DNA from: a virus
Taxonomy: Duplodnaviria; Heunggongvirae; Uroviricota; Caudoviricetes
Strand: one strand, 5' to 3'
IMG/VR virus record: IMGVR_UViG_2609459854_000002
Length of the DNA stretch: 42,050 bases
The notes under the pieces: generated by a model
The model's input: the letters and a program-made list of their open reading frames with translations, nothing else
Database searches by the model: none
Told to the model about the DNA's origin: nothing
Made by a program: the position numbers and the translations under genes
Shown here: positions 1 through 42,050 of the stretch, piece by piece
Layout of the letters: every line of letters begins with the position of its first letter
Position numbering within the stretch: position 1 is the first letter of the stretch

Positions 1-477
1 ATGAAACTCATCAGTAATGATCTGCGCGATGGCGATAAGTTGCCGCATCGTCATGTCTTTAACGGCATGGGTTACGATGGCGATAATATTTCACCGCATC
101 TGGCGTGGGATGATGTTCCTGCGGGAACGAAAAGTTTTGTCGTCACCTGCTATGACCCGGATGCGCCAACCGGCTCCGGCTGGTGGCACTGGGTAGTTGT
201 TAACTTACCCGCTGATACCCGCGTATTACCGCAAGGGTTTGGCTCTGGTCTGGTAGCAATGCCAGACGGCGTTTTGCAGACGCGTACCGACTTTGGTAAA
301 ACCGGGTACGATGGCGCAGCACCGCCGAAAGGCGAAACTCATCGCTACATTTTTACCGTTCACGCGCTGGATATAGAACGTATTGATGTCGATGAAGGTG
401 CCAGCGGCGCGATGGTCGGGTTTAACGTTCATTTCCACTCTCTGGCAAGCGCCTCGATTACTGCGATGTTTAGTTAA
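1..477 (+). CDS. ybhB: YbhB-like PEBP-family protein (host gene flanking the prophage)
   Basis: Complete 158-codon ORF from the supplied track; translation recognised from memory as E. coli YbhB; ends about 90 bp before the att core. Confidence 0.85.
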   Translation: MKLISNDLRDGDKLPHRHVFNGMGYDGDNISPHLAWDDVPAGTKSFVVTCYDPDAPTGSGWWHWVVVNLPADTRVLPQGFGSGLVAMPDGVLQTRTDFGKTGYDGAAPPKGETHRYIFTVHALDIERIDVDEGASGAMVGFNVHFHSLASASITAMFS

Positions 478-567
478 TCACTCTGCCAGATGGCGCAATG
501 CCATCTGGTATCACTTAAAGGTATTAAAAACAACTTTTTGTCTTTTTACCTTCCCGTTTCGCTCAAG

Positions 568-582
568 TTAGTATAAAAAAGC
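568..582. repeat. attR core (P-O-B' junction); 15-bp lambda-type core
   Basis: Sequence TTAGTATAAAAAAGC on + strand (reverse complement GCTTTTTTATACTAA); flanked on host side by CTTGAGCG (lambda B' arm-like) and on phage side by sequence resembling the lambda P arm. Confidence 0.85.
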
Positions 583-728
583 TGTACGTGAAACATCAAA
601 AACCATTAATATCAATATGTTACAATATCTTTGGTCTAAAAAATAGACTGCAAAATGCGACAAAACACAACATACCCAGTCACTATGAATCAACTACTTA
701 GATAGTATTAGTGACCTGTAACAGAGCA

Positions 729-770
729 TTAGCGCAAGGCGATTTTTTGTCCTCTTGCGCTAATTTTTTG
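729..770 (+). terminator. Hairpin plus T-run, positionally equivalent to lambda tI / sib retroregulator
   Basis: 10-bp stem TTAGCGCAAG / CTTGCGCTAA (729..738 and 754..763) followed by TTTTTTG; lies about 150 nt beyond the att core on the strand that an int-sense transcript would read in the circular phage. Assignment as sib/tI is inference from position. Confidence 0.5.
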
Positions 771-855
771 TCAACACACTGGGTTAGCTGAATTTACAAC
801 CATGCTCAGTATCTCGATAAGCGCAGAGAAATGATGCAATGGTGGGCGGACTGGC

Positions 856-891
856 TTGATGAAAAGGTGGAGTGATCCACCTTTTCATCAA
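856..891. repeat. Perfect 16-bp inverted repeat with 4-nt loop
   Basis: TTGATGAAAAGGTGGA gtga TCCACCTTTTCATCAA read directly; sits between the tI-like hairpin and the 3' end of the acyltransferase gene; no clean U-run on either strand. Confidence 0.6.
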
Positions 892-938
892 TTAAATATA
901 TTTGCAATAAAATAACCAAGAGGCACTATAAAATAACT

Positions 939-2048
939 CTAACTACACTTCGCAGTTAATTTATCACCTCTAAACTTTCTCCAATAACCTCTTATTATTT
1001 TATTTGAAGGCACTTCTATAACCTTGAATGAGATTATTGATACAATAATAGAAACCAATAAAGAAAATGCTATATACATTAACATCTCACACAAATTATC
1101 AGTGTCAGGGTTTAATATCTTAGTTATTACCTGTATTATCATCCAATGGAAAATGTAAAATGAGAAAGAGGCTTCACCAAGCAAAACCATAAATCTATTT
1201 TTAAGTATCTTAGATAAGACGCCACCATTAAAAGCAAATGCAATAACTATAAACGCCATGCAAGGGATATATAGAACATCATATTTTATGTTCATATATG
1301 TGATATAGTTTGTTGCTACATATATTGTCAAAAACAATGACAACACCGATGCGATCTCAAGTATACTGCAAACAGTATAGTTGATTTTTACATCACTATT
1401 AATAAACACCCTACAGATCAGCATTCCTATAATGAAATCGCCAATTCTAAATGATGGATTTATATAAAACAACCAATGCTGTGATATAGCTGATGGTGGA
1501 TTAATTAAATAATAAAAATTAATCGCAAGCACAAATAATAGCACACAAGTTAAATGCTTTGTCTTTAGCCTTGTTAATAAGCAAAATGCAACGTAGAAAA
1601 ACATCTCACATGAGATGCTCCATGAAACGGAATTAAAGGAAAAGTAATAATCCTGTAATGGAATAAATGATTGTAGTAATAATATATTTGAAATAAGCAT
1701 TCCATTATTAATACCATCAATACCCTTACCATGCATAAATATTAAAATAAAACAAATAAGCGCCACTATATGCACAGGGAATATTCTTGCAATCCTGTAT
1801 ACAATAAAATCTTTATTGCTAAATCTCTCTTTTTTTATATGATTTGTGAAGCTATAGTTTATAATGAAACCTGAAAGAATGTAGAAAAACGTTACACCTA
1901 TGTAACCGTTAAAAAAATACTTTGCCGCAGTATTAAACATACCAATAGATGATTGAGATAATAACCCAAGGTGACTAACGAAAACACCAAGGGCTGCAAA
2001 CATTCTCAACGATGTAAGACTTTGAATTATATTGCCTTTATTATTCAT
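939..2048 (-). CDS. Acyltransferase family 3 integral membrane protein (O-antigen acetylase-like lysogenic conversion candidate)
   Basis: 369-aa ORF, visibly AT-rich relative to neighbours; many hydrophobic segments; N-terminal region LTSLRMFAALGVFVSHL resembles the conserved start of acyltransferase-3 (Oac-like) proteins. Family call from memory. Confidence 0.7.
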   Translation of the reverse strand: MNNKGNIIQSLTSLRMFAALGVFVSHLGLLSQSSIGMFNTAAKYFFNGYIGVTFFYILSGFIINYSFTNHIKKERFSNKDFIVYRIARIFPVHIVALICFILIFMHGKGIDGINNGMLISNILLLQSFIPLQDYYFSFNSVSWSISCEMFFYVAFCLLTRLKTKHLTCVLLFVLAINFYYLINPPSAISQHWLFYINPSFRIGDFIIGMLICRVFINSDVKINYTVCSILEIASVLSLFLTIYVATNYITYMNIKYDVLYIPCMAFIVIAFAFNGGVLSKILKNRFMVLLGEASFSFYIFHWMIIQVITKILNPDTDNLCEMLMYIAFSLLVSIIVSIISFKVIEVPSNKIIRGYWRKFRGDKLTAKCS

Positions 2049-2118
2049 AACTCTGCCGGAATGGTTGAATTTCCCGGCAGGTTAGATTAACACATTAGCT
2101 ATGTCAATGTTTCTATTG

Positions 2119-3915
2119 TTAGAACTCCTTCACATCTGCGCCAGAAGACACGCTCCAGATCGAAACAGGCGACCCGTTTACACCTATTAACCTTGCTTTC
2201 AACCCATTTCCGCTTGCTCTTGGTACGGTTAAATTTGCAACAGATGGATTTATAGCCCAATCTCCACCATTTAATATGACACTCATTTCAACTACGCCAC
2301 CATTATCAATATCTATTATAGGTGTTTGCACTACCGGGCTTTGTTGATCAATTGGCAGAAAGCCATTGACAATAATAGATGGTCTGAATGATGGGTTTCC
2401 CTGAACGCTAACACGAAGTTGCCCACCCTTAACAAATTCTGTTGCACAAGTATTCATGACAATGCAATACGGATTTACAAAATCAAATGCATAGCAAATT
2501 GACTCCCCATCCATTGGCGTGCAGTTTTCAGCAGTACAATTGGTCATGGTAGTATATTGCATTCCTGACATTCTAAATGACAACTGGTAACCGTTAACCT
2601 GAACAAGGCGCATATCCATAGAAGTGCCTATTACTTTTATTTGACCATCCCTAAAATCTTCAAATAAAACTCCAGCATATCCTTTCCCTGGATATTGTGG
2701 GAAACCGACCATTTCCATTACGCCAGAGAACGGCACATAAGAGAAGCATCCGATATAAGCACATTCAAAAATTGACTGTCTGATAACTGGTGCTGCTGAT
2801 TTTCCTAAAAACAGTCCGTAATAATTTCTATAAGAATCTACGTTTTCTTGTGTTAAGCCAAGCCTTCTAAACATGCAGTTTTCAACTCTACCGTTAACAC
2901 AAAATGAACTCATTGAGTTATCTGTTAGATCCCATTGCTTTGGTATAAAAGCACATAATGCATCCACCTGAAGAATTACTTCTCCATTTTTTGTGAGATC
3001 TATTTTGTCATTTGTTGTTTTATAAAAAACTGTCGCTTCAGCCTTTCCCTGTCCTCTAATTCCCATATTGTCATAAATTGGGATTGTTTTTGATGTATTT
3101 ATGTTTCCAGCAGGAGCCTCTAGAATGCATTTGTTTGAGCGGGCAAAGTTAGTTGCAAGAGTTATAGCTGTTGCGTTATCTGTGACTCCGTCAGGTTTCA
3201 CCCCCCAAAATTGCATGTCGTAAGTGGTAAAATTAATTCGTCTCCATACCATCGTTCCAGTTTCTGGCTTGATTACAATTCCACCATCATCAGCCCACGC
3301 CTGAATGTTATCAACAGACTCGAAAAAGCCGCCACCAAGGTGGTTTTCAGCATGTGTAGTGCTAGCTGCTGATGCTACGTATACAATCTGCCCCGCCTCC
3401 TCTGGAACACAGGAGCGAAGCTCTGAAAGATTGAGAAAGCGGCCAATAGCGTTAAATCCTGTTTTATCAATTAATGAATCATGTGTAGCTTTCAAGATCT
3501 CCAGCTCAATCTTTACGGTTGTGCCTCCATAACCAACCAGAGATGCGCCATCAGGGCCAGAAAGCTCAGCCCTTAACTGGTCTGGAGAATATTTCAGTAG
3601 ATCAGGATAATAGAATTGTTGTGCGCCATACGCATCATATACAGCCATGGAGTGATTCTGTACAGTTACGAACTTGGCAATCTGTCCGTTATATACCGGA
3701 TATCCAGCAGCGTTAATGATGATTGGTTGAGAAACAGGAACGTGCGAGCCGTCTTCGTTCTCTACATAAACCTGAATCTGGTTTTCTGGATTTACCGGGT
3801 CAGTGTCAACCTGACCGATATAAATTTTGCCATTGGCTACGGCTTTAAAAGAACGCGCCATAGTGAAGAGTTGCGAAGGCATCGATACGATCACATTGGC
3901 TGTAATGTCTGTCAT
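2119..3915 (-). CDS. Tailspike protein (P22 gp9-like head-binding domain, distinct receptor-binding body)
   Basis: 598-aa ORF; first ~110 residues ([59 protein letters not shown]...) closely match the P22 tailspike N-terminus as I recall it; the remainder does not match the P22 endorhamnosidase domain. Confidence 0.85.
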
Positions 3916-4015
3916 TTAATTTGCTCCAGATACAAGGAATCGCCGCAGCATGGCTACGGTGAATTTTGGGCATAAAAAAACCCAGCCGAAGCTGGGTCGT
4001 TGCGTTGGTTATCTG

Positions 4016-4507
4016 TCAGTAGTTATGTACTGAAGGAGGTAATTCTTTATTCTTAAGTCTCATCCATGCGGAAAGATTCGTTGGTCCGTCTGGCTCATTA
4101 ATATCAACATCTCGTGTGTGGTTTATTAAAACGTCTCTCGCCATTCCGATAACATACGAGAATTCATGACCGTAGTCGTAGCATCTGCCGGAATAGTTCG
4201 ATTGAATTTGTTTTAATGCCGGATACAGTTCGCGGAATAATGCCTGTGAACGGTTAGCATAATCCCATAGCCATACAAGGCTGTTTGCTTCTTTTGCAGA
4301 AAGCTCGTTGGTTTTCTTCTCTTGTTTGCCGATGAACTCACCTTCAAGCACTACCCTGTGGATGTACTCTACGGCCAGCGGGATTTGTTCAATTGAAAGT
4401 TCATCAATGCTGTCAATACCAAAACGCTGATGAACCATATTGTATGCATCGTCATAGCGAAGTCCTTTCTTTCCTAAACAAAAAACCCACCTGACGGTGG
4501 GTTTCAT
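4016..4507 (-). CDS. Hypothetical protein (start uncertain; possible internal start near 4438)
   Basis: 163-codon ORF; its first ~10 codons are the terminator hairpin at 4475..4504, so the true start may be the in-frame ATG at 4438, which lacks a clear SD. No family recognised. Confidence 0.45.
4475..4504 (-). terminator. Rho-independent terminator-like hairpin after the 322-aa gene
   Basis: On the minus strand AACCCACC gtca GGTGGGTT followed by TTTTTTGTTT, immediately downstream of the stop codon at 4510..4512. Confidence 0.55.
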
Positions 4508-4509
4508 AA

Positions 4510-5478
4510 TTAGATTTCTGGTTTCATTCTTCCGAAAACCTTTTCTATTCCTTTTTCGTATTCTTCTCTTGTCTCACTCATCGCTGCGACACCAAGAAGC
4601 TTACCGATATGCTGACGCAAAGCCTTGACACCAATTTCAGAAAGGAACAGATGCAACTTATCAGATTGTTTTCCGTTCTCGTCTCGGCTGGCTCGAATCT
4701 GTTCAAGGATTTTACCTTTACTCTTTGCTAGCGGGGTGTATATCTGCATGTTGGTTAGCTGCCCAAAACGAATAGGCCGTCCTTTCTCTGGCCTATTCAG
4801 GCCGTACAGTCGATACCACTCCTCGTATAGCTCATCTGGAAATTCCTTTTCATATTGACGAGCCTCTTCACGAACAAACGCTTTGAACTCGTCAATGACA
4901 GCCTGAACTTCTGGACGATAACCAGCAAGCGCATACGCAACCCCCTTAATTCCCGCCTTAGCGGAGGCATTAATAAGTCTCTGTGCTGCGGCGGCTGCCT
5001 TTAACCGTGATTGTGGTAGATCGTCATTATCTTTGGCTTCTATTAGTGCCCTACCAATATCAACAATTGCTGTAATGTCATAACCTAACGCTTGATGAAC
5101 GGTTTTAGACTTCGAAGTAAGTTGAAATTTATAGGGATTTTCCATTTTTCGCTGCAATTCTAGATCTCGGTATTTGCTCATATACTGAGCGCCAAGCAGT
5201 TGATCTAAATCCCTGGCATGTTCACCAATCCCTAGCAACTGAGATAATCCAGTTTTCGTAACAACGACAGTTTTCGACTCGTCATCCAGTACATAACATT
5301 CAGCATCAATGCCAAAATCATCTAAAAAGTTACCACGATGAGTTGCCCTGAGAATCTTACTTTTCCATCTTGCAGCAGCTGCTTTCTTTGCTATTTCAGA
5401 ACGCTGCTCTTTAGTCAGCGACTTTGCGCGAGCGATCCCGCCCTTAGCTTTCCCTTCGCCACTTTTCTTTTCAGTCAT
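4510..5478 (-). CDS. Hypothetical protein with lysine/alanine-rich N-terminal region (possibly P63C-domain-like; unverified)
   Basis: ORF in track 4510..5541; first ATG in frame at 5478 ([38 protein letters not shown]...). Occupies the position of the arc-ant genes of P22 immI between gene 16 and tailspike. Confidence 0.5.
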
Positions 5479-5634
5479 AATGCAAGCACCTTTGTTGTGA
5501 TGTATGCTTGCATTATATACACTGTACACACATACAAGCAAGCATAAAACTAAAACAAAATGCTTGCATTACAACCGCGCTACTCCAACTACACATTATC
5601 ATCTGGTATCCTGCTCAAAACTAAGGAGGTTGGT
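5479..5634. promoter_or_regulatory. Divergent control region with repeated palindromic operator-like motifs
   Basis: GCTTGCATTA-type motif read three times (5481..5490 minus-strand sense, 5505..5515, 5561..5570) plus a related CAAGCAAGCAT at 5535..5545; lies between the divergently oriented genes 4510..5478 and 5635..5964. Confidence 0.5.
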
Positions 5635-5964
5635 GTGCTTGAATGGTTTCTGTTGGCTGCATTAGTCGTTTCTGGTTTGGTGTATGAGTATCGAATGCAC
5701 TCTCTAACAAAAAAAATAGGAATTCTAGAAAACGAATATTGTGCTCTCAAATCCTCACTGGAACGTGAGCAAGGGGACTTAAAAATCTCTCTGTCTAGCA
5801 TTGAGCGTTCTATAGAGAGCTTAGAGGATAAGGTTGATCGTATAAAGAATGAGGATATTCATGATATTAAGGACGACATATCCTTCTTAAAATCTTGGTT
5901 GAAAAATGTTGGGAAAATTGCCACATCAACACGAGATAAGCTCAATCCATCCATGGATGACTAA
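5635..5964 (+). CDS. Hypothetical small membrane-anchored coiled-coil protein
   Basis: GTG at 5635 preceded by AAGGAGG (SD); an alternative ATG at 5560 lacks an SD. Predicted N-terminal hydrophobic helix (LEWFLLAALVVSGLVY) followed by charged heptad-like sequence; AT-rich; converges tail-to-tail on the gp16-like gene. Confidence 0.4.
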   Translation: MLEWFLLAALVVSGLVYEYRMHSLTKKIGILENEYCALKSSLEREQGDLKISLSSIERSIESLEDKVDRIKNEDIHDIKDDISFLKSWLKNVGKIATSTRDKLNPSMDD

Positions 5965-8124
5965 TTACTCCTGTGCCATTCCGCTTAGCGATGCCACAAT
6001 TCCAGCTCTTGCTAAACGCTGGAACCCTTCGTTTCCTAGTGCCTCGCGTATTGCTTTTACGGCGGCCTTATTTGCCATAAATCTGCGTTCCGCCGCCGCT
6101 AATGCTTCTTTACTTCCGCCTGCTCTTACTGCTTTGGTGGCTTCCTGAACAGCTTTCTCTATCGCATATCGGCCACTACGTGTGGTGGCAATTTTAGATA
6201 CAGCGCCTTTTAACCCAGCGCCAACTAAAGCACCCGCGGCAGCGCCTGCAATACCCCCTCCAGCGCCACCAACAATGGCACCTGATGTTGAGTTGGCAAT
6301 TGCATTTAACACTGTTGATGTGACGTTGGATAAACCAGCATCCAGATCGCGTAGTACATTGGCAGTTCTCCCTGTTCTTTCAATATACTGCTGAGGTTTC
6401 ACTGCTGCTCTTGCAAGAGTGCCATATGCATCAGCAATTCTTCCGAGTTCTGAGGAATATCTGCTAATGGCTTTTACATTTTGTGGGGTAAGTATCCTTG
6501 CGATATGGTTAATTCCTGCTGCATCAGCTTTGCCACCACGTACACCATGCGAGATAGCGTCTTGCAACATTGATGATATAGCAGGAACACGCTCTGATTC
6601 TGGCAGCGCGCGGATCATAGAATGGAATCCAGCAGGACCATTAAGACCTTTAGCTGACGATGATTGAAGGGATTTTACTCCATTCGTAATCAGTGCATCT
6701 GTTGCCAAATCACGCCCGAAAACAGACTCTGCACTCTCTTGTGCTGATAACCTCGCTTTAGACAGATCATTAGCTTTCTGCCAGTCATCAAGAAATCCGC
6801 CGTTTTCCGCCATTGTGCGCATATCATCAGTAATTGCCCGGCGTATTTCCCCTGCTCTCCTTGCCGCATTTGCCTCTCCGCTACGCTTATATTTTTGCTC
6901 CGCATCAGCAAATTTCGCTCTCCATGCTTTCATGCCATCAAATGTTACTCCACCTTGATTGTTTGCCTGAACAAACTGTTTCATTTCAGGAGTAAGCGGT
7001 ATGCCAGCAGATCGCTCTGCCTGAATAACGGCATTACCATTTAGCATTCTTGCTTTTTGATTTGGCATTGTTGACCGCACGTCATCCCATGCCGCGCGCT
7101 CGGCATCCTTCATCTGATCAAGATTTTGAAGAATCCTTTGTTTTATAGCCGCACTTTTTTCTGATGCCGTTCCAGATGCGGCCCCAAATTCATCAAGGTT
7201 TCGACTTAACTTTGATGATATTTCGTTAAATGCTGCCTGATGGGCGTCCTGAACAATTCCTGGTGTTGATGCCAATGCGCCTTCGGCTTGTGCAATTCCA
7301 CGACTTCCAGATCGCATTCCTGGTGTTAATGCGTTTATATCAATTCCAGCAGACTCAGCCGCTTTTGCTACATCTTCGGACACATTAGCAGCCTGACTGG
7401 CAATTGACTGACGCCCAGCACCTGACTTTGCCATCCTGGAAACATCATTAGCAGAATTCAGTGCTGTACCACCAAGAGCCTGTGAAACCCTTGGCGCAAT
7501 AACGCGCCCGACACCTGAAAGAACGCCTTGAGCACCAATATTGATACCACCGTTAATGGCAGCATTTTGTGCAAAATCGCCCTCCTGATTTGCAGCATCA
7601 GCAAGAGAACCTGCAATCATGTTTCCTGCGGAACCGATGTCTCCTGCGAGCTTTGCTGGCGCTCCAGCAGCTTTTGCCGCTGTGCCAATTGGCAGGAGAT
7701 ACCCACCAATTGTTTCACCGGCTTGCGCGTAAGGGTCTGTCGGTCGATCGACTGGACGATAGACATCATCCAATACTTTTGGCCCACCAAGCCCCTGACT
7801 GATTGCATTAATCAGACTTGCGCCACCCTGCAATACGTCAAATGGTATGTTTACCAGACCACGACCAGCCTGTTCTGCAATTTGCCCTGCACTTTGACCA
7901 CCAGTGAGCCAATCGCCAGCTTGTTGCATCAATGATGGTTCTTCTTTCTGCTGCTGAGGCGGAGGGTATGCTGCATAAAACTGATCTCTTGCTTCAGCCC
8001 ATTTGTCACCAGCCTTAGGGGCAACAACCTCATCAAAATATTGCGCTTGAGCCTGTGCTTTCTGTTCTTCAGTTAACGCCTGATACTGTGGAGAGGCGAT
8101 AACATCTTTCCATGCTTTAGCCAT
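5965..8124 (-). CDS. Ejection (DNA transfer) protein, P22 gp16-like
   Basis: 719-aa Ala/Gly/Gln-rich ORF at the end of the gp7-gp20-gp16 series; assignment by synteny and composition. Confidence 0.7.
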
Positions 8125-9512
8125 TAATCACCCCATAGTGAAGAAAAGTTACTGCTGGCTGCTGGCTGTGATACCTGTGCAGGTTGAGATTGCTGCCGCT
8201 GAGATTTACCAACATTAACGTTATATTGTTGGTTGTAATTGTTGGTGTATTCCTGAATCTCACGAATCGACTGCTGCATAGCCTCCGGGCTTGAATAGTC
8301 AACCTGCGGCATCCCCTGAAAATACATCTTCGCTTCTGCAACGGTGTTAATACCACTGGCACCCATGTCCCTTGCTGCCGCCACACCCTGATTCTGCATT
8401 CTGCCCTGAATACGTTGTGCTGAGTTATATAACTGGCGCTGCTCTTTTCCCGTTAATCGGCTGCGAACATCAGCACCAATTGCTGGATTACCTGCACCAC
8501 CTGTCATTCCTGTCATGAAATCGAGAGCAGAAGCGTCTGCATTTGCGATCGCGTCGATATCCTTCTTCATGGCATAGTTTTGTGCTGATGCAGACGATGT
8601 TGCAGGCGCAGCGATTGAACTGGCAGGGACGCGAACCATATTCCCATCGTTGTCGATGCCTTCGTAGAACGCATTAGCCCCAGCGCCATGAAGCTTCCCG
8701 CCTACCGTTACAGTTCTGCCATCTGATAACTGAACTGTACGCTCATCATTCCCAGCGATTCCTCTTGTTGACGCTCGCTGCATTGCCAAATCCTGACCTC
8801 GTCGCGCAGTAGAAGCAGATAAGTCCTGACCGCGCATCGTGATGTTCTGGCCTCGTGCTGTTAGCGCCTCGCCAGCCTGATTGCTGCGGATTGTCTCTGC
8901 AAGTTTCCCGCGATCAATCTCACGACCAGCCATCTTGTCCTGAACATTGAAGTAATCAATTGGACCAAGAGCAGCCATTCCAAGGTGATCAACAAACTCA
9001 CCAAATCCTGAAGGGTTCTGCTGATACATCTGAGCAACGCTGTTAGGGTCAACACCGACGCGAGTCAGTTCCTTGGCGTTGTTTTGCAGCCATGATTGCA
9101 TTGCTTCTGGAGACGATGACGCAAGGCGTGCGCCAGCCGCTAAGGTGCCGATAGAATTACGCTGGTCTTCATCAATGAATCCCATGCCTTTACGAACGGA
9201 TTCAATCTGTTCTGGATATTGAGTAGCCAACTGACGCAAAGCACCGCGATCACCAGACGCATAAGCATTAGCGTATGCCTGCTGAAATTCTTTCTGCCGC
9301 TGAGCCTGCTTTTCCTGCTGAAACACCCCCGCAATACCTGAAAGGCCTTGCAAAGCAGTCAGCCCAACATTGTTAGCGCCTGAACGCTCAATATCATTGT
9401 TCTGCCTGATAAGCTGAAGCGTATTGCCGATGTCATTTACGCTCGGAGCGTTTGAGTTGACGCCGCCGATACCAGCCAACAATCCGCCGTTTGTTCCTTG
9501 CCAAGTAGCCAT
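8124..9512 (-). CDS. Ejection protein, P22 gp20-like
   Basis: 462-aa ORF (P22 gp20 is about 471 aa) in conserved order between gp7-like and gp16-like genes. Confidence 0.7.
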
Positions 9513-9521
9513 GATTACCCC

Positions 9522-10214
9522 TTAAAACAACGAGCCAAGCAATCCGATACCAGCACCAATGCCAGCGCCCCAAGGCGTTGATGTTCCCAAAAGGCTGGCA
9601 AGACCTGCACCGGCAATCGCACCAGACGTGCCACCGCTAATTGCAGTCTGAAGACTTGATGGTTTATTGGCATTAGCAGCGGCAAGTGCTGCGCTTTGCT
9701 GTGCAATGCTGCTCATGTTGTTGGCGTACGTCTGCCCGGCGTTTGCCTGACCTTGCAGCGCACCAAGCCCAACGTTTGCCAGATTGTTGTAATTGCTCAT
9801 CTGGTTTGATAACCAAGACTGACCGAGTGTCGGCGCGATCGTAGCCAGTTGATTGCTTGTGGCTGTCGAACCAAGTCCACCCGTCGCCTCCGCAGCAGCA
9901 AGACTCTGGTAACGCGCCTGACCTGCAAGGTCTTTATACTGCTGAGAGTTGTAATACTGATTAAGTGCCTGCCCCTGACCTTCTAAACTGGAAAGATTCT
10001 GCAACTGGTTAACATACTGCTCCGCAAGAGGCGTGAACGGAGCAAGGTTTTTCATGATCGTCTGCCACTGCTGATTTTGCAGGTCTGCTGCATACTTCTG
10101 AGCTTCTGCGGCATACTTTGCGCTTTTATCAGAACTGCCACCTTTTCCACCCTTTTCAGGGCAATAAGGTTCCTCGCCGCGCAGTTTTCTGCCCAGCTTA
10201 AATGCATATAACAT
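9522..10214 (-). CDS. Ejection protein, P22 gp7-like
   Basis: 230-aa ORF starting MLYAFKLGRKLRGEEPYCPEKGGKGG, matching size and position of P22 gp7. Confidence 0.7.
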   Translation of the reverse strand: MLYAFKLGRKLRGEEPYCPEKGGKGGSSDKSAKYAAEAQKYAADLQNQQWQTIMKNLAPFTPLAEQYVNQLQNLSSLEGQGQALNQYYNSQQYKDLAGQARYQSLAAAEATGGLGSTATSNQLATIAPTLGQSWLSNQMSNYNNLANVGLGALQGQANAGQTYANNMSSIAQQSAALAAANANKPSSLQTAISGGTSGAIAGAGLASLLGTSTPWGAGIGAGIGLLGSLF

Positions 10215-10216
10215 GG

Positions 10217-10675
10217 CTATCTCCCGTGATTCAGGAAGTCGATTAGTTCTTCGCGTGTGGCGCTGTAAAAAGTCACGTCATCCACACCTTTAAAGTATTT
10301 CTTGATGGTTCCTACACGCTTAAGGCCAATCATTGCGCAGTAAATCTGCCCGTGGCGGAATTTGCGTGCGGCGAACGATGTGACGCACTGAACGGTGGTG
10401 TTAGTCAGAATGTATCGCCAGAACGCCAGCCCGATTTCCTTGCTGAAGCCGCGAATCTCTGGCAGGTACATGGCGTGGCAATCGAATGTCAGCGGCTGAA
10501 TCTCCTGATAGTAAACAATGCCGCCGAACTGCCCGTGCACGTTCACCTCAAAGTAACGGCAATCAGGTTTGTAGTCGTATCCATCACCGTTGTTGCTCCC
10601 GGCGATAATGTCAGGGTGATTTCCTACCGCTTCGATCAGGTCGATGTTTCGCGTTGGTTTGAACTGAATCATCAC
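10217..10675 (-). CDS. Head completion / ejection-associated protein, P22 gp14-like
   Basis: 152-aa ORF in the gp14 position between tail needle and gp7-like gene. Confidence 0.65.
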
Positions 10676-11520
10676 TGCTCCGCAATGATTTTGATGGTTG
10701 TGGCAGTAAACGCCGCCCCATTTGACTGAATGGTTAACGTACTGCCATTTGTGGCAAGAAAGCCGTCTTTATCCACGCTGAAGAACGTAGCTAACAGGAT
10801 GTTGTCGGTTGTTGTCGCCGAGTTGCGACTGCTTACCAGTGTGTCAGGAACAGAACCGGAAAATGTTAGCTGCATTGACCTGTTTGCGGTTCCGCTGGGC
10901 CACGTCCCGACGATCGACAGCTTGAAGAACAAGGTTTTGTTCTCGTTGAACACAACCATCTTGTTGTTAACGGTGTCGAAGAATGGTGCCAACGTGCCGG
11001 ATGACGGCGTGAGCGTTTTCAGCAGGCTAACAAGGTTGGTCGGCGCTGTCGGAATGGTTACAGATACGCCAGAGTAAACAACCTCTGACTTTTTGCGAGT
11101 AGTGGCATACTCCAGAGCATCAATGCGCGTTTCATGGTCTGAAAGCGTGTTTTGAATGGCGACAACTTCATCAGTCAGATAATCAATATCGTTTTCTGCT
11201 GTCGTTAATCGCGAATCAAGGCCGACTATCGCCGCTTCTGCGTTAGTGATCCTTGTTTCGTGGTCCTGTATCTTCGCTTCAGCTGATGCCAGTCGAATTT
11301 CGTGATCGACCAGAATCACATCCTGCTCATCGTTCCTGACTTGTGCGTCATAAGCGCCCTGTCCGGCCTCGTTGGCCTTGTTCGCCACGTTACCAACATC
11401 AGTACCCTGTGCGATAACGTACAGCAGATATGACTGCGAGAAGATATTGCGTGGAAGGACTGATGTGTCGAGCCGCGTAGCCTGGATGATTACCGGCACA
11501 TTGAGATTCGAATCCGCCAT
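10672..11520 (-). CDS. Tail needle protein (P22 gp26-like N-terminus with extended C-terminal knob domain)
   Basis: N-terminus [43 protein letters not shown] matches the P22 gp26 start as recalled; 282 aa versus 233 aa in P22, implying an added C-terminal domain as in Sf6/HK620-type needles. Confidence 0.8.
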
Positions 11521-12938
11521 TACTCAATCCTTATCTGGCAGCCAGACAGAGTGACAGGTGACTTCGTGATAACGCGCAATTTGAAACCAATGTTTTTCCT
11601 GATGCGCCCTACTCGTTTCCACAAAACGCGTTTGTCGTAAACGAACGGTTCATTCTGCTCAATCATCTGCTCACGCCCATAATTTATGCCGTCAGTGGTT
11701 GCAGAGAGGAACAGGCGGTCGGCGTACTGCGCAACTCCAGTTGACGATTCAACTTCAAGGTCGAAAACTCTGGCGTTATCCGCTTTGAACAACGGAGTAA
11801 ACAGCAGGTGTTCCTGTTGCTTGTCGTACTGGCTGCTGATATCGAACTGCAATTTTCCTGTCATCGATTCAAGCTTATCGCCGCACGTTATCTGATTGCC
11901 TTCGTAAATGAAGTCGATAGCGCGGTACACATCGTCATACAGGCCTGTTTTCAGTACACACCATTGCGGACCATTGGCGCTTGAAGATGCGTCGTACACG
12001 AGGACGTGACGCGGAAGATGGATAATCAGCAACTCATGAGCATCAAACCGCAACGATTCCATCACGCCATCAGCCAGTTCATCAGCAGTGTAGGAGCGGA
12101 GGATTTTCTCAATGCTCGCGCTGGCGATTGGTGACACCTGACCGGAGCCGATGATGTACACAGACGGCGCACCCGTTGCCGGGTTGCTGATGAACGCATA
12201 GGAATCAGCAAACGGCGTTTTGCAGTAAGTCCCGGCAATGCCTTTCTGCACCATCAGTGATGGCTGTGCGACATACAAAGCAGCACCAACGGTGGTTGCG
12301 CCAGTCAGGGAGAAATATTCAATAGTCGATGAACCAAAGCAGACGATGAAGTCTCGCCATGTCCCGATACCGATGATGCCGTCCGGCTGAGACTCGGCAC
12401 GATATTGTGCGCTGTAACGGTCAGGATGCGATTCGTCTTCAAGGTCAGTGATAAACCATGAATCAGTGCCGTCTTTTGACCACGCATAACGCCCACGTAA
12501 GCGAGTAATGTCGCGAACAGAACCTAACTCATACTGAGTGAATCCACTGTCTGTAGGCCAGTTTGAGACGGTTTTAACCGTACCATCATAGCGATACTCG
12601 AACAGTTGACCATTAACGCCTACAGCCTGAGATGTTCGACCATGCGCCATTGATACGCGCCCACTTCCGGCAACATCACCGACTTCACTTTCGCCTTTGT
12701 ACAGCTTGCCACCACACACACGATAAACAGCATTTTGCGCCATGTTGTACTCGACTCCGCGAGATACACCGTTCACATCAGAACGTTTGGCAATGCCCGG
12801 GAATGAGCGAAGATATCCGCTGCTGTTCAGGATTTCTTTGGGTGTAGCCAGCATATTCACTGGCAGATAGTCGATATAGTCGGCATTTCTGAAGTCTTTG
12901 CCGACACCTTTCATGAGCGGAAGTTGCTGAATCGGCAT
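11520..12938 (-). CDS. Tail hub protein, P22 gp10-like
   Basis: 472-aa ORF, same length as P22 gp10, in conserved position. Confidence 0.75.
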
Positions 12939-13439
12939 TTATTCGCTCCCGTTATCGCAAGGTTCCTTCCGGTGGAAGTAATTCCAACCGTTCCACTTCG
13001 CCAACTGATTACCGCTACCAACAGGCATACGGTTTGGATAACCGGACTTACATTTAGCGGCTTTTGCTCTGTCCATTGCAGACAGTTTGACGAGTCGCTC
13101 TTTCCCGTATCTGGCAGTGGTTATAAGTTTTGCTGACGCTTCCAGCGCATAATCCGGAGCAATGCGGCAGGCAAGGTTGAAAATGACGGCATTGATAGCG
13201 TTATTTGATAAACCGTGCTCATCGCCAGGATCCGGAGCGACATCTGCATCAGCGAAAATGTAGCCAACGTTGATACCAGGTGACGCATCACCTCCAAGCC
13301 ATTCAGCCATCATCATTTCAAGGTCGTTGACGCCGTCTTCCATAGACTGCGGTTCGACATCGGTTAACGTGGCATTTGATGCCACACCGAGCTTACGTAA
13401 TGCCGCAAGGACTAAATCACCCTTCGTTGTCAGGTTCAT
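12939..13439 (-). CDS. Tail adaptor protein, P22 gp4-like
   Basis: Internal start [33 protein letters not shown] matches the P22 gp4 N-terminus as recalled; track ORF extends upstream to 13514. Confidence 0.8.
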
Positions 13440-13653
13440 CTGCTGCCGCCTTAGGTTTTCGACCAGGCTTTTTACGCTGTTTTTCTTCTGGCTCTGGCTC
13501 TGGCTCTGCAACATCCTTCAAAAGGTCATCAGGATGTGAAAACCAGCCAGCATCCAGATATTCCTGAAGCTCTTCGGCTTTCACGATTTCAAAGTCGTAG
13601 CCAACGCCTTTCCATTTCTTCATGTCGCCATGACGAAAGATCATGTGTGTCAT
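13417..13653 (-). CDS. Small hypothetical protein with (Glu-Pro) repeat and basic tail
   Basis: ORF between coat and gp4-like genes; probable start [10 protein letters not shown] at 13653; contains [20 protein letters not shown] encoded by a GGCTCT repeat. Confidence 0.4.
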
Positions 13654-13697
13654 GCTTGTCTCCAGATAAAAACGGGAGCCGAAGCTCCCTCTGGTTA

Positions 13698-14993
13698 TCA
13701 CGCGGTCTGGTTAGGCAGACCAACACCAATTGCCTCTGGCCGTACAGCACATGCTGAATACCACACAGCAATACGGCACTTGCCAGACAGAGTGTTGATA
13801 TCACCCTGCGTTGCGAAGATGCCGTTAACACCAATGCCAGGAATGCTGAAGGAAGAAGTTTTCATGCCAGCAAACAGTTCATGGGTTACCGGGATCGGCT
13901 GAGACAGCAGGCGGATTGAGTCATCAGCCCAGAACACGTTAGCGGTGGTTGTTGCCACGTTCAGAACGTTTACCGGAGTGGTATCAGCAAGAGAGGTGTT
14001 TACGTTAGCGTAAGCCTTCTCTTCTTTTGTCAGTGACGCGTCATCCAGTGCAATCGGCTTCGGCGTGATTTCGATGTGAGTACTATCGATCACACGGGTG
14101 ATTGAGAAAGTCGCATCATCAGTTAGCACGTTCTTCGCCATCTGAGACAGGAATTTCACACCAGTGAAGCTGATTTTGTCTCCGCGCTTAAATCCGGTGG
14201 TGGAGGATACGGTCACCGTTGCAACACGGTTATCGACGTTCTCTTTGTTACCATCGGTATCAAGGGTGTATGCCTGCGGCTTAAACTTCTGCGCACCAGA
14301 AACAGTTACACCAGTAGCGGTTGACTTGGTAACTGCCGGAAGTTTCGGTGAGCGAAGAATTTCATCAAAGCCAGCAATCTGACGCTGAATAGTACCGTTG
14401 CGATACGCGTCTTCAGGAACGCGCCCAAAGATGTCACCATCTACCAGGTTGCGGCCTGCTTTGCGGTAATCGTCAGGGTTCAGGAAGTAACTGATGCCCA
14501 TATCGCGGTTTAGCTCACGGGAGAACATCAGGCGCTCTGCATCAGACACAAAATCCCAGCCAGACAGGCCAGTAGATGGACCAATTGCGCGGGTATCGTG
14601 AACAACAAGTGAGCCCATTTCGGTTGCCTGTTTGGCAATTGCTGACTCAATGTTATTCGCCAGTTTTTTGGCGGATGCCTGGATGCGGCGACGGTAAGAA
14701 CGCTCATCACGCAGGTCATCTGCACGAAGCTCGAAGAAATCGTTATCCGGATCGCCCATGTTGCATTTCACGGAGAGTTCCAGAATCCCTGTTGCGTTGC
14801 CAGTTAAATCCCAGCCAGTCTGGGTTGGCGATTCCTGCTCAACAGGCATCCACACGGTGTTGCTTGAACGCTGCATGGATTCTGCCGGAGGGGTGTATTT
14901 TGTCACTTTGGACGCCATTGGCGTCAGGTTCTGGACGGTTTCGATGATTTCATCGATAGCGTAAGTAACTAACTGCCCTTCTTTGAGAGTCAT
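13698..14993 (-). CDS. Major capsid (coat) protein, P22 gp5-like
   Basis: 431-aa ORF; long near-identical stretches to the P22 coat protein as recalled (e.g. [34 protein letters not shown]). Confidence 0.9.
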
Positions 14994-15060
14994 ATATTGA
15001 ATACCTTACTTTCTTTATGTGCTATACTATTGTTATATCAACATATAGCGCATTAGGGTT

Positions 15061-15582
15061 ATGAGCATGGAACTGAATGAATACTTCGAATACCGCGATG
15101 GTTCTTTGGTTTGGAAAGCCAGAAGCTCTGAATTTTTCAACAACAAAAAGAATCGCAACTATCACAACGTTTGGAATGCAAAACACGCTGGGAAAGTTGC
15201 TGGTCTTTTAGAAAGCAATGGATATATCCGCATAAGAATTAACGGCATTAAGTGGCTAGCACACCGCATCGTATGGGTAATGTTTAACGGAGATATTCCA
15301 GAAGGCATGGAAATTGACCATATAAATGGGATTCGCCACGACAACAGAATTGAAAATCTTCGTCTTGTGAAAAAATCAGCAAACCAAAGGAATAGAATCA
15401 AACTATCTAAAAATAACTCCAGCGGAATATCTGGAGTTTACTTTTGCAACACGCGGAAAAGATGGATCGCTCATAAGCGACTGCTTAATGCAAGAGTGCA
15501 AAAAGTATGTTCTTCATTCGAAGAGGCGAAAGAAGTAATCAGAAAGTTTGACGAGGAAAACAACATCACGATATCGAAATAA
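15061..15582 (+). CDS. HNH homing-endonuclease-like protein with AP2-type domain
   Basis: 173-aa AT-rich ORF antisense to the late operon, between coat and scaffold genes; HNH motif region EIDHINGIRHDNRIENLRLV...NQRN and downstream SGISGVYF...RWIA (AP2-like). Confidence 0.75.
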   Translation: MSMELNEYFEYRDGSLVWKARSSEFFNNKKNRNYHNVWNAKHAGKVAGLLESNGYIRIRINGIKWLAHRIVWVMFNGDIPEGMEIDHINGIRHDNRIENLRLVKKSANQRNRIKLSKNNSSGISGVYFCNTRKRWIAHKRLLNARVQKVCSSFEEAKEVIRKFDEENNITISK

Positions 15583-16494
15583 TTATCGAATTCCTTTATT
15601 CAGTTGCGCCTTAAGCTTGCGGTACGTCTCTACATCCCCTTTGTTTGCTGCCGCTTCCATCTGCTTTTCAATCGCAGAGATATTTGCAGCAACAGCGTGT
15701 CCCTGAATGGGTTCATCAGGTAACGGGGCTTCTGAAACAGGCTTGGCTCGAGGCTTGAGAGTTAAACGTTCTGACAGTCGAGTTAGTTCAATCAGCGCGG
15801 ATTGCCCGTCCATCGCCAGTAACTGGCGTGTCTTCTCAGGATTAGCACCAAGGTGATACATGAGAGCAGCGGATTTCTCCGGGAAGAGGCGCATGATGTT
15901 GGCACCGACTGCTGGCGGCACCAGTTGCATGAATGCATCCTCTTTCTCCTGATAGTCATGGATATTGAGCTTTTCCGCTGCGTCGTAGTGCTTACGGGCT
16001 GCCTCGACGTATTGCGCTGATTGCTGGGTGAACTCCTGAGTTTTGCGACCCTGCTCGGCGACAGCCTGGCTTCGTGCGTCCATAGCCTTGATCTGCCATT
16101 CACTGTTTGCCTGCTGGAAGGCAGCCAGTGCGCGACTCTGGTCATAGTCGTACTTAGCCAGTGCATCTTCGGAAAGATAATCGTTAGGGTCTGGTTGTTT
16201 TGGTAACTCAGGGTTCACCCGCAGGTGCTCCGGCAACTCTCCACGCTTAACCGCTTCCATCTGCTGCTCAAGCTCACGCTGGCGTTTGCGTTCAATGCGG
16301 CGACGGGCAAATTCAGCATTAGTTGCCGGGTCTTGTTTTGGTTTCTCATCGTCTTTCAGGACAATCTCGAAGCCTTCTTCCTGACCTGCGTTGTCGTTGG
16401 CATTATCGACAACTAAGCCATCAGCAGATGCCGCTGCATGATTGCCGGGCAGGGTTAATTCTTCAGAAGCCTGAATGTCGGTGGTTTGGTTCAT
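15583..16494 (-). CDS. Scaffolding protein, P22 gp8-like
   Basis: 303-aa ORF, same length as P22 gp8; C-terminus ...[17 protein letters not shown] matches the coat-binding helix-turn-helix end of gp8 as recalled. Confidence 0.85.
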
Positions 16495-16507
16495 GATTAA
16501 CTCTCTC

Positions 16508-18676
16508 TTATTGAGGTGTCTCGGCTACTCCGCCGGAGGGGATTTGAACTTGACGCATAAGATTCGCGAAATCCATGCGTTGTGAATGAGTCTGGTCTGC
16601 ATCTTTAAGAAGCAGCTCAGCGTTAGCACGAGCATCTTTGCTGCGCTGTTGCTGGAATTGACCTACGAGCTTGAGGTACTCACGCAGTTCTGCCTGCTTG
16701 TCGAGGTCCATATTGTTGAAGATTTCTGCAATCTTCGCGGCGTTGAGTTGGTTTTGGGCTTCAACCTTGGCAGCTTCAACCTGAATCTGCGCCTGTTGGT
16801 TCTCTGCCTTGAGCAATTCAGCCTGACCTTGCAGAAGGATACCCTGCGCCTGAATTTGCTCTGCTGATGGCTGCTGCGGCTGCTGTTGCGCCTGTTGTAC
16901 CATCTCCATCTCTTCAGGTGTTTCTGGTTTCTTCAGCCCCATCATCACCAGTTGCTTGTTCGCGTACTCTCGCATCATCTCGACGCCTTTACCGTCAAGC
17001 AGCGTGAAGTATTGCAGCATCAGCATCTGGAACTCTGGAGTACCTTGCGGAACCTTTGTTAGCAACTCCTGAATCTCTGCGCGATTCTGTTCCTTCATGC
17101 TCTGGAAGGATGGTCCAACGTCTGTATAGCACTCATAGCGACCGCGAATGTCGTTGAGTGTGACCACATTGCCGGACTGGTAATCGACAACTTGCGCATA
17201 GAGTTGAACGTCTTTCTCGCTTCCATCTTCAAGTGTCAGCGTTACATGACGAGGAACGTCATAAATATCATTGACCATTGAGGCATAAATCTCGCCATCA
17301 CGTCGCATTGCGGTAGCCAGGTTATCCTGAAACACGTATGTCTCAAGGTCTGCCCGCATGTTCAGTTGATTGACGGTATCGAAAGCGACCTGAGAGTTTG
17401 CTGCCTGCGCATCCACACCAAGACTAGCCACCTCTTTCACTGCGTTGGTGGCAGCCTCAAGCATGTAAGCGTTGGCTTGCGGCACTTCAGGGTTTTCCAT
17501 GTAGGAGATTGGACCAATCGGCAGGTCGTTACCGTTTTCATCGGTCCTGTTCTGCAGATAGTACGGATAGTCATCATTTCCACCGTACATGTATTCGTAG
17601 CCTTCGATTTGCTCAGGGAAGAAGGTCGGTTTCTTCTTCGGTGAACGAGCAACAATATCGGCGTTGAACGACATGATCATGTTACGAAGGCGTTGACCGT
17701 CTTTCGTCAGCCTTACCACTCCTTCGTAGCACTCCTTGTCACCAGCGAATGACCATTCGCCATACACTGGAACGATTGGAATATGCTCTCCGGCTATCTT
17801 CTCGCGGTCTTTCAGTATCTGCGTGCAGGTGATAATCGACTTATACACACGCCGACGCTTCACCTTACGCTCTGCTACCTTAATGAATCCACGATTAGCC
17901 AGGTCGTCGATGACGTCTTTGATATCCTGCTGGTAATAGCTGACTGGCTCACCTGTCAGTGGGTCGCGGTAGATGAAGACTTTCTCTTTCTTCTCTTCGA
18001 CCTCGTAATACTCAGCGACGTAGACGACATCATTCGATACCCACGGAAACAGCCATGTATCGTTCGGATTCTGGAAAGATGGCAAGGTGTCCGGATCAAT
18101 ACCGTAATCCTCTGCGAACTCTTTCCAGCCATTGCGCGACAAGGCGTTAATCACCGTGCAGTGCTTAGCGTCGCTCTTATCCATCTGCTTGCTGTTGGCG
18201 TCCCATATGACGTGTGAGCAGGCTTCATGAATTGGCAGGCGTCGAATTACCTGATTGTTGCTTGTTGGATCGTTGTCTTCGTACTGCGTGACCAGACGCC
18301 ATGCACCAACGCCGGACTCTATCTGCTCACGAACGCCAACGTTAACGGCAATTTTTGCCGTGTTATGGCGCATATCAGTACGATACATCCCCATCAGCAC
18401 ATCGGCAGCATCAGGATTAGCGCCGTCTTTGGGTCGGAAGAGAACGTCGATAGGGTTCCGGCGCATCTCTGCGACCAGTTTCCTGACCACCGGGCGAACA
18501 ACATCGAATTGTCCACGATATTGCAGGGTGGTGTAGTTTGATAGCCAGTCATCCCATTGGCTTATGCGACTGAAGTATAAATCGTTAGAAGCTTCTGTTC
18601 TCGCCTCGTCGGAAGACATCCAATCAACATCGAATGCTTGCAGTATCTTATTTAATCGCTCTGCGTTGTCAGTCAT
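16508..18676 (-). CDS. Portal protein, P22 gp1-like
   Basis: 722-aa ORF (P22 gp1 about 725 aa) upstream of scaffold; Gln-rich C-terminal region typical of the P22 portal barrel. Confidence 0.85.
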
Positions 18677-18726
18677 AACTTTACCGTGATAAAATCAATG
18701 GGACAACTTCAACAGGAGATTCTATT

Positions 18727-19227
18727 GTGAGCCATCCATCTATAGAAGATATAAGGAAAAATTTCACATACGATGCTGAAACCGGAATTTTGTACGCGGC
18801 TAATCGCACAAGGAGGACAGACCTTAACGGCAAGCCCGTTGGGTGCCAGCATGGAAACGGATACCTTGATGTAAGGCTTGGTAAAAAACTGTACTACGTG
18901 CACAGAATTTGTTTTGCGCACTACTATGGTTACTGGCCCGAAGCAGTAGATCACATAAACGGAAACCGTGCTGATAACCGCATCTGTAATCTTAGAGATG
19001 CCAATAAGCAGTTGAACGGACTAAACCGTGGCATGGATTGCGACAATTCAACTGGATACAAAGGAGTTTCCTATCGCAAGGACACAAATAACTACATGTG
19101 GCAATTTGTGGTAGAAGGCAAGAAATACACAAAAAGCGGATTCGCTACAGCATTAGATGCATACAAGCATAAGGTAGCATTTATTAACGCTCTGAATTCC
19201 GCTGCCTCTGAATTTCTCAAGCCGTAA
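18727..19227 (+). CDS. HNH homing-endonuclease-like protein with AP2-type domain (paralogue of 15061..15582)
   Basis: 166-aa ORF starting at GTG with AGGAG 8 nt upstream; antisense between portal and terminase large subunit; motifs VDHINGNRADNRICNLR and TGYKGVSY shared with the other HNH gene. Confidence 0.75.
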   Translation: MSHPSIEDIRKNFTYDAETGILYAANRTRRTDLNGKPVGCQHGNGYLDVRLGKKLYYVHRICFAHYYGYWPEAVDHINGNRADNRICNLRDANKQLNGLNRGMDCDNSTGYKGVSYRKDTNNYMWQFVVEGKKYTKSGFATALDAYKHKVAFINALNSAASEFLKP

Positions 19228-19236
19228 CAACAGTAT

Positions 19237-20739
19237 CTATCTTGTTGACCGTGCGATGGGCCTGATTGGGGCTGGTATCTTTTTCTCTTTTGGTTTTTTG
19301 ATGTCGCGCATCATTTTTGCGAAGCGGCGCATCATGTATGCATAGCGAACGGCGGAGAGAACGTCATCGTTAAGCTTGACGATTTTCCCGTTTTCATCAC
19401 GGTGATAGAGGCGGAACTCCTCAAAGAATGGCTCACAGGTGTTGAATACTTTGAAGCGGCCATCAAGCATCATGTCGCGCAATTCAGTGATTCCAGGCTC
19501 CACAGCATTACCGCCATCAGGCCATGTCGCATGCTCCTGCAACATCATAAAACCAGCGTCTGCATACTGCCCTTTGAGCTGCTCACCTCCGCCCTTCTCA
19601 TGCTGGTTTCCGTCATGAGGCCATGCGGTTGGCACTTTATGCGCCCATGATTTAACAGCTCCCCATGCCTGAACAGCTGTTTTTTCTTTCGCCTTCCACA
19701 CGCGTGAAACGTAGATTGTGTCTGCGTCCTTATCCCACCAAAGCTGAACCTGCGCCTGTGGGTGATCCCATCCGAAATCCATCCCGCCAATTACGTAGAA
19801 GTGATCAGGACACTCGAACGGCTGACACTTAATCGTCTCTTCCGGTATCTGGAAGATTCGACCACTACCCATCGTAGGAATACCGCGAGCACGCGCTTCT
19901 CTCTCATGCTCAGGATAGGATGCGATGATTTGCTCTTTCTGCTCGTCGGTGTAGTGCTCAGCGTCATAGATGGTCATGTTGACCACTTTCTGCGACTTGC
20001 TGGGATTCTTCAGGAACTTGGTAACAACGTCAGACATCCCCATCAGCGGGGTAAACGTCAGAATTGAGAATTGACCGTATTTGTTGGTACGGGTAAGACC
20101 TTCGCCATAAATGCTGTATGGTGGTTCTTCGTCAAACCACACGCCGTGGATTGTGTCACCCTGCCAGCGAGCACGGCCTTGCGAGTATGGTTTGAAGTAG
20201 CAGATTGAAATGCCATCTTCAACGCCATCAGCCGTGTGATGCTTAACCAGAAGATGATCAACAAGGTTCGGAAAGAAAGGAGACTTCTTCCAGCTAATGA
20301 TGTCCTCTTTCGGTATGGAACCGTAGCCTGGCTCATCATTCTCTTCGATACGACCGCACAGGATGCGTTGAGTCGTTTTGGTTACCGTCTCGTTTGTCTC
20401 GCCGCCAATCCAGAAGACAACAGGCTCATAGAAACGCTTACCTTTCCACTCCCCGCCATATTTACCATCAGCAGGATAGCCTTTTGTGCCCGGATAACGC
20501 CCGGTAAGGTGAAACGCGACTTCAGCAGCACCAGTAAATGACTTACCAAGCTGGTTACCAGCCATAAAACAGCGCTCTGGATAGTCATGCCCGGCGTCGA
20601 TGAACTCACGCTGTTTGCTGTATGGCGTAAATTCATATAGCAGGTGTGTGTTCCGGTAGTTCTCTTCTTCTTCGAGTAGCTCGAGCAATTCGATTTGCTC
20701 TTCGTCGCTCAGGTTATCAAGAATCGCGTCCAGTTCCAC
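19237..20739 (-). CDS. Terminase large subunit, P22 gp2-like
   Basis: 500-aa ORF immediately downstream of, and overlapping, the small subunit gene; size matches P22 gp2. Confidence 0.85.
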
Positions 20740-21205
20740 GGTTGAATAGCTCCTTGATACGAGAGCGTCGCTTATCGCGATCTCCCTTATCAGGTGTCAC
20801 GTCTTCAACTTGCGACTGCTCTTTGAGGCCCAAATCACGGGCGATGATGTTAGCGTTGAGAAGGTCAGCGGCTGCGCCAGAGAATTTCTGGTCGTAGATG
20901 ATGTCTTCCGCTCGTGATGTGACGTCAGAAAAACCTTCCATTGACCGGAAGGTTCCCCATGTTTGCCTGGTGATATCAAGGAAGGTACACAATCCTGAAA
21001 TAGTCATGGCTCGCATCTTAGGGACATTAGCCTTAATTATTTCTCCCTGATATGAAAATACCTTACCCTCCCATAGCGGGTTATCATCAGCCCACTCGAA
21101 GTATTCACAACAAGCAGCCCACAGCGCCTCAGGCGATTCGAATTTAGGGTTTCGCCCATGACTACTGCGGGCCTCCCAAAATCGGTTGCCCTTTGGTGCT
21201 GCCAT
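20717..21205 (-). CDS. Terminase small subunit, P22 gp3-like
   Basis: Sequence [38 protein letters not shown]... and C-terminus ...[24 protein letters not shown] match P22 gp3 as recalled. Confidence 0.85.
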
Positions 21206-21240
21206 ATTCATCTCACTTAATTGTTATTTCAGGTTGAGCA

Positions 21241-21483
21241 TCATGCTCCGGTAGTGAACAGGTCTAACGCTTCCTTAGATTTACGCACCGCTTCGAATGT
21301 GCGGATCGTGATATCCGAATTAGCGCCGCCTGACTGGAAGTGAATTTTGAATAGCTCAAGCTTCAGTTCGTCAGTGCCAATGAACTGAAATGCTTCTTCT
21401 GCGGCTGCGTTCTGGTTCATGACCAGTTTGTAAATCTCTAACTGGAATTTCTGTTCTTCAGTCATGGGAATAATCTCTGCCAT
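21241..21483 (-). CDS. Hypothetical small protein upstream of terminase
   Basis: 80-codon ORF, co-oriented with late genes; no family recognised. Confidence 0.45.
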   Translation of the reverse strand: MAEIIPMTEEQKFQLEIYKLVMNQNAAAEEAFQFIGTDELKLELFKIHFQSGGANSDITIRTFEAVRKSKEALDLFTTGA

Positions 21484-21629
21484 TGTTGGCTCCGTTTATC
21501 CGTTAAAAGGGATATCAGTTAAGTTATCCCGTGTAGGGTATAAGCCATTATCAAAGCCACTCTGTAGGGAATGGCTTTTGTGATGGCAATAAAAAAGGCC
21601 GACTTAGCGACCAATTTAATAATTAATTA

Positions 21630-21872
21630 TCAATAATGTGGGAATTGGTTACTATTTTGCAAGATAACCCAAGATGGGCGAAACAAGTCAAAAACATTGA
21701 TGCTTAACAGGGCTTCATTTATTGATTTTTTTTCATCCGCAGAAACTCCGCGTCCTGCATTTGACATTACAAGCTGACCATTAACTATTTCACTACATTG
21801 TTTTACATAACTACCTGGCGGCATTGATTGAAAGTTACATGTACCATTTATTATTTTATCAATTTCACTCAT
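21630..21872 (-). CDS. Hypothetical protein (AT-rich moron)
   Basis: 80-codon ORF in a visibly AT-rich block; GAGG 6 nt upstream of ATG; no family recognised. Confidence 0.4.
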   Translation of the reverse strand: MSEIDKIINGTCNFQSMPPGSYVKQCSEIVNGQLVMSNAGRGVSADEKKSINEALLSINVFDLFRPSWVILQNSNQFPHY

Positions 21873-22120
21873 ATCAACCTCGTCTAGTTGTTCGTCATAG
21901 ATTCAGTGGCTGGCGGTGACGATTCCGCTTTTCGGGAGCTACCCTAGCCACTGTTTTATTCTATCCGATGTCTTTCCATCAGTCCGCCACCACAAAGAAT
22001 CTTTTTTGCCATAAGGCAGGAGGTTCATCTTTCAGTGGCTGCCAGTGTTATTTCCCCACTTACTGGCTTGGGTTGTTTCGCGGTACTGCCGTAATGCAAG
22101 AACTGGATTAACCTGCGAAA

Positions 22121-22651
22121 TCACACCATTCCGGGCAAATACATTTGCACTTCATTTGCCGCTCTCTCACGTGCAACATGAAGCAATCTTTTTCGCCCAC
22201 CAACGCCCCACTTAGCCATTTGGCTTGCGCACTGGCTTATCGCTTTGGTTTCAGTATTGATGATGTGATCGATTCTATTCAGACGGGACATTGCGCCAAC
22301 GCCGAGACGGACAACCGTTTTGAAAACTTCATAAACTTCGATTTCAAATTCCGGCTTAATCCATGCTGCATATCTGATTGCCAGAAGTTCAACACCCCAC
22401 ACACCTGGTTCTGCACCACCTTTGATTATTTTAAGTGGTTGAATTTGTTCCAAAGTGCTTTTTTGCACTTTGGCCTCCAGTGCTTTTATGAAGCGTTTTA
22501 TCTGCGCGCTACGCAAAAACTGGCTTGGGCGCTGTTGCTCTGTAGCCTCTCCATTTGCAACTGCTGCTGCATGGAGATCGTTTAAGTTGTAGCGTCCATC
22601 CTCATCAACACGAACGGACACACCATTGACAATAACTGTTGGGTACTTCAT
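22121..22651 (-). CDS. KilA-N domain protein
   Basis: N-terminus MKYPTVIVNGVSVRVDEDGRYNLNDLHAAA resembles KilA-N DNA-binding domains; 176 aa. Confidence 0.55.
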   Translation of the reverse strand: MKYPTVIVNGVSVRVDEDGRYNLNDLHAAAVANGEATEQQRPSQFLRSAQIKRFIKALEAKVQKSTLEQIQPLKIIKGGAEPGVWGVELLAIRYAAWIKPEFEIEVYEVFKTVVRLGVGAMSRLNRIDHIINTETKAISQCASQMAKWGVGGRKRLLHVARERAANEVQMYLPGMV

Positions 22652-22796
22652 CAGTGATTACCTTTTAGTGATGAACCTTGTCACACAGGATTCCGGCCCA
22701 CAGAAAGGCACCGATCACCAAACCGGCATCCTCAAGGGTCATCCTGAAAGGTTCTGTGTTCAGAAGTCGCGCGTGTGAAGCGCGTTTGTTGCAGAT

Positions 22797-22822
22797 ATAA
22801 AAAAGCCCCGCGAATGCGAGGC
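22797..22822 (-). terminator. Rho-independent terminator downstream of the lysis cassette
   Basis: Minus-strand hairpin GCCTCGC attc GCGGGGC (7-bp stem, one G-U pair) followed by UUUUUU. Confidence 0.55.
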
Positions 22823-22996
22823 TAAATCCTGGTGTTTGTGATGACTGGCTCTTATCTCAACGCAGCCCCTTACCGCGCGCCATATGCTCAATATCAAGCA
22901 TCAGCAATGAGATGTTTAATCTGGATTCACTCCAGAAGTGATCATCACCCTGTCTACAGAGCCAGATGTGAATGATGATGAGTAAAATTATCGCTA

Positions 22997-23455
22997 TCAT
23001 CGAAGGCATTGCGTCCTGATGTATTCCTGCAGGTAGTTAACCTGCGCGGTTATCCTGTCGATTCCACTTCGGAGACGGTAATAATTGAGTTCAGCATCTG
23101 CTGTAAGTCTTGGGCTTTCTCCATCGCCCATGCTGCTGGCTCCGGTCGTTGACTTTGCACAGGTGGCGGCGACTTGCAGGCGCTTACGACCAGCAGAAAC
23201 ATCAGCACGGAGACTTTCGATAGTCGCATTAGCATCAGCAAGCTCCTTTGTGTATCTGGCGTCAAGTTCTGCAACATCACGCTGACGCTGCTGCATGTCA
23301 GCGATGGTGGCGGTCGCCTGCTTCAGCTCACTGACTTTTTTATCACGCTGTTCTTTGTAGGCGATGGCGTTATCACGGTAATGATTAACACCCCATGACA
23401 GGCAGACGACGATGCAGATAACCAGAGCGGAGATAATCGCGGTTACTCTGTTCAT
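22997..23455 (-). CDS. Rz: Rz i-spanin
   Basis: [34 protein letters not shown]... closely matches lambda Rz as recalled; start placed at ATG adjacent to endolysin stop. Confidence 0.85.
23050..23229 (-). CDS. Rz1: Rz1 o-spanin lipoprotein (embedded in Rz, +1 frame)
   Basis: Embedded ORF with signal/lipobox-like [10 protein letters not shown] followed by Pro-rich segment [13 protein letters not shown]; start approximate. Confidence 0.7.
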
Positions 23456-23955
23456 TGCTGACCCCACAAACAGATTTCACGCTCAATCTCACGACGAGTC
23501 ATGAGACCTTTCCATTGCTTACCGCCAGCATATGTCCAGCGACGTAGCTGATCACATGCGCCTTTGATATCGCCCTGGTTTATTTTGCGAAGAAGCGTCG
23601 ATGTTCTGAAATTGCCAGCACCCACGTTGTAAACGAATGAGTAAAGAGCGCCGCGCATTGTTTCCGGTATATCGACTTTGATGTACGGGTTAATTTGTCT
23701 GGCGACCGTGGCAAGGTCTTTATTCAGGAGAGCTTTGCATTCTGCTTCGGTATACGTTTTACCGAGCATGATGTCTTTTCCTGTATGCCCGTAACATACA
23801 GTCCATACACCAACTATGTCTTTGTAAGGATTATGTCTCACACCTTCCAGACCATCGTTACCACTTGGGCCAGTGATTAACACAGATGCTATAGCAATAG
23901 CCCCGCCACTTATCGCCGCTATTACGCTATTTCGTAGTGCCGGTGACATTGCCAT
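23452..23955 (-). CDS. SAR endolysin (lysozyme, phage 21 R-like)
   Basis: N-terminal signal-anchor-release segment [19 protein letters not shown] and body ...[29 protein letters not shown]... match P21-type lysozyme as recalled. Confidence 0.85.
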
Positions 23956-24130
23956 TCAATCTGTCCTCGCGCTCTTTGCGCTTGTAGTACCAGTTGATGC
24001 CAAATGTGCCGACAGTACAAAGAATACCAATGATGACAGCCCAGTCATTCAGGGAGAGAATGCCACCCATCGCAGTCAGTCCTCCGAAGCTGTAACTGAA
24101 CCATTCTCTGATTTTGTCCATACGGTACAT
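23927..24130 (-). CDS. Holin (class II / pinholin-like) with possible dual start
   Basis: 67-aa ORF with two hydrophobic segments and a basic C-terminus; N-terminal MYRMDK offers two Met starts typical of holin/antiholin pairs; overlaps endolysin start. Confidence 0.75.
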
Positions 24131-24374
24131 GCTCTACCCCTTCATTGAGGGGATTTGCTCTATTTAATTAGGAATAAGGTCGATTACTGATAGAACAAAT
24201 CCAGGCTACTGTGTTTAGTAATCAGATTTGTTCGTGACCGATATGCACGGGCAAAACGGCATGAGGTTGTTAGCGCAACCTCCTGCCACCCGCTTTCACG
24301 AAGGTCATGTGTAGAAGGCCGCAGCATAACTATCACTGATGAATTCAGGATAGCCAGTGGCTACGGCTCAGTTA

Positions 24375-24450
24375 TGGTGCTGGTTAACGGACTTGAACCG
24401 CTACCCATTCGCTTACAAGGCGACTGCTCTACCATTGGAGCTAAACCAGC
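24375..24450 (-). tRNA. tRNA, anticodon UGU (Thr) by manual fold
   Basis: Minus-strand sequence GCTGGTTTAGCTCCAATGGTAGAGCAGTCGCCTTGTAAGCGAATGGGTAGCGGTTCAAGTCCGTTAACCAGCACCA folds as a cloverleaf with 7-bp acceptor stem, canonical D and T arms, encoded CCA. Anticodon call made by hand. Confidence 0.6.
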
Positions 24451-24455
24451 ATATT

Positions 24456-24530
24456 TGGCGGGACAGCGTGGACTCGAACCACGATAAGAAGGTTAACAGC
24501 CTTCCGTAATGACCTTTATACGACTGACCC
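24456..24530 (-). tRNA. tRNA, anticodon GUU (Asn) by manual fold
   Basis: Minus-strand sequence ending ...CGTGGTTCGAGTCCACGCTGTCCCGCCA with perfect anticodon stem GAAGG/CCTTC and loop CUGUUAA; one mismatch in acceptor stem and an imperfect D stem. Confidence 0.5.
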
Positions 24531-24534
24531 AAAT

Positions 24535-24575
24535 AAAAAAAGCCACCGTTGCAACTTAAGAGTCACTAACGGCAG
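24535..24575 (-). terminator. Candidate tR'-like terminator between the Q-like gene and the tRNAs
   Basis: Minus-strand hairpin (CCGTT ... AACGG with GC clamp, long loop) followed by TTTTTTTATTT; position is right for the late-leader terminator acted on by Q. Loop is unusually long. Confidence 0.35.
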
Positions 24576-24593
24576 CTTACCCTCTAATTATGG

Positions 24594-25112
24594 CTAAATG
24601 GCTAATTGCATGTCAAGGCTTTTAACAGCAACATGCTTAACTTTCTCAACACGTTTACGCATTTTAAAAGCATTTTGCATTGGTTGGTACAAAACAAATA
24701 ATGACGCTTTCAGGATATCGTCAATTTCGTTTCTACAGGTTGCCAGTGAAGGTTTTCTCCATCCCTCGCCACCGCGTCCACACATCTTGCGTGGCTTTGC
24801 AGTCGCGTGATAGTAGGATGCAATTGCTCTCTTAGATGAACCATGAGCGTAGTAGCTGAGGAGGATGCCAAAGGCTTTCTTGTCAATGTACATGACGGAA
24901 TCGACGACCTGAGAAATCAACATTCCATCATCATCATTGCACATTGGCCTTGTCATAACTCTTCCCGGCTCTACGCTCTCCATGAACTTCGCTATTACGC
25001 TGCTCATGCGCTTTTCAAGACGACCTGAATAAACCCATGCGCCCCACAGTTCAAGCCAGCCATTCAGCCACTCGTGCTGTTCTTTGGTGAGGTTTAGCTC
25101 TCTTATGCTCAT
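24594..25112 (-). CDS. Late-gene antiterminator, Q-like (phage 21/82-type family; tentative)
   Basis: 172-aa ORF directly upstream of the tRNA/lysis block and downstream of ninH, the position of Q; sequence not lambda-Q-like. Family call is mainly positional. Confidence 0.5.
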   Translation of the reverse strand: MSIRELNLTKEQHEWLNGWLELWGAWVYSGRLEKRMSSVIAKFMESVEPGRVMTRPMCNDDDGMLISQVVDSVMYIDKKAFGILLSYYAHGSSKRAIASYYHATAKPRKMCGRGGEGWRKPSLATCRNEIDDILKASLFVLYQPMQNAFKMRKRVEKVKHVAVKSLDMQLAI

Positions 25113-25297
25113 CGTCTTCCCTTTTTGCCTGGCGTGACCATCAGGACGCCGTTAACTATTACGTGACGCTCGCCTTTGCTGTCTCGGTTGTACTTGAGCA
25201 CTGTTCCTCTTGCGCAGGAAAGCATCCTTGCCACTTCGGTCTGATTGCCTCGTGTCTGGATAAGAAGCTCTGGTATCGTTTGAATTGTGGCGTTCAT
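25109..25297 (-). CDS. ninH: NinH-like protein
   Basis: MNATIQTIPELLIQTRGNQTEVARMLSCARGTVLKY... resembles lambda NinH as recalled. Confidence 0.7.
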   Translation of the reverse strand: MNATIQTIPELLIQTRGNQTEVARMLSCARGTVLKYNRDSKGERHVIVNGVLMVTPGKKGRR

Positions 25298-25656
25298 ACG
25301 TTCTCCAGTTCGGTGATTTTTATTCCAAGCCTTCCGCCTGGTACTTTCACACCACGAATTACGCGAATGTCATCGAATTGCTCGTCGTCTTCCGCAAATC
25401 CGGCGTGGATAAGGGAGTCGAGTAAACCTTTCAGGATGTTATCGAGGTCGCGGCGGCGGGAGTCTGGAACGTCTGCGATGACTTTGATACGGAGTCGTGA
25501 TTTGGTGAAAATGTCTAACTTGAGTTGGCGGATGATTTGCTGAACGTCTTTTCGGTATTTCTGGCCTTTATCGCTGATGTAGTATTGGCTTCCCCGTCTT
25601 CGCCAGTAGGAATTCACCGATGGCGGGTATGGAAGCACAAACTGATATTCGTTCAT
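25294..25656 (-). CDS. rusA: RusA-family Holliday junction resolvase
   Basis: 120 aa; motifs ...PPSVNSYW... and ...DSRRRDLDNILKGLLDSL... match RusA as recalled. Confidence 0.85.
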   Translation of the reverse strand: MNEYQFVLPYPPSVNSYWRRRGSQYYISDKGQKYRKDVQQIIRQLKLDIFTKSRLRIKVIADVPDSRRRDLDNILKGLLDSLIHAGFAEDDEQFDDIRVIRGVKVPGGRLGIKITELENV

Positions 25657-25943
25657 GGTTTAATCTTCCCCTCCTTCAGCAGTATCGCCTGCGTCCTGAT
25701 CACGCCTTCGAGGTGGTAAAGTCTGGCGTCTTTGTTGTCGAGATTATGGGTGCGTCGGTCGATCTCCGCGTGGCAGTCACTACAAGCCCATGCACCGATC
25801 AGGTCGTCAGGCTTCATCCCCGTTCCGCAAATTCCAGCCATCCGGTAATGTGCCAGAACTGTAGTTTCAGGATTGCCATTGCATACGCCGTAAATACGTA
25901 CCTGACATTCTCTTCCGCGTGCTTCTTTGCGTAGGTTAGCCAT
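25653..25943 (-). CDS. DUF1364-like Cys-rich nin-region protein
   Basis: 96 aa with C...C and CSDCH motifs; resembles a conserved lambdoid nin-region family from memory. Confidence 0.5.
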   Translation of the reverse strand: MANLRKEARGRECQVRIYGVCNGNPETTVLAHYRMAGICGTGMKPDDLIGAWACSDCHAEIDRRTHNLDNKDARLYHLEGVIRTQAILLKEGKIKP

Positions 25944-26212
25944 TATGGTTCGCTCCAGTAATTCTCAATTGCAGCAGCCATTCTCTGCATCCACTCTGCC
26001 AGCTTTAACGCGGCTTCTCTTTCAGAACCACATTTAGGGAAATCCTTCATTTCCATGCTGGCCTTATATGTTCTGAATGCCAGGTCTCCGGTAATAACCA
26101 GCTCCTGATCAAGCACAGAGCGTTTATTCCGGTGCTGAACGTAATAGACAGATTCAGTCCGCATTTCTTCTCTGTCTTTTTTGAATGAAATAAGCTCAGA
26201 GAAATCACTCAT
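25943..26212 (-). CDS. Hypothetical nin-region protein
   Basis: 89-codon ORF in operon orientation; no family recognised. Confidence 0.45.
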   Translation of the reverse strand: MSDFSELISFKKDREEMRTESVYYVQHRNKRSVLDQELVITGDLAFRTYKASMEMKDFPKCGSEREAALKLAEWMQRMAAAIENYWSEP

Positions 26213-26387
26213 CGTCTTCTTCCTCGTACATTGAGCTATTCGGATCGCTCATCAGTTCTGCACAGCAATCGGAGCACACATGAACTTCCAGCACATGCAG
26301 CTTCTGACCGCAGTTAGCGCACGTTAAAGCCCGCTCGACGCTTTCTTTCTGGTATTGAAGGGATTGGGATGGGCTAAGCATTAACAA
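26205..26387 (-). CDS. Small zinc-ribbon-like protein
   Basis: 60 aa with two CxxC pairs (CANCGQ ... CSDCC) and acidic tail. Confidence 0.4.
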   Translation of the reverse strand: MLMLSPSQSLQYQKESVERALTCANCGQKLHVLEVHVCSDCCAELMSDPNSSMYEEEDDE

Positions 26388-27324
26388 CCTCCATACAAAC
26401 TTTCACGAATGCCGTTGCTACTTCTGCATTGATTGCGTTTCCATATCCAATAATTCGCTGATCTTGATTGCGCTTTGCCATTCTTCCCAGTGTGGACTTG
26501 CCTCGTCCCAAGCTTTTGGCAATGCCATTAACCATCGGGAATGAGCCGGGTCTAACTGGACGATATTTTTCATCTCTACAGTAAAGCCAGTCTGCATCTC
26601 TCCAGAAGCCGTTAACCGGTAATGGGTACATAGCTTCACCGTCCCGGGAAGTTTCAAGCAGATTCTTGGGGTTCCGCTCTTGTCTTTTCCGCTGTAGCAA
26701 TGCGTTGAACCTGTTGCATCGTTCGCTAAAGGAGTTTGCCATCCAGCTAGTCTCACGCATCCAGATAGGTTCTGAATTCCCCTGCGTGTCTCTGGCTGAA
26801 AGTTGATATTTGTCGTTGGAGTAGGCCACCCAATACAATCGCTGCCTGATGTGCGGAGAACCGAAGCCCGCAGCGCAAATATCGGTACCTGCAGAGGTGT
26901 AGTTCGCACCTTCCAAGTCAGTTTGTACAAGGTCGAGCCAAGCGAGGCCGTCTGCGCTTGCAACCTGTTCGCCAATAACGATGCCAGGATTGCATTTTTC
27001 AATAAGCCAGAAGAATGCCGGCCATAAGTGCCGCTCGTCATCAACCCCTTTTCCTTTGCCTGCCGAGCTGAAAGGTTGGCATGGGCAACTTCCTGTCCAG
27101 ATACTCTTGTTGTCTGGCCATCCTGCTTTTCTAAGTGCATAGCTCCAAACTCCGATTCCTGCAAAAAAGTGGTGCTGGGTAAATCCTCGCAAATCACCTG
27201 GTGTGACATCTTCAATACTCCTTTCATCTACATAACCGGGGGCAATTTCTCCAGCTTCAATTAAGTTACGCAGCCATTGCGCTGCATACGGATCTATTTC
27301 GTTGTAATACGCAGTCATCGTCAT
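26374..27324 (-). CDS. DNA (cytosine-5)-methyltransferase (orphan, no adjacent restriction gene seen)
   Basis: Contains FAGIGV (AdoMet-binding motif I-like) and PCQPFS (catalytic motif IV PC dipeptide); start placed at ATG adjacent to ninE stop. Confidence 0.8.
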
Positions 27325-27497
27325 TTCCTCGCACGATGTCTTAGCCACCGGATATCCCACAGGTGAGCCGTGTAGTTGAAGGTTTTTACGTCAGATTCTT
27401 TTGGGATTGGCTTGCGTTTATTTCTGGAGCGTTTCGTTGGAAGGTATTTGCAGTTTTCGCAGATGATATCGGTGAAACTTCGTCGCTGTCGCCTCAT
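27321..27497 (-). CDS. ninE: NinE-like protein
   Basis: [58 protein letters not shown] matches lambda NinE as recalled. Confidence 0.7.
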
Positions 27498-27937
27498 GCC
27501 GCCCTGTCTCCCCATCTCGCTTTCCACTCCAGAGCCAGTCGCGCTTCGTCTGACCACTTAACGCCACGTTCTGTACCGAATGCCTGTATAAGCTCTAATA
27601 GCTCCGCAAATTCGCTTACACGCATCCTGCTGGTTGACTGGCCTATTACCACAAAGCCATTCCCGGCAAGGTTAGGAACAACATCCTGCTGCTTTAATGC
27701 TGCGGTAAACACACACTTCCAGCTTTCTGCATCCAGCCAGCGACCATGCCATTCAACCTGACGAGAGACGTCACCAAGGCAAGCCCAAAGCTTTCGATTC
27801 TGGTCTAAGCTGCGGTTGCGTTCCTGAATGGTTACTACGATTGGTTTGGTTGGGTCTGGAAGAATTTGCTGTACCGCGTGAATAGCGTTCTGCTGATGGA
27901 TGGGGCTTCTTAGTTCAAACGTTAGTTTCCTCACCAT
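27494..27937 (-). CDS. ninB: NinB (Orf) recombination mediator
   Basis: 147 aa; near-identical to lambda NinB as recalled (…[56 protein letters not shown]…). Confidence 0.85.
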
Positions 27938-28081
27938 TTACGCTCCTGTAATCGTCAAGTGCAGCTGCAATAGTCCCTATCGGGTCATGGTCTTGTCCGA
28001 TAATCTCATTTACGTTTTCATCTTCTTCCACACCGAAAAAGAATCGCAGGGCTAACATGATTTCTTCGTATGCGCTCATAC

Positions 28082-28333
28082 TCACTCCTTCACTTTGATT
28101 CCAGCGGCGCGGATGGCGTCAGCGCAATAATCGATAGCGCAGTTGTGTCCTTTGTCGAAATCATCCTCAGCCATCACTTTGTCATCGAGTTTTATCTCGA
28201 TAGCTGCGCGAGACTTAACCCATGACTGCCAGGCAATCATCTTGATGGCCTGAACGTGAAGTTCTTCGCTGTTGTTAATAGACTCGAACTCTTCACCAAA
28301 CCACTCCAAAAACTGCTTTCTTGATTCGTCCAT
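28082..28333 (-). CDS. Hypothetical acidic protein
   Basis: ORF 28082..28345 in track; likely start at second ATG (MDESRKQF) which has GGAG upstream. Confidence 0.4.
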   Translation of the reverse strand: MDESRKQFLEWFGEEFESINNSEELHVQAIKMIAWQSWVKSRAAIEIKLDDKVMAEDDFDKGHNCAIDYCADAIRAAGIKVKE

Positions 28334-28360
28334 ATCACTCTCCATCGATGATTTTTTGGG

Positions 28361-28543
28361 TTACCAATAATATTTGATAGTCGCCATAATTATCGGTAGC
28401 AACGCGCAGACGACTGAAAACCGTAAAACAAAACCTACCCCCAATATGCGATATGCATTATTCCAGAGAACAAAACTCATCATCAGAAGGAATCCATGAA
28501 AAATCGCGACAAGAAATAAACTACAAATAAACGCATTTACCAT
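28361..28543 (-). CDS. Small two-helix membrane protein
   Basis: 60 aa almost entirely hydrophobic (…FICSLFLVAIFHGFLLMMSFVLW… …VVCALLPIIMATIKYYW); GAGG upstream of ATG. Confidence 0.4.
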   Translation of the reverse strand: MVNAFICSLFLVAIFHGFLLMMSFVLWNNAYRILGVGFVLRFSVVCALLPIIMATIKYYW

Positions 28544-28629
28544 CGGTACTTACCCCTCGCTCTTAATCCAATAAAAAAGGGCTACTGTGTAAATAGCCCC
28601 TGTTATTAGCTCAGTGATGTAGATGGTCA

Positions 28630-30066
28630 TCAGAATCCTCCTTTCTTCTTGGACTGCGGTTCCTCGCGTTCACGGCGGCGCATTTCAGCAGACTGTTGGT
28701 CTGTGTCATAAATAGCGCCATTTGCCTGAATGCAATACACCGTGCCGGTATTGCCATGACGATTGAGACGAAGGATTAGTTCGGTTTCACCAGGTGGAAC
28801 ACTGTCATCAAAAGCGCCTTCACGATGGATCCCAACCCAATAATCGCAATCCTGTTCAATCTGCCCTGTATCTCGTGAGTCACTTGGTAATGGGCGTTTA
28901 TTGGTTCGGCTTTCCAGTGCGCGGTTAAGCTGTGTCAGAAGCACAACAACGCAATCAAGCTCTTTGGCAAGGTTCTTCAGTCCTTTGGTGATCATGCCGT
29001 AAGCAAGGTCGTTGCGATCGGCCTTCTCAGCAGTCATTAGTGTCAGGTAATCGACCAGAATCATGCCAACACATCCTTTTTCTCGCTTGATTCGACGGCT
29101 TTCGCTGACGATTTGAGCCAGAGATAATCCCGGCGTGTCGTCGATGTAAAGCATGTCGATTTCACTCAAGCGATTGGCTGTTTCGATCGCCCTGTTGAAG
29201 TCACCATCGTAATCACCCTGATAGCCGTCATCGGCGTCATTTGTCGCCGGAAGGTAAAAAATATTCGGGTTAACACCAGACTTCTGCCCTACCAGTTTTT
29301 CCAGTATCTGATCACCTGGCATTTCAAGGCTGAACATCAGAGCGGGCTTTTTCTCATGCACTGCGCAGTTGATTGCCATCTGGCTGTATAGCGTCGTTTT
29401 CCCCATCTTAGGGCGAGCGCCAATGACAAACAGAGAGCCTTTCACCAGACCTTTCGGTGACAGCATCCTGTCCAGCGATGGGATCCCTGTGCTCATTCCT
29501 CGCTGTTCGCCTGACGGGTCAAATCGCTTCTCAAGGTCGCTAACCCAGTCTTCCATGACCTCACCAAATGAGCGAAGGCCGCGACGCGATCCGGTTTTTG
29601 CATGGTCTGTCAGTTGCGTGAAAATCGCCTGAATAGCTTCGTACTTCTGCGTTGCAGTCATTCCGTTGCGGGAATAGAGCAATTCCGTCGCTTCAGTCAT
29701 GCGGTTGATGGCGTAGCGTTCCATTGCGGTTTCACGAACCTGCATTGCATAGGCAACGATGTTTGCTGCGCTTGGCGTGTTCTTTGCGATCTCAGCGATA
29801 TAAGCAAAACCGCCAACAGACGCCGTTAACGATTTACGCTCCAGTTCATCGAAAAGCGTCAGGCCATCTACTGGCTTTTGCTCCCGGTGCATTCTGGTTA
29901 TTTCTTCGAAAAGGATTTTGTGTGGTCGGCTGTAAAATGAATCGGGCTTCAGCATCGCTAGAACTTTCTGGACGCGCTCACTGCTGTCATCATCCAGAAG
30001 CAATCCACCAATCACCGCCTGCTCTGCCTCGATGCTATGGGGCGGAGCATAAAAATTATCGGTCAT
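28630..30066 (-). CDS. Replicative DNA helicase, DnaB-like (P22 gp12-like)
   Basis: Walker A GARPKMGKTT and DnaB-type motifs; start placed at MTDNFYAPPHS. Confidence 0.85.
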   Translation of the reverse strand: MTDNFYAPPHSIEAEQAVIGGLLLDDDSSERVQKVLAMLKPDSFYSRPHKILFEEITRMHREQKPVDGLTLFDELERKSLTASVGGFAYIAEIAKNTPSAANIVAYAMQVRETAMERYAINRMTEATELLYSRNGMTATQKYEAIQAIFTQLTDHAKTGSRRGLRSFGEVMEDWVSDLEKRFDPSGEQRGMSTGIPSLDRMLSPKGLVKGSLFVIGARPKMGKTTLYSQMAINCAVHEKKPALMFSLEMPGDQILEKLVGQKSGVNPNIFYLPATNDADDGYQGDYDGDFNRAIETANRLSEIDMLYIDDTPGLSLAQIVSESRRIKREKGCVGMILVDYLTLMTAEKADRNDLAYGMITKGLKNLAKELDCVVVLLTQLNRALESRTNKRPLPSDSRDTGQIEQDCDYWVGIHREGAFDDSVPPGETELILRLNRHGNTGTVYCIQANGAIYDTDQQSAEMRRREREEPQSKKKGGF

Positions 30067-30946
30067 CGTGTTCACCCTCACGAACTTTCAGGTAGGTATT
30101 ATCGTTAAGCAGGAAATCAAATCCCTTTTTGTGCCAGACAGTTCCGCGTTGATGGTTTGGGCGTTCTTCGAACATCCATCGGCAATTTTCGCCTACGTAG
30201 CTCAAATAATTTCTCCAGTCCTGCATCGTGAACCCATGCCCGTCAAGCTGGCGGGTTATCACTCCGGCTTTGCGCCAGAACGTTCGGATCTGGTTTTTAC
30301 GCTTGTCATTCAGTGCGCGGATTTTTGGCGCTTCAGGAAGGATTTCGTGGTAAGCATCGACAACATCCTGACAGCTGACGGAAGGTTTTTTCTTGTCAGA
30401 CTTTTTGTCTGCTGTGGCACTCTCTAATACGTCAGTATTAGAGATATTATTTATATTATTGTTTATGGACAACCGTTGGACAACCGTTGGACAATCTCCG
30501 CTGAGAGCCGCGCCATTACTGGTGTTTGCGTTGGACAACCGTTGGACAACCGTTGGACAATTTTTTGCCTGAAAATCGTCATATTTAACGATTGTAAACA
30601 GGCTAAATTTCTTCCCCATCGAGCAAATATTAAGCATCCCTTTCGACTCAAAAGTCCGTAATAAGCTCCGAACTTTGTTGTCGGGAATGAATGTTTCTCT
30701 GACCAGCGACGGGCGTCCAGTTATCATCTGACCGCGCTCAACAGTTATCGGACCGATATCCGTATTGACGACAGTAGATTCGTGATTAGCCTTGAGGATT
30801 AAGTGAAGCCAAAGATGTACTGCCTGAGAGTCCTTATAGAGCCTGCTGTCCATAAACTGGCGGTGTATAGAGACATACCCCATACTGGATGCCTCCTGAT
30901 GTTGTACAGGGTTATGCCTGTAATCAGCTAACTTAACGACGCCCAT
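30056..30946 (-). CDS. Replication initiator, O-like (P22 gp18-like) containing the origin iterons
   Basis: 296-aa ORF whose coding sequence contains the tandem iterons (encoding repeated PTVVQRLS); synteny with helicase downstream. Confidence 0.8.
   Translation of the reverse strand: MGVVKLADYRHNPVQHQEASSMGYVSIHRQFMDSRLYKDSQAVHLWLHLILKANHESTVVNTDIGPITVERGQMITGRPSLVRETFIPDNKVRSLLRTFESKGMLNICSMGKKFSLFTIVKYDDFQAKNCPTVVQRLSNANTSNGAALSGDCPTVVQRLSINNNINNISNTDVLESATADKKSDKKKPSVSCQDVVDAYHEILPEAPKIRALNDKRKNQIRTFWRKAGVITRQLDGHGFTMQDWRNYLSYVGENCRWMFEERPNHQRGTVWHKKGFDFLLNDNTYLKVREGEHDDR
30467..30565. repeat. Origin iteron array (ori) inside the O-like gene
   Basis: Six 11-bp units GGACAACCGTT (four perfect, two truncated GGACAAT...) in two clusters of three, flanked by an AT-rich stretch at 30430..30466. 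Confidence 0.75.
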
Positions 30947-31128
30947 GTTTCACTCCTGCTTTGGCTAGTCTGTAAACACCAACAAGGCGCTCTGCGAACG
31001 CCCTGTTATTTGCTGCGGCTACCACTAATCCCTCAGGTGAATCAGGGTGTCGAATCTCTTCTTTTTCCTGGTATTTCTTACGACGTTTTGTCATAATTAC
31101 TCCTGTGGATTGATCCAGTCTTTCTACA

Positions 31129-31407
31129 TCAGGCCTCGAAGAATTCGCCGTTCTTCGGGGCTTTTTCTTTTGTCAGCATTCTGGCTACTTTCTTAGCCAG
31201 CTCCGCCAACTCCTCGTCTTCAACACCCCATTCAAGAACAGCCAGAAGCATTCCCATTTTTGGGATGAAGCTGTCTTTCCATCGAGAAATTTGCGATTCA
31301 TTAATCCCTAACGCGTCGGCAACCTTTCGCTGACCACGTACAGCAATTCGATTCAGGATGTTGCTTGTAATTGCATTCGCTTTCTTGCGAGTACTTGTAA
31401 GTTGCAT
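31129..31407 (-). CDS. CII-like transcriptional activator
   Basis: Contains ...SQISRWKDSFIPKMGMLLAVLEWGVEDEELAELAKKVARML... matching the lambda CII helix-turn-helix and C-terminal region as recalled; start at internal ATG. Confidence 0.7.
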   Translation of the reverse strand: MQLTSTRKKANAITSNILNRIAVRGQRKVADALGINESQISRWKDSFIPKMGMLLAVLEWGVEDEELAELAKKVARMLTKEKAPKNGEFFEA

Positions 31408-31515
31408 ATGTAAGTATTTCCTTAACAAATAAGAAGTTATGCGCATCAACTTATGCGCGTTGTATTCCCGCATTTCGGCGGGAATGAGGACCATGACTGT
31501 TAAAGAGCAATTTGC

Positions 31516-31701
31516 TTATGCCGCTTTGCGGTAAGCGCTTTCTTGATACTTCAGGGCGCCAGCTGTAACGACTTCCAGTCGATAGGCGTCTTTCTCTGGG
31601 ATGACTTCCTTCCACTGAGAGACTGCTGCGTCGCTAATGCCTAACGCTTTAGCTACAGCACGCTGGGTTCCGAAGTGGTCGATAACATCTTTCTTGTACA
31701 T
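31516..31701 (-). CDS. cro: Cro repressor (P22 Cro-like)
   Basis: MYKKDVIDHFGTQRAVAKALGISDAAVSQWKEVIPEKDAYRLEVVTAGALKYQESAYRKAA, near-identical to P22 Cro as recalled. Confidence 0.85.
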   Translation of the reverse strand: MYKKDVIDHFGTQRAVAKALGISDAAVSQWKEVIPEKDAYRLEVVTAGALKYQESAYRKAA

Positions 31702-31781
31702 AGACTCGCTCCGAAATTAAAGAACACTTAAATTATCCACTAAAGGAATCTTAAGTCAAGTTTATTTAAGATGTCTTAACT
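31702..31781. promoter_or_regulatory. OR operator / divergent pR-pRM region
   Basis: Intergenic region between divergent cro and c2 with P22-type operator half-sites (ATTTAAG / CTTAA) e.g. ATTTAAGATGTCTTAACT at 31764..31781. Confidence 0.6.
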
Positions 31782-32432
31782 ATGAAAACTCAATTGATGG
31801 GAGAGCGCATTCGCGCTCGGAGAAAAGAACTCAAGATCAGGCAGGCCGCACTTGGAAAGATGGTCGGCGTGTCTAATGTTGCCATATCTCAGTGGGAACG
31901 CTCTGAGACAGAGCCAAATGGAGAGAATCTTCTCGCCCTGGCTAATGCGTTGAAGTGTTCCCCTGACTATCTGATGAAAGGAGAGGAAAGTCTTTCAAAC
32001 ATTGCCTATCACAGTAGGCATGATCCAAGAGGGTCATACCCTCTGATTAGCTGGGTGAGCGCAGGATGCTGGATGGAAGCTGTAGAACCATATCATAAGC
32101 GTGCAATAGATAACTGGTACGATACAACCGTAGACTGTTCAGAAGATTCGTTTTGGTTGGACGTGAAGGGAGACTCAATGACGGCTCCGGCCGGTCTCAG
32201 TATCCCTGAAGGAATGATAATACTCGTCGATCCTGAAGTAGAGCCGCGTAACGGGAAACTGGTAGTTGCAAAGCTCGAAGGAGAAAACGAGGCAACTTTC
32301 AAGAAGTTAGTTATTGATGCAGGCAGGAAGTTTCTAAAACCACTTAACCCACAATATCCGATGATCGAGATCAACGGAAACTGCAAAATCATCGGCGTAG
32401 TTGTCGATGCAAAACTAGCAAACCTTCCATAA
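31782..32432 (+). CDS. c2: Prophage repressor (P22 C2-like, LexA-type autocleaving)
   Basis: 216 aa; N-terminal HTH and C-terminal ...GDSMTAPAGLSIPEGMIILVDPEVEPRNGKLVVAKLEGENEATFKKL... closely match P22 C2 as recalled. Confidence 0.9.
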   Translation: MKTQLMGERIRARRKELKIRQAALGKMVGVSNVAISQWERSETEPNGENLLALANALKCSPDYLMKGEESLSNIAYHSRHDPRGSYPLISWVSAGCWMEAVEPYHKRAIDNWYDTTVDCSEDSFWLDVKGDSMTAPAGLSIPEGMIILVDPEVEPRNGKLVVAKLEGENEATFKKLVIDAGRKFLKPLNPQYPMIEINGNCKIIGVVVDAKLANLP

Positions 32433-32456
32433 GGGGGCATTCGCCCCTTTTTTTTA
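32433..32456 (+). terminator. Rho-independent terminator after c2
   Basis: GGGGGC attc GCCCC followed by TTTTTTTT immediately after the c2 stop. Confidence 0.6.
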
Positions 32457-32479
32457 TTTCCTTTAAAAATCAAAGCCAA

Positions 32480-32560
32480 ACTTAAGTTACGAAAGAAAAT
32501 TTAAGTTTTCTTCAAAAATACTCTTGACCATTAATTAAAGAGATCTTAAATTTAAGCCAT
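32480..32560 (+). promoter_or_regulatory. Candidate OL / pL region
   Basis: TTGACC (32524..32529), 17-bp spacer, TAAATT (32547..32552) overlapped by operator half-sites (ATTTAAG, CTTAAAT). Confidence 0.4.
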
Positions 32561-32597
32561 CAGCAGGACGCTGGTAGCCAAACGGAACAGATTGGCA

Positions 32598-32639
32598 GGC
32601 TCTTTAACATTGATGGGATTGTCCCGCCGAAATGCGGGA
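32598..32639 (+). promoter_or_regulatory. Candidate nutL (boxA-like plus boxB-like hairpin)
   Basis: GGCTCTTTAACA resembles boxA (CGCTCTTA-type); followed 12 nt later by hairpin TCCCGC cgaaat GCGGGA. Confidence 0.4.
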
Positions 32640-32953
32640 ACCAAAGAGTAGTTGGCTTTGGGGTGACGTGAAGTGCAGCTGCACGACGGCAACCGGAAGA
32701 TAAGCACCCGGCGCGTCACCTACAAAGTCAATTCCATAGGCGTTATGCAGCCGCCACCATATTCAAGAAAGCTGCACAAGAGGTAGGAGGATTTATGTGA
32801 ATACTTACATTCAGTTGAGAGATTAATTAAATAGAACTGATCGAGCAGAGCCCGTGAAGGCTCATAAATGCTCTTCCATCCCCGTCTAATTGGCGGGGAA
32901 GGAAACCACTTTGTAATAAAAAAAATTCCAAAGTTGTTTCATCGGAGGTCAAC

Positions 32954-33259
32954 ATGACAGTAGTCATTACATATCTGGCTGACGATAACGCCAGAAATCG
33001 CCGCAGAGCACGCAGACAGGCTCAACGTGAACAGGCAATGCAAGAGCAGCGACTGGCGCGAAAAATTGCGCTAAAGCTCTCTGGTTGCGTCAGAGCAGAT
33101 AAAGCAGCATCACTCGGAAGCCTTCGCTGCAAGAAGGCAGAAGAAGTCGAGCGTAAACAGAACCGTATTTACTACCGCAAGCCACGCAGTGAAATGGGGG
33201 TGACTTGTGTTGGCCGCCAGAAGCAACGCGGAAAATCAATTCCAGCTTATTACGATTGA
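32954..33259 (+). CDS. N-like transcription antiterminator
   Basis: 101 aa with arginine-rich N-terminal motif (NARNRRRARRQAQREQ); C-terminal half resembles phage 21 N as recalled; first gene downstream of candidate pL/nutL. Confidence 0.65.
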   Translation: MTVVITYLADDNARNRRRARRQAQREQAMQEQRLARKIALKLSGCVRADKAASLGSLRCKKAEEVERKQNRIYYRKPRSEMGVTCVGRQKQRGKSIPAYYD

Positions 33260-33267
33260 GGTGAGAT

Positions 33268-33519
33268 ATGGAATTTCATGAAAGTGCGATTTGTGATTTT
33301 CGCGCTAACGCAAATTCAGTAAAACCACAGCCAATTGCAGTTCTTTTTAAAACAATGGGTGCGTGGGCTGTTTTATGCTTCGCCGCTGATGACACTGACG
33401 CAAGAATGGCAATAGGCCAAGAGATGGAGATGGACCCGACAAACGATGAATTCATAATTTATGGCGCTCCATCTAATTACTTACTTGATACCTGCAACAT
33501 TTACAACAAGGCTGCCTGA
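33268..33519 (+). CDS. Hypothetical protein in ral position (possible Ral-like)
   Basis: 83-aa ORF immediately after N; C-terminus ...NKAA is the same as lambda Ral as recalled, otherwise not recognisable. Confidence 0.35.
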   Translation: MEFHESAICDFRANANSVKPQPIAVLFKTMGAWAVLCFAADDTDARMAIGQEMEMDPTNDEFIIYGAPSNYLLDTCNIYNKAA

Positions 33520-33655
33520 TGGTGGCCTTTATTTTTGGCATAAACAACAGAATAAATACTGCACTGTGTATTCATTCCAACGAGTGAATACACGGAGCAA
33601 TGTCGCTCGTAACTAAACAGGAGCCGACTTGTTCTGATTATTTGAAATCTTCTTT

Positions 33656-33685
33656 GCCCTCCAGTGTGAGGGCCTTTTTATATGC
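33656..33685 (+). terminator. Terminator-like hairpin (tL-type)
   Basis: GCCCTC cagtgt GAGGGC followed by CTTTTTAT, upstream of cIII. Confidence 0.45.
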
Positions 33686-33742
33686 ATACCAATAACGCTT
33701 CACTCGAGGCGTTTTTAGTTATGCATAAATAAGGATCACACC

Positions 33743-33868
33743 ATGCAATATGCCATTGCAGGGTGGCCTGTTGCTGGCTGCCCTTCCGAATCTTTACTTG
33801 AACGAATCACCCGTAAATTACGTGACGGATGGAAAAGAGTTGAGGTCTTATTATGCGCAATGAAATAG
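33743..33868 (+). CDS. cIII: CIII-like protein (FtsH inhibitor), C-terminally divergent
   Basis: MQYAIAGWPVAGCPSESLLERITRKLRDGWKR matches the lambda CIII N-terminus as recalled; 41 codons, not in track because under 60 aa. Confidence 0.7.
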   Translation: MQYAIAGWPVAGCPSESLLERITRKLRDGWKRVEVLLCAMK

Positions 33869-34005
33869 CCATTAATCACCAGATGCTTCGTGCGGCACAA
33901 AACAAAGCAGTAATAGCCAGATTTATTGGTGATTCAAAAATGTGGCTTGAAGCAAATAAAGCGATGAAATCAGCTATCAACCTTCCGTGGTATCGCAGGA
34001 AATGA
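33853..34005 (+). CDS. Kil-like small protein (tentative)
   Basis: 49-codon ORF overlapping the cIII end; ...AVIARFIGDSKMWLEANKAM... loosely resembles lambda Kil as recalled; position matches. Confidence 0.4.
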   Translation: MRNEIAINHQMLRAAQNKAVIARFIGDSKMWLEANKAMKSAINLPWYRRK

Positions 34006-34259
34006 GTTTTACAGATAACTGGTCAGACGAAGAATTCATTCGTCAGATGAAAGAATTAATCGGTAACGAAGGAGATATTCATGTCACTTGCAACCACAGT
34101 GAAGGAGAGCAAGTTACAGAGACGCATGTACACGCAGAAAGCTCTCTGGTATCGCCATCATGGTGACCGCGAAGGAATGCGGGTATGCCTTAATTTGTCC
34201 CGAGTCGAAGTATTAAATCAGCGTTATTTCCTTGGGCCGCGTCCATTCTGAGGTGAATT

Positions 34260-34967
34260 ATGGATTTGAATAAATTCGATGAGCCATTCAGCCCTGAAGA
34301 TATCGAATGGCGAATACAGCAAAGCGGTAAAACACGCGATAGCAAGGTGTGGGCTATGGTGCTGGCTTATGTCACGAACCGGGCAATCATGAAGCGCCTG
34401 GACGATGTTTGCGGCAAAGCAGGATGGCGCAATGAATACCGCGATATTCCCAACAACGGCGGAGTTGAATGCGGCATATCAATCAAGATTGATTCCGAAT
34501 GGGTAACCAAATGGGATGCTGCTGAAAACACGCAGGTAGAAGCCGTCAAAGGCGGTCGTTCCGGTGCAATGAAGCGCGCTGCCGTTCAGTGGGGAATCGG
34601 TCGGTATCTGTATAACCTTGAGGAAGGTTTTGCACAAACATCTCTCGATAAAAAGCAGGGATGGCACAGGGCAAAACTGAAGGATGGAACAGGATTTTAC
34701 TGGCTCCCTCCATCGCTGCCGGGATGGGCAATCCCAGCATCAGATAACAAACCATCACCAGAAAATACCAACCAGAAATCTCCATCGGTTGACTGCGAAC
34801 AAATCCTGAAAGACTTCAGCGATTATGCGTCAACAGAAACTGACAAGAAAAAACTCATCGAGCGTTATCAGCGTGACTGGCAATTAATGGCTGGCAACGA
34901 GGAAGCGCAGGCTAAATGCGTTCAGGTAATGAACATCAGAGTTAACGAACTAAAACAGGCGGCATAA
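34260..34967 (+). CDS. Rad52-family single-strand annealing protein
   Basis: 235 aa; motif ...KRAAVQWGIGRYLYNLE... is characteristic of Rad52/Sak-type phage recombinases (from memory). Confidence 0.65.
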   Translation: MDLNKFDEPFSPEDIEWRIQQSGKTRDSKVWAMVLAYVTNRAIMKRLDDVCGKAGWRNEYRDIPNNGGVECGISIKIDSEWVTKWDAAENTQVEAVKGGRSGAMKRAAVQWGIGRYLYNLEEGFAQTSLDKKQGWHRAKLKDGTGFYWLPPSLPGWAIPASDNKPSPENTNQKSPSVDCEQILKDFSDYASTETDKKKLIERYQRDWQLMAGNEEAQAKCVQVMNIRVNELKQAA

Positions 34968-35441
34968 ATGGGAAGTAGAGGCGTAAATAAGGTGATCATT
35001 ATTGGTCGCCTTGGGCATGATCCAGAAATCAGATATTCACCATCAGGAACGGCATTTGCAAACCTTACAGTTGCTACGTCAGAACAATGGCGTGATAAGC
35101 AAACTGGAGAGCAAAAGGAGCAGACGGAGTGGCACCGTGTGGTAATGAGCGGGAAACTGGCAGAAATTGCCAGCGAATATCTGCGAAAAGGCTCTGAGGT
35201 TTATCTTGAAGGCAAATTGCGGACAAGAAAATGGCAGGATCAAAGCGGACAGGATAGGTTCACTACCGAAGTCATCGTGGGCGTTGGTGGAACCATGCAA
35301 ATGCTTGGTGGCAAGCAAGGAGGCAATGAACAGTCTTCACCTCAGCGAAATAACGGTCATCAACAAAGACAGCAACCTCAGCAGCATGGAAATCACAGCG
35401 AACCACCTATGAACTTCGACGATTCGGATATTCCGTTCTAG
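34968..35441 (+). CDS. ssb: Single-stranded DNA-binding protein
   Basis: OB-fold region near-identical to E. coli SSB as recalled and acidic tail ...[11 protein letters not shown]. Confidence 0.85.
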
Positions 35442-35450
35442 GAGCTGAAT

Positions 35451-35930
35451 ATGAAAATCTGCTCAAGATGCCATCAACAGAAGGAAGAAAGGGACTTTCA
35501 AATCAGAAGAGCATCCAGAGATGGATTAACTGCCGCTTGCCGGGCTTGCCTGGCTGAATATGACAAAGAGCGCGCGGGATTGCCACATCGAGTATCAGCA
35601 AGGAGAGAATATCAATCATCGGAACGCGGCAGAGAACGGTGTAACGCAGCCAAAAAGCGGTTCATTCAGAGCAACCCATGGAAAAGAAAAGCCCACATCA
35701 TCGTGGGTAATTTTTTGCGCGACGGTAAGCTAATCCGACCACCACAATGTGAGTGCTGCGGATCAGAATGTAAACCACAGGCGCACCACTGCGACTACAG
35801 CAAACCAACCGATGTGATGTGGCTCTGCAAGTCATGTCATGTCGAGTGGCACAAACATAACAAACCTATCTACCCAGACGAGGAGCCAGTAACTCTCCCC
35901 TTCCCTCGTCACGCTATTCACGCAATTTAA
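35451..35930 (+). CDS. Cys-rich protein with HNH-like C-terminal motif
   Basis: N-terminal CSRC...CRAC zinc-ribbon-like pairs; C-terminal CECCGSECKPQAHHCDYSKPTDVMWLCKSCHVEWH resembles an HNH nuclease core. Confidence 0.45.
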   Translation: MKICSRCHQQKEERDFQIRRASRDGLTAACRACLAEYDKERAGLPHRVSARREYQSSERGRERCNAAKKRFIQSNPWKRKAHIIVGNFLRDGKLIRPPQCECCGSECKPQAHHCDYSKPTDVMWLCKSCHVEWHKHNKPIYPDEEPVTLPFPRHAIHAI

Positions 35931-35938
35931 GGACTTAC

Positions 35939-36487
35939 ATGAATCACTTAATGGTTGACCTTGAAACAATGGGCAACGGGCCATACGCGCCAGTTATTTC
36001 TATTGGGGCGGTATTCTTTGACCCGAATACCGGAGAAACAGGAGAAGAGTTCTCGGTAAATATCTCGCTTGAGTCATCAATGCGATATCGGGCGCGTCCT
36101 GACGCTTCAACGATTTTATGGTGGATGGAACAGAGTGAAGAAGCCAGAAAATCGCTAACCAGCAACACTCAAGAGCTTTCAACGGCTCTTTCATGGTTAT
36201 CTGAATTCATCATAAAGAACGCTAACCACAAATTCGTTCAGGTTTGGGGGAATGGAGCATCATTTGACTGCGTTATTCTCCGAAACAGTTATTCGCTGAC
36301 AGGGCAGCCAGTTCCGTGGCAGTGGTGGAATGAACGAGACGTAAGAACAATCGTCGAGCTTGGAAAGGTAATAGGATTCGACCCTAAGCGAGATATGCCA
36401 TTCAAAGGAACTCGCCACAACGCGCTTGATGATGCCATCCACCAAACCAAATACGTTTCAGCGATCTGGAAAAAGTTAGCTAAATAA
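35939..36487 (+). CDS. DEDDh-type 3'-5' exonuclease
   Basis: MVDLETMG (Exo I-like D-x-E), WGNGASFD, and HNALDDA motifs. Confidence 0.6.
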   Translation: MNHLMVDLETMGNGPYAPVISIGAVFFDPNTGETGEEFSVNISLESSMRYRARPDASTILWWMEQSEEARKSLTSNTQELSTALSWLSEFIIKNANHKFVQVWGNGASFDCVILRNSYSLTGQPVPWQWWNERDVRTIVELGKVIGFDPKRDMPFKGTRHNALDDAIHQTKYVSAIWKKLAK

Positions 36488-36503
36488 TCAACAGGAGAAA
36501 AAC

Positions 36504-36800
36504 ATGCCAGCGCCTTTGTATGGTGAGGATGACGCGCGCCGCTGTTCCGGCAATTCCGTATCGGAGGTGCTGGATAAATTCAGAAAAAACTACGATCGGA
36601 TAATGTCGCTACCGCAGGAAACGAAAGAGGAAAAGGAATTTCGCCACTGTATATGGCTTGCAGAGAAAGAAGAACGCGAGCGAATTTACCAGACATCAAT
36701 CCGACCATTCCGCAAAGCCACATATACCCACTTCCCTGAATATATCGACCCGCGCCTGCGTAATTACCGCTCACGCTATGGCGCTATCAGTAATGACTGA
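36504..36800 (+). CDS. Hypothetical protein
   Basis: 98-codon ORF in early-left operon orientation. Confidence 0.4.
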
Positions 36801-36974
36801 GGAATTTACCATGAGAGGACTTGCATACAATCCCGGCATTCTTCCGGCAGAAATGATTATTCGCCAACGCGTAAAGCCAATGCCATCGAGAGAGGAATTG
36901 CTTAAGAGAAATTCTTTTCCATCAGTGAATCAAAACAAATATCTGAATGCGATGTGGCGCAAAGGAGGCAACCA

Positions 36975-37229
36975 GTGAGTAATTCAGCACGACTACAGCT
37001 TGGTTTTTCACCGCTATCAAAAACTATCATGCTGGCAAAAATGCGCGATGTTGAAGGTGGACGTATGCGCGTTGGCAATGATCCAGGTCGTGATGTTACC
37101 AATGAGGCTGCTCAATTGGTGTGGCAACTGGTCATGGCTGAAGGTGGTGAGATAGTGTGGGAGCTGGATGATGGTTCTCGCATGGTGTTGAAGGCAGAAA
37201 AGCAGGAGGCAACCAGTGAGCAAGATTGA
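36975..37229 (+). CDS. Hypothetical protein (GTG start after AGGAGG)
   Basis: ORF 36954..37229 in track; start placed at GTG 36975 preceded by AAAGGAGG. Confidence 0.35.
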
Positions 37230-37935
37230 TTATCAGGCACTGCGTGAAAAGGCAGAGAAAGCAACGTGTGGTGTATGGTCGATCGAATATGGAGAGAGTC
37301 GATTTGATGGTGATGATGCGTTAATTCATCGTGAAGTTGCTGGATATATTCCCATTTGCAGAATTGAAGGAGCGCATCCAGAAAGCGGTTTCGATGAAGA
37401 TTTCCAAATGGAACAGCAGGCCAATGCTGAATTCATCGCCGCAGCCAATCCGGCTACCGTGCTGACTCTGCTGGACGATCTGGAAGCAGCAAAAAAGCGC
37501 ATTGCAGAACTGGAAGACGAACCTGTAAGCCAAACTTACAAGTTGCCAGTTAATACACCTTGCCAAGATGCGCCAGCCCATATCTGGCTGCAAACAGCTG
37601 GAGTATGGCCAGAAGATGGCGAGTTAAGCGAATTAACGTGGTGCAGCCACAATCAGCACCATGATGACACACTATATGTTCGAGCTGACCTTGTGAATGG
37701 CAACTATCCGGTAACTCCGGATGGTTGGATAAGCTGTAGTGATCGAATGCCGGAAGACACCAAAATGTTACTGGCATTTAGTCAAGGTGAAATCGTGGCC
37801 GCATATTGGAACTGGGTTGTAAATCCAATTGATTACAAAAAATATAGAGCTTTCACGTATTTATCAGGAAATATCTTGGATGACGTAACTCACTGGATGC
37901 CGCTACCAGAACCGCCTCAGGAGGTTAAGCCGTGA
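37216..37935 (+). CDS. Hypothetical protein (Ea22-like N-terminus / DUF551-like C-terminus, tentative)
   Basis: 239 aa; GTG start in repeated junction cassette; C-terminal ...THWMPLPEPP resembles DUF551 proteins (from memory). Confidence 0.45.
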   Translation: MSKIDYQALREKAEKATCGVWSIEYGESRFDGDDALIHREVAGYIPICRIEGAHPESGFDEDFQMEQQANAEFIAAANPATVLTLLDDLEAAKKRIAELEDEPVSQTYKLPVNTPCQDAPAHIWLQTAGVWPEDGELSELTWCSHNQHHDDTLYVRADLVNGNYPVTPDGWISCSDRMPEDTKMLLAFSQGEIVAAYWNWVVNPIDYKKYRAFTYLSGNILDDVTHWMPLPEPPQEVKP

Positions 37936-38052
37936 TTACAGCACTAGCATGGCATTTCAGTGAAAGCATTTATGGCTGGATGCTGGCAATTACAGCAATT
38001 CAGGATTTGGCAATCACATCGTTTATTTTCAGCCTGTGCAGGAGGTGAAGCC

Positions 38053-38310
38053 GTGAAACACTTACGCTATGACTGTATGGGTGCTGCTTATTCAGGAGAA
38101 AGCAGGCACCCGCAAGAAGTAATTCGCGAGCTTGGTATCACGTATGAGCGCGCTATTCCTCAAAGCATGGGTGACCAGTGGTGGCTATTCAATTGTCAGC
38201 ACGGTGAACTGCCAAAATACATTACTGAAATGAAGTGTGATAACTGGATGGCTAAGCAGTATCTGCTTCCTGATGCATACGTTAACGATAATCAGCCAGC
38301 ATCACAGTAG
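38053..38310 (+). CDS. Hypothetical protein
   Basis: GTG at 38053 preceded by GCAGGAGGTGAAG; track ORF extends upstream to 37960 without an SD. Confidence 0.4.
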   Translation: MKHLRYDCMGAAYSGESRHPQEVIRELGITYERAIPQSMGDQWWLFNCQHGELPKYITEMKCDNWMAKQYLLPDAYVNDNQPASQ

Positions 38311-38321
38311 CAGGAGGTGAA

Positions 38322-38513
38322 GTGAGTATGAGTGCATCACTAATAACCGCCTTCAATCAAAGCGCAAATCCAAGCAATGAGCAGGTTGTTGTGTTCGGCT
38401 GGATTGCTGAGTATTTCGAAAGCATTTTCGACGATGAATCCGCTAGGTATTGCAGGAATATTTCTGAATCACTCAAAAATCAGGTTTCTGCTCAACAGGA
38501 GGTGAAGTCGTGA
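38322..38513 (+). CDS. Hypothetical protein
   Basis: GTG start preceded by CAGGAGGTGAAG; C-terminus QQEVKS encodes the next junction cassette. Confidence 0.4.
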   Translation: MSMSASLITAFNQSANPSNEQVVVFGWIAEYFESIFDDESARYCRNISESLKNQVSAQQEVKS

Positions 38514-38722
38514 GCAAGCACATCATCAAATATGACTATCGAGAGGGAGTTAAACTCCCTAAGCACGAGATTGAGACATGGTGCGGTCATCGGCCTGGTT
38601 CATTCGAATATCTTTTTCAGGATGCTCAGCATGCGCTATTGAGCATTGAGCAGGAAACGCTGCTTGTTCCTTGCAAGAATTGTCTGGCAGCAATCATCAA
38701 AACGGCGCAGGAGGTGAAGTGA
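38510..38722 (+). CDS. Hypothetical protein
   Basis: GTG start overlapping upstream stop (GTGA); C-terminus AQEVK encodes the next junction cassette. Confidence 0.4.
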   Translation: MSKHIIKYDYREGVKLPKHEIETWCGHRPGSFEYLFQDAQHALLSIEQETLLVPCKNCLAAIIKTAQEVK

Positions 38723-39000
38723 TGGACTCCTTCGCGAAATATACGATTATTGACTGGATAGCCTTCCTTCAGGTTTTGCTCATCTGGTTTTATATGGCTT
38801 ACAGGAGTGGACAGTGGATTGTCAGTGTAGCATGTAGCAGGGGATGGCGTTGGTGGAACCAAAAGAATAAAAAAGCACTGGCATTGGATTCGTTTTACGA
38901 AGCATTCAATCTTAACAGCCTTCAGCCTGGTTCTGTCATTGTAGTCACCACTCAAAGCGGCATGACCATTCAGATTCATAAACCAAAAGAGGAAAAATGA
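38722..39000 (+). CDS. Hypothetical protein with one predicted hydrophobic helix
   Basis: ATG at 38722 (or GTG 38719) after CAGGAGGTGAAG; segment IIDWIAFLQVLLIWFYMAY is hydrophobic. Confidence 0.4.
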   Translation: MDSFAKYTIIDWIAFLQVLLIWFYMAYRSGQWIVSVACSRGWRWWNQKNKKALALDSFYEAFNLNSLQPGSVIVVTTQSGMTIQIHKPKEEK

Positions 39001-39158
39001 TGTGGCCTATATGTGTTAATTGCGGACGGATGTGCCTATCTGGATGGTGCCGAAAGTGCGACAAATGCACAAAGCAAAGACAATAACAATCCTCGCACTC
39101 GCGGGGATTTCTTTTATCTGAACTCGCTACAGCGAGTTTTGTTTTATGGAGATGATAA

Positions 39159-39326
39159 ATGCACTTCCGAGTCACAGGTGAATGGAATGGAGAACCATTC
39201 AACAGAGTTATCGAAGCAGAGGACATCAACGACTGCTATGACCACTGGATGATATGGGCGCAGATAGCACATGCAGACGTAACCAACATTCGAATTGAAG
39301 AACTGAAAGAACACCAATCCGCCTGA
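39159..39326 (+). CDS. Small protein in the position of lambda orf55 (tentative)
   Basis: 55-codon ORF just upstream of xis followed by hairpin CCGCC tgat GGCGG + TTTTTTATT (39313..39340); homology not verified. Confidence 0.4.
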   Translation: MHFRVTGEWNGEPFNRVIEAEDINDCYDHWMIWAQIAHADVTNIRIEELKEHQSA

Positions 39327-39365
39327 TGGCGGTTTTTTATTGCGTGTAATTGCGGAGACTTTGCG

Positions 39366-39584
39366 ATGTACTTGACACTTCAGGAGTGGAACGCACGCCA
39401 GCGACGTCCAAGAAGCCTTGAAACAGTTCGTCGATGGGTACGCGAGTGCAAGATATTCCCTCCTCCGGTTAAGGATGGAAGAGAGTATCTGTTCCACGAA
39501 TCAGCGGTAAAGGTTGACTTAAATCGACCAGTAACAGGTAGCCTTTTGAAGAGGATCAGAAATGGGAAGAAGGCGAAGTCATGA
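39366..39584 (+). CDS. xis: Excisionase
   Basis: MYLTLQEWNARQRRPRSLETVRRWVRECKIFPPPVKDGREYLFHESAVKVDLNRPVTGSLLKRIRNGKKAKS, essentially lambda Xis as recalled. Confidence 0.9.
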   Translation: MYLTLQEWNARQRRPRSLETVRRWVRECKIFPPPVKDGREYLFHESAVKVDLNRPVTGSLLKRIRNGKKAKS

Positions 39585-40632
39585 GCGCCGGGATTTACCC
39601 CCTAACCTTTATATAAGAAACAATGGATATTACTGCTACAGGGACCCAAGGACGGGTAAAGAGTTCGGATTAGGCAGAGACAGGAGGATAGCAATTACTG
39701 AAGCAATACAGGCAAACATTGAGTTATTTTCAGGACACAAACACAAGCCTCTGACAGCAAGAATCAACAGTGATAATTCTGTTACGCTACATTCATGGCT
39801 TGATCGCTACGAAAAAATACTCGCCAGCAGAGGAATCAAGCAGAAGACACTCATAAATTACATGAGCAAAATTAAAGCAATAAGGAGGGGTCTGCCTGAT
39901 GCTCCACTTGAAGACATCACCACAAAAGAAATTGCGGCAATGCTTAATGGATACATAGACGAGGGCAAGGCGGCATCAGCCAAGTTAATCAGATCAACAC
40001 TGAGCGATGCATTCCGAGAGGCAATAGCTGAAGGCCATATAACAACAAACCCGGTCGCTGCCACTCGCGCAGCAAAATCAGAGGTAAGGAGATCAAGGCT
40101 TACGGCTGACGAATACCTGAAAATTTATCAAGCAGCAGAATCATCACCATGTTGGCTAAGACTTGCAATGGAACTGGCTGTTGTTACCGGGCAGAGAGTT
40201 GGTGATTTATGCGAAATGAAGTGGTCTGATATCGTAGATGGATATCTTTATGTCGAGCAAAGCAAAACAGGCGTAAAAATTGCCATCCCAACAGCATTGC
40301 ATGTTGATGCTCTCGGAATATCAATGAAGGAAACACTTGATAAATGCAAAGAGATTCTTGGCGGAGAAACCATAATTGCATCTACTCGTCGCGAACCGCT
40401 TTCATCCGGCACAGTATCAAGGTATTTTATGCGCGCACGAAAAGCATCAGGTCTTTCCTTCGAAGGGGATCCGCCTACCTTTCACGAGTTGCGCAGTTTG
40501 TCTGCAAGACTCTATGAGAAGCAGATAAGCGATAAGTTTGCTCAACATCTTCTCGGGCATAAGTCGGACACCATGGCATCACAGTATCGTGATGACAGAG
40601 GCAGGGAGTGGGACAAAATTGAAATCAAATAA
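39562..40632 (+). CDS. int: Tyrosine integrase (lambda Int-like)
   Basis: 356 aa, same length as lambda Int; N-terminus MGRRRSHERRDLPPNLYIRNNGYYCYRDPRTGKEFGLGRDRRIAITEAIQAN matches as recalled; overlaps xis as in lambda. Confidence 0.95.
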   Translation: MGRRRSHERRDLPPNLYIRNNGYYCYRDPRTGKEFGLGRDRRIAITEAIQANIELFSGHKHKPLTARINSDNSVTLHSWLDRYEKILASRGIKQKTLINYMSKIKAIRRGLPDAPLEDITTKEIAAMLNGYIDEGKAASAKLIRSTLSDAFREAIAEGHITTNPVAATRAAKSEVRRSRLTADEYLKIYQAAESSPCWLRLAMELAVVTGQRVGDLCEMKWSDIVDGYLYVEQSKTGVKIAIPTALHVDALGISMKETLDKCKEILGGETIIASTRREPLSSGTVSRYFMRARKASGLSFEGDPPTFHELRSLSARLYEKQISDKFAQHLLGHKSDTMASQYRDDRGREWDKIEIK

Positions 40633-40705
40633 TGATTTTATTTTGACTGATAGTGACCTGTTCGTTGCAACAAATTGATAAGCAATGCTTTTTTATAATA
40701 CCAAC

Positions 40706-40720
40706 TTAGTATAAAAAAGC
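40706..40720. repeat. attL core (B-O-P' junction); 15-bp lambda-type core
   Basis: TTAGTATAAAAAAGC on + strand, identical to the copy at 568..582; phage side (40633..40705) resembles the lambda P' arm, host side continues AGGCTTCA (lambda B arm-like). Confidence 0.85.
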
Positions 40721-40766
40721 AGGCTTCAACGGATTCATTTTTCTATTTCATAGCCCGGAGCAACCT

Positions 40767-42050
40767 GTGAACACATTTTCAGTTTCCCGTCTGGCGCTGG
40801 CATTGGCTTTTGGCGTGACGCTGACCGCCTGTAGCTCAACCCCGCCCGATCAACGTCCTTCTGATCAAACCGCGCCTGGTACCTCTTCTCGCCCGATTCT
40901 GTCGGCAAAAGAAGCGCAGAATTTCGATGCTCAACACTATTTTGCATCCCTGACACCAGGTGCTGCAGCGTGGAATCCTTCCCCGATTACCCTGCCTGCG
41001 CAACCTGACTTTGTTGTCGGCCCGGCGGGCACTCAAGGTGTAACGCATACCACGATTCAGGCGGCGGTAGATGCGGCAATTATCAAGCGTACCAACAAGC
41101 GCCAGTATATTGCCGTGATGCCTGGTGAGTATCAGGGAACGGTATATGTCCCTGCCGCTCCGGGTGGAATTACTCTGTACGGTACAGGTGAAAAACCGAT
41201 TGATGTGAAGATTGGGCTTTCCCTTGATGGTGGCATGAGCCCTGCCGACTGGCGTCACGACGTCAACCCGCGCGGCAAATATATGCCAGGTAAACCAGCG
41301 TGGTATATGTACGATAGCTGCCAGAGCAAACGCAGCGACAGTATCGGTGTTCTCTGCTCTGCGGTCTTCTGGTCACAAAACAATGGCCTGCAACTGCAAA
41401 ATCTGACCATCGAAAACACGCTGGGCGATAGCGTAGATGCAGGTAACCATCCGGCGGTGGCACTGCGTACTGATGGTGACCAGGTACAGATTAACAACGT
41501 TAACATTCTCGGTCGTCAGAACACCTTCTTTGTCACCAACAGCGGTGTGCAGAACCGTCTGGAAACCAACCGTCAGCCGCGTACGCTGGTGACCAACAGC
41601 TACATTGAAGGGGATGTGGATATCGTTTCTGGTCGCGGCGCAGTGGTGTTCGATAACACCGAATTCCGCGTGGTGAACTCACGTACTCAGCAAGAAGCGT
41701 ATGTGTTTGCACCGGCTACGCTGTCCAACATTTACTACGGTTTCCTCGCCGTAAACAGCCGTTTCAATGCTTTCGGTGATGGTGTGGCGCAACTGGGCCG
41801 CTCGCTGGATGTTGATGCCAATACCAACGGTCAGGTGGTGATCCGTGATAGCGCCATCAACGAAGGTTTTAACACGGCTAAACCGTGGGCCGATGCGGTG
41901 ATCTCTAATCGTCCGTTTGCGGGTAATACCGGCAGCGTAGATGATAACGACGAAATACAGCGCAATCTGAATGACACTAACTACAACCGCATGTGGGAAT
42001 ACAATAACCGCGGCGTGGGTAGTAAAGTGGTTGCAGAGGCGAAGAAGTAA
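40767..42050 (+). CDS. ybhC: YbhC-like pectinesterase-family lipoprotein (host gene flanking the prophage)
   Basis: 427-codon ORF beginning at GTG with lipoprotein signal (…LALAFGVTLTACSS…); recognised from memory as E. coli YbhC; complete, ends at window end. Confidence 0.85.
   Translation: MNTFSVSRLALALAFGVTLTACSSTPPDQRPSDQTAPGTSSRPILSAKEAQNFDAQHYFASLTPGAAAWNPSPITLPAQPDFVVGPAGTQGVTHTTIQAAVDAAIIKRTNKRQYIAVMPGEYQGTVYVPAAPGGITLYGTGEKPIDVKIGLSLDGGMSPADWRHDVNPRGKYMPGKPAWYMYDSCQSKRSDSIGVLCSAVFWSQNNGLQLQNLTIENTLGDSVDAGNHPAVALRTDGDQVQINNVNILGRQNTFFVTNSGVQNRLETNRQPRTLVTNSYIEGDVDIVSGRGAVVFDNTEFRVVNSRTQQEAYVFAPATLSNIYYGFLAVNSRFNAFGDGVAQLGRSLDVDANTNGQVVIRDSAINEGFNTAKPWADAVISNRPFAGNTGSVDDNDEIQRNLNDTNYNRMWEYNNRGVGSKVVAEAKK

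Follow-up and report, generated by a model that had tools for sequence, protein, structure and literature searches.

An apparently intact P22-like prophage with a lambda-type integration module at the lambda attachment site of Escherichia coli

The window, that is, the whole stretch of 42,050 nucleotides that was analysed, carries a prophage of about 40.1 kb (568-40720) between ybhB and ybhC of an E. coli chromosome (Table 1). The 15-bp lambda att core, GCTTTTTTATACTAA, has two exact matches, each of them on the minus strand (568-582 and 40706-40720); 0.01 matches were expected by chance from shuffled sequences, and none of 100 shuffles yielded two. The ybhB-side core is bordered toward the host by CTTGAGCG (B') and toward the phage by the P arm. 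The prophage is oriented as lambda is, so that int lies nearer gal and ybhC. In addition, of 5426 complete E. coli genomes, 3488 carry the reconstituted 350-nt junction without interruption, several of them with 100% identity, and it is annotated ybhB and ybhC there. An earlier note on this DNA had placed the insertion between these genes at the lambda attB; the two exact cores and the flanking genes agree with this placement, as does the uninterrupted empty site. Lambda-type site-specific recombination would have put the prophage into attB between ybhB and ybhC.

Table 1. Features of the window, with the basis of each assignment
Feature	Position	Strand	Basis
ybhB host flank, bio side	1-477	+	158-aa ORF; same DNA annotated ybhB in many E. 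coli genomes
att core, ybhB-side junction, P-O-B' = attR (lambda nomenclature)	568-582	-	exact 15-bp core
P arm, lambda type, with P1 and P2 arm-type Int sites	583-790	-	alignment to lambda and Huey
IntS (argW-type) integrase 3' remnant, 27 codons	791-868	+	C-terminus identity
Acyl_transf_3 membrane acyltransferase, cargo	939-2048	-	Pfam PF01757 E=1.5e-26
Tailspike (gene 9 equivalent)	2119-3915	-	Pfam Head_binding E=6e-65, residues 1-113
Antirepressor Ant remnant, C-terminal domain only	4016-4507	-	Pfam P22_AR_C
P63C-domain protein, ant-moron region	4510-5478	-	Pfam P63C E=7.6e-14
Genes 16, 20, 7, 14, 26, 10, 4 (ejection and head completion)	5965-13514	-	colinear with P22
Coat protein, gene 5	13698-14993	-	72% to P22 gp5; 99% to Dewey/Louie over 431 aa
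HNH endonuclease between scaffold and coat genes	15061-15582	+	100% aa identity to annotated Dewey/Louie HNH endonuclease
Scaffold (gene 8) and portal (gene 1)	15583-18676	-	85% and 77% to P22; 98-99% to Dewey/Louie/IME10
HNH_3 homing-type endonuclease between terL and portal genes	18727-19227	+	Pfam HNH_3 E=2e-13
Large and small terminase subunits (genes 2, 3)	19237-21211	-	homology to P22, IME10
Lysis cassette: class II holin (23927-24130), SAR endolysin (23452-23955), Rz (22997-23467)	22997-24130	-	Pfam, PDB
tRNA-Thr(TGT) and tRNA-Asn(GTT), downstream of PR'	24375-24530	-	ARAGORN, Rfam
Late antiterminator Q, phage 21/Sf6 type; PR'/qut/tR' leader downstream	24594-25112	-	homology to Sf6
nin region: ninH, rusA, HkbD-like gene, ninF, Dcm-like C5 methyltransferase (26374-27360), ninE, ninB, small ORFs	25109-28543	-	tblastn vs references; methyltransferase by Pfam, TIGRFAM, PADLOC
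Replication: DnaB-type helicase (P) and O initiator	28630-30946	-	homology
Immunity core: cII/c1 (31129-31494, -), cro (31516-31701, -), OR/PR/PRM, c2 (31782-32432, +)	31129-32432		P22, IME10 identity
Antiterminator N	32954-33259	+	hybrid by alignment
cIII (33743-33868) and kil (33853-34005)	33730-34005	+	Rfam, residue identity
erf, ssb, 3'-5' exonuclease, abc2, Ead/Ea22-DUF551, small ORFs (recombination, 'ea' accessory)	34260-39326	+	tblastn vs IME10, Sf6, Huey; PHROGs, Pfam
xis (39366-39584) and int (39562-40632), lambda type	39366-40632	+	identity to lambda; 100% identical to Huey
P' arm and att core, ybhC-side junction, B-O-P' = attL (lambda nomenclature)	40633-40720	-	exact core, alignment to lambda
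ybhC host flank, gal side	40767-42050	+	annotated ybhC in matching genomes

The DNA of the att/int/xis module that is of lambda type amounts to about 1.85 kb. Int shares 354 of 356 residues with lambda Int (H164P and I248V are the only changes), with the catalytic R212/K235/H308/R311/H333/Y342 all intact, and Xis shares 70 of 72 with lambda Xis (R29K, G59S), while the aligned P' arm departs from lambda at a single base, next to the core. Compared with lambda 27528-27742, the P arm shows 84.7% identity over 216 nt; P1 and P2 are conserved, and the Xis (X1/X2)/Fis/IHF-H2 stretch, diverged from lambda, is of the type found in Escherichia phage Huey (PQ850609), a Lederbergvirus (Maffei, Willi & Harms 2025, PMC12243541). 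In fact, this region (window 564-870) is 96.7% identical to Huey 17072-17378. The description of cores, arms, Int and Xis as lambda-like was confirmed, the cores being exact, Int 99% and Xis 97% identical and P1/P2 kept. Beside the P arm lies the remnant of an IntS gene. Its translation, IYNHAQYLDKRREMMQWWADWLDEKVE followed by a stop, is identical to the C-terminal end of the IntS protein of E. coli 19KM2326N, and homology to IntS-type prophages starts at about window position 792; the remnant is the scar of an integration-module replacement.

Lambda-type DNA is limited in the alignment to both ends, 564-779 and 39083-40720, which, together with the IntS fragment at 791-868, could suggest two adjoining elements, namely a lambda-like att/int/xis remnant and an unrelated P22-like prophage, or else an assembly chimera. 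Nevertheless, such an origin is extremely improbable, since there is a single pair of att cores, each functional module is single-copy, the overall length of 40.1 kb is in keeping with a P22-type headful, and the IntS fragment has 27 codons only and no associated att site. Moreover, the identical P arm/IntS joint, int and xis are found in the circularly assembled genome of Huey, an isolated phage, and the same end-to-end layout is found in a finished E. coli chromosome, that of EC556. A single prophage remains the preferred reading.

A whole-prophage alignment against eight reference phages (lambda, P22, Sf6, HK620, IME10, Huey, Dewey and Louie) assigned the lambda type to att/int/xis and the P22 type to the virion genes and immunity core, in agreement with the module mosaic that had been proposed. 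The P22 gene order 3-2-1-8-5-4-10-26-14-7-20-16-9 is present, and each gene aligns with a full-length homologue. The virion proteins, a module of the P22 subtype, share 58-93% amino acid identity with P22 over their full length (the N-terminal half only for gp26) and 77-100% with Dewey, Louie and IME10. The morphogenesis genes are P22-like, as had been stated, being colinear, with TerL 93%, portal 77%, scaffold 85%, coat 72% and gp10 93% identical; TerL is also 99% and TerS 100% identical to IME10, and the products of genes 16/20/7/14/26/10/4 (58-93% to P22) are up to 100% identical to IME10, Dewey, Louie or Sf6. Within this module, the HNH_3 gene was not found by alignment in any of the eight reference phages; among 5426 E. 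coli genomes, 2 contain it, and in phage SEN22 a relative with 68% identity occupies the same position. Beside this insertion, the first 25 or so residues of the portal protein and the last 3 of TerL are unlike those of close relatives; two other genomes have this portal variant too, annotated there as intact.

The tailspike has 598 aa, the same length as in other genomes, and its PDB matches (the P22 and Sf6 tailspikes) are limited to residues 1-118; a P22-type head-binding domain is thus followed by a receptor-binding domain of another kind. The neighbouring acyltransferase gene has a GC content of about 30%, and other E. coli prophages have a gene of equal length (1110 bp) with the annotation acyltransferase; the product is a candidate O-antigen acetylase for lysogenic conversion. 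The cassette of tailspike and O-acyltransferase is also found in prophages with other integrases.

The lysis genes had been taken as P22-like, which holds for Rz (87% identical to P22 gp15) but not for the holin, a member of Pfam Phage_holin_2_3, nor for the endolysin, which is 34% identical to P22 gp19, has a Gly/Ala-rich N-terminus and matches PDB 3HDE (R21) with E=3e-104. The holin is of class II and the endolysin is a SAR endolysin of the phage-21 R21 type, and the cassette shares 93-96% nucleotide identity with ST104, SPN9CC and SEN22. Q is 99% identical to Sf6 gp59, and window 24135-25111 is 97.6% identical to Sf6 35485-36458, the annotated PR', qut and tR' included; the same tRNA pair is present in Sf6, where it is annotated 'similar to phage 21'. 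By homology, Q, the tRNAs and the endolysin are all assigned to the phage-21/Sf6 type.

As regards immunity, C2 and Cro are 92% and 95% identical to P22 and 77 of 80 bases of OR are those of P22, so the P22 likeness noted for c2 and cro holds. Residues 1-53 of C2, DNA-binding helices included, have two changes only relative to P22 (N2K, K16E), the Ala-Gly cleavage site is retained, the best PDB matches are 1ADR and 2R1J, and the immunity core is 100% identical to IME10; C2, Cro and the OR operators are effectively immP22. The likeness to P22 does not extend to immI, which is incomplete. The Ant remnant shares 83% identity with the last 155 aa of P22 Ant, and neither arc nor mnt could be assigned among the ORFs of at least 30 aa in 3900-6000. 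The immI region is dispensable in P22 and highly variable across P22-like phages (PMC2629481).

The earlier note had called N, cIII and kil lambda- or 21-like. They are not of the P22 type, and N gave no match to P22 gp24, but the assignment needed refinement. Residues 1-64 of N share 98-100% identity with N of HK620 and mEp213, and residues 37-97 share 90% with the N protein from lambda h434 imm21, so that N is a hybrid with an HK620/mEp213-type RNA-binding N-terminal arm on a 21-like body; nutL and nutR likewise resemble their HK620 counterparts (96-97% identity over these regions). At its 5' end, cIII carries the lambda cIII thermoregulator RNA (Rfam Lambda_thermo, 80.3 bits), and residues 1-32 of CIII are those of lambda and the tail that of Sf6, so that cIII is a lambda/Sf6 chimera, while Kil is 100% identical to Sf6. 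The replication genes are 99-100% identical to IME10, Sf6 and HK620 and only 31% to P22 gp12. From these assignments, the prophage is read as a lambdoid mosaic of modules from several phage types.

The best overall relative is Enterobacteria phage IME10 (NC_019501), to which about 53% of the prophage aligns at 84-99% nucleotide identity. It has in common the P22-subtype virion genes, N, the erf-ssb block and, at 99% nucleotide identity, the P-O-cII-cro-c2-OL block (C2 and Cro 100%), whereas its integrase is of the IntS (argW) type, its S and R are of lambda type, its tailspike, nin region and cargo differ, and there is no HNH gene between terL and portal. Huey is likewise a P22-like podovirus with a lambda-type integration module, sharing the attP arm type, the joint of P arm and IntS remnant, O, P and cII (98.8% nucleotide identity), the erf region (87% nucleotide identity), Q (98% protein identity) and abc2 (97%), but its head genes are of the Sf6 subtype (coat 26%, portal 34% identical), its repressor is 53% identical, its tailspike is directed at O16, and it has S/R lysis genes of the lambda type, other morons and no HNH insertions. 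Salmonella phage P22 (NC_002371) shares the genome architecture, virion gene order, tailspike head-binding domain, nearly identical OR and OL, abc2 (91%) and ninB (94%); however, it integrates at thrW with an unrelated Int and has gp24 as N, gp18/gp12 as replication genes, a lambda-type Q (gp23), the class I holin gp13, the soluble lysozyme gp19, a full immI (mnt-arc-ant), sieA, and gtrABC in place of the acyltransferase. Lambda (NC_001416) shares attB, the prophage orientation, Int, Xis, the attP core, the P' arm, P1/P2, the CIII start with its thermoregulator, and NinB (96%), but only about 3.4 kb of 40 kb aligns; it is a siphovirus, its virion genes are unrelated, its immunity is of the cI/cro kind, its N arm, O, P and Q are different, and it has a class I S and a soluble R. 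Finally, E. coli EC556 (NZ_AP027440, 1,565,3xx-1,605,8xx) has a P22-like prophage that its annotation places at the same site, between ybhB and ybhC, and in the same orientation. Next to ybhC it has an integrase of 356 aa and an excisionase; its virion genes are of the P22 subtype, the tRNA-Thr/Asn pair follows Q, and there are a KilA-N gene and a P63C gene (322 aa). Of the window's left half, about 66% can be aligned to it at 95% identity, whereas its immunity region, replication genes and lysis genes (a lambda-family holin) differ.

No frameshift or truncation was found in the essential genes, each of which was compared with, and matches, a full-length homologue, in agreement with the earlier note; therefore, its description of the prophage as plausibly inducible is a fair inference. 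Inactivating point mutations at unchanged gene length are possible, completeness having been read from sequence alone. A structurally complete but cryptic prophage, in which induction, excision or assembly is blocked by one or more missense changes, by regulatory mutations or by the P-arm segment that has diverged, is an unlikely alternative to which several features lend something: function cannot be certified from such data, the X1/X2/F/H2 part of the P arm is unlike lambda, the portal N-terminus and TerL C-terminus are altered, and relatives at the same site decay, the tailspike and gene 16 of EC556 being annotated as truncated pseudogenes. Nevertheless, every essential gene has its full length and shares 87-100% identity with genes of the plaque phages Dewey, Louie, IME10, Sf6 and Huey, and Huey, a viable phage isolated as plaques, has the same type of P arm. 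Moreover, each regulator is accompanied by a site of its own type (C2/OR, N/nut, Q/qut), and neither the catalytic residues of Int nor the cleavage site of C2 are damaged. In all, 568-40720 is very probably a single, apparently intact temperate podovirus prophage, P22-like (Lederbergvirus-type), at the lambda attB.

From what was observed directly (sequence identities, gene order, att anatomy, full-length genes and regulators with cognate-type sites), we infer a course of expression, excision, induction and serotype conversion. In the lysogen, C2 would repress PL and PR, and the acyltransferase would probably be expressed from the prophage and probably modify the O-antigen recognised by the tailspike. 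Stimulated by RecA, C2 would cleave itself at its conserved Ala-Gly site and so release the early operons from repression, with N acting as antiterminator at the nut sites that match it. The genome would be excised by Int and Xis at the two cores, after which Q would turn on the lysis and virion genes. The combination of lambda-type integration with a P22-like genome has already been seen in isolated phages and in other E. coli genomes, and the prophage is therefore an ordinary case of phage mosaicism.

The lambda att core occurs exactly twice in the window, both times on the minus strand, with 0.01 matches expected by chance from dinucleotide-preserving shuffles (n=100), none of which (0/100) held two copies. 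The host bases beside the cores are those of the canonical attB (...GCCT-core-CTTGAGCG), and the 40.1 kb enclosed between them have a GC content of 46.7%, compared with 52.3% in the flanks. The empty site, built as 350 nt in which both host flanks are fused across a single core, is contiguous in 3488 of 5426 complete E. coli genomes, several of them at 100%, and is annotated as ybhB|ybhC. The integrase is found on the ybhC (gal) side, which is also its place in lysogens of lambda, and all its catalytic residues (R212, K235, H308, R311, H333 and Y342) are kept, the DNA from 39083 to 40720 being 97.6% identical to lambda 27724-29361. When attP was reconstituted in silico and aligned with that of lambda, the P' arm, including sites P'1-P'3, was the same save for a single base adjoining the core. 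In the P arm identity falls to 84.7% over 216 nt; P1 and P2 are retained, with one base changed between them, and the stretch which in lambda holds the X1/X2 (Xis), Fis and IHF H2 sites is strongly diverged. This P-arm variant is near-identical to that of Escherichia phage Huey (PQ850609), a plaque-isolated Lederbergvirus (PMC12243541) that shares Int and Xis with the prophage at 100% identity. The lambda-like att cores, arms, Int and Xis that an earlier note had placed between ybhB and ybhC, from the sequence alone, are borne out by these comparisons (features in the table below).

Features of the prophage and its host flanks (coordinates on the window; aa, amino acids)
Feature	Coordinates	Strand	Remarks
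ybhB, host flank	1-477		outside the core
att core	568-582	-	GCTTTTTTATACTAA, 15 bp
IntS 3' remnant	791-868	+	27 codons, IYNHAQYLDKRREMMQWWADWLDEKVE then stop; directly inside the P arm
Tailspike-acyltransferase cassette	939-3915	-	
Virion genes	2119-21211	-	3, 2, 1, 8, 5, 4, 10, 26, 14, 7, 20, 16, 9
ant-moron region	4016-5964		includes Ant remnant, 163 aa
P63C gene	4510-5478		in ant-moron region
HK620 hkcB-like gene	5560-5964	+	in ant-moron region
HNH gene 1	15061-15582	+	between scaffold and coat
HNH gene 2	18727-19227	+	between terL and portal; Pfam HNH_3, E=2e-13
Early region	21241-40632		
ORF without assignment	21630-21872	-	80 aa
int-alpA sRNA motif (Rfam)	21892-21954	-	42 bits; gathering score 35.8
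Divergent Dcm-like C5 cytosine methyltransferase	26374-27360	-	nin region; 328 aa
ORF without assignment	28361-28543	-	60 aa
cIII	33730-33868	+	41 aa
Lambda cIII thermoregulator RNA (Rfam)	33730-33788		80 bits
ORF without assignment	37960-38310	+	116 aa
Xis	39366-39584		70/72 residues as in lambda Xis; R29K, G59S
Int	39562-40632		356 aa; 354/356 residues as in lambda Int; H164P, I248V only
att core	40706-40720	-	GCTTTTTTATACTAA, 15 bp
ybhC, host flank	40767 onward		outside the core

A short remnant sits between the P arm, of lambda type, and the acyltransferase gene; its product equals the C-terminal 27 residues of IntS, the argW-type integrase found in other P22-like prophages. It is read as a recombination scar, which would have arisen when an IntS-type module gave way to an att/int/xis cassette of lambda type. 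The same scar is present in Huey (window 564-870 against Huey 17378-17072, 96.7%).

The P22-like morphogenesis genes that had been proposed are indeed there, all 13 of them following the P22-type order 3-2-1-8-5-(orf)-4-10-26-14-7-20-16 ... 9, and each aligns over its full length with a homologue in P22 and/or Dewey, IME10 or Sf6. Amino acid identities to P22 range from 72 to 93% for the proteins listed here (TerL and gp10, 93%; gp14, 91%; scaffold, 85%; gp7, 83%; portal, 77%; coat, 72%), while those to Dewey, Louie and IME10 lie between 77 and 100%, and between 96 and 100% apart from gp20 and gp26. In contrast, the head genes of Huey, Sf6 and HK620, which are of the Sf6 subtype, share just 26-40% identity with those of the prophage; this points to an assembly module of the P22 subtype of P22-like phages. 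The tail needle gp26 (282 aa) is of the long Sf6/Louie type, at 87% identity, and gene 20 is mosaic within itself. The tailspike (598 aa) begins with the Pfam PF09008 head-binding domain (residues 1-113, E=6e-65), its N-domain matching those of the P22 and Sf6 tailspikes in the PDB with E-values down to 1e-61; its receptor-binding part has no relationship to any solved tailspike in the PDB.

Regarding immunity, C2 (216 aa) is 92% identical to its P22 counterpart and Cro (61 aa) 95% (also given as 57/61), so that both had been rightly described as P22-like. Residues 1-53 of C2, including the DNA-binding helices, differ from P22 by two changes only (N2K and K16E). C2 also retains its Ala-Gly self-cleavage site and a conserved C-terminal domain, and its best PDB matches are the P22 C2 structures 1ADR and 2R1J. 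As 77 of 80 bases in OR are the same as in P22 and OL is closely similar, the DNA-binding domain of C2, Cro and the OR/OL operators would fit immP22 specificity. Immunity of this type is not new among E. coli phages, since C2 and Cro of the E. coli phage IME10 are 100% identical to those of the prophage. The claim of P22-like immunity holds for C2, Cro, OR and OL but not for immI, the second P22 immunity region (mnt/arc/ant), which is gone apart from an Ant remnant comprising just the C-terminal domain (Pfam P22_AR_C, 83% identical to P22); neither arc nor mnt could be matched to any ORF in 3900-6000. A reading of 4016-5541 as one split ant gene was rejected: the ORF upstream is a separate P63C-domain gene, which also stands alone in the prophage of E. 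coli EC556 (NZ_AP027440), and an Ant remnant is thus the best reading of the 163-aa ORF. From one P22-like phage to another, this 'ant moron' region varies greatly (PMC2629481).

The early region follows the lambdoid layout int-xis-ea-recombination-cIII-N-PL / repressor / PR-cro-cII-O-P-nin-Q-lysis, and the lambda- or 21-like character attributed to N, cIII and kil could be both upheld and refined. N (101 aa) is a hybrid of an HK620 arm and a 21 body, residues 1-64 being 98-100% identical to HK620/mEp213 N and residues 37-97 being 90% identical to the N of the lambda imm21 hybrid; it has no similarity to P22 gp24, and its identification as gp24 or as lambda N was discarded. In these comparisons phage 21 was represented by the lambda h434 imm21 hybrid record for N, and by the Sf6 annotation notes for Q and the tRNAs. 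In the nutL and nutR regions, identity to the annotated HK620 counterparts is 96-97%. Likewise, cIII is a chimera in which residues 1-32 are those of lambda and the C-terminal 9 those of Sf6; the DNA around it (33503-33835) is 96-98% identical to lambda, but lambda ea10 is absent from between the two matching stretches. Kil and its Sf6 counterpart are 100% identical.

The replication proteins O and a DnaB-type helicase are 99-100% identical to those of IME10, Sf6 and HK620, with just 31% identity to P22 gp12. The nin region is a mix of ninB, ninE, ninF, rusA, an HkbD-like gene and ninH with the Dcm-like methyltransferase gene, for which the Pfam and TIGRFAM matches cover the model only in part, the TIGR score lying below the cut-off. 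A 269-aa ORF (26418-27227) overlaps this gene in another frame, and a frameshift there was rejected: the 328-aa frame carries the methylase motifs and the 269-aa ORF has no family match, for which reasons the latter is regarded as a probably spurious overlap rather than a lesion. Among the unassigned ORFs, PADLOC detected no defence system beyond generic methyltransferase matches to the Dcm-like gene. The three ORFs without assignment have no match in PHROGs, Pfam or the eight reference phages (lambda, P22, Sf6, HK620, IME10, Huey, Dewey and Louie), nor has 37960-38310 in NCBIfam or PADLOC; they may be orphan accessory genes or non-coding. The int-alpA motif site lies between the KilA-N gene and small late-leader ORFs.

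Late control is of the 21/Sf6 type, Q being 99% identical to that of Sf6, and the 0.5 kb after it, 97.6% identical to Sf6, holds the annotated PR', qut and tR' and a tRNA-Asn and tRNA-Thr pair. The lysis genes had been described as P22-like, and this stands for Rz alone (87%), a P22-type holin and endolysin being rejected by the family matches and by the endolysin's just 34% identity to P22 gp19. The holin (67 aa) is of class II, with Phage_holin_2_3 as its best Pfam family (75 bits); an S21 orthologue was also rejected, as the score for Phage_holin_2_1 (P21 holin S), 19.5 bits, falls short of the cut-off (26). The endolysin, of 167 aa, belongs to the GH24 enzymes; its N-terminal segment is SAR-like and rich in Gly and Ala, and the protein matches PDB 3HDE, the R21 endolysin of phage 21, with E=3e-104 over 165 aa. 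These features indicate a predicted R21-family GH24 endolysin with an N-terminal signal-anchor-release domain. The same holin-endolysin pair is found, at 93-96% nucleotide identity, in P22-like Salmonella phages, among them ST104, SPN9CC and SEN22.

The completeness of the prophage, also claimed previously, agrees with what was found, since every gene essential in P22 has a full-length counterpart and no frameshift was seen in the prophage. Moreover, the regulators are accompanied by their cognate sites: C2 and Cro by OR and OL, the N arm by nutL and nutR, Q by qut, Int and Xis by attP, O by the origin, which the annotations of Sf6 and HK620 place within the O gene, and TerS, 100% identical to that of IME10, by its own gene, the location of pac in P22. 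Full-length essential genes, cognate pairs and intact frames together make it reasonable to infer that the prophage is plausibly inducible. The main reservations are two: the Xis/Fis/IHF stretch of the P arm has diverged, and silent point lesions may be present; nevertheless, Huey, which is viable, has the same diverged stretch.

Two HNH endonuclease genes lie within the late operon on the opposite strand. The protein encoded between scaffold and coat is 100% identical to that of the same-site gene in Dewey and Louie. The other gene, placed between terL and portal, was not found in any of the eight reference phages and occurs in just 2 of 5426 complete E. coli genomes, although a 68%-identical relative occupies the same position in Salmonella phage SEN22. 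Beside it (flanks 18626-19248), about the first 25 residues of the portal and the 3 last residues of TerL differ from Dewey, and both E. coli genomes that carry the gene have this portal variant (722 aa) too, with an intact annotation. Such divergence would be expected from a homing endonuclease acting with co-conversion. Three HNH genes were observed in the virion operon of a prophage in E. coli 19451123.

Between the tailspike gene and the att site lies the gene for a 369-aa Acyl_transf_3 protein (E=1.5e-26), with a GC content of about 30%. Its position is that of oac in Sf6 and gtrABC in P22, and it is likely to be O-antigen-modifying cargo paired with the tailspike. Six other complete E. 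coli genomes carry the tailspike-acyltransferase cassette at 98-99.5% identity. Its genes are equally long there and are not flagged as pseudogenes, and it adjoins either IntS at tRNA-Arg or torT; the torS-torT region holds the HK022 attB site. The homology ends at about window 792, inside the IntS remnant. As the cassette is known at three integration sites (lambda attB, argW and beside torT), it appears to move among prophages with different integration specificities.

As regards novelty, and nucleotide similarity in the sense of an ICTV-style genus criterion, the best phage record, IME10, corresponds to about 53% of the prophage at 84-99% identity, and no phage record or complete E. coli genome covers at least 80% of either half of the window. 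Judged by these records and genomes, the exact mosaic is uncatalogued, while every module is catalogued. Huey already joins a P22-like virion with lambda Int, Xis and attP, the annotation of EC556 shows a P22-like prophage, equipped with an excisionase and a 356-aa integrase, in the interval from ybhB to ybhC, and several other complete E. coli genomes match from ybhB directly into P22-type virion genes. A literature search found nothing linking P22-like phages and an integrase with ybhC. P22-like phages are established as mosaics within the lambdoid group; their integration specificities are several, and Asn/Thr tRNA genes occur in them now and then (PMC2629481). Current understanding is left unchallenged, because their mosaicism and varied integration have long been known (PMC2629481) and the architecture is displayed by Huey and by finished E. 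coli genomes. The finding is thus an ordinary one, in which the prophage joins a known P22-like/lambda-attB architecture. The earlier reading of the element as a module mosaic is supported, lysis and immI being the two points that had to be corrected.

The residual points of interest are the rare terL/portal HNH gene, the IntS scar and the uncharacterised tailspike/acyltransferase pair. Tentatively, and with doubt prevailing, a bolder picture could be drawn: a live E. coli phage homoimmune with P22, whose virion operon is being invaded by HNH homing endonucleases and whose tailspike and acyltransferase form an uncharacterised O-antigen receptor/serotype-conversion pair, mobile across three integration sites. 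The recoded 5' end of the portal gene beside the terL/portal HNH gene would then suggest recent homing with co-conversion.

Although the finding matters little beyond annotation, annotators should note that a prophage at the lambda attB is not necessarily lambda-like. The prophage is a candidate immP22 phage for E. coli. It also offers a clean example of lambdoid modular exchange, in which a lambda integration module has been grafted on a P22-type podovirus, with an IntS remnant at the joint, and in which each regulator has travelled with its cognate site.

Follow-up and report, generated by a model that had tools for sequence, protein, structure and literature searches.

Retroregulation of the integrase gene by the sib/tI element of bacteriophage lambda has been summarised in PMC5300877 and PMC2951348. 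A second class of described elements relevant here is that of the two-way terminators found between convergent genes, for example in phage TL-2011b, in which a symmetric stem shared by both strands is preceded by an A-run on its 5' side and followed by a T-run on its 3' side. We analysed a stretch of viral DNA of 42,050 nt (hereafter the window, by which the whole stretch is meant) in which two hairpins lie close together in the phage arm beside attR, and compared each of them with these systems. We consider it highly probable that they are two adjacent but unrelated elements, namely a sib/tI site (hairpin 1; 721..771, + strand) and the hairpin of a convergent intS/acyltransferase junction that came from an Sf6/HK620-type phage (hairpin 2; 856..891).

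A P22-like prophage at the lambda attachment site

The lambda O core (GCTTTTTTATACTAA) occurs exactly twice in the window, as exact - strand matches at 568..582 and 40706..40720, against a chance expectation of 0.01, and the sequence aligned with 568-582 is the att core in the annotation of HK97 and 434. Outside the first core lies ybhB (window 1..477), a gene of the PBP family named here from matching records, in which it appears as 'kinase inhibitor', and beyond the second core runs an unannotated host ORF (40767..42050). The int gene (39562..40632, +) is located just inside the second core and encodes the Pfam lambda arm-binding and catalytic domains, its product being identical to lambda Int at 354 of 356 positions (99%). 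It is preceded by xis (39366..39584, +), assigned by a PHROG excisionase match. Because there are two cores, with xis and int inside the second and a host ORF beyond it, the prophage is whole and 568-582 is attR, where the host side with ybhB meets the phage P arm, while 40706..40720 is attL, the copy with which it fuses on excision. The same arrangement, with ybhB outside the first core and int and xis inside the second, supports the position that a first-pass annotation of this DNA had given to attR. The structural genes are P22-like, and a tailspike gene with a P22 head-binding domain adjoins an Acyl_transf_3 gene. The window is a complete P22-like prophage inserted at the lambda attachment site. 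A perfect 12-bp inverted repeat (TGCTTTTTTATA…TATAAAAAAGCA) was also observed at 40686-40721, across the attL core and the P' arm.

The resemblance to lambda extends to the remainder of the integration module. The P arm of a lambda-type attP (583..720) could be aligned without gaps to lambda, HK97, 434, Huey, ev099 and 720R6, and its homologue in lambda carries the annotated Int arm-type sites int 1 and int 2. Upstream of xis, a terminator-like hairpin (39321-39338, +) is followed by a CII box and pI promoter sequence (TTGCGTGTAATTGCG…; 39340-39368, +) identical to that of lambda, and the positions of 434 aligned with 39321..39368 are annotated as terminator, pI promoter and CII site. PHROG searches identified in the control region a CII-like activator (31129..31494, -), a repressor (31782..32432, +) and a Cro-like protein. 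An N-like antiterminator gene (32954..33259, +; PHROG 271 'anti-termination protein N-like', E = 1.7e-36) heads the early-left operon on the + strand, at the end of which xis-int is found. As far as can be read from the sequence, two routes to int expression are present, one CII-dependent from pI, a predicted promoter, and the other N-antiterminated from pL. This P22-like prophage thus appears to carry a complete lambda-type integration module, including the post-transcriptional control of int.

Make-up and origin of the palindrome at 856..891

Hairpin 2 is a perfect palindrome whose two 16-nt arms (856-871 and 876-891) are 100% complementary and enclose a loop of 4 nt, just as the first-pass annotation had described it. 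Its fold has a predicted energy of -26.4 kcal/mol on the + strand and -24.2 kcal/mol on the - strand, with z scores of about -6 to -7, and of the perfect inverted repeats of hairpin type in the window it has the longest arms. Of 100 composition-preserving block shuffles, 97 gave a longest perfect arm of 8-11 bp, 1 gave 13 bp and 2 contained no perfect arm of 8 bp or more; a 16-bp palindrome is therefore far beyond chance. The layout is nested and is the same on both strands, A4-GGTGGA-loop-TCCACC-T4 with six further pairs outside, each strand reading ...CCACCUUUUCAUC. The inner stem GGUGGA/UCCACC, flanked by A4 and U4, contributes -8 to -9 kcal/mol and is followed on both strands by the tail UUUUCAUC. 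The embedded U-tract is short (UUUU and then CAUC) and becomes paired in the full 16-bp fold, and a simple consensus terminator scan did not call hairpin 2. The earlier statement that there is no U-run on either strand is correct if all 16 bp are counted as stem, but it leaves out this embedded U4 tract.

Most of the palindrome derives from intS, the gene of the integrase type found at argW in CPS-53/KplE1, Sf6 and HK620. The left arm, the loop and the first 8 nt of the right arm (856-883) correspond to the end of the IntS coding sequence with its TGA stop (873-875), which sits in the loop, and a short ancestral hairpin is contained within 856-883. This intS DNA is the last part of a vestigial 3' end of the gene (792..875, +), where there is no complete integrase ORF but only 27 codons (IYNHAQYLDKRREMMQWWADWLDEKVE) followed by the TGA. 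The remnant peptide is identical at 27 of 27 positions to residues 359-385 of IntS from K-12 and from strain GPEC349, and the remnant DNA matches intS in hundreds of genomes as well as the int genes of HK620, Sf6 and CUS-3, and can be aligned with intact intS loci up to and including the stop codon. Directly upstream of the remnant there is an in-frame stop (789-791), before which the DNA belongs to the sib module and is unrelated to intS; the joint (772..791) runs …GTCAACACACTGGGTTAGCTGA|ATTTACAAC…. Two further features had been missed in the first-pass annotation. One is the vestigial intS itself, whose last codons and stop overlap the palindrome, and the other is that the palindrome is a mosaic junction, with a homology breakpoint and a drop in GC content at 884. 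Intact intS loci (K-12 and SJ3) match the window to ~883 and then diverge, and they contain only a short AAGGTGG…CCACCTT hairpin (-7 to -10 kcal/mol), while positions 884-891 are specific to the acyltransferase cassette. At 884 the GC content falls from 0.47 in the remnant to 0.22 in the flank, with 0.30 in the acyltransferase gene. Judged from these homologies, the palindrome is a gene remnant plus a cassette boundary rather than an independent or new element.

The joint between sib and the 84-nt intS remnant is common to phages of differing attachment specificity. It is carried by 434, Huey, ev099 and 720R6, and also by the torT-site prophages L010, L011 and L024 and by Salmonella phage 29485, and a stretch across the joint was recovered at 80% coverage or more from 758 of the 5426 complete E. 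coli genomes. The labels given by annotators to the remnant region vary and include 'hypothetical protein', 'mobile element protein' and 'transposase'. In lambda (NC_001416), a 38-nt segment of the b region (AGCACAAAGCCTCGCAATCCAGTGCAAAGCTTTGTGTG; ~27407-27444) is located directly past sib/tI. This segment is 95% identical to positions 2607-2644 of the K-12 locus (L008), ~23 nt downstream of the intS stop, and it forms a hairpin repeat (CACAAAGC…GCTTTGTG); the window does not contain it. In a BL21(DE3)-derived record, an 'antisense RNA' is annotated over the area of the lambda 38-nt segment.

On its other side, the palindrome faces the acyltransferase gene (939..2048, -; 369 aa; Acyl_transf_3, PF01757, E = 1.5e-26), which converges on the intS remnant and has its stop codon 47 nt from the palindrome. 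Its product is 82% identical to the TL-2011b protein annotated as 'O-acetyltransferase', and the cassette has a GC content of 29.7%, compared with 46.9% for the whole window. Between the stop codon of the tailspike gene and the start of the acyltransferase gene (2049-2118) lie the inverted repeat CTGCCGG-N14-CCGGCAG (about 2052-2079) and, on the - strand, a TTGACA hexamer; they may mark where the late operon ends and a promoter belonging to the cassette. Sf6 was considered as a model for the junction and discarded, its oac gene being transcribed in the same direction as int, with its own promoter and terminator, in a different arrangement.

Among the 5426 complete E. coli genomes only 6 have the acyltransferase flank, which was also found in 2 viral contigs. 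Both contigs with the palindrome carry the same acyltransferase, and the palindrome gave 0 matches in a one-genome-per-species collection; it is thus inseparable from the cassette. In all the cassette copies examined (the 6 E. coli genomes and the 2 viral contigs), which are 98-99% identical to one another, the palindrome is perfect. In 3 genomes and 1 contig, intS is full-length, sits at argW and converges on the acyltransferase and tailspike genes, whereas only an intS remnant of 84-132 nt is left in the window (lambda site), in Z1323 and contig L024 (torT) and in WP8 (pao region). This cassette, although rare, is seen behind at least four different modules or sites of integration (argW/intS, the lambda site, torT and the pao region). 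Since the copies with an intact intS have the palindrome too, the palindrome is older than the replacement of the integrase, and the convergence of argW intS on the acyltransferase gene is the native arrangement. We propose that 856..891 is the intergenic hairpin of a convergent intS/acyltransferase junction whose source was an Sf6/HK620-type, argW-integrating phage, and that a lambda-type att-int-sib module replaced all of intS except for its last 27 codons, the hairpin being inherited.

The palindrome could instead be a functionless scar of recombination, produced where the end of intS meets the AT-rich flank of the cassette and persisting through recent divergence, an explanation that we regard as unlikely but worth taking seriously. 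The homology breakpoint and the GC drop do fall inside the right arm, the palindrome is tied to one rare cassette (6/5426 genomes, 2 viral contigs and none in the one-per-species collection) and all its copies are 98-99% identical. As the palindrome always accompanies this single cassette, its conservation could reflect linkage in recently diverged DNA, and, the left arm being constrained by coding in the intact-intS loci, only the 8 outer bases of the right arm are informative about selection on pairing. However, the chance odds that eight further bases complement the IntS coding end are about 1.5e-5, and the result has the exact A-tract, stem and U-tract layout of a two-way terminator. Moreover, the orthologous gene of TL-2011b possesses an independent palindrome at the same position: ~40 nt past the O-acetyltransferase stop there is an unrelated, perfect 15-bp palindrome (AAACAGGCAACCCCA-N6-TGGGGTTGCCTGTTT) followed by TTTTCAAT. 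That two unrelated palindromes of the same design occupy the same place in the window and in TL-2011b favours a role as a terminator or in the 3' end of the transcript.

A more speculative proposal, to which we give little credence, concerns the way in which the junction arose. A templated mutation (of the quasi-palindrome or template-switch kind) might have copied the complement of the IntS end into the spacer, with sib and the 84-nt remnant serving as recombination linkers. If so, a weak 5-7 bp hairpin would have been turned into a strong two-way terminator insulating the converting acyltransferase gene, and recombination at the linkers would swap att/int specificity (lambda, torT, pao) on one side and cargo cassettes on the other. 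The presence of the joint in 758/5426 E. coli genomes and the 38-nt piece of intS-downstream sequence beside sib in lambda are consistent with the linker part of the proposal. The sequence after the right arm is weakly similar to that downstream of intS, at about 7/14 positions as read from the alignment.

Hairpin 1 and the lambda sib/tI element

An inverted-repeat search placed the arms of hairpin 1 at 721-738 and 754-771. The + strand RNA of 720-780 folds with an energy of -24.1 kcal/mol (z = -6.1), and none of 200 shuffled sequences folded as well. The fold comprises a main stem (728-739/753-764), an apical stem (741-743/749-751) and a T-run (764-769), so that the hairpin plus T-run previously noted at 729..770 was right to within 1-2 nt according to both the fold and the repeat arms. 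In addition, a basal extension pairs 721-726 (ACAGAG) with 766-771 (UUUUGU), which is possible only in RNA transcribed beyond the T-run. In terms of the predicted fold, the main stem and T-run would be the tI terminator, and the basal extension would complete a long stem of the RNase III type.

The alignment with lambda sib/tI that had been suggested as a check, carried outward from the att core, had no gaps and revealed 3 differences across the hairpin, all at unpaired positions: T is replaced by C twice at a pyrimidine-pyrimidine 1x1 mismatch, and the loop is longer by one T. The region is colinear and nearly identical in lambda, HK97, 434, HK022, phi80, Huey, ev099, 720R6 and others. The HK97 record labels the matching sequence 'sib retroregulation site' and the HK022 record 'sib transcription processing site'; in 434 and O276 it bears the label 'terminator'. 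The same fold was obtained for 16 sib copies spanning several attachment specificities and sources (lambda, HK022/torT, phi80, PPompW, Stx1a phages, BP-4795 and a Salmonella phage), with -24.7 kcal/mol for the window and -24.3 kcal/mol for lambda. In the 15 copies other than PPompW, the differences affected only unpaired positions of the fold (the loop, the pyrimidine-pyrimidine 1x1 mismatch and a bulge in BP-4795); the 16 copies are too alike for compensatory base changes, and covariation gives no independent proof of the structure. In the sib copy of the PPompW prophages, a G in the 3' arm of the stem is replaced by A and the T-run is weakened, and the predicted stability is -14.7 kcal/mol compared to about -24 kcal/mol in the others. 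This copy may be decaying, and not all copies need be functional. An Rfam scan of 400-1100 (E up to 10) returned only generic miRNA-precursor hairpin matches far below the gathering scores, with no curated family and no match corresponding to a phage sib model.

The position of hairpin 1 relative to int also agrees with that in lambda. In the prophage, int (+ strand) is cut off from sib, and the two are linked only across the joined att of the circular or infecting phage. Once the phage DNA has been excised as a circle, hairpin 1 has its stem beginning 235 nt past the int stop, compared with about 234 nt in lambda. The topology foreseen in the first-pass annotation, in which int-sense RNA meets the hairpin after circularisation, is therefore the one found, with int on the + strand and reaching the hairpin only after excision. 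Its proposal that 729..770 is the equivalent of sib/tI is likewise borne out by direct homology, the nearly identical sequence of lambda, HK97, HK022 and 434 being equally far from the att core and from the stop of int. From sequence, fold and position, hairpin 1 is the ortholog of lambda sib/tI, every sequence-level feature of which was found. It is an element already known, of textbook standing and annotated as sib in related phages.

According to the lambda model, the basal stem separates the pI transcripts terminated at tI from the antiterminated pL transcripts, which are RNase III substrates. Here, 721..771 is the sib/tI of a lambda-type xis-int-att module housed in a P22-like prophage. 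In the prophage state sib is severed from int, and excision or infection brings it to 235 nt downstream of the gene. By analogy, CII-activated pI transcripts would end at the tI hairpin and T-run and yield a stable int mRNA, while N-antiterminated pL transcripts would pass tI and gain UUUUGU, which pairs with ACAGAG to form the long stem. Cleavage of this stem by RNase III would lead to decay of the int mRNA from its 3' end, and the N-like antiterminator (32954..33259) would be needed for the read-through of tI. We infer the processing of int RNA by RNase III from lambda, whereas the sequence, the position and the partner parts were seen directly.

It seems to us very improbable that hairpin 1 is only a terminator or insulator that stops read-through from ybhB and ends the pI-int RNA, with RNase III retroregulation having been lost. 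It is true that ybhB is the sole upstream + strand gene in the prophage state and that the 3 differences from lambda may bear on function. Nevertheless, those differences are unpaired, ACAGAG can still pair with UUUUGU in read-through RNA, and the prophage has an N-like antiterminator as well as the pI/CII box and a near-lambda Int (354/356).

Proposed role of hairpin 2 and comparison with known systems

With hairpin 2 taken as the intergenic hairpin of the convergent intS/acyltransferase junction, it would end the acyltransferase transcript and so block an antisense run through sib, attR and ybhB. Most likely it serves as a two-way intrinsic terminator or as a protective hairpin at the 3' end, a function suggested by its layout and location. 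The 3'-end role for the acyltransferase mRNA put forward previously is plausible in this respect and gains indirect support from the TL-2011b palindrome. That the perfect 16-bp inverted repeat with its 4-bp spacer is instead an operator bound by a dimeric phage or host protein, in line with the protein-binding site suggested earlier, is hardly credible, since a half-site search of the 42-kb prophage with 3 mismatches allowed found only the two arms and nothing elsewhere in the window, half of it is IntS coding sequence and conserved for that reason, the outer arm is missing from related loci whether their intS is intact or vestigial, and there is no regulator gene linked to it. The two hairpins matter little beyond annotation. 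The striking palindrome is accounted for by a gene remnant and a cassette boundary, and the remnant and the joint can be used as markers for following how integration modules, and cassettes that modify the O antigen, pass between lambdoid and P22-like phages.

With lambda sib/tI, the window shares the sequence (except at 3 unpaired positions), the fold and the position relative to the att core and the int stop, as well as the partners Int, Xis, the pI/CII box and an N-type antiterminator. It differs in its host phage, which is a P22-like podovirus (with a P22 head-binding tailspike), and in what lies beyond sib, which is the b region in lambda and an intS remnant with an acyltransferase cassette in the window. 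With the 3' end of intS in CPS-53/KplE1, Sf6, HK620 and CUS-3, the window shares identical last 27 codons and TGA, and intS loci and window have in common the inner hairpin AAGGTGG…CCACCTT. Unlike in intact intS, the gene in the window is cut down to 27 codons, and the hairpin of 5-7 bp has grown to a perfect 16 bp by means of cassette sequence. Hairpin 2 and the palindrome of the TL-2011b type are both found ~40-47 nt past the acyltransferase stop, and in both of them each strand reads as a stem and then UUUU. In contrast to the two-way terminator class, hairpin 2 has a U-tract of 4 nt followed by CAUC and enclosed by six outer base pairs, half of its stem is protein-coding wherever intS is intact, and its termination activity is a prediction. 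Hairpin 2 is a lineage-specific, extended form of the intS stop-codon hairpin, an ordinary element that fits the known class of two-way terminators.

Follow-up and report, generated by a model that had tools for sequence, protein, structure and literature searches.

The phages Sf6 and PhiV10 each encode an O-acetyltransferase (Oac) that acetylates the O-antigen target of the phage's own tailspike and blocks reinfection (PMC9558356, PMC11854483). The enzyme of the Shigella phage Sf6 (OacA) acts on the O-antigen that the Sf6 tailspike cleaves, resulting in superinfection immunity (PMC9558356). In the temperate E. coli podovirus PhiV10, the O-antigen of the host is modified by an O-acetyltransferase encoded beside the tailspike, which blocks infection by PhiV10 (record annotation; PMC11854483). 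P22 carries gtrABC after tailspike gene 9 (and BTP1 carries gtrC), in the genomic slot that is occupied by the acyltransferase described here.

The closest relative of our locus is in the Uetakevirus TL-2011b, from an O103:H25 outbreak strain, where gp48 (tailspike) and gp49 ('O-acetyltransferase') have the same order and strand as their counterparts. The TL-2011b genes are separated by 74 nt, with a promoter-like element and inverted repeat as in our locus. The virion anchor differs, as a 215-residue Uetakevirus N-terminus replaces the P22 head-binding domain, and so does the phage backbone. Further, the TL-2011b genes precede the lysis genes, whereas ours are at the prophage end.

The window analyzed here is a 42,050 nt stretch of viral DNA (IMG/VR record IMGVR_UViG_2609459854_000002). 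Its tailspike is predicted to recognize the surface sugar of E. coli O103, one of the "big six" non-O157 Shiga-toxin-producing serogroups and a target of phage biocontrol, engineered tailocins and O-antigen-based serodiagnostics.

Prophage and gene organization

The window is a complete P22-like (Lederbergvirus-type) E. coli prophage of ~40 kb, integrated at the lambda attachment site, with ybhB on one flank and ybhC on the other. Two copies of the lambda att core were identified where 0.01 are expected by chance. The tailspike and acyltransferase genes are the last two of the prophage before the att site, and together form a mobile two-gene cassette. The features are as follows.

568..582, minus strand: lambda att core GCTTTTTTATACTAA, exact match; the prophage end beside the acyltransferase, on the ybhB side
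792..3470, minus strand: mobile cassette, extent by DNA similarity (megablast coordinates)
939..2048, minus strand: AT3-only acyltransferase gene, 369 aa, predicted O-antigen O-acetyltransferase (Pfam, PHROG, motifs)
2119..3915, minus strand: tailspike gene, 598 aa plus stop (open reading frame; Pfam and PHROG; PDB sequence matches; AlphaFold model and Foldseek)
2122..3567, minus strand: receptor-binding body of the tailspike, residues 117-598, PF27114 'Phage_tail_beta', predicted parallel beta-helix
3577..3915, minus strand: head-binding (virion anchor) domain of the tailspike, residues 1-113 (PF09008; N-termini of Sf6 gp14 and P22 gp9)
39562-40632: integrase, adjoining the att core at 40706..40720
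40706..40720, minus strand: second lambda att core, the other prophage end, beside the integrase and ybhC

Cassette DNA, starting at ~791, is common to other P22-like prophages at other integration sites, and TL-2011b shares DNA with the window over 963-3470 (megablast). The GC content falls from 46.7% in the prophage as a whole to 43.7% in the head-binding part of the tailspike, 41.0% in its body and 29.7% in the acyltransferase. Thus, the gene beside the tailspike is indeed AT-rich, as stated in a preliminary description of this DNA, and it has the deviant base composition of a moron. The only match in an Rfam scan of 450-4100 was a chance-level miRNA (E 0.86).

Tailspike architecture

The Pfam Head_binding domain (PF09008) covers residues 1-113 of the tailspike on profile positions 1-113 of 113 (E 6.2e-65). 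The N-terminus matches Sf6 gp14 (E 1.9e-63 in the PDB; 85% identity by Foldseek) and P22 gp9 (E ~1e-50 in the PDB; roughly 70% identity, counted from the alignment). Past about residue 117, the PDB sequence search returned no match to the tailspikes of P22 or Sf6, in agreement with the earlier proposal that the first ~110 residues resemble P22 gp9 and the body does not. The tailspike is chimeric: a head-binding anchor of the P22/Sf6 type is joined to an unrelated beta-helix body of the O103 subtype, which was brought in by recombination near residues 117-148.

Structure prediction, suggested previously as a check on the body, gave an AlphaFold2 monomer model with pLDDT mostly >90 for residues ~240-598. 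With this model as the query, Foldseek returned a probability of 1.0 to the tailspike depolymerases 24qi, 6eu4, 7vz3 and 5w6p. Residues 117-598 are modeled as a right-handed parallel beta-helix. Candidate acidic active-site residues are E293, E384, E463 and E493, along with D282 and D523. The first four are conserved and correspond, by residue mapping, to acidic residues predicted for phage PAS7; this is no more than suggestive of a catalytic glycosidase role.

Predicted tailspike specificity for O103

The tailspike body is 94% identical to residues 216-697 of TL-2011b gp48, 51% identical to PAS7 and 43% identical to Ro103C3lw. All three phages belong to the O103 RBP subtype, which also includes one Lederbergvirus prophage RBP (PMC10408124; see also PMC11522302). 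Pas et al. (2023) delimit a subtype by an amino acid identity of at least 30% across the RBD, together with a shared host serogroup. The identities above exceed this threshold, and O103 hosts are provided by eight complete genomes that carry the body (the window itself does not reveal the serotype of its host). TL-2011b infects O103:H25 but, in a spot assay, none of 38 non-O103 commensals (PMC4315091), the host range of Ro103C3lw is limited to O103 (PMC8303462), and the PAS7 RBD confers killing of O103 on a tailocin (PMC11762384).

We searched 5,426 complete E. coli genomes and found the tailspike body in 10. The eight genomes with an uninterrupted match all encode the O103 wzy, a gene present in 32 of the 5,426 (hypergeometric p 2.5e-17; 1.8e-13 with clones collapsed). 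In the remaining two, which are the exceptions to this association, the tailspike is split by IS3. Beyond the complete genomes, the tailspike clusters in draft genomes comprise 273 members (P0001) and, for the TL-2011b type, more than 250 contigs. The non-O103 lineage WP8-S18-CRE-02 / GSH8M-2 retains an intact acyltransferase (the paper describing strain GSH8M-2 states no serotype for it). The preliminary description held that the specificity of the tailspike could not be deduced from sequence. This was wrong: the body falls within the O103 RBP subtype and occurs essentially only in O103 genomes, from which we predict that the O103 surface sugar is what the tailspike recognizes.

Acyltransferase

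The Pfam profile Acyl_transf_3 (PF01757) aligns to residues 9-337 of the acyltransferase on positions 2-325 of 326 (E 1.5e-26; 93.6 bits, cut-off 31), and the protein matches PHROG 3333, 'O-acetyltransferase' (E 2e-80). Pfam identified no second domain in the 369 residues, so the enzyme is of the AT3-only type, without a fused SGNH domain. The hallmark motifs of AT3 proteins are R/K-X10-H in TM1 and RxxR in the first cytoplasmic loop (PMC9558356). We identified R15-X10-H26, FFxxLSGF and R85xxR88 (R85-I-A-R88), all invariant across 24 homologues down to 34% identity. A crude Kyte-Doolittle scan resolved six distinct strong hydrophobic segments (about 10 TM are expected for AT3). The call to the acyltransferase-3 family, which was to be abandoned if a profile search did not support it, is borne out by a PF01757 score far above the cut-off, by PHROG 3333 and by the intact motifs.

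The enzyme is 82% identical to TL-2011b gp49. Its similarity to Sf6 Oac is confined to 82 N-terminal residues (34% identity, E 2e-5), and that to PhiV10 Oac is not significant (E 0.28). Thus, it is related to these characterized Oac proteins only at the level of the AT3 superfamily. No sequence relative was found in the PDB, and NCBIfam has no model for either the acyltransferase or the tailspike. The enzyme could act on another glycan (enterobacterial common antigen, capsule, colanic acid or peptidoglycan) or transfer a group other than acetyl, given the many substrates of AT3 proteins (PMC9558356), the lack of an equivalog-level NCBIfam match and the lack of close similarity to a characterized Oac. 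We consider this very improbable, given the linkage of the gene to an O-antigen-specific tailspike and its interchangeability with gtrABC. Further, O-antigen is the substrate of every characterized AT3-only enzyme from phages that PMC9558356 cites, and the annotations of PHROGs 3333 and 6705 read O-acetyltransferase and O-antigen acetylase, respectively. An O-antigen O-acetyltransferase remains the favored prediction.

The O103 O-antigen gene cluster itself, located in strain 12009, lacks any AT3 gene. A literature search, which did not extend to the primary O103-structure papers, returned no report of O-acetylated O103. Members of the acyltransferase subfamily and of the body family are also present in Cronobacter, Cedecea, Morganella and Aeromonas, which means that the pair extends beyond O103.

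Linkage of the tailspike body and acyltransferase

Downstream DNA was available for 29 related loci. In 17 of them the tailspike is followed by an AT3 gene, in 11 by gtrABC and in one by neither. The 11 relatives of the window body in which a gtr cassette replaces the acyltransferase include one from the E. coli O103 strain APEC20/16. The P22-type gtr cassette brings about glucosylation via three genes and is transcribed convergently, whereas the window has a single co-directional acyltransferase gene. Because gtrABC modifies O-antigen, the slot after the tailspike appears to be dedicated to O-antigen modification.

The association also holds in the other direction. On viral contigs, 12 of 13 acyltransferases with at least 50% identity to that of the window are located 73-121 nt downstream of this body family, as are none of the ~30 with at most 41% identity. 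The cassette of body and acyltransferase was found behind three virion anchors (P22-type, Uetakevirus-type and PF18668-type). In locus L124, the acyltransferase follows a myovirus tail fiber instead. Sequence comparison thus indicates that the pair travels together between unrelated phages. A tailspike-linked acetyltransferase is a familiar phage arrangement; this joint travel sets the present pair apart. The tight linkage shows that a receptor-binding module and a presumed receptor-masking enzyme are exchangeable together, a rule that is useful for predicting host range and lysogenic conversion from sequence. The papers on the O103 RBP subtype do not mention the linked acyltransferase (the words "acetyl" and "acetyltransferase" each occur 0 times), and the lytic phages PAS7 and Ro103C3lw are absent among the matches listed in an acyltransferase search of the phage collection.

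The analogy with Sf6 drawn in the preliminary description is a reasonable conjecture but an imperfect fit. Sf6 is P22-like, has the same head-binding domain (85%) and encodes an AT3-only acetyltransferase after gp14, near int and the att site; as for Oac-type genes, the window acyltransferase adjoins the tailspike of a temperate phage. However, it is not a close homologue of Sf6 Oac, and it runs in the same direction as the tailspike gene. Sf6 oac instead is convergent with its tailspike gene, and a promoter and a terminator of its own are annotated for it. The Sf6 tailspike body and its target, the S. flexneri Y O-antigen, also differ from those of the window. The PhiV10 oac, with O157 as the target, is likewise convergent with the tailspike.

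Intergenic region and transcription

We identified the following features around the acyltransferase gene.

2049..2118, minus strand: 70-nt intergenic region with a promoter-like element and an inverted repeat, read from the sequence with 11 versions aligned
2102-2107 and 2079-2084, minus strand: promoter-like element, with -35 TTGACA (2102-2107), a 17-nt spacer and -10 TAACCT (2079-2084)
2074-2080 and 2053-2059, minus strand: arms of the inverted repeat, which ends 4 nt before the ATG
862..885, minus strand: terminator-like hairpin of 10 bp, AAAAGGTGGA-TCAC-TCCACCTTTT, ~55 nt past the acyltransferase stop, read by eye

The promoter-like element was detected solely by comparing loci. In the alignment of 11 distinct versions, TTGAC is invariant, as are the T, A and final T of the -10, and the spacer is fixed at 17 nt. 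A scan for consensus promoters and terminators returned nothing in the gap between tailspike and acyltransferase, and its overall yield of sites was below that from shuffled sequence. The -35 is a perfect match to the consensus but the -10 fits at only three of six positions, which places the element below the scan threshold. On this comparative evidence, the acyltransferase may have a conserved sigma-70-like promoter of its own, with transcription predicted to start ~7 nt past 2079. The arms of the inverted repeat pair in register in 84% of cells, versus 21-55% when slid. We considered an RNA hairpin, but covariation was not above that of shuffles, and changes on both sides occur in only three cells. 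Thus, we claim only a conserved inverted repeat, as RNA structure is not proven. The downstream hairpin is tentative, since it was read by eye and was not flagged by the consensus scan.

The layout bears on when the enzyme is made. The acyltransferase could function mainly in the lytic cycle, produced by read-through of the late operon and modifying the O-antigen on the dying cell and on its remains, which would keep released virions from being lost by adsorption to debris. This would be receptor masking like that of T5 Llp, with protection of the lysogen secondary. The gene follows the tailspike on the same strand at a distance of 70 nt, with no terminator-like signal between the two, and the first terminator-like hairpin falls after the acyltransferase. 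Further, the orientation is kept in 15 loci and is opposite to that of oac in Sf6 and PhiV10. We nevertheless consider a mainly lytic function unlikely, given the conserved promoter-like element directly upstream of the gene and the intact acyltransferase in prophage remnants that are unable to make virions; the latter argues for a benefit to the host during lysogeny.

Lytic and lysogenic roles of the enzyme are not mutually exclusive.

Selection and retention

The acyltransferase is under purifying selection (dN/dS 0.17-0.21), and none of the copies examined has a shortened open reading frame (362-370 aa). The strongly deviant GC content might be expected of a hitch-hiking or decaying passenger without current function. 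With catalytic motifs that are invariant as well, such a passenger is so improbable as to be effectively refuted by the sequence constraint.

In decayed prophages, the acyltransferase stays intact where the tailspike is truncated, split by an insertion sequence or deleted. The two genes also differ in their divergence. Relative to TL-2011b, the acyltransferase is the more diverged (dS 0.67, versus 0.25 for the body), and in the comparison with locus L016 the body has a dS of 0.05 whereas the acyltransferase is saturated. A further diverged acyltransferase allele is that of the 33-6 type. This reshuffling of alleles, the persistence of the acyltransferase after tailspike loss, its location behind a myovirus tail fiber in L124, and the presence of gtrABC in the same slot of many P22-like phages would fit an O-antigen modification whose benefit is unrelated to the phage's own tailspike. 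The benefit might then be altered antigenicity, resistance to serum or bile, or defense against other O103 phages, with the position beside the tailspike simply reflecting the "moron slot" with which P22-like genomes usually end. However, a generic slot would not yield a near one-to-one, two-way association of acyltransferase and body across three anchors and several genera, and we give this explanation a low probability. We instead infer that the acyltransferase is tied to the receptor of the tailspike, in keeping with the preliminary description, from the two-way linkage, the interchangeability with gtrABC, the purifying selection and the retention in decayed prophages.

Proposed function

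We consider it probable, though well short of certain, that the prophage pairs an O103-subtype tailspike with an acyltransferase that acts on the O103 O-antigen in the lysogen and lowers adsorption via the same tailspike. Most likely, the tailspike body would bind and cleave the O103 O-antigen, probably via E293, E384, E463 and E493. The acyltransferase, presumably in the inner membrane, would most likely O-acetylate the O103 O-antigen of the lysogen, amounting to lysogenic conversion. Acetylation may then lower the adsorption of phages with the same or similar tailspikes, for which the Oac enzymes of Sf6 and PhiV10 are precedents.

A tailocin with the PAS7 O103 RBD kills NVH-848, an O103:H25 strain of the outbreak clone that possibly carries TL-2011b (PMC11762384, PMC3293862). 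We considered the TL-2011b acetyltransferase as the reason why PAS7 does not form plaques on NVH-848. This is unsupported, because the PAS7-RBD tailocin kills the strain (PMC11762384) and carriage of TL-2011b by NVH-848 is not stated (PMC3293862). If NVH-848 does carry TL-2011b, then acetylation does not block every O103 tailspike.

A broader and rather doubtful possibility is that the two genes form a co-selected "recognize-and-mask" cassette that moves as a unit across phage backbones and enterobacterial genera, with repeat-tuned translation and an arms race of diverged alleles. The inverted repeat, which overlaps the -10 and start region, could distinguish lysogenic transcripts from late read-through transcripts and so tune translation of the acyltransferase. 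The highly diverged acyltransferase alleles beside near-identical bodies could confer different acetylation patterns, as part of an arms race among O103 phages. If so, roughly one in five O103 strains would belong to O-acetylated subtypes that have gone unrecognized.

The acyltransferase or a variant of it is present in six of the 32 complete O103 genomes. Strain 19KM2326N, for example, is a natural lysogen, and 12009 and RM13322 are O103 strains that lack the cassette. Acetylation of the O103 antigen in a share of strains of this order could explain differences among strains in susceptibility to O103 phages and tailocins, for which unexplained variation has been reported (PMC11522302, PMC11762384). 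Prophage-borne acetylation of O103, if it occurs, could also alter antibody recognition.

Prophage layout and the terminal gene pair

The window contains a whole P22-like prophage, flanked by ybhB and ybhC, the classical lambda attachment locus. The lambda att core occurs as exactly two matches in the window, compared with 0.01 by chance. The prophage encodes an integrase, a CI-like repressor, Erf, an O-like replication protein and a DnaB-like protein, along with virion components (terminase, portal, coat, head-closure and P22-type ejection ('DNA transfer') proteins). The final two genes ahead of the att site, 70 nt apart, are those for the tailspike and an acyltransferase (AT).

1-477: ybhB, flank of the prophage
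568-582: lambda att core GCTTTTTTATACTAA, exact match
939-2048, minus strand: acyltransferase ORF, 369 aa
2119-3915, minus strand: tailspike ORF, 598 aa
40706-40720: second copy of the lambda att core GCTTTTTTATACTAA, exact match
40767-42050: ybhC, flank of the prophage

The GC content is 46.7% for the prophage, 43.7% for the head-binding anchor of the tailspike, 41.0% for its receptor-binding body and 29.7% for the AT gene, which the preliminary description had correctly called AT-rich.

Tailspike structure and specificity

Tailspike residues 1-113 span the full Pfam Head_binding model (E 6e-65), and the N-terminus matches Sf6 gp14 (E 1.9e-63) and P22 gp9 (E about 1e-50) in the PDB. Past about residue 117, a PDB sequence search gave no match to the P22 or Sf6 tailspikes. 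Both the P22-like N-terminus and the non-P22 body noted in the preliminary description are thus borne out. The body is predicted by AlphaFold2 (input alignment of 25 sequences) to form a right-handed parallel beta-helix, with pLDDT mostly >90 from about residue 240. Foldseek matched it at probability 1.0 to phage tailspike depolymerases (Acinetobacter phage Belisarius gp86, 24qi; AS12 gp42, 6eu4; Klebsiella Depo32; CBA120 TSP2). The proposed PAS7 active-site residues correspond to D282, E293, E384, E463, N464, E493 and D523. E463 and E493 are invariant among 25 homologues and E293 and E384 nearly so, making these candidate active-site residues.

Residues 216-697 of gp48, the tailspike of the Uetakevirus TL-2011b, share 94% identity with the body, and the N-terminus of gp48 is unrelated. 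Among deposited phages, the body's only other E. coli relatives are in PAS7 (51%) and Ro103C3lw (43%). The source of TL-2011b was an O103:H25 outbreak strain; the phage infects this serotype and infected no non-O103 commensal out of 38 (PMC4315091). Ro103C3lw lyses O103 strains only (PMC8303462), and a tailocin was retargeted to O103 by the PAS7 receptor-binding domain (RBD) (PMC11762384). The receptor-binding proteins (RBPs) of these three phages were grouped by Pas et al. as the 'O103 RBP subtype' (PMC10408124, PMC11522302).

Body DNA is present in 10 of 5,426 complete E. coli genomes, and O103 wzy (query from strain 12009) in 32. Each of the eight genomes in which the body match is unbroken carries O103 wzy, and the association between body and O103 wzy has p = 2.5e-17 (1.8e-13 with near-identical strain pairs collapsed). 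The other two, WP8-S18-CRE-02 and GSH8M-2, are one strain and, judged by wzy, the sole non-O103 carriers of body DNA. Their locus (L007) is a prophage remnant riddled with IS3, ISSen4 and IS1, with an IS3-split tailspike and an intact AT (99% identity). The preliminary description held that specificity could not be deduced from sequence; the O103 RBP relatives and the wzy association allow it to be deduced, and it is very probably O103.

Acyltransferase

A profile search upheld the acyltransferase-3 (AT3) family call, with the full Acyl_transf_3 model spanned at 93.6 bits against a 31-bit cut-off. The protein has an AT3-only architecture, without an SGNH domain, matches PHROG 3333 'O-acetyltransferase' (E 2e-80) and is 82% identical to TL-2011b gp49, annotated as an O-acetyltransferase. 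Mutagenesis of Oac and OafA indicates that R/K-X10-H in TM1 and RxxR are needed (PMC9558356). The corresponding R15...H26 and R85-x-x-R88 are invariant across 24 homologues, at identities down to 34%, as are FFxxLSGF and WSxSxE. The O103 O-antigen gene cluster of strain 12009 contains no AT3 gene, so O103 O-acetylation, if any, needs a gene elsewhere in the genome. The acyl acceptor is likely to be O-antigen; a substrate among other glycans seems very unlikely.

TL-2011b has a different backbone and anchor, and shares with this prophage the body and AT. Similarity between AT and Sf6 Oac is confined to an N-terminal stretch of 82 residues (34% identity, E 2e-5), and PhiV10 Oac shows none that is significant. 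Whereas oac is convergent with the tailspike gene in both of those phages, AT is co-directional with it here. This orientation would suit a mainly lytic-phase role, in which AT masks receptors on debris, although we consider such a role unlikely.

Intergenic region

A promoter/terminator scan found no terminator-like signal between the tailspike and AT genes; the gap (2049-2118) contains a promoter-like element.

2102-2107, minus strand: promoter-like -35, perfect TTGACA
2079-2084, minus strand: promoter-like -10, TAACCT, 17-nt spacer from the -35
862-885, minus strand: terminator-like hairpin, 3' of AT

In 11 distinct versions of the element, from several genera and including loci with a deleted tailspike, TTGAC never varies, and neither do the T, A and final T of the -10; the spacer is variable in sequence and fixed in length. 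Overlapping the -10 is an inverted repeat, CTGCCGG-N14-CCGGCAG, whose end lies 4 nt ahead of the AT ATG. It pairs in 84% of cells in register versus 21-55% when slid, with too few compensatory changes to exceed shuffles; either an RNA hairpin or a DNA site would fit this pattern. In modelled read-through RNA, an extended stem takes in the AT start codon (-30.4 kcal/mol, z = -4.0). On sequence features, the AT unit looks like a moron that could be transcribed both from the promoter-like element and through late read-through.

Linkage of body and acyltransferase

DNA similarity to TL-2011b spans 963-3470, covering AT and the body and excluding the anchor. The body family, PF27114 'Phage_tail_beta', is joined to N-termini of three types (PF09008, PF18668 and the Uetakevirus one) and has members in Escherichia, Cronobacter, Cedecea, Yersinia, Proteus, Morganella and other genera. 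Of 34 body-encoding loci, 29 have enough downstream DNA. The next gene is an AT3 in 17 (on the same strand with a 73-121 nt gap in 15), and a convergent gtrABC cassette lies downstream in 11; the one locus with neither is a weak partial body match. Reciprocally, 12 of 13 viral-contig ATs at at least 50% identity directly follow the body family, compared with none of about 30 at 41% or less. Thus, this AT subfamily is specifically paired with the body family. O103 strain APEC20/16 (L006) encodes a 598-aa head-binding tailspike, 74% identical, followed by gtrABC and intS and no AT. Taken with the counts above, it makes the slot appear dedicated to O-antigen modification. Copies of the body-AT cassette in RefSeq genomes are 98-99.6% identical.

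The APEC20/16 tailspike is identical to that of the window as far as about residue 245 and is about 60% identical beyond, which indicates a second recombination breakpoint within the body and an alternative modification cassette in an O103 host. On a Cedecea neteri chromosome (L124), an AT 61% identical is preceded by this same element, with the last codons of the tailspike surviving as a relic. Upstream are Mu/P2-type baseplate, tail fibre and tail-fibre-assembly genes, and a convergent gtr cassette adjoins; this is apparently an AT unit transferred into a myovirus context. A 714-aa predicted protein from a Logan assembly (P0066) has both PF01757 and PF27114 matches, and may be a gene-calling artefact or a tailspike-AT reading-frame fusion.

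Retention and apparent exchange of the acyltransferase

Every AT copy examined is full length (362-370 aa), those in decayed phages included. AT is intact beside a mere tailspike fragment and gtrABC in 33-6 and 58-3, with a fragmented tailspike at loci L125 and L126, and with the tailspike absent at L127 and L123; the tailspike's last codons are still present at L127, as at L124. The dN/dS of AT is 0.17 versus TL-2011b and 0.21 versus WP8. That AT has no function is scarcely credible, being effectively excluded by this sequence constraint. Full-length AT in decayed prophages and low dN/dS are evidence of a probable benefit to the host; that the benefit is separate from self-exclusion is a minor possibility.

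Versus TL-2011b, dS is 0.67 for AT and 0.25 for the body. Four further loci (L016, L017, L020 and L005), compared with window 939-3567, have bodies 96-98% identical in amino acids (dS 0.05, the value also for L016 itself) and AT only 65% identical, with synonymous sites saturated. AT is far more diverged than the adjoining body, so AT alleles appear to have been reshuffled inside a conserved arrangement, perhaps through crossover at the conserved element between the two genes.

Proposed role

In the best-supported reading, which we favour somewhat over doubt, the tailspike would bind and cleave O103 O-antigen, AT would O-acetylate it in lysogens, and the modified O-antigen would adsorb fewer like phages. 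O-acetylation by Sf6 Oac and PhiV10 Oac has such an effect on adsorption (PMC9558356, PMC11854483); exclusion of like phages via AT has about an even chance of being correct. Counting against the full chain, the body/AT family reaches beyond O103 and one non-O103 lineage has an intact AT. In addition, the PAS7-RBD tailocin kills NVH-848, an outbreak-clone strain and possible TL-2011b carrier (PMC11762384, PMC3293862), so acetylation may fail to block some O103 tailspikes.

Chimeric P22-like tailspikes, O-antigen-modifying genes adjoining tailspikes and the O103 RBP subtype, including one Lederbergvirus prophage RBP from an O103 strain, are established, and the TL-2011b gene pair was already annotated. 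The O103-RBP papers (PMC10408124, PMC11522302) make no mention of the acetyltransferase. Four things appear to be undescribed: the tight two-way linkage of AT subfamily and body family, which holds for several anchors and genera; the co-directional layout, with its conserved inverted repeat and promoter-like element; the persistence of AT in decayed prophages; and the implication that O-antigen may be acetylated in 6 of the 32 complete O103 genomes, roughly a fifth.

Other features of the prophage

Between the att core and the cassette, 583-850 holds a lambda-type attP arm, with the arm-type Int site sequence 'ctgttacaggtcactaata...'. A hairpin at about 735-765 (AGCGCAAG...CTTGCGCT) is like the lambda sib/tI region. 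These features point to a lambda-type int/att module joined to a P22-like virion module.

A 134-aa ORF at 5560-5964 (plus strand; PHROG 5962, E 3e-61, function unassigned) lies between an ejection-protein gene and a P63C-domain ORF on the opposite strand. P22 carries immI genes at the matching position; no arc or mnt homologue was found among the ORFs examined in the window. The antirepressor region (4016-5541, minus strand) is atypical. The P63C-domain ORF (343 aa, 4510-5541) has a TTG start and is followed after 2 nt, in a different frame, by a 163-aa ORF with only the C-terminal P22AR domain of Ant. Either ant has been split or replaced here, or the two ORFs are coupled genes.

Follow-up and report, generated by a model that had tools for sequence, protein, structure and literature searches.

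A putatively autoregulated P63C-family moron, a candidate exclusion gene and an ant remnant in the sieA/immI slot of a prophage

The region between the gene 16 homologue and the tailspike gene of this prophage appears to be a mosaic of three independent modules, in which a gene of the P63C family would represent an autoregulated moron and hkcB a candidate exclusion gene, a reading to which we assign a probability of about 0.6. The locus is an ordinary case of a slot already known to be hypervariable, and one of the three 'genes' amounts to debris. The part worth keeping is the P63C cassette, which belongs to a very large family recurring in the slots of lambda rexAB and BTP1 bstA, and for which a testable anatomy is now available in the form of a conserved array of palindromic sites and a 30-residue N-terminal motif linked to it. 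In the following, the window is the whole stretch of DNA analysed (42,050 nucleotides), and L numbers designate loci of our comparison.

Organization of the slot

The region is flanked in the window by the gene 16 homologue (5965-8124, minus strand) and by the tailspike gene (2119-3915, minus strand; Pfam Head_binding, E 6e-65) of a P22-like prophage, and its identification as the sieA/immI position of P22 in a preceding sequence-only reading is correct. The three open reading frames (ORFs) recognized in that reading, at 4016-4507, 4510-5478 and 5635-5964, are all present, and the variable cargo hotspot that it suspected here is already on record as the 'ant moron' of P22-like phages, with a high gene flux between gene 16 and the tailspike gene (Villafane et al. 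2008; PMC2629481). Its proposal that the three ORFs form a single operator-controlled cassette did not hold, since they are parts of three separately inherited modules. HK620 has only the portion from 5604 onward in common with the window, the P63C module stops right past its own terminator in four contexts (the window, L001, L003, and L004), in all of which the flanks diverge directly beyond the T-run, and the ORF at 4016-4507 is a remnant left by a deletion in ant.

The ant remnant and the deletion junction

The ORF at 4016-4507 (minus strand) had been counted as a gene of its own; according to the comparison, it is an accidental fusion of 163 amino acids, composed of 10 codons of a terminator stem and the C-terminal half of Ant, which makes up residues 11-163. 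The ant remnant itself (4016-4476, minus strand) comprises the last 153 codons, including the stop codon, of an antirepressor gene of the P22/Kapi1/Emek type. This assignment is based on Pfam (P22_AR_C, PF10548, E 2.4e-30, with positions 1-73 of the 73-position profile covered), on PHROG (phrog_245, 'anti-repressor Ant', profile positions 162-292 of 319), and on DNA homology to ant of phage Kapi1, which amounts to 98.6% identity across 3902-4476 and stops exactly at 4476. 4016-4507 has neither the N-terminal domain of Ant (P22_AR_N, or of the KilA-N type according to the RefSeq label of Emek Ant) nor a native start and its arc-ant control region. The ATG, located 2 nt past the P63C stop codon, and the first 10 codons lie inside the terminator hairpin, and because the corresponding stem of L004 reads TTTTATAA, without an ATG, the start of the fusion ORF is not conserved.

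At the deletion junction (4476-4479), the interior of ant is joined to the 3' boundary of the P63C module, as recognized by comparison with E. coli EC28, where two small ORFs, mnt, arc, and a complete ant gene come after a 100% identical cassette. Relative to EC28, about 1.8 kb is missing, namely these ORFs together with mnt, arc, and the 5' half of ant, and this comparison shows that immI has been lost from the prophage. The deletion fused the rest of ant to the terminator of the upstream gene, leaving a dead remnant. The exact junction was absent from 5,426 complete E. coli genomes and also from 107 loci retrieved for comparison. Behind the ant stop codon and upstream of the tailspike gene, a hairpin scan revealed a terminator-like structure (3979-3998, minus strand; 8 pairs, loop of 4) with a T-run, which is the equivalent of tANT; at the same relative place, the HK620 annotation contains a terminator 'associated with remnant of P22 ant gene'.

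The P63C gene and its cassette

The P63C-family gene (4510-5478, minus strand) encodes a protein of 322 amino acids, which was assigned by Pfam (PF10546, E 6.8e-14, 52.7 bits against a cut-off of 26.1, residues 199-286) and by PHROG (phrog_2384, E 1.7e-104, residues 6-321; category 'unknown function'), and an identical protein is named 'P63C domain-containing protein' in RefSeq. The P63C domain owes its name to the C-terminus of p63 of the Myxococcus phage Mx8 and is said to have been defined in the 2002 survey of Bro-N/KilA-N-associated domains by Iyer, Koonin, and Aravind; the family comprises 3,325 clusters at 50% identity. The protein consists of an N-terminal basic motif (residues ~10-38), an alpha/beta domain modelled with confidence (~43-150), and a helical region which includes the Pfam P63C domain (199-286). 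The AlphaFold2 model has a mean pLDDT of 73.6, with values of 84-93 over residues 41-120 and 131-170 and of 55-66, that is, low confidence, for the N-terminal helices, which matched no DNA-binding family in Pfam. No counterpart of the P63C protein was found in PADLOC (E up to 1), NCBIfam, or among solved structures, nor any similarity to SieA, and PADLOC and NCBIfam gave no meaningful match for any of the three proteins of the region. Informative domain fusions were likewise not found in the family; those of distant members (ABC_tran, Nramp, RelB) look like chimeras of gene calling or assembly and were not used. A literature search for P63C, PF10546, hkcB, and their RefSeq accessions and PHROG identifiers retrieved no functional study, and the accessible parts of the literature mentioning the P63C domain contained nothing on its function.

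Site array, promoter, gene, and terminator together form a self-contained cassette (4478-5603, minus strand), the boundaries of which were set by comparison. Its 3' end is a Rho-independent terminator (4482-4505, minus strand; 10 pairs, loop of 4, T-run), the strong hairpin with U-run that had been noted between the P63C gene and 4016-4507. At least 80% of the cassette is present in 46 of the 5,426 complete E. coli genomes, and at the same slot it is found in 611R6, EC28, and others and is absent from HK620, P22, and Kapi1. With a predicted promoter and terminator of its own and its presence or absence between syntenic phages, the cassette has the features of a moron. The cassette could also influence the expression of the tailspike gene, as its terminator is located upstream of this gene within the late operon.

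Site array and promoter upstream of the P63C gene

The three copies of GCTTGCATTA that had been seen in the divergent region are real: exact copies of ATGCTTGCATTA are found at 5504 and 5560, and a third copy, located at 5478-5489 on the opposite strand, differs by one mismatch. In 42 kb, the 8-mer core TGCAAGCA is found 4 times versus 3.85 times expected by chance; three of these occurrences fall inside 88 bp, and for a cluster of this kind at any place in the window, a Poisson estimate gives ~1e-4. A related fourth motif had also been postulated, and a fourth site does exist, AAGCAAGCAT at 5536-5545, but it is not the GTGCTTGAAT that had been named as such. The latter, at the start of hkcB, has GTGTTTGAAT as its counterpart in HK620 and travels with hkcB, not with the array.

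The four ATGCAAGCAT-type sites, all given on the minus strand, constitute two inverted pairs with centre-to-centre spacings of 24, 32, and 24 bp. Site 1 (ATGCAAGCAT, 5560-5569) is paired across a 14-nt spacer with site 2 (ATGCTTGCTT, 5536-5545), which contains the -35 hexamer TTGCTT (5536-5541). Site 3 (ATGCAAGCAT, 5504-5513) overlaps the -10 hexamer and the inferred transcription start (~5505), and site 4 (GTGCTTGCAT, 5480-5489), a conserved column block in the alignment of upstream regions, overlaps the Shine-Dalgarno region and ends 1 nt before the P63C start codon. The conserved repeated element spans the upstream region and abuts the start codon, and it could be an operator or an immunity element. 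The predicted promoter consists of TTGCTT, an 18-nt spacer, and a perfect TATAAT (5512-5517, minus strand), which is conserved as such or as a near match in the alignment; it was missed by a promoter scan because the -35 hexamer matches in only 3 of 6 positions. Placed over the -35 hexamer, the -10 hexamer and start site, and the ribosome-binding site, the four sites look like operators, as the sequence-only reading had supposed. Of the two sites that it saw abutting start codons only the one at the P63C start does so, and the motif is not a property of the divergent region, since the array goes with P63C with or without a divergent gene.

The promoter spacer also contains a LexA-box-like TTGT-N8-ACAG (5520-5539), which scored a sub-threshold 10.5 bits with a matrix built from a list of LexA sites, compared to 12.5-27.1 bits for the training sites, and ranked 4 among 42,031 positions. 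At the same place, a box of at least 12.5 bits is present in 9 of 35 aligned upstream regions. As a LexA box of the window, the element was rejected, because real sites score higher and roughly half of the loci lack it.

Array and N-terminal motif in P63C homologues

The four-site array with its conserved 14-nt pair spacing was found in at least 35 distinct upstream regions of genes whose products show 58-100% protein identity, and even ST104 orf23, a distant homologue with 29% identity which keeps the N-terminal motif, is preceded by the same four-site array. The half-site is nearly invariant over 51-100% protein identity. That it hardly varies over very distant hosts leaves limited room for true covariation and would be compatible with a conserved factor other than P63C as well. 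The N-terminal basic motif reads GGxARAxxLxxExRSEIAxKAAxxRW, and the related half-sites GCAAGCAT and ATGCTTGC occur upstream of distant homologues which keep this motif, in alpha- and beta-proteobacterial phages, actinophages, and two metagenome contigs. Examples are the abutted palindromes GCAAGCATATGCTTGC, present twice, of Paracoccus Pkon1 and ATACTTGC-N4-GCAAGTAT of Gordonia Kuwabara; further cases are Gordonia Barco, Burkholderia DC1, the metagenome locus L087, and L107. In 933W, a diverged motif is accompanied by a different repeat (ACGTGCA, three copies), and no upstream repeats were detected in any of the four motif-less homologues (Javan515, SI8, Midgardsormr38, L105), which are located directly behind the preceding gene. 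Among these sequences, the array is confined to genes whose product has the N-terminal motif. The motif also occurs in stand-alone proteins of 40-70 amino acids, and no obvious GCAAGCAT repeats were seen in those of their upstream regions that were checked.

Array-bearing P63C loci are located behind cI-type repressors, behind the 3' ends of tRNAs, or in ant morons, and Peptidase_S24 is present in 11 of 27 neighbours. Members of the family lie downstream of cI in ST104, SI8, Midgardsormr38, Kuwabara, and Javan515, beside Arc/Arc/KilA-N or mnt-arc-ant modules in Pkon1, L001, L004, L086, and L108, and next to roi in 933W. In SI8 and Javan515, the gap between cI and the P63C gene is too short for a terminator or a separate promoter, so that P63C is apparently co-transcribed with cI. 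The cI-N interval is a recognised hotspot (PMC8585504).

Control of P63C expression

From the correlation of array and motif across ~13 lineages, we infer that the P63C gene is an autoregulated moron. The P63C protein would bind the four sites through its N-terminal basic helical motif and repress its own transcription, which could provide a steady low level of the protein in the lysogen wherever the cassette lands, even in a silent late operon; the motif-less relatives may reach the same end by sitting directly behind cI. Because sites 1 and 2 precede the promoter and a start at ~5505 leaves site 3 untranscribed, the sites are likely to act at the DNA rather than at the RNA level.

Three other explanations of the array have been considered. 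The ATGCAAGCAT array might be bound by a host factor or another prophage factor, such as a CytR-like protein, or LexA at the spacer box, which would put P63C under the control of host physiology. The CytR half-site GTTGCATT resembles CTTGCATT, the near-invariance of the half-site is what a conserved host factor would lead one to expect, and the LexA-like box exceeds the threshold in some of the aligned regions. On the other hand, Paracoccus, Burkholderia, and Gordonia hosts would need one regulator in common with enterobacteria, the array tracks the N-terminal motif exactly and changes when the motif diverges (933W), and the LexA-like box is missing in about half of the loci and sub-threshold in the window, which makes this explanation quite unlikely. 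Action at the RNA level, with a 5'-UTR hairpin of sites 3 and 4 sequestering the ribosome-binding site, would agree with the complementarity of these sites (12-nt arms, 100%) and with the overlap of site 4 and the Shine-Dalgarno region; it is extremely improbable in view of the identical pair formed by sites 1 and 2 upstream of the promoter, the position of TATAAT (5512-5517), which keeps site 3 off the transcript, the abutment of the Paracoccus half-sites as DNA palindromes, and an Rfam scan of 3500-6500, which gave sub-threshold noise only. The sequence-only reading had seen in the three ORFs one antirepressor-like or exclusion/defence system under the joint control of the divergent operator region. 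The ORFs do adjoin one another and fill the sieA/immI slot, only 2 nt separate the P63C stop codon from the ATG of the ant remnant, and a -10-like TATCAT on the hkcB strand (5597-5602) is located ~45 bp from site 1, with site 1 upstream, a spacing at which P63C could in principle act on hkcB too. Nevertheless, this model is largely refuted by the comparative data and appears very improbable: its parts are inherited separately, a terminator lies between P63C and 4016-4507, the latter arose by deletion, begins with an ATG that L004 lacks, and contains a junction that recurs in 0 of 5,426 E. coli genomes, and the array accompanies P63C even where no divergent gene exists.

Possible function of the P63C protein

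The most likely role of an autoregulated P63C protein would be an accessory function expressed in the lysogen, for example defence against other phages; the slots which the family occupies, namely that of rexAB/bstA and immI-like modules, hint weakly in this direction. The term 'antirepressor-like', which had been applied to the locus, has lost ground for P63C, as motif-less relatives directly behind cI are hard to square with a repressor-inactivating protein. As a minor possibility, P63C could be a lysis-lysogeny regulator of the Bro-N/KilA-N/Ant class, e.g. an alternative antirepressor or a DNA-binding component of a switch. A structure search returned weak matches enriched for Bro-N, 'Ant N-terminal', and KilA proteins (best E 1.4e-3; named matches with a probability up to 0.97 and low TM-scores), the recurrent neighbours are immunity modules (cI, mnt-arc-ant, and roi in 933W), antirepressors are typically under tight control, and SOS-like boxes are present at some loci. 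Against this class stand the absence of any sequence or profile similarity of P63C to Bro-N, KilA-N, ANT, or P22_AR_N, including a Pfam scan to E 10 in which none of 34 alignment members showed a Bro-N, KilA-N, or ANT domain and an hhalign comparison of the P63C alignment with two Ant proteins, which revealed no relationship; the apparent location of motif-less homologues on the cI transcript, which would be paradoxical for an antirepressor; and the persistence of the cassette in the window despite the deletion of immI. By analogy, P63C might instead be a BstA-like protein of abortive infection or replication interference, with the array as autoregulatory operator and as an aba-like cis mark of 'self', which the N-terminal motif would read so that the carrier phage is spared during replication. 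P63C and BstA are not detectably homologous (hhalign probability 1.9%, BLASTP E 0.82), and we consider this specific proposal unlikely. If it were true, the ~3,300 clusters of P63C would represent a large unrecognised class of lysogeny-module defence genes spanning phages of Proteobacteria, Actinobacteria, and Firmicutes, and the N-terminal motif would be a new minimal module for sequence-specific DNA binding.

The hkcB gene

The hkcB homologue (5635-5964, plus strand) has a GTG start and encodes 109 amino acids with 98.2% identity to HkcB of HK620 and 50% identity to the alleles of CUS-3, epsilon34, and SEN22; it belongs to phrog_5962 (E 1.9e-61, 'unknown function'). In agreement with the earlier description, the gene is AT-rich (GC 0.38 versus 0.47 in the window) and its product is predicted to be a small membrane-anchored coiled-coil protein, with a Kyte-Doolittle value of 1.94 at the N-terminus (residues 1-17) followed by heptad-like spacing. 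The matches of HkcB to DpdH, SMC, and Rz1-type entries in PADLOC and NCBIfam were rejected as coiled-coil noise. The leader (5604-5634, plus strand) with the ribosome-binding site AAGGAGG (5623-5629) is common to HK620 hkcB and also to different genes which occupy the slot in other prophages, and neither a scan nor manual reading revealed a convincing sigma-70 promoter for hkcB.

The gene is convergent with gene 16 and directly abuts it as the last gene of a leftward unit, as does sieA, which in P22 occupies the identical position and orientation; in CUS-3, hkcB forms the end of a leftward operon starting with mnt. Beside the P63C cassette of L038, the divergent gene at the same position carries the SieA signature as FNRYPGEARKFNK. 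This signature, FxRYPxEAxxFNK (Leavitt et al. 2024; PMC10883804), is absent from HkcB, and BLASTP gave no alignment of HkcB with P22 SieA at E up to 100. HkcB may belong to a set of interchangeable envelope proteins that occupy the sieA slot, and its position makes it a candidate for an injection-blocking exclusion protein. It would then be a SieA-like exclusion gene product matched to ejection proteins of the HK620 type, which partly escape P22 SieA.

Comparison with known systems

The 'ant moron' of HK620, which contains hkcB, hkcC, and degraded ant and mnt, likewise has a degraded ant left beside its terminator; the deletion endpoint in the window is different and apparently unique, and the P63C cassette is not discussed by Villafane et al. 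(2008; PMC2629481). Of the P22 immI region (mnt-arc-ant and sar RNA), the 3'-terminal 461 nt of ant remain in the window together with its terminator, whereas mnt, arc, the 5' half of ant, and the region expected to encode sar are deleted, so that a functional immI is lacking. In the relatives EC28 and phage 611R6, immI is intact and adjoins the P63C cassette, and the repeated motif is unrelated to immI and goes with P63C. With P22 SieA, HkcB shares position, orientation, and a predicted membrane anchor, but it has one N-terminal hydrophobic segment plus a coiled coil instead of a multi-pass topology. The Pfam definition PF10546 covers residues 199-286 only of the P63C protein; this model does not include the array of cis sites, the basic motif at the N-terminus, or the architecture conserved over the full length, and none of them was found in the accessible parts of the literature mentioning P63C.

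BstA/aba of prophage BTP1 (Owen et al. 2021; PMC8585504) may serve as a functional analogy for P63C. Both are single prophage proteins of ~310-320 amino acids with an N-terminal region of nucleic-acid-binding type and a second domain, and both are associated with a short cis DNA element with repeated motifs just upstream and at the gene start. Like bstA, relatives of the P63C gene such as ST104 orf23 follow cI in P22-like phages and end in a terminator of their own. In contrast to the direct CCCGCC repeats of aba, the P63C sites are palindromes, and the cassette of the window is located within the late operon and not behind cI. The same unit of promoter, gene, and terminator in or near phage operons is known from lambda rexAB, other cI-linked accessory genes, and morons such as HK97 gp15, for which expression from the prophage is expected as it is for the P63C cassette. 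Unlike genes of the lambda rexAB type, P63C in the window appears to be subject to negative autoregulation by the cargo protein itself instead of relying on the promoter of the repressor.

The ant moron slot and the ant remnant

The window represents a prophage of the P22-like (Lederbergvirus) type, and its late operon is encoded on the minus strand. The sequence-only reading, whose observations were confirmed in part and whose interpretation is likewise supported in part, had placed three open reading frames (ORFs) between the gene 16 homologue (5965-8124) and the tailspike gene (2119-3915; Pfam Head_binding, E 6e-65), and these are indeed present at 4016-4507 (minus), 4510-5478 (minus) and 5635-5964 (plus). 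P22 carries sieA, ORF59, mnt, arc and ant in this interval, a hypervariable slot known as the 'ant moron', for which ten gene arrangements were counted across sixteen phages (Villafane et al. 2008, PMC2629481). The locus is a fresh example of this already known kind of mosaic slot: one of its 'genes' is a remnant, a second is a previously known orphan at the sieA position, and the third belongs to a large uncharacterised family. The proposed comparison of the slot across P22-like prophages revealed differing divergent genes and independent deletions of the ant region. Beyond the tailspike lies a very AT-rich gene (939-2048, minus strand; GC 0.30) that encodes an Acyl_transf_3 domain and adjoins a host PEBP-family gene (1-477); located at the end of the prophage, it is probably a gene for lysogenic conversion of the O-antigen acetylase type.

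The ORF at 4016-4507, previously taken for an unassigned gene, is shown by sequence comparison to be a remnant of ant, with a match to Pfam P22_AR_C (E 2e-30) and coverage of the Ant PHROG limited to positions 162-292 of 319. The identity of the window to ant of phage Kapi1 (98.6% at the DNA level) ends exactly at 4476, and what follows from about 4478 onward belongs to the P63C module, as its 3' end. The predicted hairpin with T-run between the two minus-strand ORFs was found at 4482-4505; the ATG and first ten codons of the remnant derive from the terminator stem, and the terminator copy of comparison locus L004 lacks this ATG. In Escherichia coli EC28, a P63C cassette with 100% identity to that of the window precedes two small ORFs, mnt, arc and a full-length ant; the window is therefore a deletion derivative missing about 1.8 kb. 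Neither the 5,426 complete E. coli genomes searched nor 107 comparison loci contained the exact ant/P63C junction; other, independent deletions of the ant region are present in HK620 and strain 2018-10-1CC.

The P63C cassette and its control region

In the order of the P63C strand, the control region contains site 1 (ATGCAAGCAT, 5560-5569), site 2 (ATGCTTGCTT, 5536-5545), site 3 (ATGCAAGCAT, 5504-5513) and site 4 (GTGCTTGCAT, 5480-5489), with gaps of 14 nt between sites 1 and 2 and between sites 3 and 4. Site 2 contains the -35 hexamer TTGCTT, which is separated by an 18-nt spacer from the -10 hexamer TATAAT (5512-5517) overlapping site 3, and site 4 covers the Shine-Dalgarno region, 1 nt ahead of the P63C ATG. 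Four copies of the 8-mer core TGCAAGCA are present in the 42 kb, in line with a chance expectation of 3.85, and three of them fall within 88 bp (Poisson estimate about 1e-4). Exact copies of the repeated motif described earlier, ATGCTTGCATTA, are found at 5504 and 5560, and the opposite strand has a copy with a single mismatch at 5478-5489; the 'fourth motif' at the hkcB start lies outside the array, and HK620 has GTGTTTGAAT there. Nor is the control region shared by the divergent genes, as had been supposed: the repeats belong to P63C, and all four sites are kept in 35 distinct aligned upstream regions (homologues of 58-100% identity) whose flanks are unrelated, the 14-nt pair spacers being conserved in length, not in sequence.

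Among 27 distinct upstream neighbours of P63C, 11 are cI-type repressors with Peptidase_S24, and the remainder include tRNA 3' ends and ant-moron genes; in four contexts the module ends immediately past the terminator. Judged from these comparisons, the P63C unit is a compact moron of about 1.1 kb with putative promoter, gene and terminator. At a coverage of at least 80%, the cassette occurs in 46 of the 5,426 E. coli genomes.

The whole control region (5478-5571) forms an imperfect dyad with 34-nt arms (76% complementary), and the leader with sites 3 and 4 and the segment with sites 1 and 2 resemble diverged inverted copies of one unit. The promoter spacer also holds a LexA-box-like TTGT/CTGT-N8-ACAG (5520-5539), which scores 10.5 bits in the window, below real sites, and 12.9-16.5 bits at the same position in nine loci (L030, L032, L047, L057-L060, L063, L074), using a matrix built from LexA sites. 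These scores hint at a possible SOS input in a subset of the cassettes. Canonical LexA boxes (e.g. ACTGTATATAAATACAGTA) are located about 100-170 bp upstream of P63C in L051, L073 and L074, and the cassette of L074 neighbours a gene of the ImpB/MucB/SamB family (UmuC-like), which places it beside SOS-regulated cargo.

The N-terminal motif and the sites

Distant P63C homologues were compared for the N-terminal motif GGxARAxxL(T/S)xExRSEIAxKAAxxRW and for upstream repeats; in those that keep the motif, related inverted half-sites were also present ahead of the gene. ST104 orf23 (29% identity) and the metagenome locus L087 have four sites, those of ST104 forming the same array; Paracoccus Pkon1 has GCAAGCATATGCTTGC twice, Gordonia Kuwabara ATACTTGC-N4-GCAAGTAT, Gordonia Barco TTTGCAAGCATG at the start codon and L107 ATGCTTGC-N10-GCAAGCAT, and related inverted half-sites also precede the Burkholderia DC1 gene. 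The annotated start of orf23 (region L089 3917-3956) is probably a mis-annotation, the gene most likely starting 37 nt further downstream, at the ATG at L089 3954 right after site 4. In 933W L0095 the motif has diverged and the repeat is a different one, a triple ACGTGCA. Upstream repeats were found in none of four motif-less homologues (Streptococcus Javan515, Salmonella SI8, Erwinia Midgardsormr38, L105), which sit directly behind the preceding gene, a repressor in three of the four. Two of the sites (1 and 2) precede the promoter, and site 3 would be excluded from the transcript if transcription begins where expected; the array is accordingly read as a set of DNA elements, and an RNA hairpin is very unlikely. 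From the co-occurrence of motif and sites we infer that the N-terminal motif would be a DNA-binding module and the cassette negatively autoregulated.

The motif (GGxARAxxLTxExRxEIAxKAAxxRW) also exists as free-standing proteins of 40-70 aa, two of which adjoin P63C genes, and it may be a mobile mini-domain. Proteins of 70-77 aa ending in the motif are encoded on metagenome contigs, convergent with the P63C gene in L101 (1501-1713) and L102 (97-309) and directly upstream of it in L107 (166-399). In a second P63C allele, that of E. coli P0088 (L086; 54% identity overall), the promoter array and the first ~34 residues are identical and the body has diverged, and recombination therefore took place within the gene, just after the motif.

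The divergent gene hkcB

The product of the plus-strand gene (5635-5964) is 98% identical to HkcB of HK620 and 50% identical to the CUS-3, epsilon34 and SEN22 alleles, and falls in phrog_5962 ('unknown function'). Its hydrophobic N-terminus and heptad spacing, together with the AT-richness of the gene, agree with the small membrane-anchored coiled-coil protein described previously. HK620 and some RefSeq records use the GTG start with its strong AAGGAGG site; other records start at ATG 5560, within operator site 1 and without a ribosome-binding site, and these 134-aa models are probably start-codon mis-annotations. HK620 and the window have common sequence only from 5604 onward, which makes hkcB and P63C separate modules.

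The hkcB stop codon (TAA, 5962-5964) directly meets that of gene 16 (TAA, 5965-5967, minus strand), leaving neither an intergenic base nor a terminator between them; late transcription would thus run antisense through hkcB, and hkcB transcription antisense into gene 16. In CUS-3, hkcB is the final gene of a leftward operon beginning with mnt. In other prophages the divergent slot beside the cassette holds other small envelope proteins: secreted CWVV-motif proteins in L006 and L034, further CWVV proteins in L030 and L048, and a product with the SieA signature FNRYPGEARKFNK in L038. Read directly, the leader, AAGGAGG and GTG start of L006 and L034 are the same as in the window (5604-5637) and the coding sequence differs, so the recombination joint appears to be at the start codon. 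HkcB has no similarity to SieA and lacks its signature FxRYPxEAxxFNK. Because P22 sieA abuts gene 16 in exactly the same tail-to-tail manner and other envelope proteins share the slot, hkcB is a positional analogue of sieA; the sequence permits nothing beyond that.

The P63C family and its possible role

The product of the gene at 4510-5478 is assigned to Pfam P63C (E 6.8e-14, residues 199-286) and to phrog_2384 ('unknown function'). A homologue search gave 1,682 matches and a separate clustering at 50% identity 3,325 clusters, and the whole ~320-aa architecture is kept across Enterobacterales and beyond. The AlphaFold2 model has a confident alpha/beta domain (~43-150) followed by helices, with N-terminal helices of low confidence. 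Nothing similar was found among solved structures; weak matches to predicted viral structures were enriched for Bro-N, Ant-N and KilA proteins, none of them significant, and profile comparisons gave no confirmation of such a link. PADLOC and NCBIfam profiles did not match the protein, and we found no statement on function in the examined literature that mentions the domain.

In ST104, SI8, Midgardsormr38, Kuwabara and Javan515, the P63C gene immediately follows the immunity repressor; in E. coli P22-like prophages and Pkon1 it neighbours immI-like Arc/Arc/Ant modules, in DC1 and Barco it is close to the integrase, and in 933W it adjoins roi within the nin region. Either a position directly behind cI or a promoter that is self-regulated would keep the gene steadily expressed in the lysogen, and on this ground a role as lysogen-expressed accessory, most likely in defence, is tentatively favoured over that of an antirepressor. 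For this large family, the analysis supplies a specific, testable regulatory anatomy. The cI-N interval is a recognised home of rexAB and bstA (PMC8585504). Sequence comparison detected no homology between P63C and BstA, which nevertheless offers the nearest working analogy: BstA is a two-domain protein of similar size with its own terminator, and self-immunity is conferred by a short cis DNA element that extends across the start of its gene.

What the first reader, a model, noticed from the sequence alone, without database searches (positions are those of the whole stretch)
15061..15582. HNH-AP2 homing-endonuclease-like gene inserted antisense between coat and scaffold genes
An AT-rich plus-strand gene sits tail-to-tail against the scaffold gene inside an otherwise uninterrupted minus-strand late operon. 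The HNH core plus AP2-like domain is typical of free-standing homing endonucleases, which are much more familiar from virulent phages than from P22-like temperate ones. It must be transcribed against late transcription.
Basis: partly seen in the sequence, partly recalled or inferred. Interest (0 to 1): 0.55.

Follow-up and report, generated by a model that had tools for sequence, protein, structure and literature searches.

The report
Mobile HNH nuclease gene in prophage
A small selfish nuclease gene of a well-known kind (a free-standing HNH-AP2 homing endonuclease) sits backwards between the scaffold and coat genes of a P22-like E. coli prophage, and comparison with relatives suggests it has moved between related phages; it is an ordinary kind of element in a less usual host.

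Summary
A 173-aa ORF (15061-15582, +) lies antisense between the scaffold (15583-16494, -) and coat (13698-14993, -) genes of an integrated P22-like prophage. GC is 0.37-0.39 against about 0.50 in the flanks.

It matches Pfam HNH_3 (E 4e-22). The predicted fold is closest to the homing endonuclease I-HmuI, followed by an AP2-type domain; the AP2 sequence match alone is below threshold.

It is a discrete 589-bp cassette with a conserved extended -10 element and a replacement ribosome-binding site for coat. Only 20 of 218 E. coli genomes with this head module carry it; the others have the scaffold stop overlapping the coat start (TAATG).

Carriers and non-carriers differ only in a 36-nt recoded patch in coat codons 2-13. 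The flanks are otherwise undifferentiated, and the cassette is 3-5 times less diverse than they are. The cassette never occurs without the patch, but the patch occurs without the cassette. Orthologues of 82, 73 and 61% identity occupy the same junction in diverged P22-like lineages, under purifying selection.

Best reading: a free-standing homing endonuclease gene. Nuclease activity, target and expression are inferred.

The late operon is not "otherwise uninterrupted": a second antisense HNH gene lies at 18727-19227. This is a new member of a known kind, of modest interest.

The parts
15061..15582 (+). HNH-AP2 endonuclease ORF (173 aa; possibly 171 aa from the ATG at 15067)
15256..15390 (+). 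HNH (His-Me finger) catalytic core, residues 66-110, including D86, H87, N99 and N108
   Evidence: The Pfam HNH_3 match covers residues 66-110. D86/H87/N108 align with D74/H75/N96 of I-HmuI. These residues are invariant in 68 homologues.
15421..15558 (+). AP2-type DNA-binding domain, residues ~121-166 (three beta strands plus a helix)
14994..15582 (.). The inserted cassette (589 nt): intergenic control region plus the ORF
   Evidence: Alignment with the cassette-less phages IME10 and Bas106. In the 81-locus alignment, fewer than 20% of cassette-less loci have bases at 14994-15583. There are no terminal repeats and no Rfam intron.
15020..15028 (+). Candidate extended -10 promoter element TGcTATACT for the HNH gene
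   Evidence: Read directly from the sequence. It is conserved at the same place in three diverged lineages: TGcTATACT in L004, TGcTATAAT in L154 and TATAAT in L008. The consensus scanner, which requires a -35 element, did not report it. Function is inferred.
15004..15009 (-). Replacement Shine-Dalgarno (GTAAGG) for coat, 10 nt upstream of the coat ATG
   Evidence: Read directly from the sequence. The block CATATTGAATACCTTAC is conserved in the diverged cassette lineages. Cassette-less relatives instead have the scaffold TAA overlapping the coat ATG.
14955..14990 (-). Recoded patch in coat codons 2-13: candidate target and immunity region, or co-conversion tract
   Evidence: 12 fixed and 2 near-fixed differences between cassette-bearing and cassette-less loci, and none elsewhere in coat or scaffold. 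dxy is 0.145 here against about 0.02 elsewhere. The patch is 82% identical to the coat 5' end of lineage L154 but only 69% identical to its own lineage's cassette-less allele.
13698..14993 (-). Coat gene (P22 gp5 family), downstream neighbour in the late operon
   Evidence: Pfam P22_CoatProtein E 1.5e-163.
15583..16494 (-). Scaffolding protein gene (P22 gp8 family), upstream neighbour in the late operon
   Evidence: Pfam Phage-scaffold E 1.2e-177.
18677..19236 (.). Second, independent antisense HNH cassette between large terminase and portal (ORF 18727-19227, +; extended -10 TGaTAAAAT at 18687-18695)
   Evidence: HNH_3 E 2e-13. 41% identical to the first HNH over the core. 69% identical to the SEN22 HNH at the same junction and in the same orientation. 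Present in only 2 of 5426 E. coli genomes. About 115 nt of the portal 5' end is recoded relative to Dewey and IME10.

Best explanation
The ORF is a free-standing homing endonuclease gene of the HNH(I-HmuI-like)-AP2 class. It is carried on a 589-bp cassette inserted exactly between the scaffold stop codon and the coat start codon of a P22-like (Lederbergvirus-type) E. coli prophage.

Shown here:
- the domain make-up, with intact catalytic residues;
- the precise presence/absence polymorphism;
- the recoded coat 5' patch that always accompanies the cassette;
- the lack of differentiation in the flanking DNA;
- the low diversity of the cassette relative to its flanks;
- purifying selection on the protein;
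- occupation of the same junction by diverged orthologues.

Inferred mechanism: the gene is transcribed from its own extended -10 promoter, against late transcription. When a carrier genome meets a cassette-less relative (co-infection, or infection of a lysogen), the enzyme nicks or cuts the cassette-less allele near the scaffold/coat junction. The most likely site is within coat codons 2-13, where carriers differ at 14 positions and would therefore be immune. Recombinational repair from the carrier genome then copies in the cassette with a very short co-conversion tract; the prophage encodes a Rad52-family recombinase that could serve. Because the insertion destroys the TAATG scaffold-coat overlap, the cassette supplies a replacement ribosome-binding site for coat.
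For: Domains:
- Pfam HNH_3 at 78 bits.
- D86/H87/N108 align with I-HmuI D74/H75/N96 and are invariant in 68 homologues.
- The C-terminal domain has the AP2 fold, and 28 of 68 homologues hit Pfam AP2.
- PADLOC matches only 'homing endonuclease' models.

Distribution:
- 20 of 218 E. coli genomes with this head module carry the cassette.
- 12 of 81 aligned loci carry it (80 IMG/VR loci plus the window).
- Phages Dewey and Louie carry it; IME10, HZ41, APC_JM3.2 and Bas106 do not.

Mobility signature:
- Fixed differences between carriers and non-carriers lie only at 14955-14990.
- Shared polymorphisms resume 19 nt away on the coat side and 30 nt away on the scaffold side, with 110 shared polymorphisms in coat plus scaffold.
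- Diversity (pi) is 0.0038 in the cassette against 0.012-0.021 in the flanks of the same genomes.

Asymmetry: cassette without the patch occurs in 0 of 32 genomes, whereas the patch without the cassette occurs in 8 E. coli genomes and 3 IMG/VR contigs.

Site fidelity: orthologues of 82, 73 and 61% identity sit at the same junction in the same orientation, in lineages whose coat is 88, 72 and 68% identical.

Selection: pN 0.17-0.26 against pS 0.80-0.94.

Other: GC is 0.37-0.39 against 0.50 in the flanks. There is no intron RNA and there are no transposon-like ends.
Against: - No nuclease activity, cleavage site or transcript has been observed; the target assignment is indirect.
- P22-like phages are highly mosaic, so ordinary homologous recombination could by itself decouple a passive insert from its flanks.
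- HNH divergence tracks the divergence of the flanking genes (73% against 72-75%), which also fits long vertical residence.
- The patch may be imported donor sequence rather than selected immunity. It also exists without the cassette, so it could simply be the ancestral allele in which the insertion arose.
- I-HmuI-type enzymes are nickases and can cut both intron-plus and intron-minus DNA (recalled, not checked here), so simple 'immunity by recoding' is not guaranteed.
- No sigma-70 promoter with a -35 element was found by the scanner.
Confidence: 0.72

Rival explanations
1. A competition or exclusion weapon rather than a purely selfish element; this overlaps with homing. The antisense orientation and its own sigma-70-type promoter would let the nuclease be made independently of the late operon, possibly from the repressed prophage. 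It would then damage incoming or co-infecting cassette-less relatives at the start of their coat gene, giving the carrier phage or lysogen an advantage.
For: Both HNH cassettes in the window, and all diverged orthologues, are antisense to the late operon and carry a conserved extended -10 element. The protein is under strong purifying selection over long divergence. The window is an integrated prophage, so encounters with superinfecting relatives are the natural setting.
Against: There are no expression data. Occupancy is only about 9%, which is low for a strongly beneficial trait. The PADLOC hits are only generic homing-endonuclease models. No terminator delimits the gene as it would in a classical moron.
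Confidence: 0.15
2. A passive accessory insert. It was inserted once, long ago, is inherited vertically, and is shuffled or lost by ordinary homologous recombination between mosaic P22-like genomes. The nuclease plays no part in its spread, and the recoded patch is only linked ancestral variation.
For: HNH divergence is similar to that of the flanking head genes. The patch also occurs without the cassette. P22-like genomes recombine heavily, with 110 polymorphisms shared between the two classes.
Against: 14 patch sites stay in perfect linkage with the cassette in 32 of 32 genomes, although linkage is gone 19 nt further on. The cassette is 3-5 times less diverse than its flanks. Catalytic residues and the ORF are conserved under purifying selection. 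Four lineages keep exactly the same site and orientation.
Confidence: 0.1
3. A packaging or morphogenesis cofactor, like the HK97 gp74-type HNH proteins that assist terminase, or a DNA-binding regulator that uses the AP2 domain to tune coat and scaffold expression.
For: It lies inside the head-gene cluster. The insertion abolishes scaffold-coat translational coupling, so it must change coat expression in some way.
Against: About 91% of phages with a near-identical head module lack it. It belongs to HNH_3/I-HmuI-like, not the small PF01844-type terminase-associated HNH family. P22-type phages package by the headful mechanism without an HNH partner (established knowledge). The catalytic residues are conserved, which argues against a pure DNA-binding regulator.
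Confidence: 0.03

Closest known systems
I-HmuI (Bacillus phage SPO1 intron-encoded HNH homing endonuclease, PDB 1U3E)
   Different: I-HmuI is encoded in a group I intron and has a C-terminal helix-turn-helix DNA-binding domain. The window protein is free-standing and intergenic (no intron RNA) and ends in an AP2-fold domain. Identity is only 22-24%.
HNH-AP2 homing endonuclease class (Magnani et al. 2004, as cited in PMC10448857; IPA-HNH genes of Vibrio phage ICP1)
   Same: [quoted passage not shown]
   Different: The ICP1 IPA-HNH domains are reported as too divergent to match Pfam HNH_3, whereas this protein matches HNH_3 strongly. The hosts studied there are virulent phages; this one is in a temperate P22-like prophage and is antisense to the late operon.
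Salmonella phage SEN22 HNH gene between large terminase and portal (PMC5261728)
   Same: It is a P22-like temperate phage with an antisense HNH_3 gene in the late operon, described by its authors as a homing endonuclease insertion. It is the orthologue (69% identity) of the window's second HNH at 18727-19227.
   Different: It lies at a different junction (terminase/portal, not scaffold/coat), and the two window HNH proteins are only 41% identical over the HNH core. SEN22 has no insert at the scaffold/coat junction.
T4 free-standing homing endonucleases (Seg and Mob families; intronless homing with marker exclusion and co-conversion)
   Same: It is an intergenic nuclease gene present in some relatives and absent in others, with altered sequence next to the insertion in carrier genomes. 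This comparison is from established knowledge and was not tested here.
   Different: The T4 genes lie in a virulent phage, mostly co-oriented with their neighbours, and Mob proteins pair HNH with a zinc finger rather than AP2 (PMC10448857). Here the apparent co-conversion tract is unusually short, at about 40 nt.

Membership tests
HNH / His-Me finger endonuclease (Pfam HNH_3, I-HmuI-like) | Profile match above the curated threshold | tested here: met
   HNH_3 at 78 bits against a cut-off of 24.8, E 3.9e-22.
HNH / His-Me finger endonuclease (Pfam HNH_3, I-HmuI-like) | Catalytic Asp-His general-base pair and Asn metal ligand | tested here: met
   D86/H87/N108 align with I-HmuI D74/H75/N96 and are invariant in 68 homologues. 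The roles of the I-HmuI residues are recalled from the literature, not checked here.
HNH / His-Me finger endonuclease (Pfam HNH_3, I-HmuI-like) | Beta-beta-alpha-metal fold | tested here: met
HNH / His-Me finger endonuclease (Pfam HNH_3, I-HmuI-like) | Metal-dependent DNA nicking or cleavage | not testable with these tools
   Needs a biochemical assay.
AP2 DNA-binding domain | Pfam AP2 match above the gathering score | tested here: not met
   15.7 bits for the whole protein and 17.8 bits for the C-terminal 62 aa, against a cut-off of 33.3.
AP2 DNA-binding domain | Three-stranded antiparallel sheet packed on one helix | tested here: met
AP2 DNA-binding domain | Homology through intermediate sequences | tested here: met
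   28 of 68 full-length homologues hit Pfam AP2 at E<0.001, with a best E of 1.4e-11.
Free-standing homing endonuclease gene | Precise presence/absence polymorphism at one site among close relatives | tested here: met
   20 of 218 E. coli genomes, 12 of 81 aligned loci and 2 of 8 matching phage isolates carry it. The empty site is the TAATG overlap.
Free-standing homing endonuclease gene | Not inside an intron or intein; no transposon ends | tested here: met
   Intergenic position, no Rfam match, and no terminal direct or inverted repeats at the boundaries.
Free-standing homing endonuclease gene | Carrier genomes differ from empty genomes at or next to the insertion site (immunity or co-conversion) | tested here: met
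   14 substitutions in 36 nt of coat codons 2-13, fixed between the classes. The cassette was never seen without the patch in 32 genomes.
Free-standing homing endonuclease gene | Evidence of horizontal spread across genetic backgrounds | tested here: met
   dxy equals pi outside the patch, and cassette pi is 0.0038 against 0.012-0.021 in the flanks. Ordinary recombination could contribute to the same pattern.
Free-standing homing endonuclease gene | Cleavage of the empty allele and super-Mendelian inheritance in crosses | not testable with these tools
   Needs an in vitro cleavage assay and mixed-infection crosses.
Terminase-associated HNH (HK97 gp74 type) | Small PF01844-type HNH next to the terminase genes of cos phages, conserved in all relatives | tested here: not met
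   The family is HNH_3, not PF01844. About 91% of near-identical head modules lack the gene.
Prophage moron | Own promoter and terminator; expressed from the repressed prophage | tested here: inconclusive
   A conserved extended -10 element is present. No terminator lies downstream. Expression could not be tested.

The most novel reading that the evidence does not exclude
The antisense cassettes, each with its own promoter, are expressed from the repressed prophage. They would then act as sequence-specific weapons against superinfecting or co-resident cassette-less P22-like relatives, cutting at the 5' ends of essential head genes (coat and portal). Homing endonuclease genes in temperate phages would then double as a prophage-encoded exclusion or competition system, and would also rewire scaffold-coat translational coupling.
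Probability: 0.15. Interest if true: 0.55.

Novelty: new member of a known kind. Interest (0 to 1): 0.3.

Why it matters
Homing endonuclease genes are best studied in virulent phages such as T4, T5, SPO1 and ICP1. This case gives a compact natural system in temperate, genetically tractable phages.

- Isolates with the cassette (Dewey, Louie) and without it (Bas106, IME10) already exist and share near-identical head genes.
- The putative target is confined to about 40 nt.
- Naturally occurring alleles carry the patch without the cassette and are predicted to be resistant.
- A second cassette, built the same way, lies at another junction.

That makes homing, immunity and any effect on coat:scaffold expression directly testable. 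It does not change what is known about the class.

Tried and rejected
- The sigma-70 promoter and terminator scan of 14800-15800 found no promoter with both hexamers for the HNH gene. Terminator-like hairpins were no more frequent than in shuffled sequence.
- The 8-bp hairpin inside the ORF (15415-15438) is not conserved in lineages L004 and L008, so I dropped it as a functional element.
- NCBIfam gave no hit.
- The genome-contig scan (one genome per species) returned only distant family members (49% identity or less) and no orthologue at a coat/scaffold junction, so it says nothing on host range.
- I tried GAAGGGCAG (coat codons 5-7) as a marker shared by all cassette lineages. In IMG/VR it is confined to cassette-bearing and hybrid coat alleles, but the other pattern matches were unrelated genes and diverged cassette-less coats were not sampled. 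It remains an observation, not a proven immunity determinant.
- Intron-encoded and transposon explanations were rejected: no Rfam match and no terminal repeats.
- Literature searches found no description of an HNH gene at the scaffold/coat junction of P22-like phages. The Dewey/Louie genome announcement does not mention it.

Full report
**What is there**

The window is an integrated P22-like prophage.
- It is bounded by a ybhB-like PBP-family gene (1-477) and a ybhC-like pectinesterase-family gene (40767-42050).
- It carries a lambda-type integrase (39562-40632), a Rad52-family recombinase (34260-34967) and a Q antiterminator (24594-25112).
- The late operon runs on the minus strand: large terminase 19237-20739, portal 16508-18676, scaffold 15583-16494, coat 13698-14993. 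Pfam E-values are 1e-163 or better for portal, scaffold and coat.

The ORF named in the finding (15061-15582, +, 173 aa) is real.
- Its TAA stop abuts the complement of the scaffold stop codon.
- GC falls to 0.37-0.39 across it, against about 0.50 on either side.
- The claim of an 'otherwise uninterrupted' late operon is wrong. A second antisense HNH ORF (18727-19227) lies between large terminase and portal.

**What the protein is**

The N-terminal two-thirds is an HNH nuclease.
- Pfam HNH_3 matches residues 66-110 at 78 bits (cut-off 24.8), and PHROG 99 'HNH endonuclease' matches at E 1.3e-50.
- The only significant solved relative by sequence is the SPO1 homing endonuclease I-HmuI (1U3E, E 8e-4). 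D86/H87/N108 align with its D74/H75/N96, and these residues are invariant in an alignment of 68 homologues.

The AP2 assignment needs fold and homologue evidence, because the sequence alone fails.
- Pfam AP2 scores only 15.7-17.8 bits against a cut-off of 33.3.
- An AlphaFold model built on the 68-sequence alignment (mean pLDDT 89.9) ends in three strands and a helix.
- 28 of the 68 homologues hit Pfam AP2 at E<0.001.

The HNH-AP2 architecture is therefore supported. This class is described in the literature (Magnani 2004, as cited in PMC10448857). PADLOC matches only generic homing-endonuclease models.

**It is a discrete insert**

- Phages Dewey and Louie carry the same gene at 98.9% identity. 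IME10, HZ41, APC_JM3.2 and Bas106 have 96-97% identical flanks but lack it.
- In the empty genomes the scaffold TAA overlaps the coat ATG (TAATG).
- The insert is 14994-15582, 589 nt.
- It has no terminal repeats and no Rfam RNA, so it is neither a transposon nor an intron.
- Of 5426 complete E. coli genomes, 218 have this coat/scaffold module at 95% identity or more, and only 20 carry the insert.
- In the 81 aligned loci (the 80 closest IMG/VR coat loci plus the window), 12 carry it.

**Anatomy of the cassette**

The 67 nt between the coat ATG and the HNH ATG hold two elements.
- On the plus strand there is an extended -10 element, TGcTATACT (15020-15028), about 33 nt upstream of the ATG.
- On the minus strand there is a Shine-Dalgarno, GTAAGG (15004-15009), 10 nt upstream of the coat ATG. 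It replaces the lost TAATG coupling.

Both blocks are conserved in cassettes whose HNH proteins are only 61-82% identical. The -10 reads TGcTATAAT in L154, TGcTATACT in L004 and TATAAT in L008. Promoter function is inferred; the two-hexamer scanner did not call it.

The start codon may be 15067 rather than 15061.

**Signs of mobility**

I aligned the 81 loci, covering about 2.5 kb either side of coat.
- Divergence between carriers and non-carriers equals diversity within each class everywhere except the 100 nt next to the insert (dxy 0.145 against about 0.02).
- All 12 fixed and 2 near-fixed differences lie at 14955-14990, in coat codons 2-13.
- Polymorphisms shared by both classes resume at 14936 on the coat side and at 15613 on the scaffold side. 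Coat plus scaffold contain 110 shared polymorphisms.
- Nucleotide diversity is 0.0038 in the cassette, against 0.012 (scaffold), 0.021 (coat) and 0.019 (portal) in the same carrier genomes.

The cassette therefore sits on backgrounds as diverse as those lacking it, and it is younger than that diversity. This is expected for an element that has spread horizontally.

The linkage is asymmetric.
- Every one of 32 carriers has the patch.
- Eight cassette-less E. coli genomes and three IMG/VR contigs carry a hybrid coat 5' end: standard codons 1-3 followed by patch codons 4-14.
- That is the pattern expected if a cassette on an unrecoded target were self-destructive while a recoded target without the cassette were harmless.

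The patch is 82% identical to the coat 5' end of the diverged cassette lineage L154, but only 69% identical to its own lineage's empty allele. It therefore looks like imported donor DNA, that is, a co-conversion tract, which may also confer immunity.

**Long-term association with the site**

- Orthologues of 82% (L154), 73% (L004-L007) and 61% (L008) identity all sit between coat and scaffold, antisense. In those P22-like contigs the coat is 88, 72 and 68% identical to the window's.
- Between lineages pN is 0.17-0.26 while pS is saturated at 0.80-0.94. All 12 close copies have intact ORFs.
- The protein has therefore been kept functional.

**The second cassette**

- The region 18677-19236 has the same design: antisense orientation, an extended -10 (TGaTAAAAT, 18687-18695), and its 3' end near the terminase stop codon.
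- About 115 nt of the portal 5' end is recoded relative to Dewey and IME10.
- It occurs in 2 of 5426 E. coli genomes and in no phage record.
- Its orthologue (69% identity) in Salmonella phage SEN22 lies at the same junction. The authors of that genome called it a unique homing endonuclease insertion (PMC5261728).
- This parallel supports the general reading. It also shows that homing endonuclease genes in P22-like late operons have a published precedent.

**Mechanism and its limits**

The best-supported account is a free-standing homing endonuclease gene. It would cut or nick the empty scaffold/coat junction of relatives and be copied in by recombinational repair, with a very short co-conversion tract.

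Not shown here:
- nuclease activity;
- the target site;
- transcription;
- super-Mendelian inheritance.

Ordinary recombination in these mosaic phages could produce part of the population pattern. The similar divergence of the HNH gene and its flanks also fits long vertical residence.

A role in competition or exclusion when expressed from the prophage is compatible with the data but untested. A role as a packaging cofactor or regulator is unlikely, given 9% occupancy and the family assignment.

**Verdict**

The gene is already annotated as an HNH endonuclease in GenBank and RefSeq. I found no paper that describes it at this junction. It is a new member of a known kind, and a tidy, testable example rather than a surprise.

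Noticed in passing
window 18677-19236 (ORF 18727-19227, +): A second antisense HNH_3/AP2-like gene lies between large terminase and portal. It is rarer than the first (2 of 5426 E. coli genomes, no phage record), 69% identical to the SEN22 HNH at the same junction, and accompanied by a roughly 115-nt recoded portal 5' end.
   Followed up: partly
L093 (E. coli 19451123, NZ_CP191548.1) locus 13453-14037: A closely related prophage carries a third HNH endonuclease gene, this one co-oriented with the late operon, between gp4 and gp10 and next to a gp10 pseudogene fragment. The window lacks it.
   Followed up: no
L009, L010 (E. coli AVS0578, ECONIH6) coat 5' end; IMG/VR L168, L171, L195: Cassette-less 'hybrid' coat alleles (MALKEGQ...) have standard codons 1-3 followed by codons 4-14 identical to the cassette-linked patch. 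They could be resistant alleles, products of cassette loss, or the ancestral recipient allele.
   Followed up: partly
window 13493-13692: Nucleotide diversity among otherwise 98%-identical phages jumps to 0.10-0.16 just downstream of coat, over a small unassigned ORF (13417-13701, no Pfam hit). This looks like a mosaic joint.
   Followed up: no
window 24375-24530 (-): tRNA-Thr(TGT) and tRNA-Asn(GTT) genes lie inside the prophage, just downstream of the Q antiterminator gene in the direction of late transcription.
   Followed up: no
window 1-477 and 39562-42050: The prophage appears to sit between ybhB-like and ybhC-like host genes, which I recall as the lambda attachment region, and it uses a lambda-type integrase with an arm-binding domain. 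It thus combines a P22-like head module with lambda-like integration.
   Followed up: no
window 15415-15438: A perfect 8-bp inverted repeat lies inside the HNH ORF at the HNH/AP2 linker. On the late-operon strand it is followed by a T-rich run and looks like a terminator, but it is not conserved in the diverged cassettes.
   Followed up: yes
window 939-2048 (-): An Acyl_transf_3 family acyltransferase gene lies next to the tailspike gene (2119-3915). It may be an O-antigen-modifying lysogenic conversion gene.
   Followed up: no

Follow-up and report, generated by a model that had tools for sequence, protein, structure and literature searches.

A probable free-standing HNH-AP2 homing endonuclease gene on a cassette at the terminase/portal junction of a P22-like phage

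Introduction

Phage endonucleases that combine an HNH nuclease core with an AP2 domain are a well-known architecture (PMC2248197, PMC10448857), and homing endonuclease genes (HEGs) at terminase and structural genes, as well as at the boundaries of genetic exchange, have been documented (PMC10448857, PMC2248197). The HNH(HNN)-AP2 enzymes of T5-like phages, Felix O1, RB49/RB43, the Xanthomonas phages Xp10/OP1 and ICP1 (IPA-HNH), that is, the Magnani 2004 class, have the same two domains and the same PHROG 99 assignment as the gene analyzed here; they are often multicopy, and they are found beside essential genes and at recombination boundaries. A different kind of HNH-superfamily nuclease, the HK97 gp74 type, is also encoded beside terminase genes; however, proteins of this type are conserved in their phage group, co-oriented, small, zinc-binding, devoid of an AP2 domain and used for cos cleavage, and none of this holds for the gene described below. 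The closest described system is that of phage SEN22, in which an orthologue lying between the terminase and portal genes has already been described as an inserted homing endonuclease (PMC5261728). In our literature search, the SEN22 paper was the most specific account of a P22-like HEG.

In this study, we analyzed an antisense gene at 18727..19227 of a 42,050-nt stretch of caudoviricete phage DNA (IMG/VR record IMGVR_UViG_2609459854_000002; the window, which denotes the whole stretch). Elements of this kind are known, and the site has been noted before; what is added here are the exact limits of the cassette, the portal tract that is transferred with it, a relic start codon, a conserved predicted promoter and the signature of a sweep.

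Results

The endonuclease gene and its neighbours

A sequence-only reading of the window had reported a second HNH-AP2 gene antisense between the portal gene and the gene for the terminase large subunit (TerL), and the ORF, its position and its HNH_3 and PHROG 99 matches confirm this. The genes concerned are:

13698..14993, minus strand: coat gene, P22-type late operon
15061..15582, plus strand: second endonuclease gene (HNH_3/AP2 type, 173 aa), antisense at the scaffold|coat junction
15583..16494, minus strand: scaffold gene, P22-type late operon
16508..18676, minus strand: portal gene, 722 aa, PF16510 P22_portal, late operon, downstream neighbour of the endonuclease gene
18727..19227, plus strand: endonuclease ORF, 166 aa plus stop, GTG start, predicted free-standing homing endonuclease gene
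19237..20739, minus strand: TerL gene, 500 aa, Terminase_6N/6C, late operon, upstream neighbour of the endonuclease gene
20717..21211, minus strand: small terminase gene, P22 gp3 family (GP3_package), late operon

The endonuclease ORF occupies the 560-nt gap between the TerL stop (19237, minus strand) and the portal ATG (18676, minus strand), where it runs antisense to the P22-type late operon and convergently with TerL. An AGGAG ribosome-binding site is located at 18715-18719, 7 nt 5' of the GTG start. The product matched Pfam HNH_3 (PF13392) over residues 56-98 with E=2e-13 (50.1 bits against a cutoff of 24.8) and PHROG 99 'HNH endonuclease' with E=4.7e-50, and as sequence matches both lie far beyond chance. 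The NCBIfam search of this product gave zero matches, and PADLOC gave only weak hits to generic 'HEase' models (E=9.9e-5). In RefSeq, the E. coli copies of the gene are labelled as HNH endonuclease proteins. We regard 18727..19227 as a real and intact HNH-AP2 homing endonuclease gene, and its product is probably active. Elsewhere in the phage genome, adjacent tRNA-Thr(TGT) and tRNA-Asn(GTT) genes are present at 24375-24530 on the minus strand.

Nuclease core and AP2-like domain

Two domains were delimited in the product:

18892-19020, plus strand: HNH_3 nuclease core, residues ~56-98 (Pfam HNH_3)
19051-19200, plus strand: AP2-like DNA-binding domain, residues ~109-158 (family profile, AF2 model and Foldseek)

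The motif DHINGxRxDNRIxNLR, which the sequence-only reading had found to be shared with the second HNH gene, was present in both products (DHINGNRADNRICNLR in 18727..19227 and DHINGIRHDNRIENLR in 15061..15582), and the other shared motif that it proposed, GxxGVxY, was only approximate (GYKGVSY versus GISGVYF, with the aromatic residue shifted by one position). The nuclease motifs also stood up to closer analysis: across 27 aligned family members, D75, H76, N78, D83, N84, R85, N88, L89, R90, N97 and N100 were invariant, and D75-H76, N88 and N97 aligned with the DH...N...N of I-HmuI from Bacillus phage SPO1 (VVDHKDGN...NLR...KIN of 1u3e). The catalytic roles of these four residues are presumably those given in the I-HmuI literature. 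I-HmuI was the sole PDB sequence match, with E=0.015 for the single protein and 1.3e-7 for the family profile. In the AF2 model (pLDDT 85), strands 73-76 and 89-92 followed by helix 94-99 form a beta-beta-alpha-metal fold in the HNH part, and the best Foldseek match was again I-HmuI (1u3e, probability 1.00), although with an E-value of only 2e-3 and a TM of 0.45.

The enzyme of the window and I-HmuI (PDB 1U3E), a nicking endonuclease, both have a His-Me finger of the DH...N...N 'HNN' type that lacks zinc-binding cysteines, and a beta-rich N-terminal DNA-contact region before this nuclease motif. In contrast, I-HmuI is intron-encoded and the gene of the window is free-standing, the two proteins are only ~17% identical, and the C-terminal region of I-HmuI is a helix-turn-helix where the enzyme of the window has AP2. 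Because no CxxC pairs occur among its four cysteines (40, 62, 87 and 105), the product was assigned to the zinc-less 'HNN' type.

The AP2 label of the sequence-only reading held in part. By Pfam, the product alone did not reach the AP2 threshold (13.6 bits against 33.3, E=0.083, residues 109-141). In the AF2 model, the C-terminal part consists of a three-stranded sheet and a helix (strands 114-117, 122-129 and 132-139, helix 142-158), and the next Foldseek matches after I-HmuI were PfAP2 3igm (probability 0.95), ApiAP2 (apicomplexan) proteins and plant WRI1, the Foldseek E-values for this model being weak (2e-3 and 5.6e-2). The family profile matched plant AP2/ERF chains (WRI1 with 2.6e-7, TEM1 with 2.1e-5, and also ERF096 and AtERF1), and many homologues at 35-44% identity carry PF00847. 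The AP2 assignment of the C-terminal domain is thus supported at the level of the family profile and the predicted fold.

Between lineages of the orthologues, pN was 0.08-0.23 and synonymous sites were saturated, so that a dN/dS ratio was not computable; the ORF was full length in every lineage examined. The endonuclease protein is subject to purifying selection and its catalytic residues are intact.

Orthologues at one site and the optional presence of the gene

The protein search returned nine clusters at 66-99% amino acid identity, followed by a gap to 44% or less. The clade to which the gene belongs is a separate, tight lineage with at most 44% identity to any protein outside it, and it differs from other HNH(HNN)-AP2 endonucleases in occupying one site only, in temperate P22-like phages, antisense in the late operon and with a conserved predicted promoter of its own. 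In the loci of eight of the clusters and in SEN22, the gene was always located between P22_portal and TerL, antisense and 22-54 nt from the portal ATG, and the small terminases beside it belonged to three families (GP3_package, Sf6_terminase and Terminase_2). The SEN22 orthologue gp3 (ALF02424.1, 'homing endonuclease') has the same TerL|portal site and the same antisense direction, is 68.7% identical in amino acids over its full length, and is preceded by a spacer with the same CCGTGATAAAAT...TGGGA block; however, it differs from the window's allele in its ATG start, in its portal 5' tract (58% amino acid identity over residues 1-40), in its saturated synonymous sites and in its Salmonella diarizonae host.

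Presence/absence mapping in related genomes, which the sequence-only reading had proposed as a check, found the site empty in six phages, Dewey, CurroJimenez, APC_JM3.2, HZ41, IME10 and Louie, which have ~97% identical flanks and lack ~566 bp. These empty sites have precise boundaries, the portal ATG coming directly after the TerL stop, as at the junction of Dewey (...CGGAGAACTTAAATGGCC...). In complete E. coli genomes with a terminase|portal junction (n=215), 213 junctions were empty and 2 carried the insert; the endonuclease gene is therefore rare, at ~1% of these junctions, a frequency lower than would be expected of an efficient drive. As several phages with an empty site form plaques, the gene cannot be a core packaging function.

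The occupied junctions retained traces of the insertion. The empty junction of P22 reads GATAATGGCC, and in SEN22, L007, L008, L009 and L011, a relic TAATGG or TGATGG, in which the TerL stop runs into the opening bases of the former portal ORF, adjoins the endonuclease stop. In the four HEG-less P22-type portals compared, the protein starts with MAD (ATGGCCGA), and JEP4, whose portal is more distant, also has MAD there but with ATGGCTGA. Every HEG+ portal starts with MTDN, MEN, MDNK or MDFK and shows fixed differences in the tract that follows, such as TTC for TTT within the motif (K/R)FD and SR(I/L)S where the others have SRVS. The relic stop/start beside the endonuclease stop indicates that the element entered the portal ORF once, in an ancestor, a few bases inside its start, and that the far end of the cassette provided the portal gene with a new start; the different portal starts and fixed tract differences fit such a single event.

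Limits of the mobile unit

The exchanged unit spans ~690 bp (18557..19248) and comprises the endonuclease gene, a 50-nt spacer, the first 40 portal codons and an altered TerL end. Apart from the gene itself, its parts are:

18557..18676, minus strand: first 40 portal codons, exchanged with the endonuclease gene (co-conversion-type tract); ~57% identity to HEG-less relatives, against ~98% for the rest of portal
18677..18726, unstranded: 50-nt spacer from the portal ATG to the endonuclease start, with the -10 element, TGGGA and AGGAG; GC 34%
19228..19248, unstranded: right cassette edge, 9 nt of spacer behind the endonuclease gene followed by the end of TerL (stop and last three codons, altered)

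On the left, identity to Dewey was 58-60 of 60 positions per interval up to 18556 and then fell to 35/60 and 34/60 over 18557..18676, a tract in which the protein is largely conserved and most synonymous positions are changed. On the right, alignment with Dewey and SEN22 placed the break inside the last three or four TerL codons (...ARSTR-stop versus ...ARRT-stop). The GC content was 43.5% in the endonuclease gene, 34% in the spacer, 42.5% in the portal tract and 43% in the whole cassette, compared with ~50% in the rest of portal and TerL.

On both sides of the insert, a direct repeat, short and imperfect, was observed at ~18683-18692 and ~19246-19256 (ACCGTGAT and ACCGTGCGAT; ACCGTG...GAT), and also in L011 and L012. 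CACGG stands both upstream of the TerL end and upstream of the new portal ATG, and the repeat was seen in some lineages only. The repeat, too short for significance, may have been left by a duplication of the coupled TerL-end/portal ribosome-binding region.

Linkage and recent spread of the cassette

Two pairs of loci separated the history of the cassette from that of its surroundings:

L005 versus L006: HNH 100% amino acid identity, portal residues 1-40 100%, rest of portal 92%, TerL C-terminus 59%
Window versus L004: HNH 87% amino acid identity, portal residues 1-40 88%, rest of portal 71%, TerL C-terminus 79%

By these sequence comparisons, the endonuclease allele and the portal 5' tract move together, independently of their neighbours and of the TerL type. 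The eight genomes that carry the allele of the window (L003 and L014-L020) were then compared with the window as the reference:

692-bp block 18557..19248: differences at 0-3 sites
TerL: 25-42 differences of 1491
Rest of portal: 29-55 differences of 2049

At the ~2% rate of the flanks, ~14 differences would be expected in the 692-bp block, and the cassette is 5-10 times less diverged than the flanks. This flank divergence among carriers equals that to HEG-less genomes, and the portal flank of the window is nearest to a HEG-less locus. Polymorphism among the carriers restarts at 18515-18530 on the left and at 19318 on the right. A near-invariant cassette in diverged backgrounds argues for recent horizontal spread, and the pattern is what would be produced if the window's allele had recently spread among E. 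coli phage backgrounds ~2% apart, by homing or at least by cassette-specific recombination. The mosaic pattern could in principle also stem from ordinary homologous recombination unaided by the endonuclease.

Just left of the invariant cassette, HEG+ polymorphism was dense at 18397-18530, with ~8 differences in ~130 bp against an average of ~2%. Sharp mosaic boundaries were also observed in TerL near the cassette: L005 and L006 have an identical HEG and a TerL of 59% identity, and TerL identity between the window and SEN22 rises from ~75% to ~97% at about 19836-19837. Such boundaries beside the cassette fit nuclease genes as markers of the boundaries of genetic exchange.

Comparison with the second HNH gene

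The two HNH products of the window were 41% identical over 85 aa in BLASTP (E=7e-17) and ~30% identical overall, a similarity that does not exceed the one each has to unrelated members of the family. Their distributions were also separate. Phage Dewey carries just the scaffold|coat copy, L003, L014 and L016-L020 carry just the terminase|portal copy, and both copies are present in L015 and in the window; among complete E. coli genomes with the respective junction, the scaffold|coat copy occurred in 20 of 218 and the terminase|portal copy in 2 of 215. A recent intragenomic duplication of 15061..15582 was rejected, since overall identity was low, neither copy was closer to the other than to other family members and the distributions were independent. 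These comparisons support the view, put forward in the sequence-only reading, that the two diverged genes are independent insertions at essential-gene junctions, drawn from one broad family.

The 15061..15582 gene resembles the terminase|portal copy in its layout and has a GC content of 38.9%. In the 67-nt spacer 5' of it (14994-15060), an extended -10-like TGcTATACT was seen by eye and was not reported by the promoter scan. Within the gene, at 15415-15438, there is a perfect palindrome with an 8-bp stem (AACTCCAG...CTGGAGTT), which the terminator scan flagged on both strands.

Expression signals of the endonuclease gene

One promoter-like element precedes the gene:

18666..18695, plus strand: sigma-70 promoter-like element, with -35 TTGTCA at 18666-18671, an 18-nt spacer, TG at 18687-18688 and -10 TAAAAT at 18690-18695

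The promoter scan scored this element 10 of 12, a TG standing ahead of the -10. On the opposite strand, portal codons 2-4 are overlapped by the -35. In eight lineages with saturated synonymous sites, the TTG, the TAnnAT of the -10 (TAAAAT, TAATAT or TAGAAT) and the spacing were all invariant, and the TTG of the -35 was kept although the overlapped portal codons encode different amino acids among lineages. The endonuclease gene thus seems, from this conservation, to be transcribed from its own promoter, independently of and convergently with the late operon. A TGGGA at 18699-18703, 3-4 nt 3' of the -10, was invariant amid variable bases in all eight lineages (L002-L012 positions), and it could be the transcription start region.

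The search for a terminator 3' of the endonuclease gene found none that was convincing, only a weak 5-bp stem inside the TerL coding sequence (19259-19273), which was treated as chance; the endonuclease transcript would consequently run antisense into TerL. A terminator-like hairpin with a T-run at 18905-18889 on the minus strand, inside the endonuclease ORF, was not conserved in SEN22 and was treated as probably chance. Late transcription of P22-type phages is antiterminated.

A mini-ORF of 10 codons is present at 18698-18730 (ATGGGACAA...TTGTGA), and its TGA overlaps the endonuclease GTG start (GTGA). In SEN22 and L008, the ATG of the mini-ORF is in frame and lengthens the endonuclease by 9 aa; the mini-ORF was rejected as a conserved feature, since no ORF conservation was observed in other lineages.

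Discussion

Taken together, we consider it highly probable that 18727..19227 is a free-standing HNH(HNN)-AP2 HEG, carried on a ~690-bp cassette at the TerL/portal junction of a P22-like (Lederbergvirus) phage or prophage. In the mechanism that we propose, transcription of the gene would start at an extended -10 sigma-70 promoter of its own and run against the late operon, so that its expression would be independent of late transcription. As expected from its family, the product would act as a monomeric I-HmuI-like His-Me-finger nuclease with an AP2-type tether. In relatives that have no HEG, it would nick or cut the intact TerL-stop/portal-ATG junction, either during co-infection or when a lysogen is superinfected. 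Repair off the HEG+ genome would then bring in the gene together with the adjacent ~40 first portal codons, a joint transfer that the comparative data show. The HEG+ allele itself would be immune, since its junction is interrupted by the insertion and the adjoining portal sequence is recoded.

This homing cycle leaves room for a more speculative extension, which we regard as rather unlikely: a repressed prophage might make the endonuclease, so that the lysogen cuts the TerL/portal junctions of superinfecting HEG-less P22-like phages, thereby combining a gene drive with narrow-spectrum superinfection (marker) exclusion, and read-through could yield an anti-TerL antisense RNA. A related proposal, to which we give slightly less credence, reverses the emphasis, in that the enzyme would be a co-opted competition or exclusion nuclease, expressed from the prophage to cut superinfecting HEG-less P22-like phages, with homing as a by-product. 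The conserved sigma-70-type promoter separate from the late operon, the long-term purifying selection, the temperate nature of the host phage and the weak PADLOC 'HEase' match (E=9.9e-5) would all agree with this role; however, the rarity of the gene (2/215) speaks against a strong defensive benefit, and homing explains a near-identical cassette in diverged backgrounds more simply. An exclusion role and homing are nevertheless compatible and not mutually exclusive.

It is very improbable that the gene is an inactive relic, that is, a decaying HEG without cutting activity that ordinary recombination carries along within a mosaic population of phages. HEG life-cycle models do predict decay after fixation (PMC2248197), and the window's allele has a GTG start and a relic junction that is degraded compared with other lineages; however, decay is at odds with an ORF that is full length in all lineages examined, with catalytic and structural HNH residues that are all invariant, with a pN far below pS, with a conserved promoter and ribosome-binding site, and with a cassette 5-10 times less diverged than its flanks.

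Packaging in P22-type phages is of the pac/headful kind, and the small terminase beside the gene belongs to the P22 gp3 family, which is one argument against a packaging nuclease. Least credible of all, and already doubted by the reading that raised it, is such a role of the HK97 gp74 type, in which the protein would work with TerL and portal on concatemer cutting as a core of the packaging module: the gene does adjoin TerL and portal, and HNH proteins beside terminases can stimulate cos cleavage, e.g. HK97 gp74 (PMC10448857), but it is missing from viable phages with ~97% identical terminase and portal genes and from 213/215 E. coli prophage junctions rather than conserved in all close relatives, it is antisense to rather than co-oriented with the packaging operon, its product matched only HNH_3 and AP2 and lacks CxxC zinc-finger pairs rather than being a PF01844-like paired-CxxC HNH protein without a separate DNA-binding domain, and the cassette has spread independently of TerL type.

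The terminase|portal cassette leaves current understanding unchanged. For annotation, 18727..19227 should be called a free-standing HNH-AP2 homing endonuclease and not a packaging factor, and the mobile unit should be taken to include the first 40 portal codons. The cassette helps account for the mosaic boundaries beside TerL in P22-like phages, and it provides a clean natural case of a selfish cassette in the translationally coupled junction of two essential genes. Since cultivable phages with matched occupied and empty alleles are available (Dewey, IME10 and SEN22), the system may serve as a simple model for homing in temperate phages.

Follow-up and report, generated by a model that had tools for sequence, protein, structure and literature searches.

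An 80-codon gene of no recognizable family, preceded by a set of inverted repeats, sits between the lysis and terminase genes of a prophage. The question raised by this locus is whether the repeats form a functional element and, if so, how this element would relate to the gene that follows. The window analyzed here, i.e. the whole stretch of DNA of 42,050 nt, includes the late region of a prophage that is P22-like (Lederbergvirus) and close to E. coli phage IME10. All genes around the small gene, hereafter ORF80, lie on the minus strand, as do all features discussed below; their orientation went unstated in the earlier note on this DNA. In the direction of transcription the gene order is tRNA-Thr and tRNA-Asn (24375-24530), holin (23927-24130), lysozyme (23452-23955), Rz (22997-23467), the KilA-N domain gene (22121-22651; Pfam KilA-N E = 7e-18), a non-coding stretch (21873-22120), ORF80 (21630-21872), the DUF2560 gene (21241-21483; Pfam E = 3e-42), TerS (20717-21211) and TerL (19237-20739). 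The KilA-N gene is the upstream neighbor of the slot that holds ORF80, and the DUF2560 gene is its conserved downstream anchor. The earlier note had drawn attention to the repeats, to the AT-rich ORF and to the slot, and had suggested that the structure could be a small RNA or a regulatory site. Its observation is confirmed by the present analysis and its interpretation is partly supported.

Inverted repeats and the int-alpA RNA

The inverted repeats were found within 2 nt of the positions first reported for them, with CAGTGGCT at 21904-21911 and AGCCACTG at 21946-21953 (plus-strand letters) and a further copy, CAGTGGCT(G), at 22033-22041. The 8-mer by itself is weakly unusual: the window holds four copies where 1.36 are expected, and as many are attained in 3 of 100 shuffles. 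The structure closed by the repeat, however, lies far beyond chance. The Rfam model of int-alpA (RF02996) matches positions 21892-21954 of the minus strand with 42.0 bits versus a gathering cut-off of 35.8 (E = 1.7e-5 for the whole window). The alignment spans model positions 1-71 of 71, and this is the sole int-alpA match in the window. Our own covariance model, built from 91 relatives, assigns 55.8 bits to the same element (E = 2e-13) and likewise detects one copy. The CAGTGGCT / AGCCACTG repeat is stem P1 of an int-alpA RNA, and RF02996 counts the window element as a true member. What had been regarded as an unassigned structure thus belongs to an existing Rfam family.

The RNA forms a three-way junction in which P1 pairs 21953-21947 with 21910-21904, P2 pairs 21944-21942 with 21936-21934, and P3 pairs 21928-21925 with 21916-21913. 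J2/3 is GAAAA (21933-21929), and the P3 loop is AAUCGUCA at 21924-21917. The minimum-free-energy fold gives the same three-way junction as the Rfam model. The conserved junction nucleotides CUAG, CGAAAAG and CCGCC-U-G are present in the window copy with one deviation, A for U in J3/1. The integrase/alpA context of RF02996 is absent in the window, where the neighbors are the KilA-N gene and ORF80 in a late operon; this context is a tendency of the int-alpA family and not a requirement of the Rfam model.

No other Rfam family was matched, and several other identities were considered and rejected. Junction strands of 2, 5 and 2 nt, compared by eye, do not fit the hammerhead ribozyme core, in which the strand lengths are 7, 3 and 1. 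A tRNA-like element or RNase P substrate was rejected because no conserved tail follows P1 in 76 members, and a terminator after P1 was rejected because a T-rich tail occurs in 19 of the 76 members only and is absent from the window copy. Rfam types RF02996 as 'Gene; sRNA', which we counted against the cis-leader reading developed below.

A long-range partner for the repeat had been proposed near 22036. This position lies outside the structure and belongs to a partial copy of the 3' half of the motif. The 17-mer TTCAGTGGCTGGCGGTG (21902-21918) recurs with two mismatches at 22031-22047 (minus strand); since 0.01 such matches are expected by chance, this 15/17 match is also non-random. It copies the motif segment P3-3'/J3-1/P1-3' (CACUGGCAGCCACUGAA) and contains the second CAGTGGCTG (22033-22041). 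The copy sits 129 nt upstream of the motif, inside a module that is also found in phages without the motif, and may be the remnant of a former leader. It does not represent a second int-alpA motif, as the covariance model detects only the one copy. Competition with P1 in read-through transcripts was also rejected: the full 266-nt fold retains the junction and the hairpin P4 described below, and the copy pairs locally. A sub-threshold match resembling Proteo-phage-1 (RF03044) encloses the partial copy; membership in this family was rejected at 18 bits versus a cut-off of 42 (E = 1.1), with the stems unsupported and only single-stranded stretches aligned. Folding of the upstream region 21955-22125 revealed no significant structure (z = -1.5).

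The cargo slot and its cassette

The idea that ORF80 occupies a cargo slot is well borne out by comparison with other phages. In Salmonella phage ST104 the slot is empty and KilA-N is directly followed by DUF2560, Sf6 and Huey carry gp66 in it, and in many E. coli prophages it holds a DUF551 gene. Among 5426 complete E. coli genomes, ORF80 was found in 15 and the block 21875-22095 in 1121. The gene upstream of the slot differs among related prophages and is KilA-N, Rha, GIY-YIG or a small ORF.

Comparison with these phages divides the locus into four modules: the non-coding upstream module (21967-22094, blastn boundaries), the leader (21875-21964), the ORF80-specific module (21613-21874) and the downstream flank (21440-21612). 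The upstream module has 96-99% identity to phages with an empty slot (ST104) or other cargo (Sf6, Huey). The leader, which consists of the hexamer TAGAAT and the int-alpA leader, shows 99.5% identity to prophages with DUF551 cargo. The junction at which ORF80 and DUF551 are exchanged falls at the start codon, where gacgaggttg is followed by atATG in the former and by tgATG in the latter. The upstream recombination boundary lies at ~21964, with TAGAAT on the cassette side. The downstream flank is common to DUF551 cassettes and includes a terminator-like site, a hairpin with a U-run located directly 3' of ORF80 (21612-21587, pattern scan). Homologs of ORF80 also occur in another slot of the late operon, between Q/tR' and holin, with the int-alpA leader directly after the terminator. 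Since an identical leader joins ORF80 or DUF551, and since homologs elsewhere carry the leader too, the leader moves with its cargo.

The hexamer TAGAAT (21958-21963) lies 4 nt 5' of P1 and matches the -10 box at 5 of 6 positions. A -35 box read from the sequence, cgGACt (21986-21981), belongs to the upstream module and matches at 3 of 6. A generic promoter scan of the window did not report the TAGAAT site. In some relatives, a terminator or the stop codon of an integrase, and not a promoter, precedes the motif.

The 'morons' of lambdoid phages (Hendrix and colleagues) are additional genes that sit between conserved ones and bring a promoter and a terminator of their own. Two of their characteristics were found at this locus, namely presence or absence at the same position among close phages and deviant base composition. 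The segment 21613-21964 (minus strand) is best explained as a mobile gene cassette of this type in the late operon, which comprises a -10-like box within a weak candidate promoter, the int-alpA RNA, an expression platform of ~32 nt and ORF80, and which would be closed by the terminator-like site of the shared flank.

The product of ORF80 (80 aa, AUG at 21872) could not be placed in any Pfam or PHROG family, as had been anticipated, and its gene, located between KilA-N and DUF2560-TerS-TerL, is indeed AT-rich: 34.6% GC versus 46.9% for the window and 46-50% for the neighboring genes. Its relatives make up six protein clusters only among 5.8 billion proteins. For two homologs with 73-75% identity, dN/dS equals 0.17-0.21 at dS of 0.75-0.88. 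With a dN/dS of about 0.2 the gene is under purifying selection, and ORF80 is therefore a real but orphan cargo gene. The AlphaFold model of its product contains four helices at low confidence (pLDDT 65), and Foldseek found no fold match for it. A profile search of 1.8 billion representatives returned weak matches to Cys-containing repeats (~41-aa repeats of giant surface proteins) that are insufficient for any assignment.

The int-alpA family and its proposed expression platform

The int-alpA motif is reportedly a candidate structured RNA from comparative genomics and is attributed to Weinberg et al. 2017. In the searchable literature, the name 'int-alpA' was found as a table entry in one paper only, and the main text of Weinberg 2017 is silent on it. 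Family loci were fetched with a pattern based on the Rfam consensus, which hit more than 120 loci in each of two collections, viral contigs and species-representative genomes. The pattern fixes the junctions and P3, and the sample is consequently a subset of the int-alpA family. About half of the genome matches arose by chance, which is to be expected when 19 fixed bases are sought in 596 Gb, and requiring P1 removed them. Rfam's own model confirmed 16 of 20 tested loci at the gathering level. The confirmed loci include MAGs labelled Planctomycetota, Methylomirabilales, Candidatus Eisenbacteria, Nitrospirae, Chitinophaga (Bacteroidota), Terriglobia (Acidobacteriota) and Chloroflexota.

The structure is supported by the pattern of base changes across relatives. 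In a plain MAFFT alignment of 91 sequences, standard pairs account for 86.5% of cells in the three helices, versus 62.8% in shuffles and 34-44% after sliding of the 3' partners. Altogether 408 cells are changed on both sides versus 146 in shuffles, and none of 500 shuffles reaches the observed value. For instance, the loci of ORF80 homologs L126-129 have GAGUU/AACUC in place of GCGG/CCGC as P3, which is fully compensatory.

The genomic arrangement of the motif is highly regular on its downstream side. Of 52 non-redundant viral instances, 51 are followed by a same-strand ORF that begins at a median distance of 31 nt from P1 (25-40 nt in most), with start codons in the family set called by a heuristic. 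Hexamers resembling the -10 box (at least 5/6) are enriched 3-7 nt upstream of P1 and occur in about one third of the 52 viral instances. The downstream proteins (81 examined) are very diverse and include DUF6387, DUF1376 replication proteins, Dam methyltransferases and many without assignment; further cargo comprises HNH, EndoVII, GIY-YIG and NUMOD endonucleases, Rha, DUF551, a ParB-methyltransferase and resolvase. The AlpA family accounts for none of these 81 proteins, and a link between the motif and AlpA is unsupported in our sample. In bacterial genomes, 22 of 47 motif copies have a tyrosine integrase as their nearest ORF upstream, usually co-oriented, which explains the name of the family. 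In a dozen cases the last sense codon of the integrase lies 2-13 nt before P1. The integrases found beside the motif are P4-type island integrases, which act at att sites linked to tRNAs.

The P3 loop in this family is 8-11 nt long, C-rich and G-poor, and its sequence is matched by two sites between P1 and the start codon. We measured the longest contiguous pairing for 76 distinct loops, with loops permuted among sequences as the null. These loops come from non-redundant relatives in phages and in bacteria of many phyla, in which a same-strand ORF likewise begins ~31 nt behind the motif. For the stretch that separates P1 from the Shine-Dalgarno window (site 1), pairing is 5.54 nt versus 3.78 +/- 0.10 permuted. 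Pairing with the 16-nt Shine-Dalgarno window (site 2) is 5.61 nt versus 4.53 +/- 0.11 permuted (z = 9.8; the z-scores are inflated by relatedness among sequences, although the effect recurs in many loops of unrelated sequence). In 51 of the 76 sequences each pairing is 5 bp or longer, and site 1 starts at a median of 8 nt after P1. The same type of test gave z of -1.6 to 0.3 for the P2 hairpin versus its flanks and for the P3 loop versus the upstream 60 nt or the first 60 nt of the ORF. On this basis we rejected the P2 loop as a second antisense loop, as well as pairing of the P3 loop upstream or within the ORF.

The predicted duplex energies of the two pairings are similar. For the same 76 sequences, the loop:site 1 duplex has a mean of -7.0 kcal/mol versus -3.2 permuted, and the loop:Shine-Dalgarno window duplex has a mean of -8.2 kcal/mol versus -5.4 permuted. 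The two energies correlate (rho 0.38, p = 7e-4) and lie a median of 1.8 kcal/mol apart, and the stronger pairing is with site 1 in 34 cases and with the Shine-Dalgarno window in 39. Site 2 is usually located in the loop of a hairpin of 4-7 bp, P4, which stops 0-5 nt short of the start codon. Within the 30 nt that precede this codon, the longest stem averages 5.55 bp versus 4.67 in shuffles (p = 7e-8). The signal for P4 is modest: a stem of at least 5 bp is present in 83% of sequences versus 58% of ORF-internal controls. Pairing between the P3 and P4 loops is 4.37 versus 3.33 +/- 0.08.

The window copy follows the same plan. Site 1 (UGACGA, 21892-21897), a predicted decoy complementary to the P3 loop, would form 6 bp with it at -7.5 kcal/mol. 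The P4 hairpin (CAACU/GGUUG, 21875-21890) is predicted from minimum-free-energy folds and family statistics. Site 2 (GACGA, 21884-21880) and the Shine-Dalgarno GAGG (21881-21878), which overlap one another, fall in the P4 loop and 3' stem. The P3 loop would form 5 bp with site 2 at -7.1 kcal/mol, compared with -6.6 kcal/mol for the 16S anti-SD:SD pairing.

A candidate translational gate and its known counterparts

Taken together, the ORF spacing, the dual loop complementarity and the near-equal energies fit a cis-acting translational gate better than the 'sRNA' label. We consider it fairly probable that the int-alpA leader in this moron cassette is a cis-acting, two-state gate on translation of the following gene. 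In the ON state, the P3 loop AAUCGUCA would pair with the decoy site 1 and form a pseudoknot that abuts P4, with the Shine-Dalgarno exposed in the P4 loop. In the OFF state, the P3 loop would instead engage site 2 (GACGA-GG) within the P4 loop in a kissing complex that would bury the Shine-Dalgarno. A regulated switch is suggested by two near-isoenergetic, mutually exclusive pairings that co-vary with one loop, and it is from these pairings that we take the word 'switch'. Formation of the predicted pairings in vivo, the switching between them and any choice of default state or trigger are inferred. The invariant junction nucleotides (CUAG, CGAAAAG, CCGCC-N-G) may be the point where an input acts. 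Candidate inputs would include a ligand, a protein of the host or of the element, or, for the integrase-linked copies, ribosomes terminating just upstream. A small-molecule input is unlikely to be gene-specific because the cargo is diverse.

A broader version of this reading appears possible but rather doubtful. Here int-alpA would be a widespread cis riboregulator and no niche enterobacterial sRNA, a bistable gate whose junction senses a universal input and which controls the first gene of mobile cassettes and islands; it may even act in trans, like P4 CI RNA, and could then be the missing repressor or immunity factor of islands without a repressor protein. The universal input might be a ligand, a host factor or ribosomes that terminate at an integrase stop codon 0-10 nt upstream, and the controlled genes would include homing-endonuclease-like, methyltransferase and replication genes.

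The Rfam type 'Gene; sRNA' corresponds to another reading, in which int-alpA is a trans-acting or dual-function sRNA that is freed by termination or processing and whose P3 loop targets the RBS of its own gene or of co-resident or superinfecting elements. Its overall design, a terminal stem with hairpins and a loop complementary to an RBS on the same transcript, parallels that of CI RNA and IsrK (PMC4825925). The T-rich tract right after P1 in 19 of 76 members could terminate a short isoform, and one phage contig (L127) carries the motif twice, with loop and site code identical in both. The window copy, however, has no U-tract after P1, and neither a conserved tail nor an RNase P-type CCA follows this stem in the family. 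The further hallmarks of C4/CI-type RNAs are also absent: no Rfam C4 match was obtained in 601 nt at E up to 10, and no complementary site of the kind of seqA or a1/b1 lies upstream (z = 0.3). The fixed distance of ~31 nt to a same-strand ORF (51/52) is predicted by a leader and not by a free-standing gene. An sRNA function is therefore unlikely in our judgment, although such a dual role would be compatible with the cis model. Of the two possibilities raised by the earlier note, an element that acts at the RNA level and is regulatory in kind is retained, and a free-standing small RNA is less favored than a cis leader on the evidence of the family.

Two further readings dispense with regulation by an RNA switch. 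The leader could be constitutive and structural, with the junction shielding the mRNA from 5'-end-dependent decay and with the pseudoknot and P4 presenting the Shine-Dalgarno independently of context, so that a mobile gene is expressed anywhere. This would agree with -10-like boxes that put the transcription start at or near the first nucleotides of P1 in about one third of members, with the attachment of the motif to very diverse cargo in varied genomic contexts, and with the location of the Shine-Dalgarno within a hairpin loop. It leaves unexplained the co-variation of the Shine-Dalgarno with the P3 loop (z = 9.8) beyond that of site 1, the near-isoenergetic and correlated pairings, and the invariance of the junction nucleotides across phyla, and we regard it as quite unlikely. 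The exchange of cargo at exact junctions at the leader ends, the fossil half-copy 129 nt upstream and the frequent position of the motif directly after a tyrosine integrase gene in bacterial genomes could also point to a recombination or cassette-boundary site at the DNA level, similar to integron attC. Such a role is very improbable, because the motif keeps a strict orientation and distance relative to the downstream start codon, because Shine-Dalgarno complementarity is meaningful in RNA only, and because G-U pairs in P1 allow the fold on one strand only. Moreover, the adjacent integrases are of the P4-type island class and are not cassette integrases.

The locus itself is ordinary, being a catalogued RNA motif ahead of an orphan phage gene in a well-known slot, and the motif instance is not new. 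The architecture of loop, decoy and Shine-Dalgarno, the cis-leader reading and the multi-phylum range are absent from the Rfam typing and from the searchable literature and appear undescribed. What could matter is the result at the family level, by which an orphan 'sRNA candidate' would become a testable, portable translational gate for horizontally moving genes. The unit of decoy, Shine-Dalgarno hairpin and start codon is fixed downstream of the motif across diverse phage cargo, across islands directly behind integrases and across many phyla. It offers a defined leader for the study of how morons and island genes stay silent or switch on.

Relative to RF02996, the window element is a full-model match with the same three-stem junction and junction nucleotides. 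In contrast to what the family name implies, it lies in the late operon of a phage, ahead of an orphan cargo gene, and not between integrase and alpA. The family is typed as sRNA, whereas the evidence here points to a cis leader, and site 1, P4 and the Shine-Dalgarno platform are outside the Rfam model. The cassette resembles lambdoid morons in its presence or absence at a fixed slot and its deviant composition; the terminator-like site after the gene and the promoter-like box before it would be further likenesses. It differs from them in that its candidate promoter is weak and its structured RNA leader is common to unrelated cargo.

The c4 RNA of P1/P7 is an antisense regulator that acts on its own transcript and has a similar design. 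The CI RNA of P4, in which seqB pairs with seqA and seqC, and IsrK of Gifsy-1 are likewise same-transcript antisense regulators (PMC4825925). Like these RNAs, int-alpA is a structured RNA in an operon leader of mobile elements, and its loop is complementary to two places in its own transcript, one of them at the next RBS. However, it has no sequence or covariance-model relation to them, its target sites are both downstream with none upstream, and its output is probably translation and not termination.

Elements that sequester the Shine-Dalgarno include preQ1-II, SAM-II, the activator pseudoknot of IncI repZ and the rpsO operator. The genes downstream of int-alpA share no function, which is unusual for metabolite riboswitches and sets it apart from that class. 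As in the Shine-Dalgarno-sequestering riboswitches and pseudoknots, a conserved junction fold is combined in int-alpA with a loop-to-tail pairing that would set access to the Shine-Dalgarno.

Leaders of ORF80 homologues and integrase-linked copies of int-alpA

In related prophages, leaders of the int-alpA family (Rfam RF02996) also precede homologues of ORF80, the orphan 80-residue cargo gene of the window. The P22-like phage contig L127 contains two such leaders (3914-3970 and 6212-6267), one located after tR' and before an ORF80 homologue and the other before a DUF551 gene. The P3 loop (AUCGUCA) and the complementary downstream site 1 (UGACGA) are identical in both leaders, site 2, the complementary site that overlaps the Shine-Dalgarno sequence, differs by one base, and stems P1, P2 and P3 all differ between the two copies. 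A degraded leader occupies the same slot before the ORF80 homologue of another prophage, L125 (3916-3971). Its P1 5' strand is replaced, ACGG stands in its P3 and its model score is 26 bits; a perfect TATAAT precedes it. This may represent either a decaying leader or a promoter swap.

Outside the phages, int-alpA copies in genomic islands of bacterial genomes were found behind a co-oriented P4-type tyrosine integrase gene, whose last sense codon lies only 2-13 nt before P1 (loci L138, L141, L148, L177, L187, L195, L215, L220 and L241, among others). The start of P1 in these islands is thus within reach of a ribosome terminating on the integrase gene, which suggests that integrase translation is coupled to the int-alpA fold.

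Sequences on either side of the window leader

The N-terminal half (IDKIINGTCNFQSMPPGSYVKQCSEIV) of ORF80 (21633-21872, minus strand) shows, at residues 4-49, a weak likeness to repeats of about 41 residues (IDKA..TCT..GLTEGSHCSVC.EIL) from giant surface proteins that bear dockerin or CARDB. The HCxxC part of these repeats is absent from ORF80. On the other side, a 29-codon ORF read from the sequence (MNLLPYGKKDSLWWRTDGKTSDRIKQWLG; 21938-22027, minus strand) crosses the non-coding module upstream of the leader, reaches the P2 loop of int-alpA and is probably not a gene; a short ORF at the equivalent position in phage Huey is annotated as a hypothetical protein.

A sub-threshold match to the Rfam family Proteo-phage-1 (18 bits versus 42) was detected at 22037-22108 on the minus strand, with the alignment restricted to the single-stranded consensus stretches AAGCCAGUAAGUG and GAAAUAACACUGGCAGCC. 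Since its 3' stretch is similar to the P3-3'/P1-3' segment of int-alpA, the two motifs may, judging from sequence likeness, be related by common ancestry or by adjacency.

Further upstream, Rz and the KilA-N gene are separated by a non-coding gap of about 345 nt (22660-22996). This gap contains a strong terminator-like hairpin (22804-22823, minus strand) of eight pairs, six of them G-C, followed by TTTTT, and therefore the KilA-N gene itself may be a separate inserted cassette.

Other RNA elements and cargo slots

The phage lambda cIII thermoregulator element (Rfam Lambda_thermo) was matched at 33730-33788 on the plus strand with 80 bits, well over the cut-off, adding a second known translational RNA switch to the same prophage. 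In L125, an above-cut-off match to isrJ, an Hfq-binding RNA in Rfam, lies immediately 3' of the Q gene (1323-1401).

The interval between Q and holin is the other cargo slot of the late operon and the site of the ORF80 homologues in contigs L126-129. In the window it carries tRNA-Thr(UGU) and tRNA-Asn(GUU) (24375-24530, minus strand), flanked by the Q antiterminator region and holin; tRNAs are likewise found between the Q region and holin in Sf6 and phage 21.
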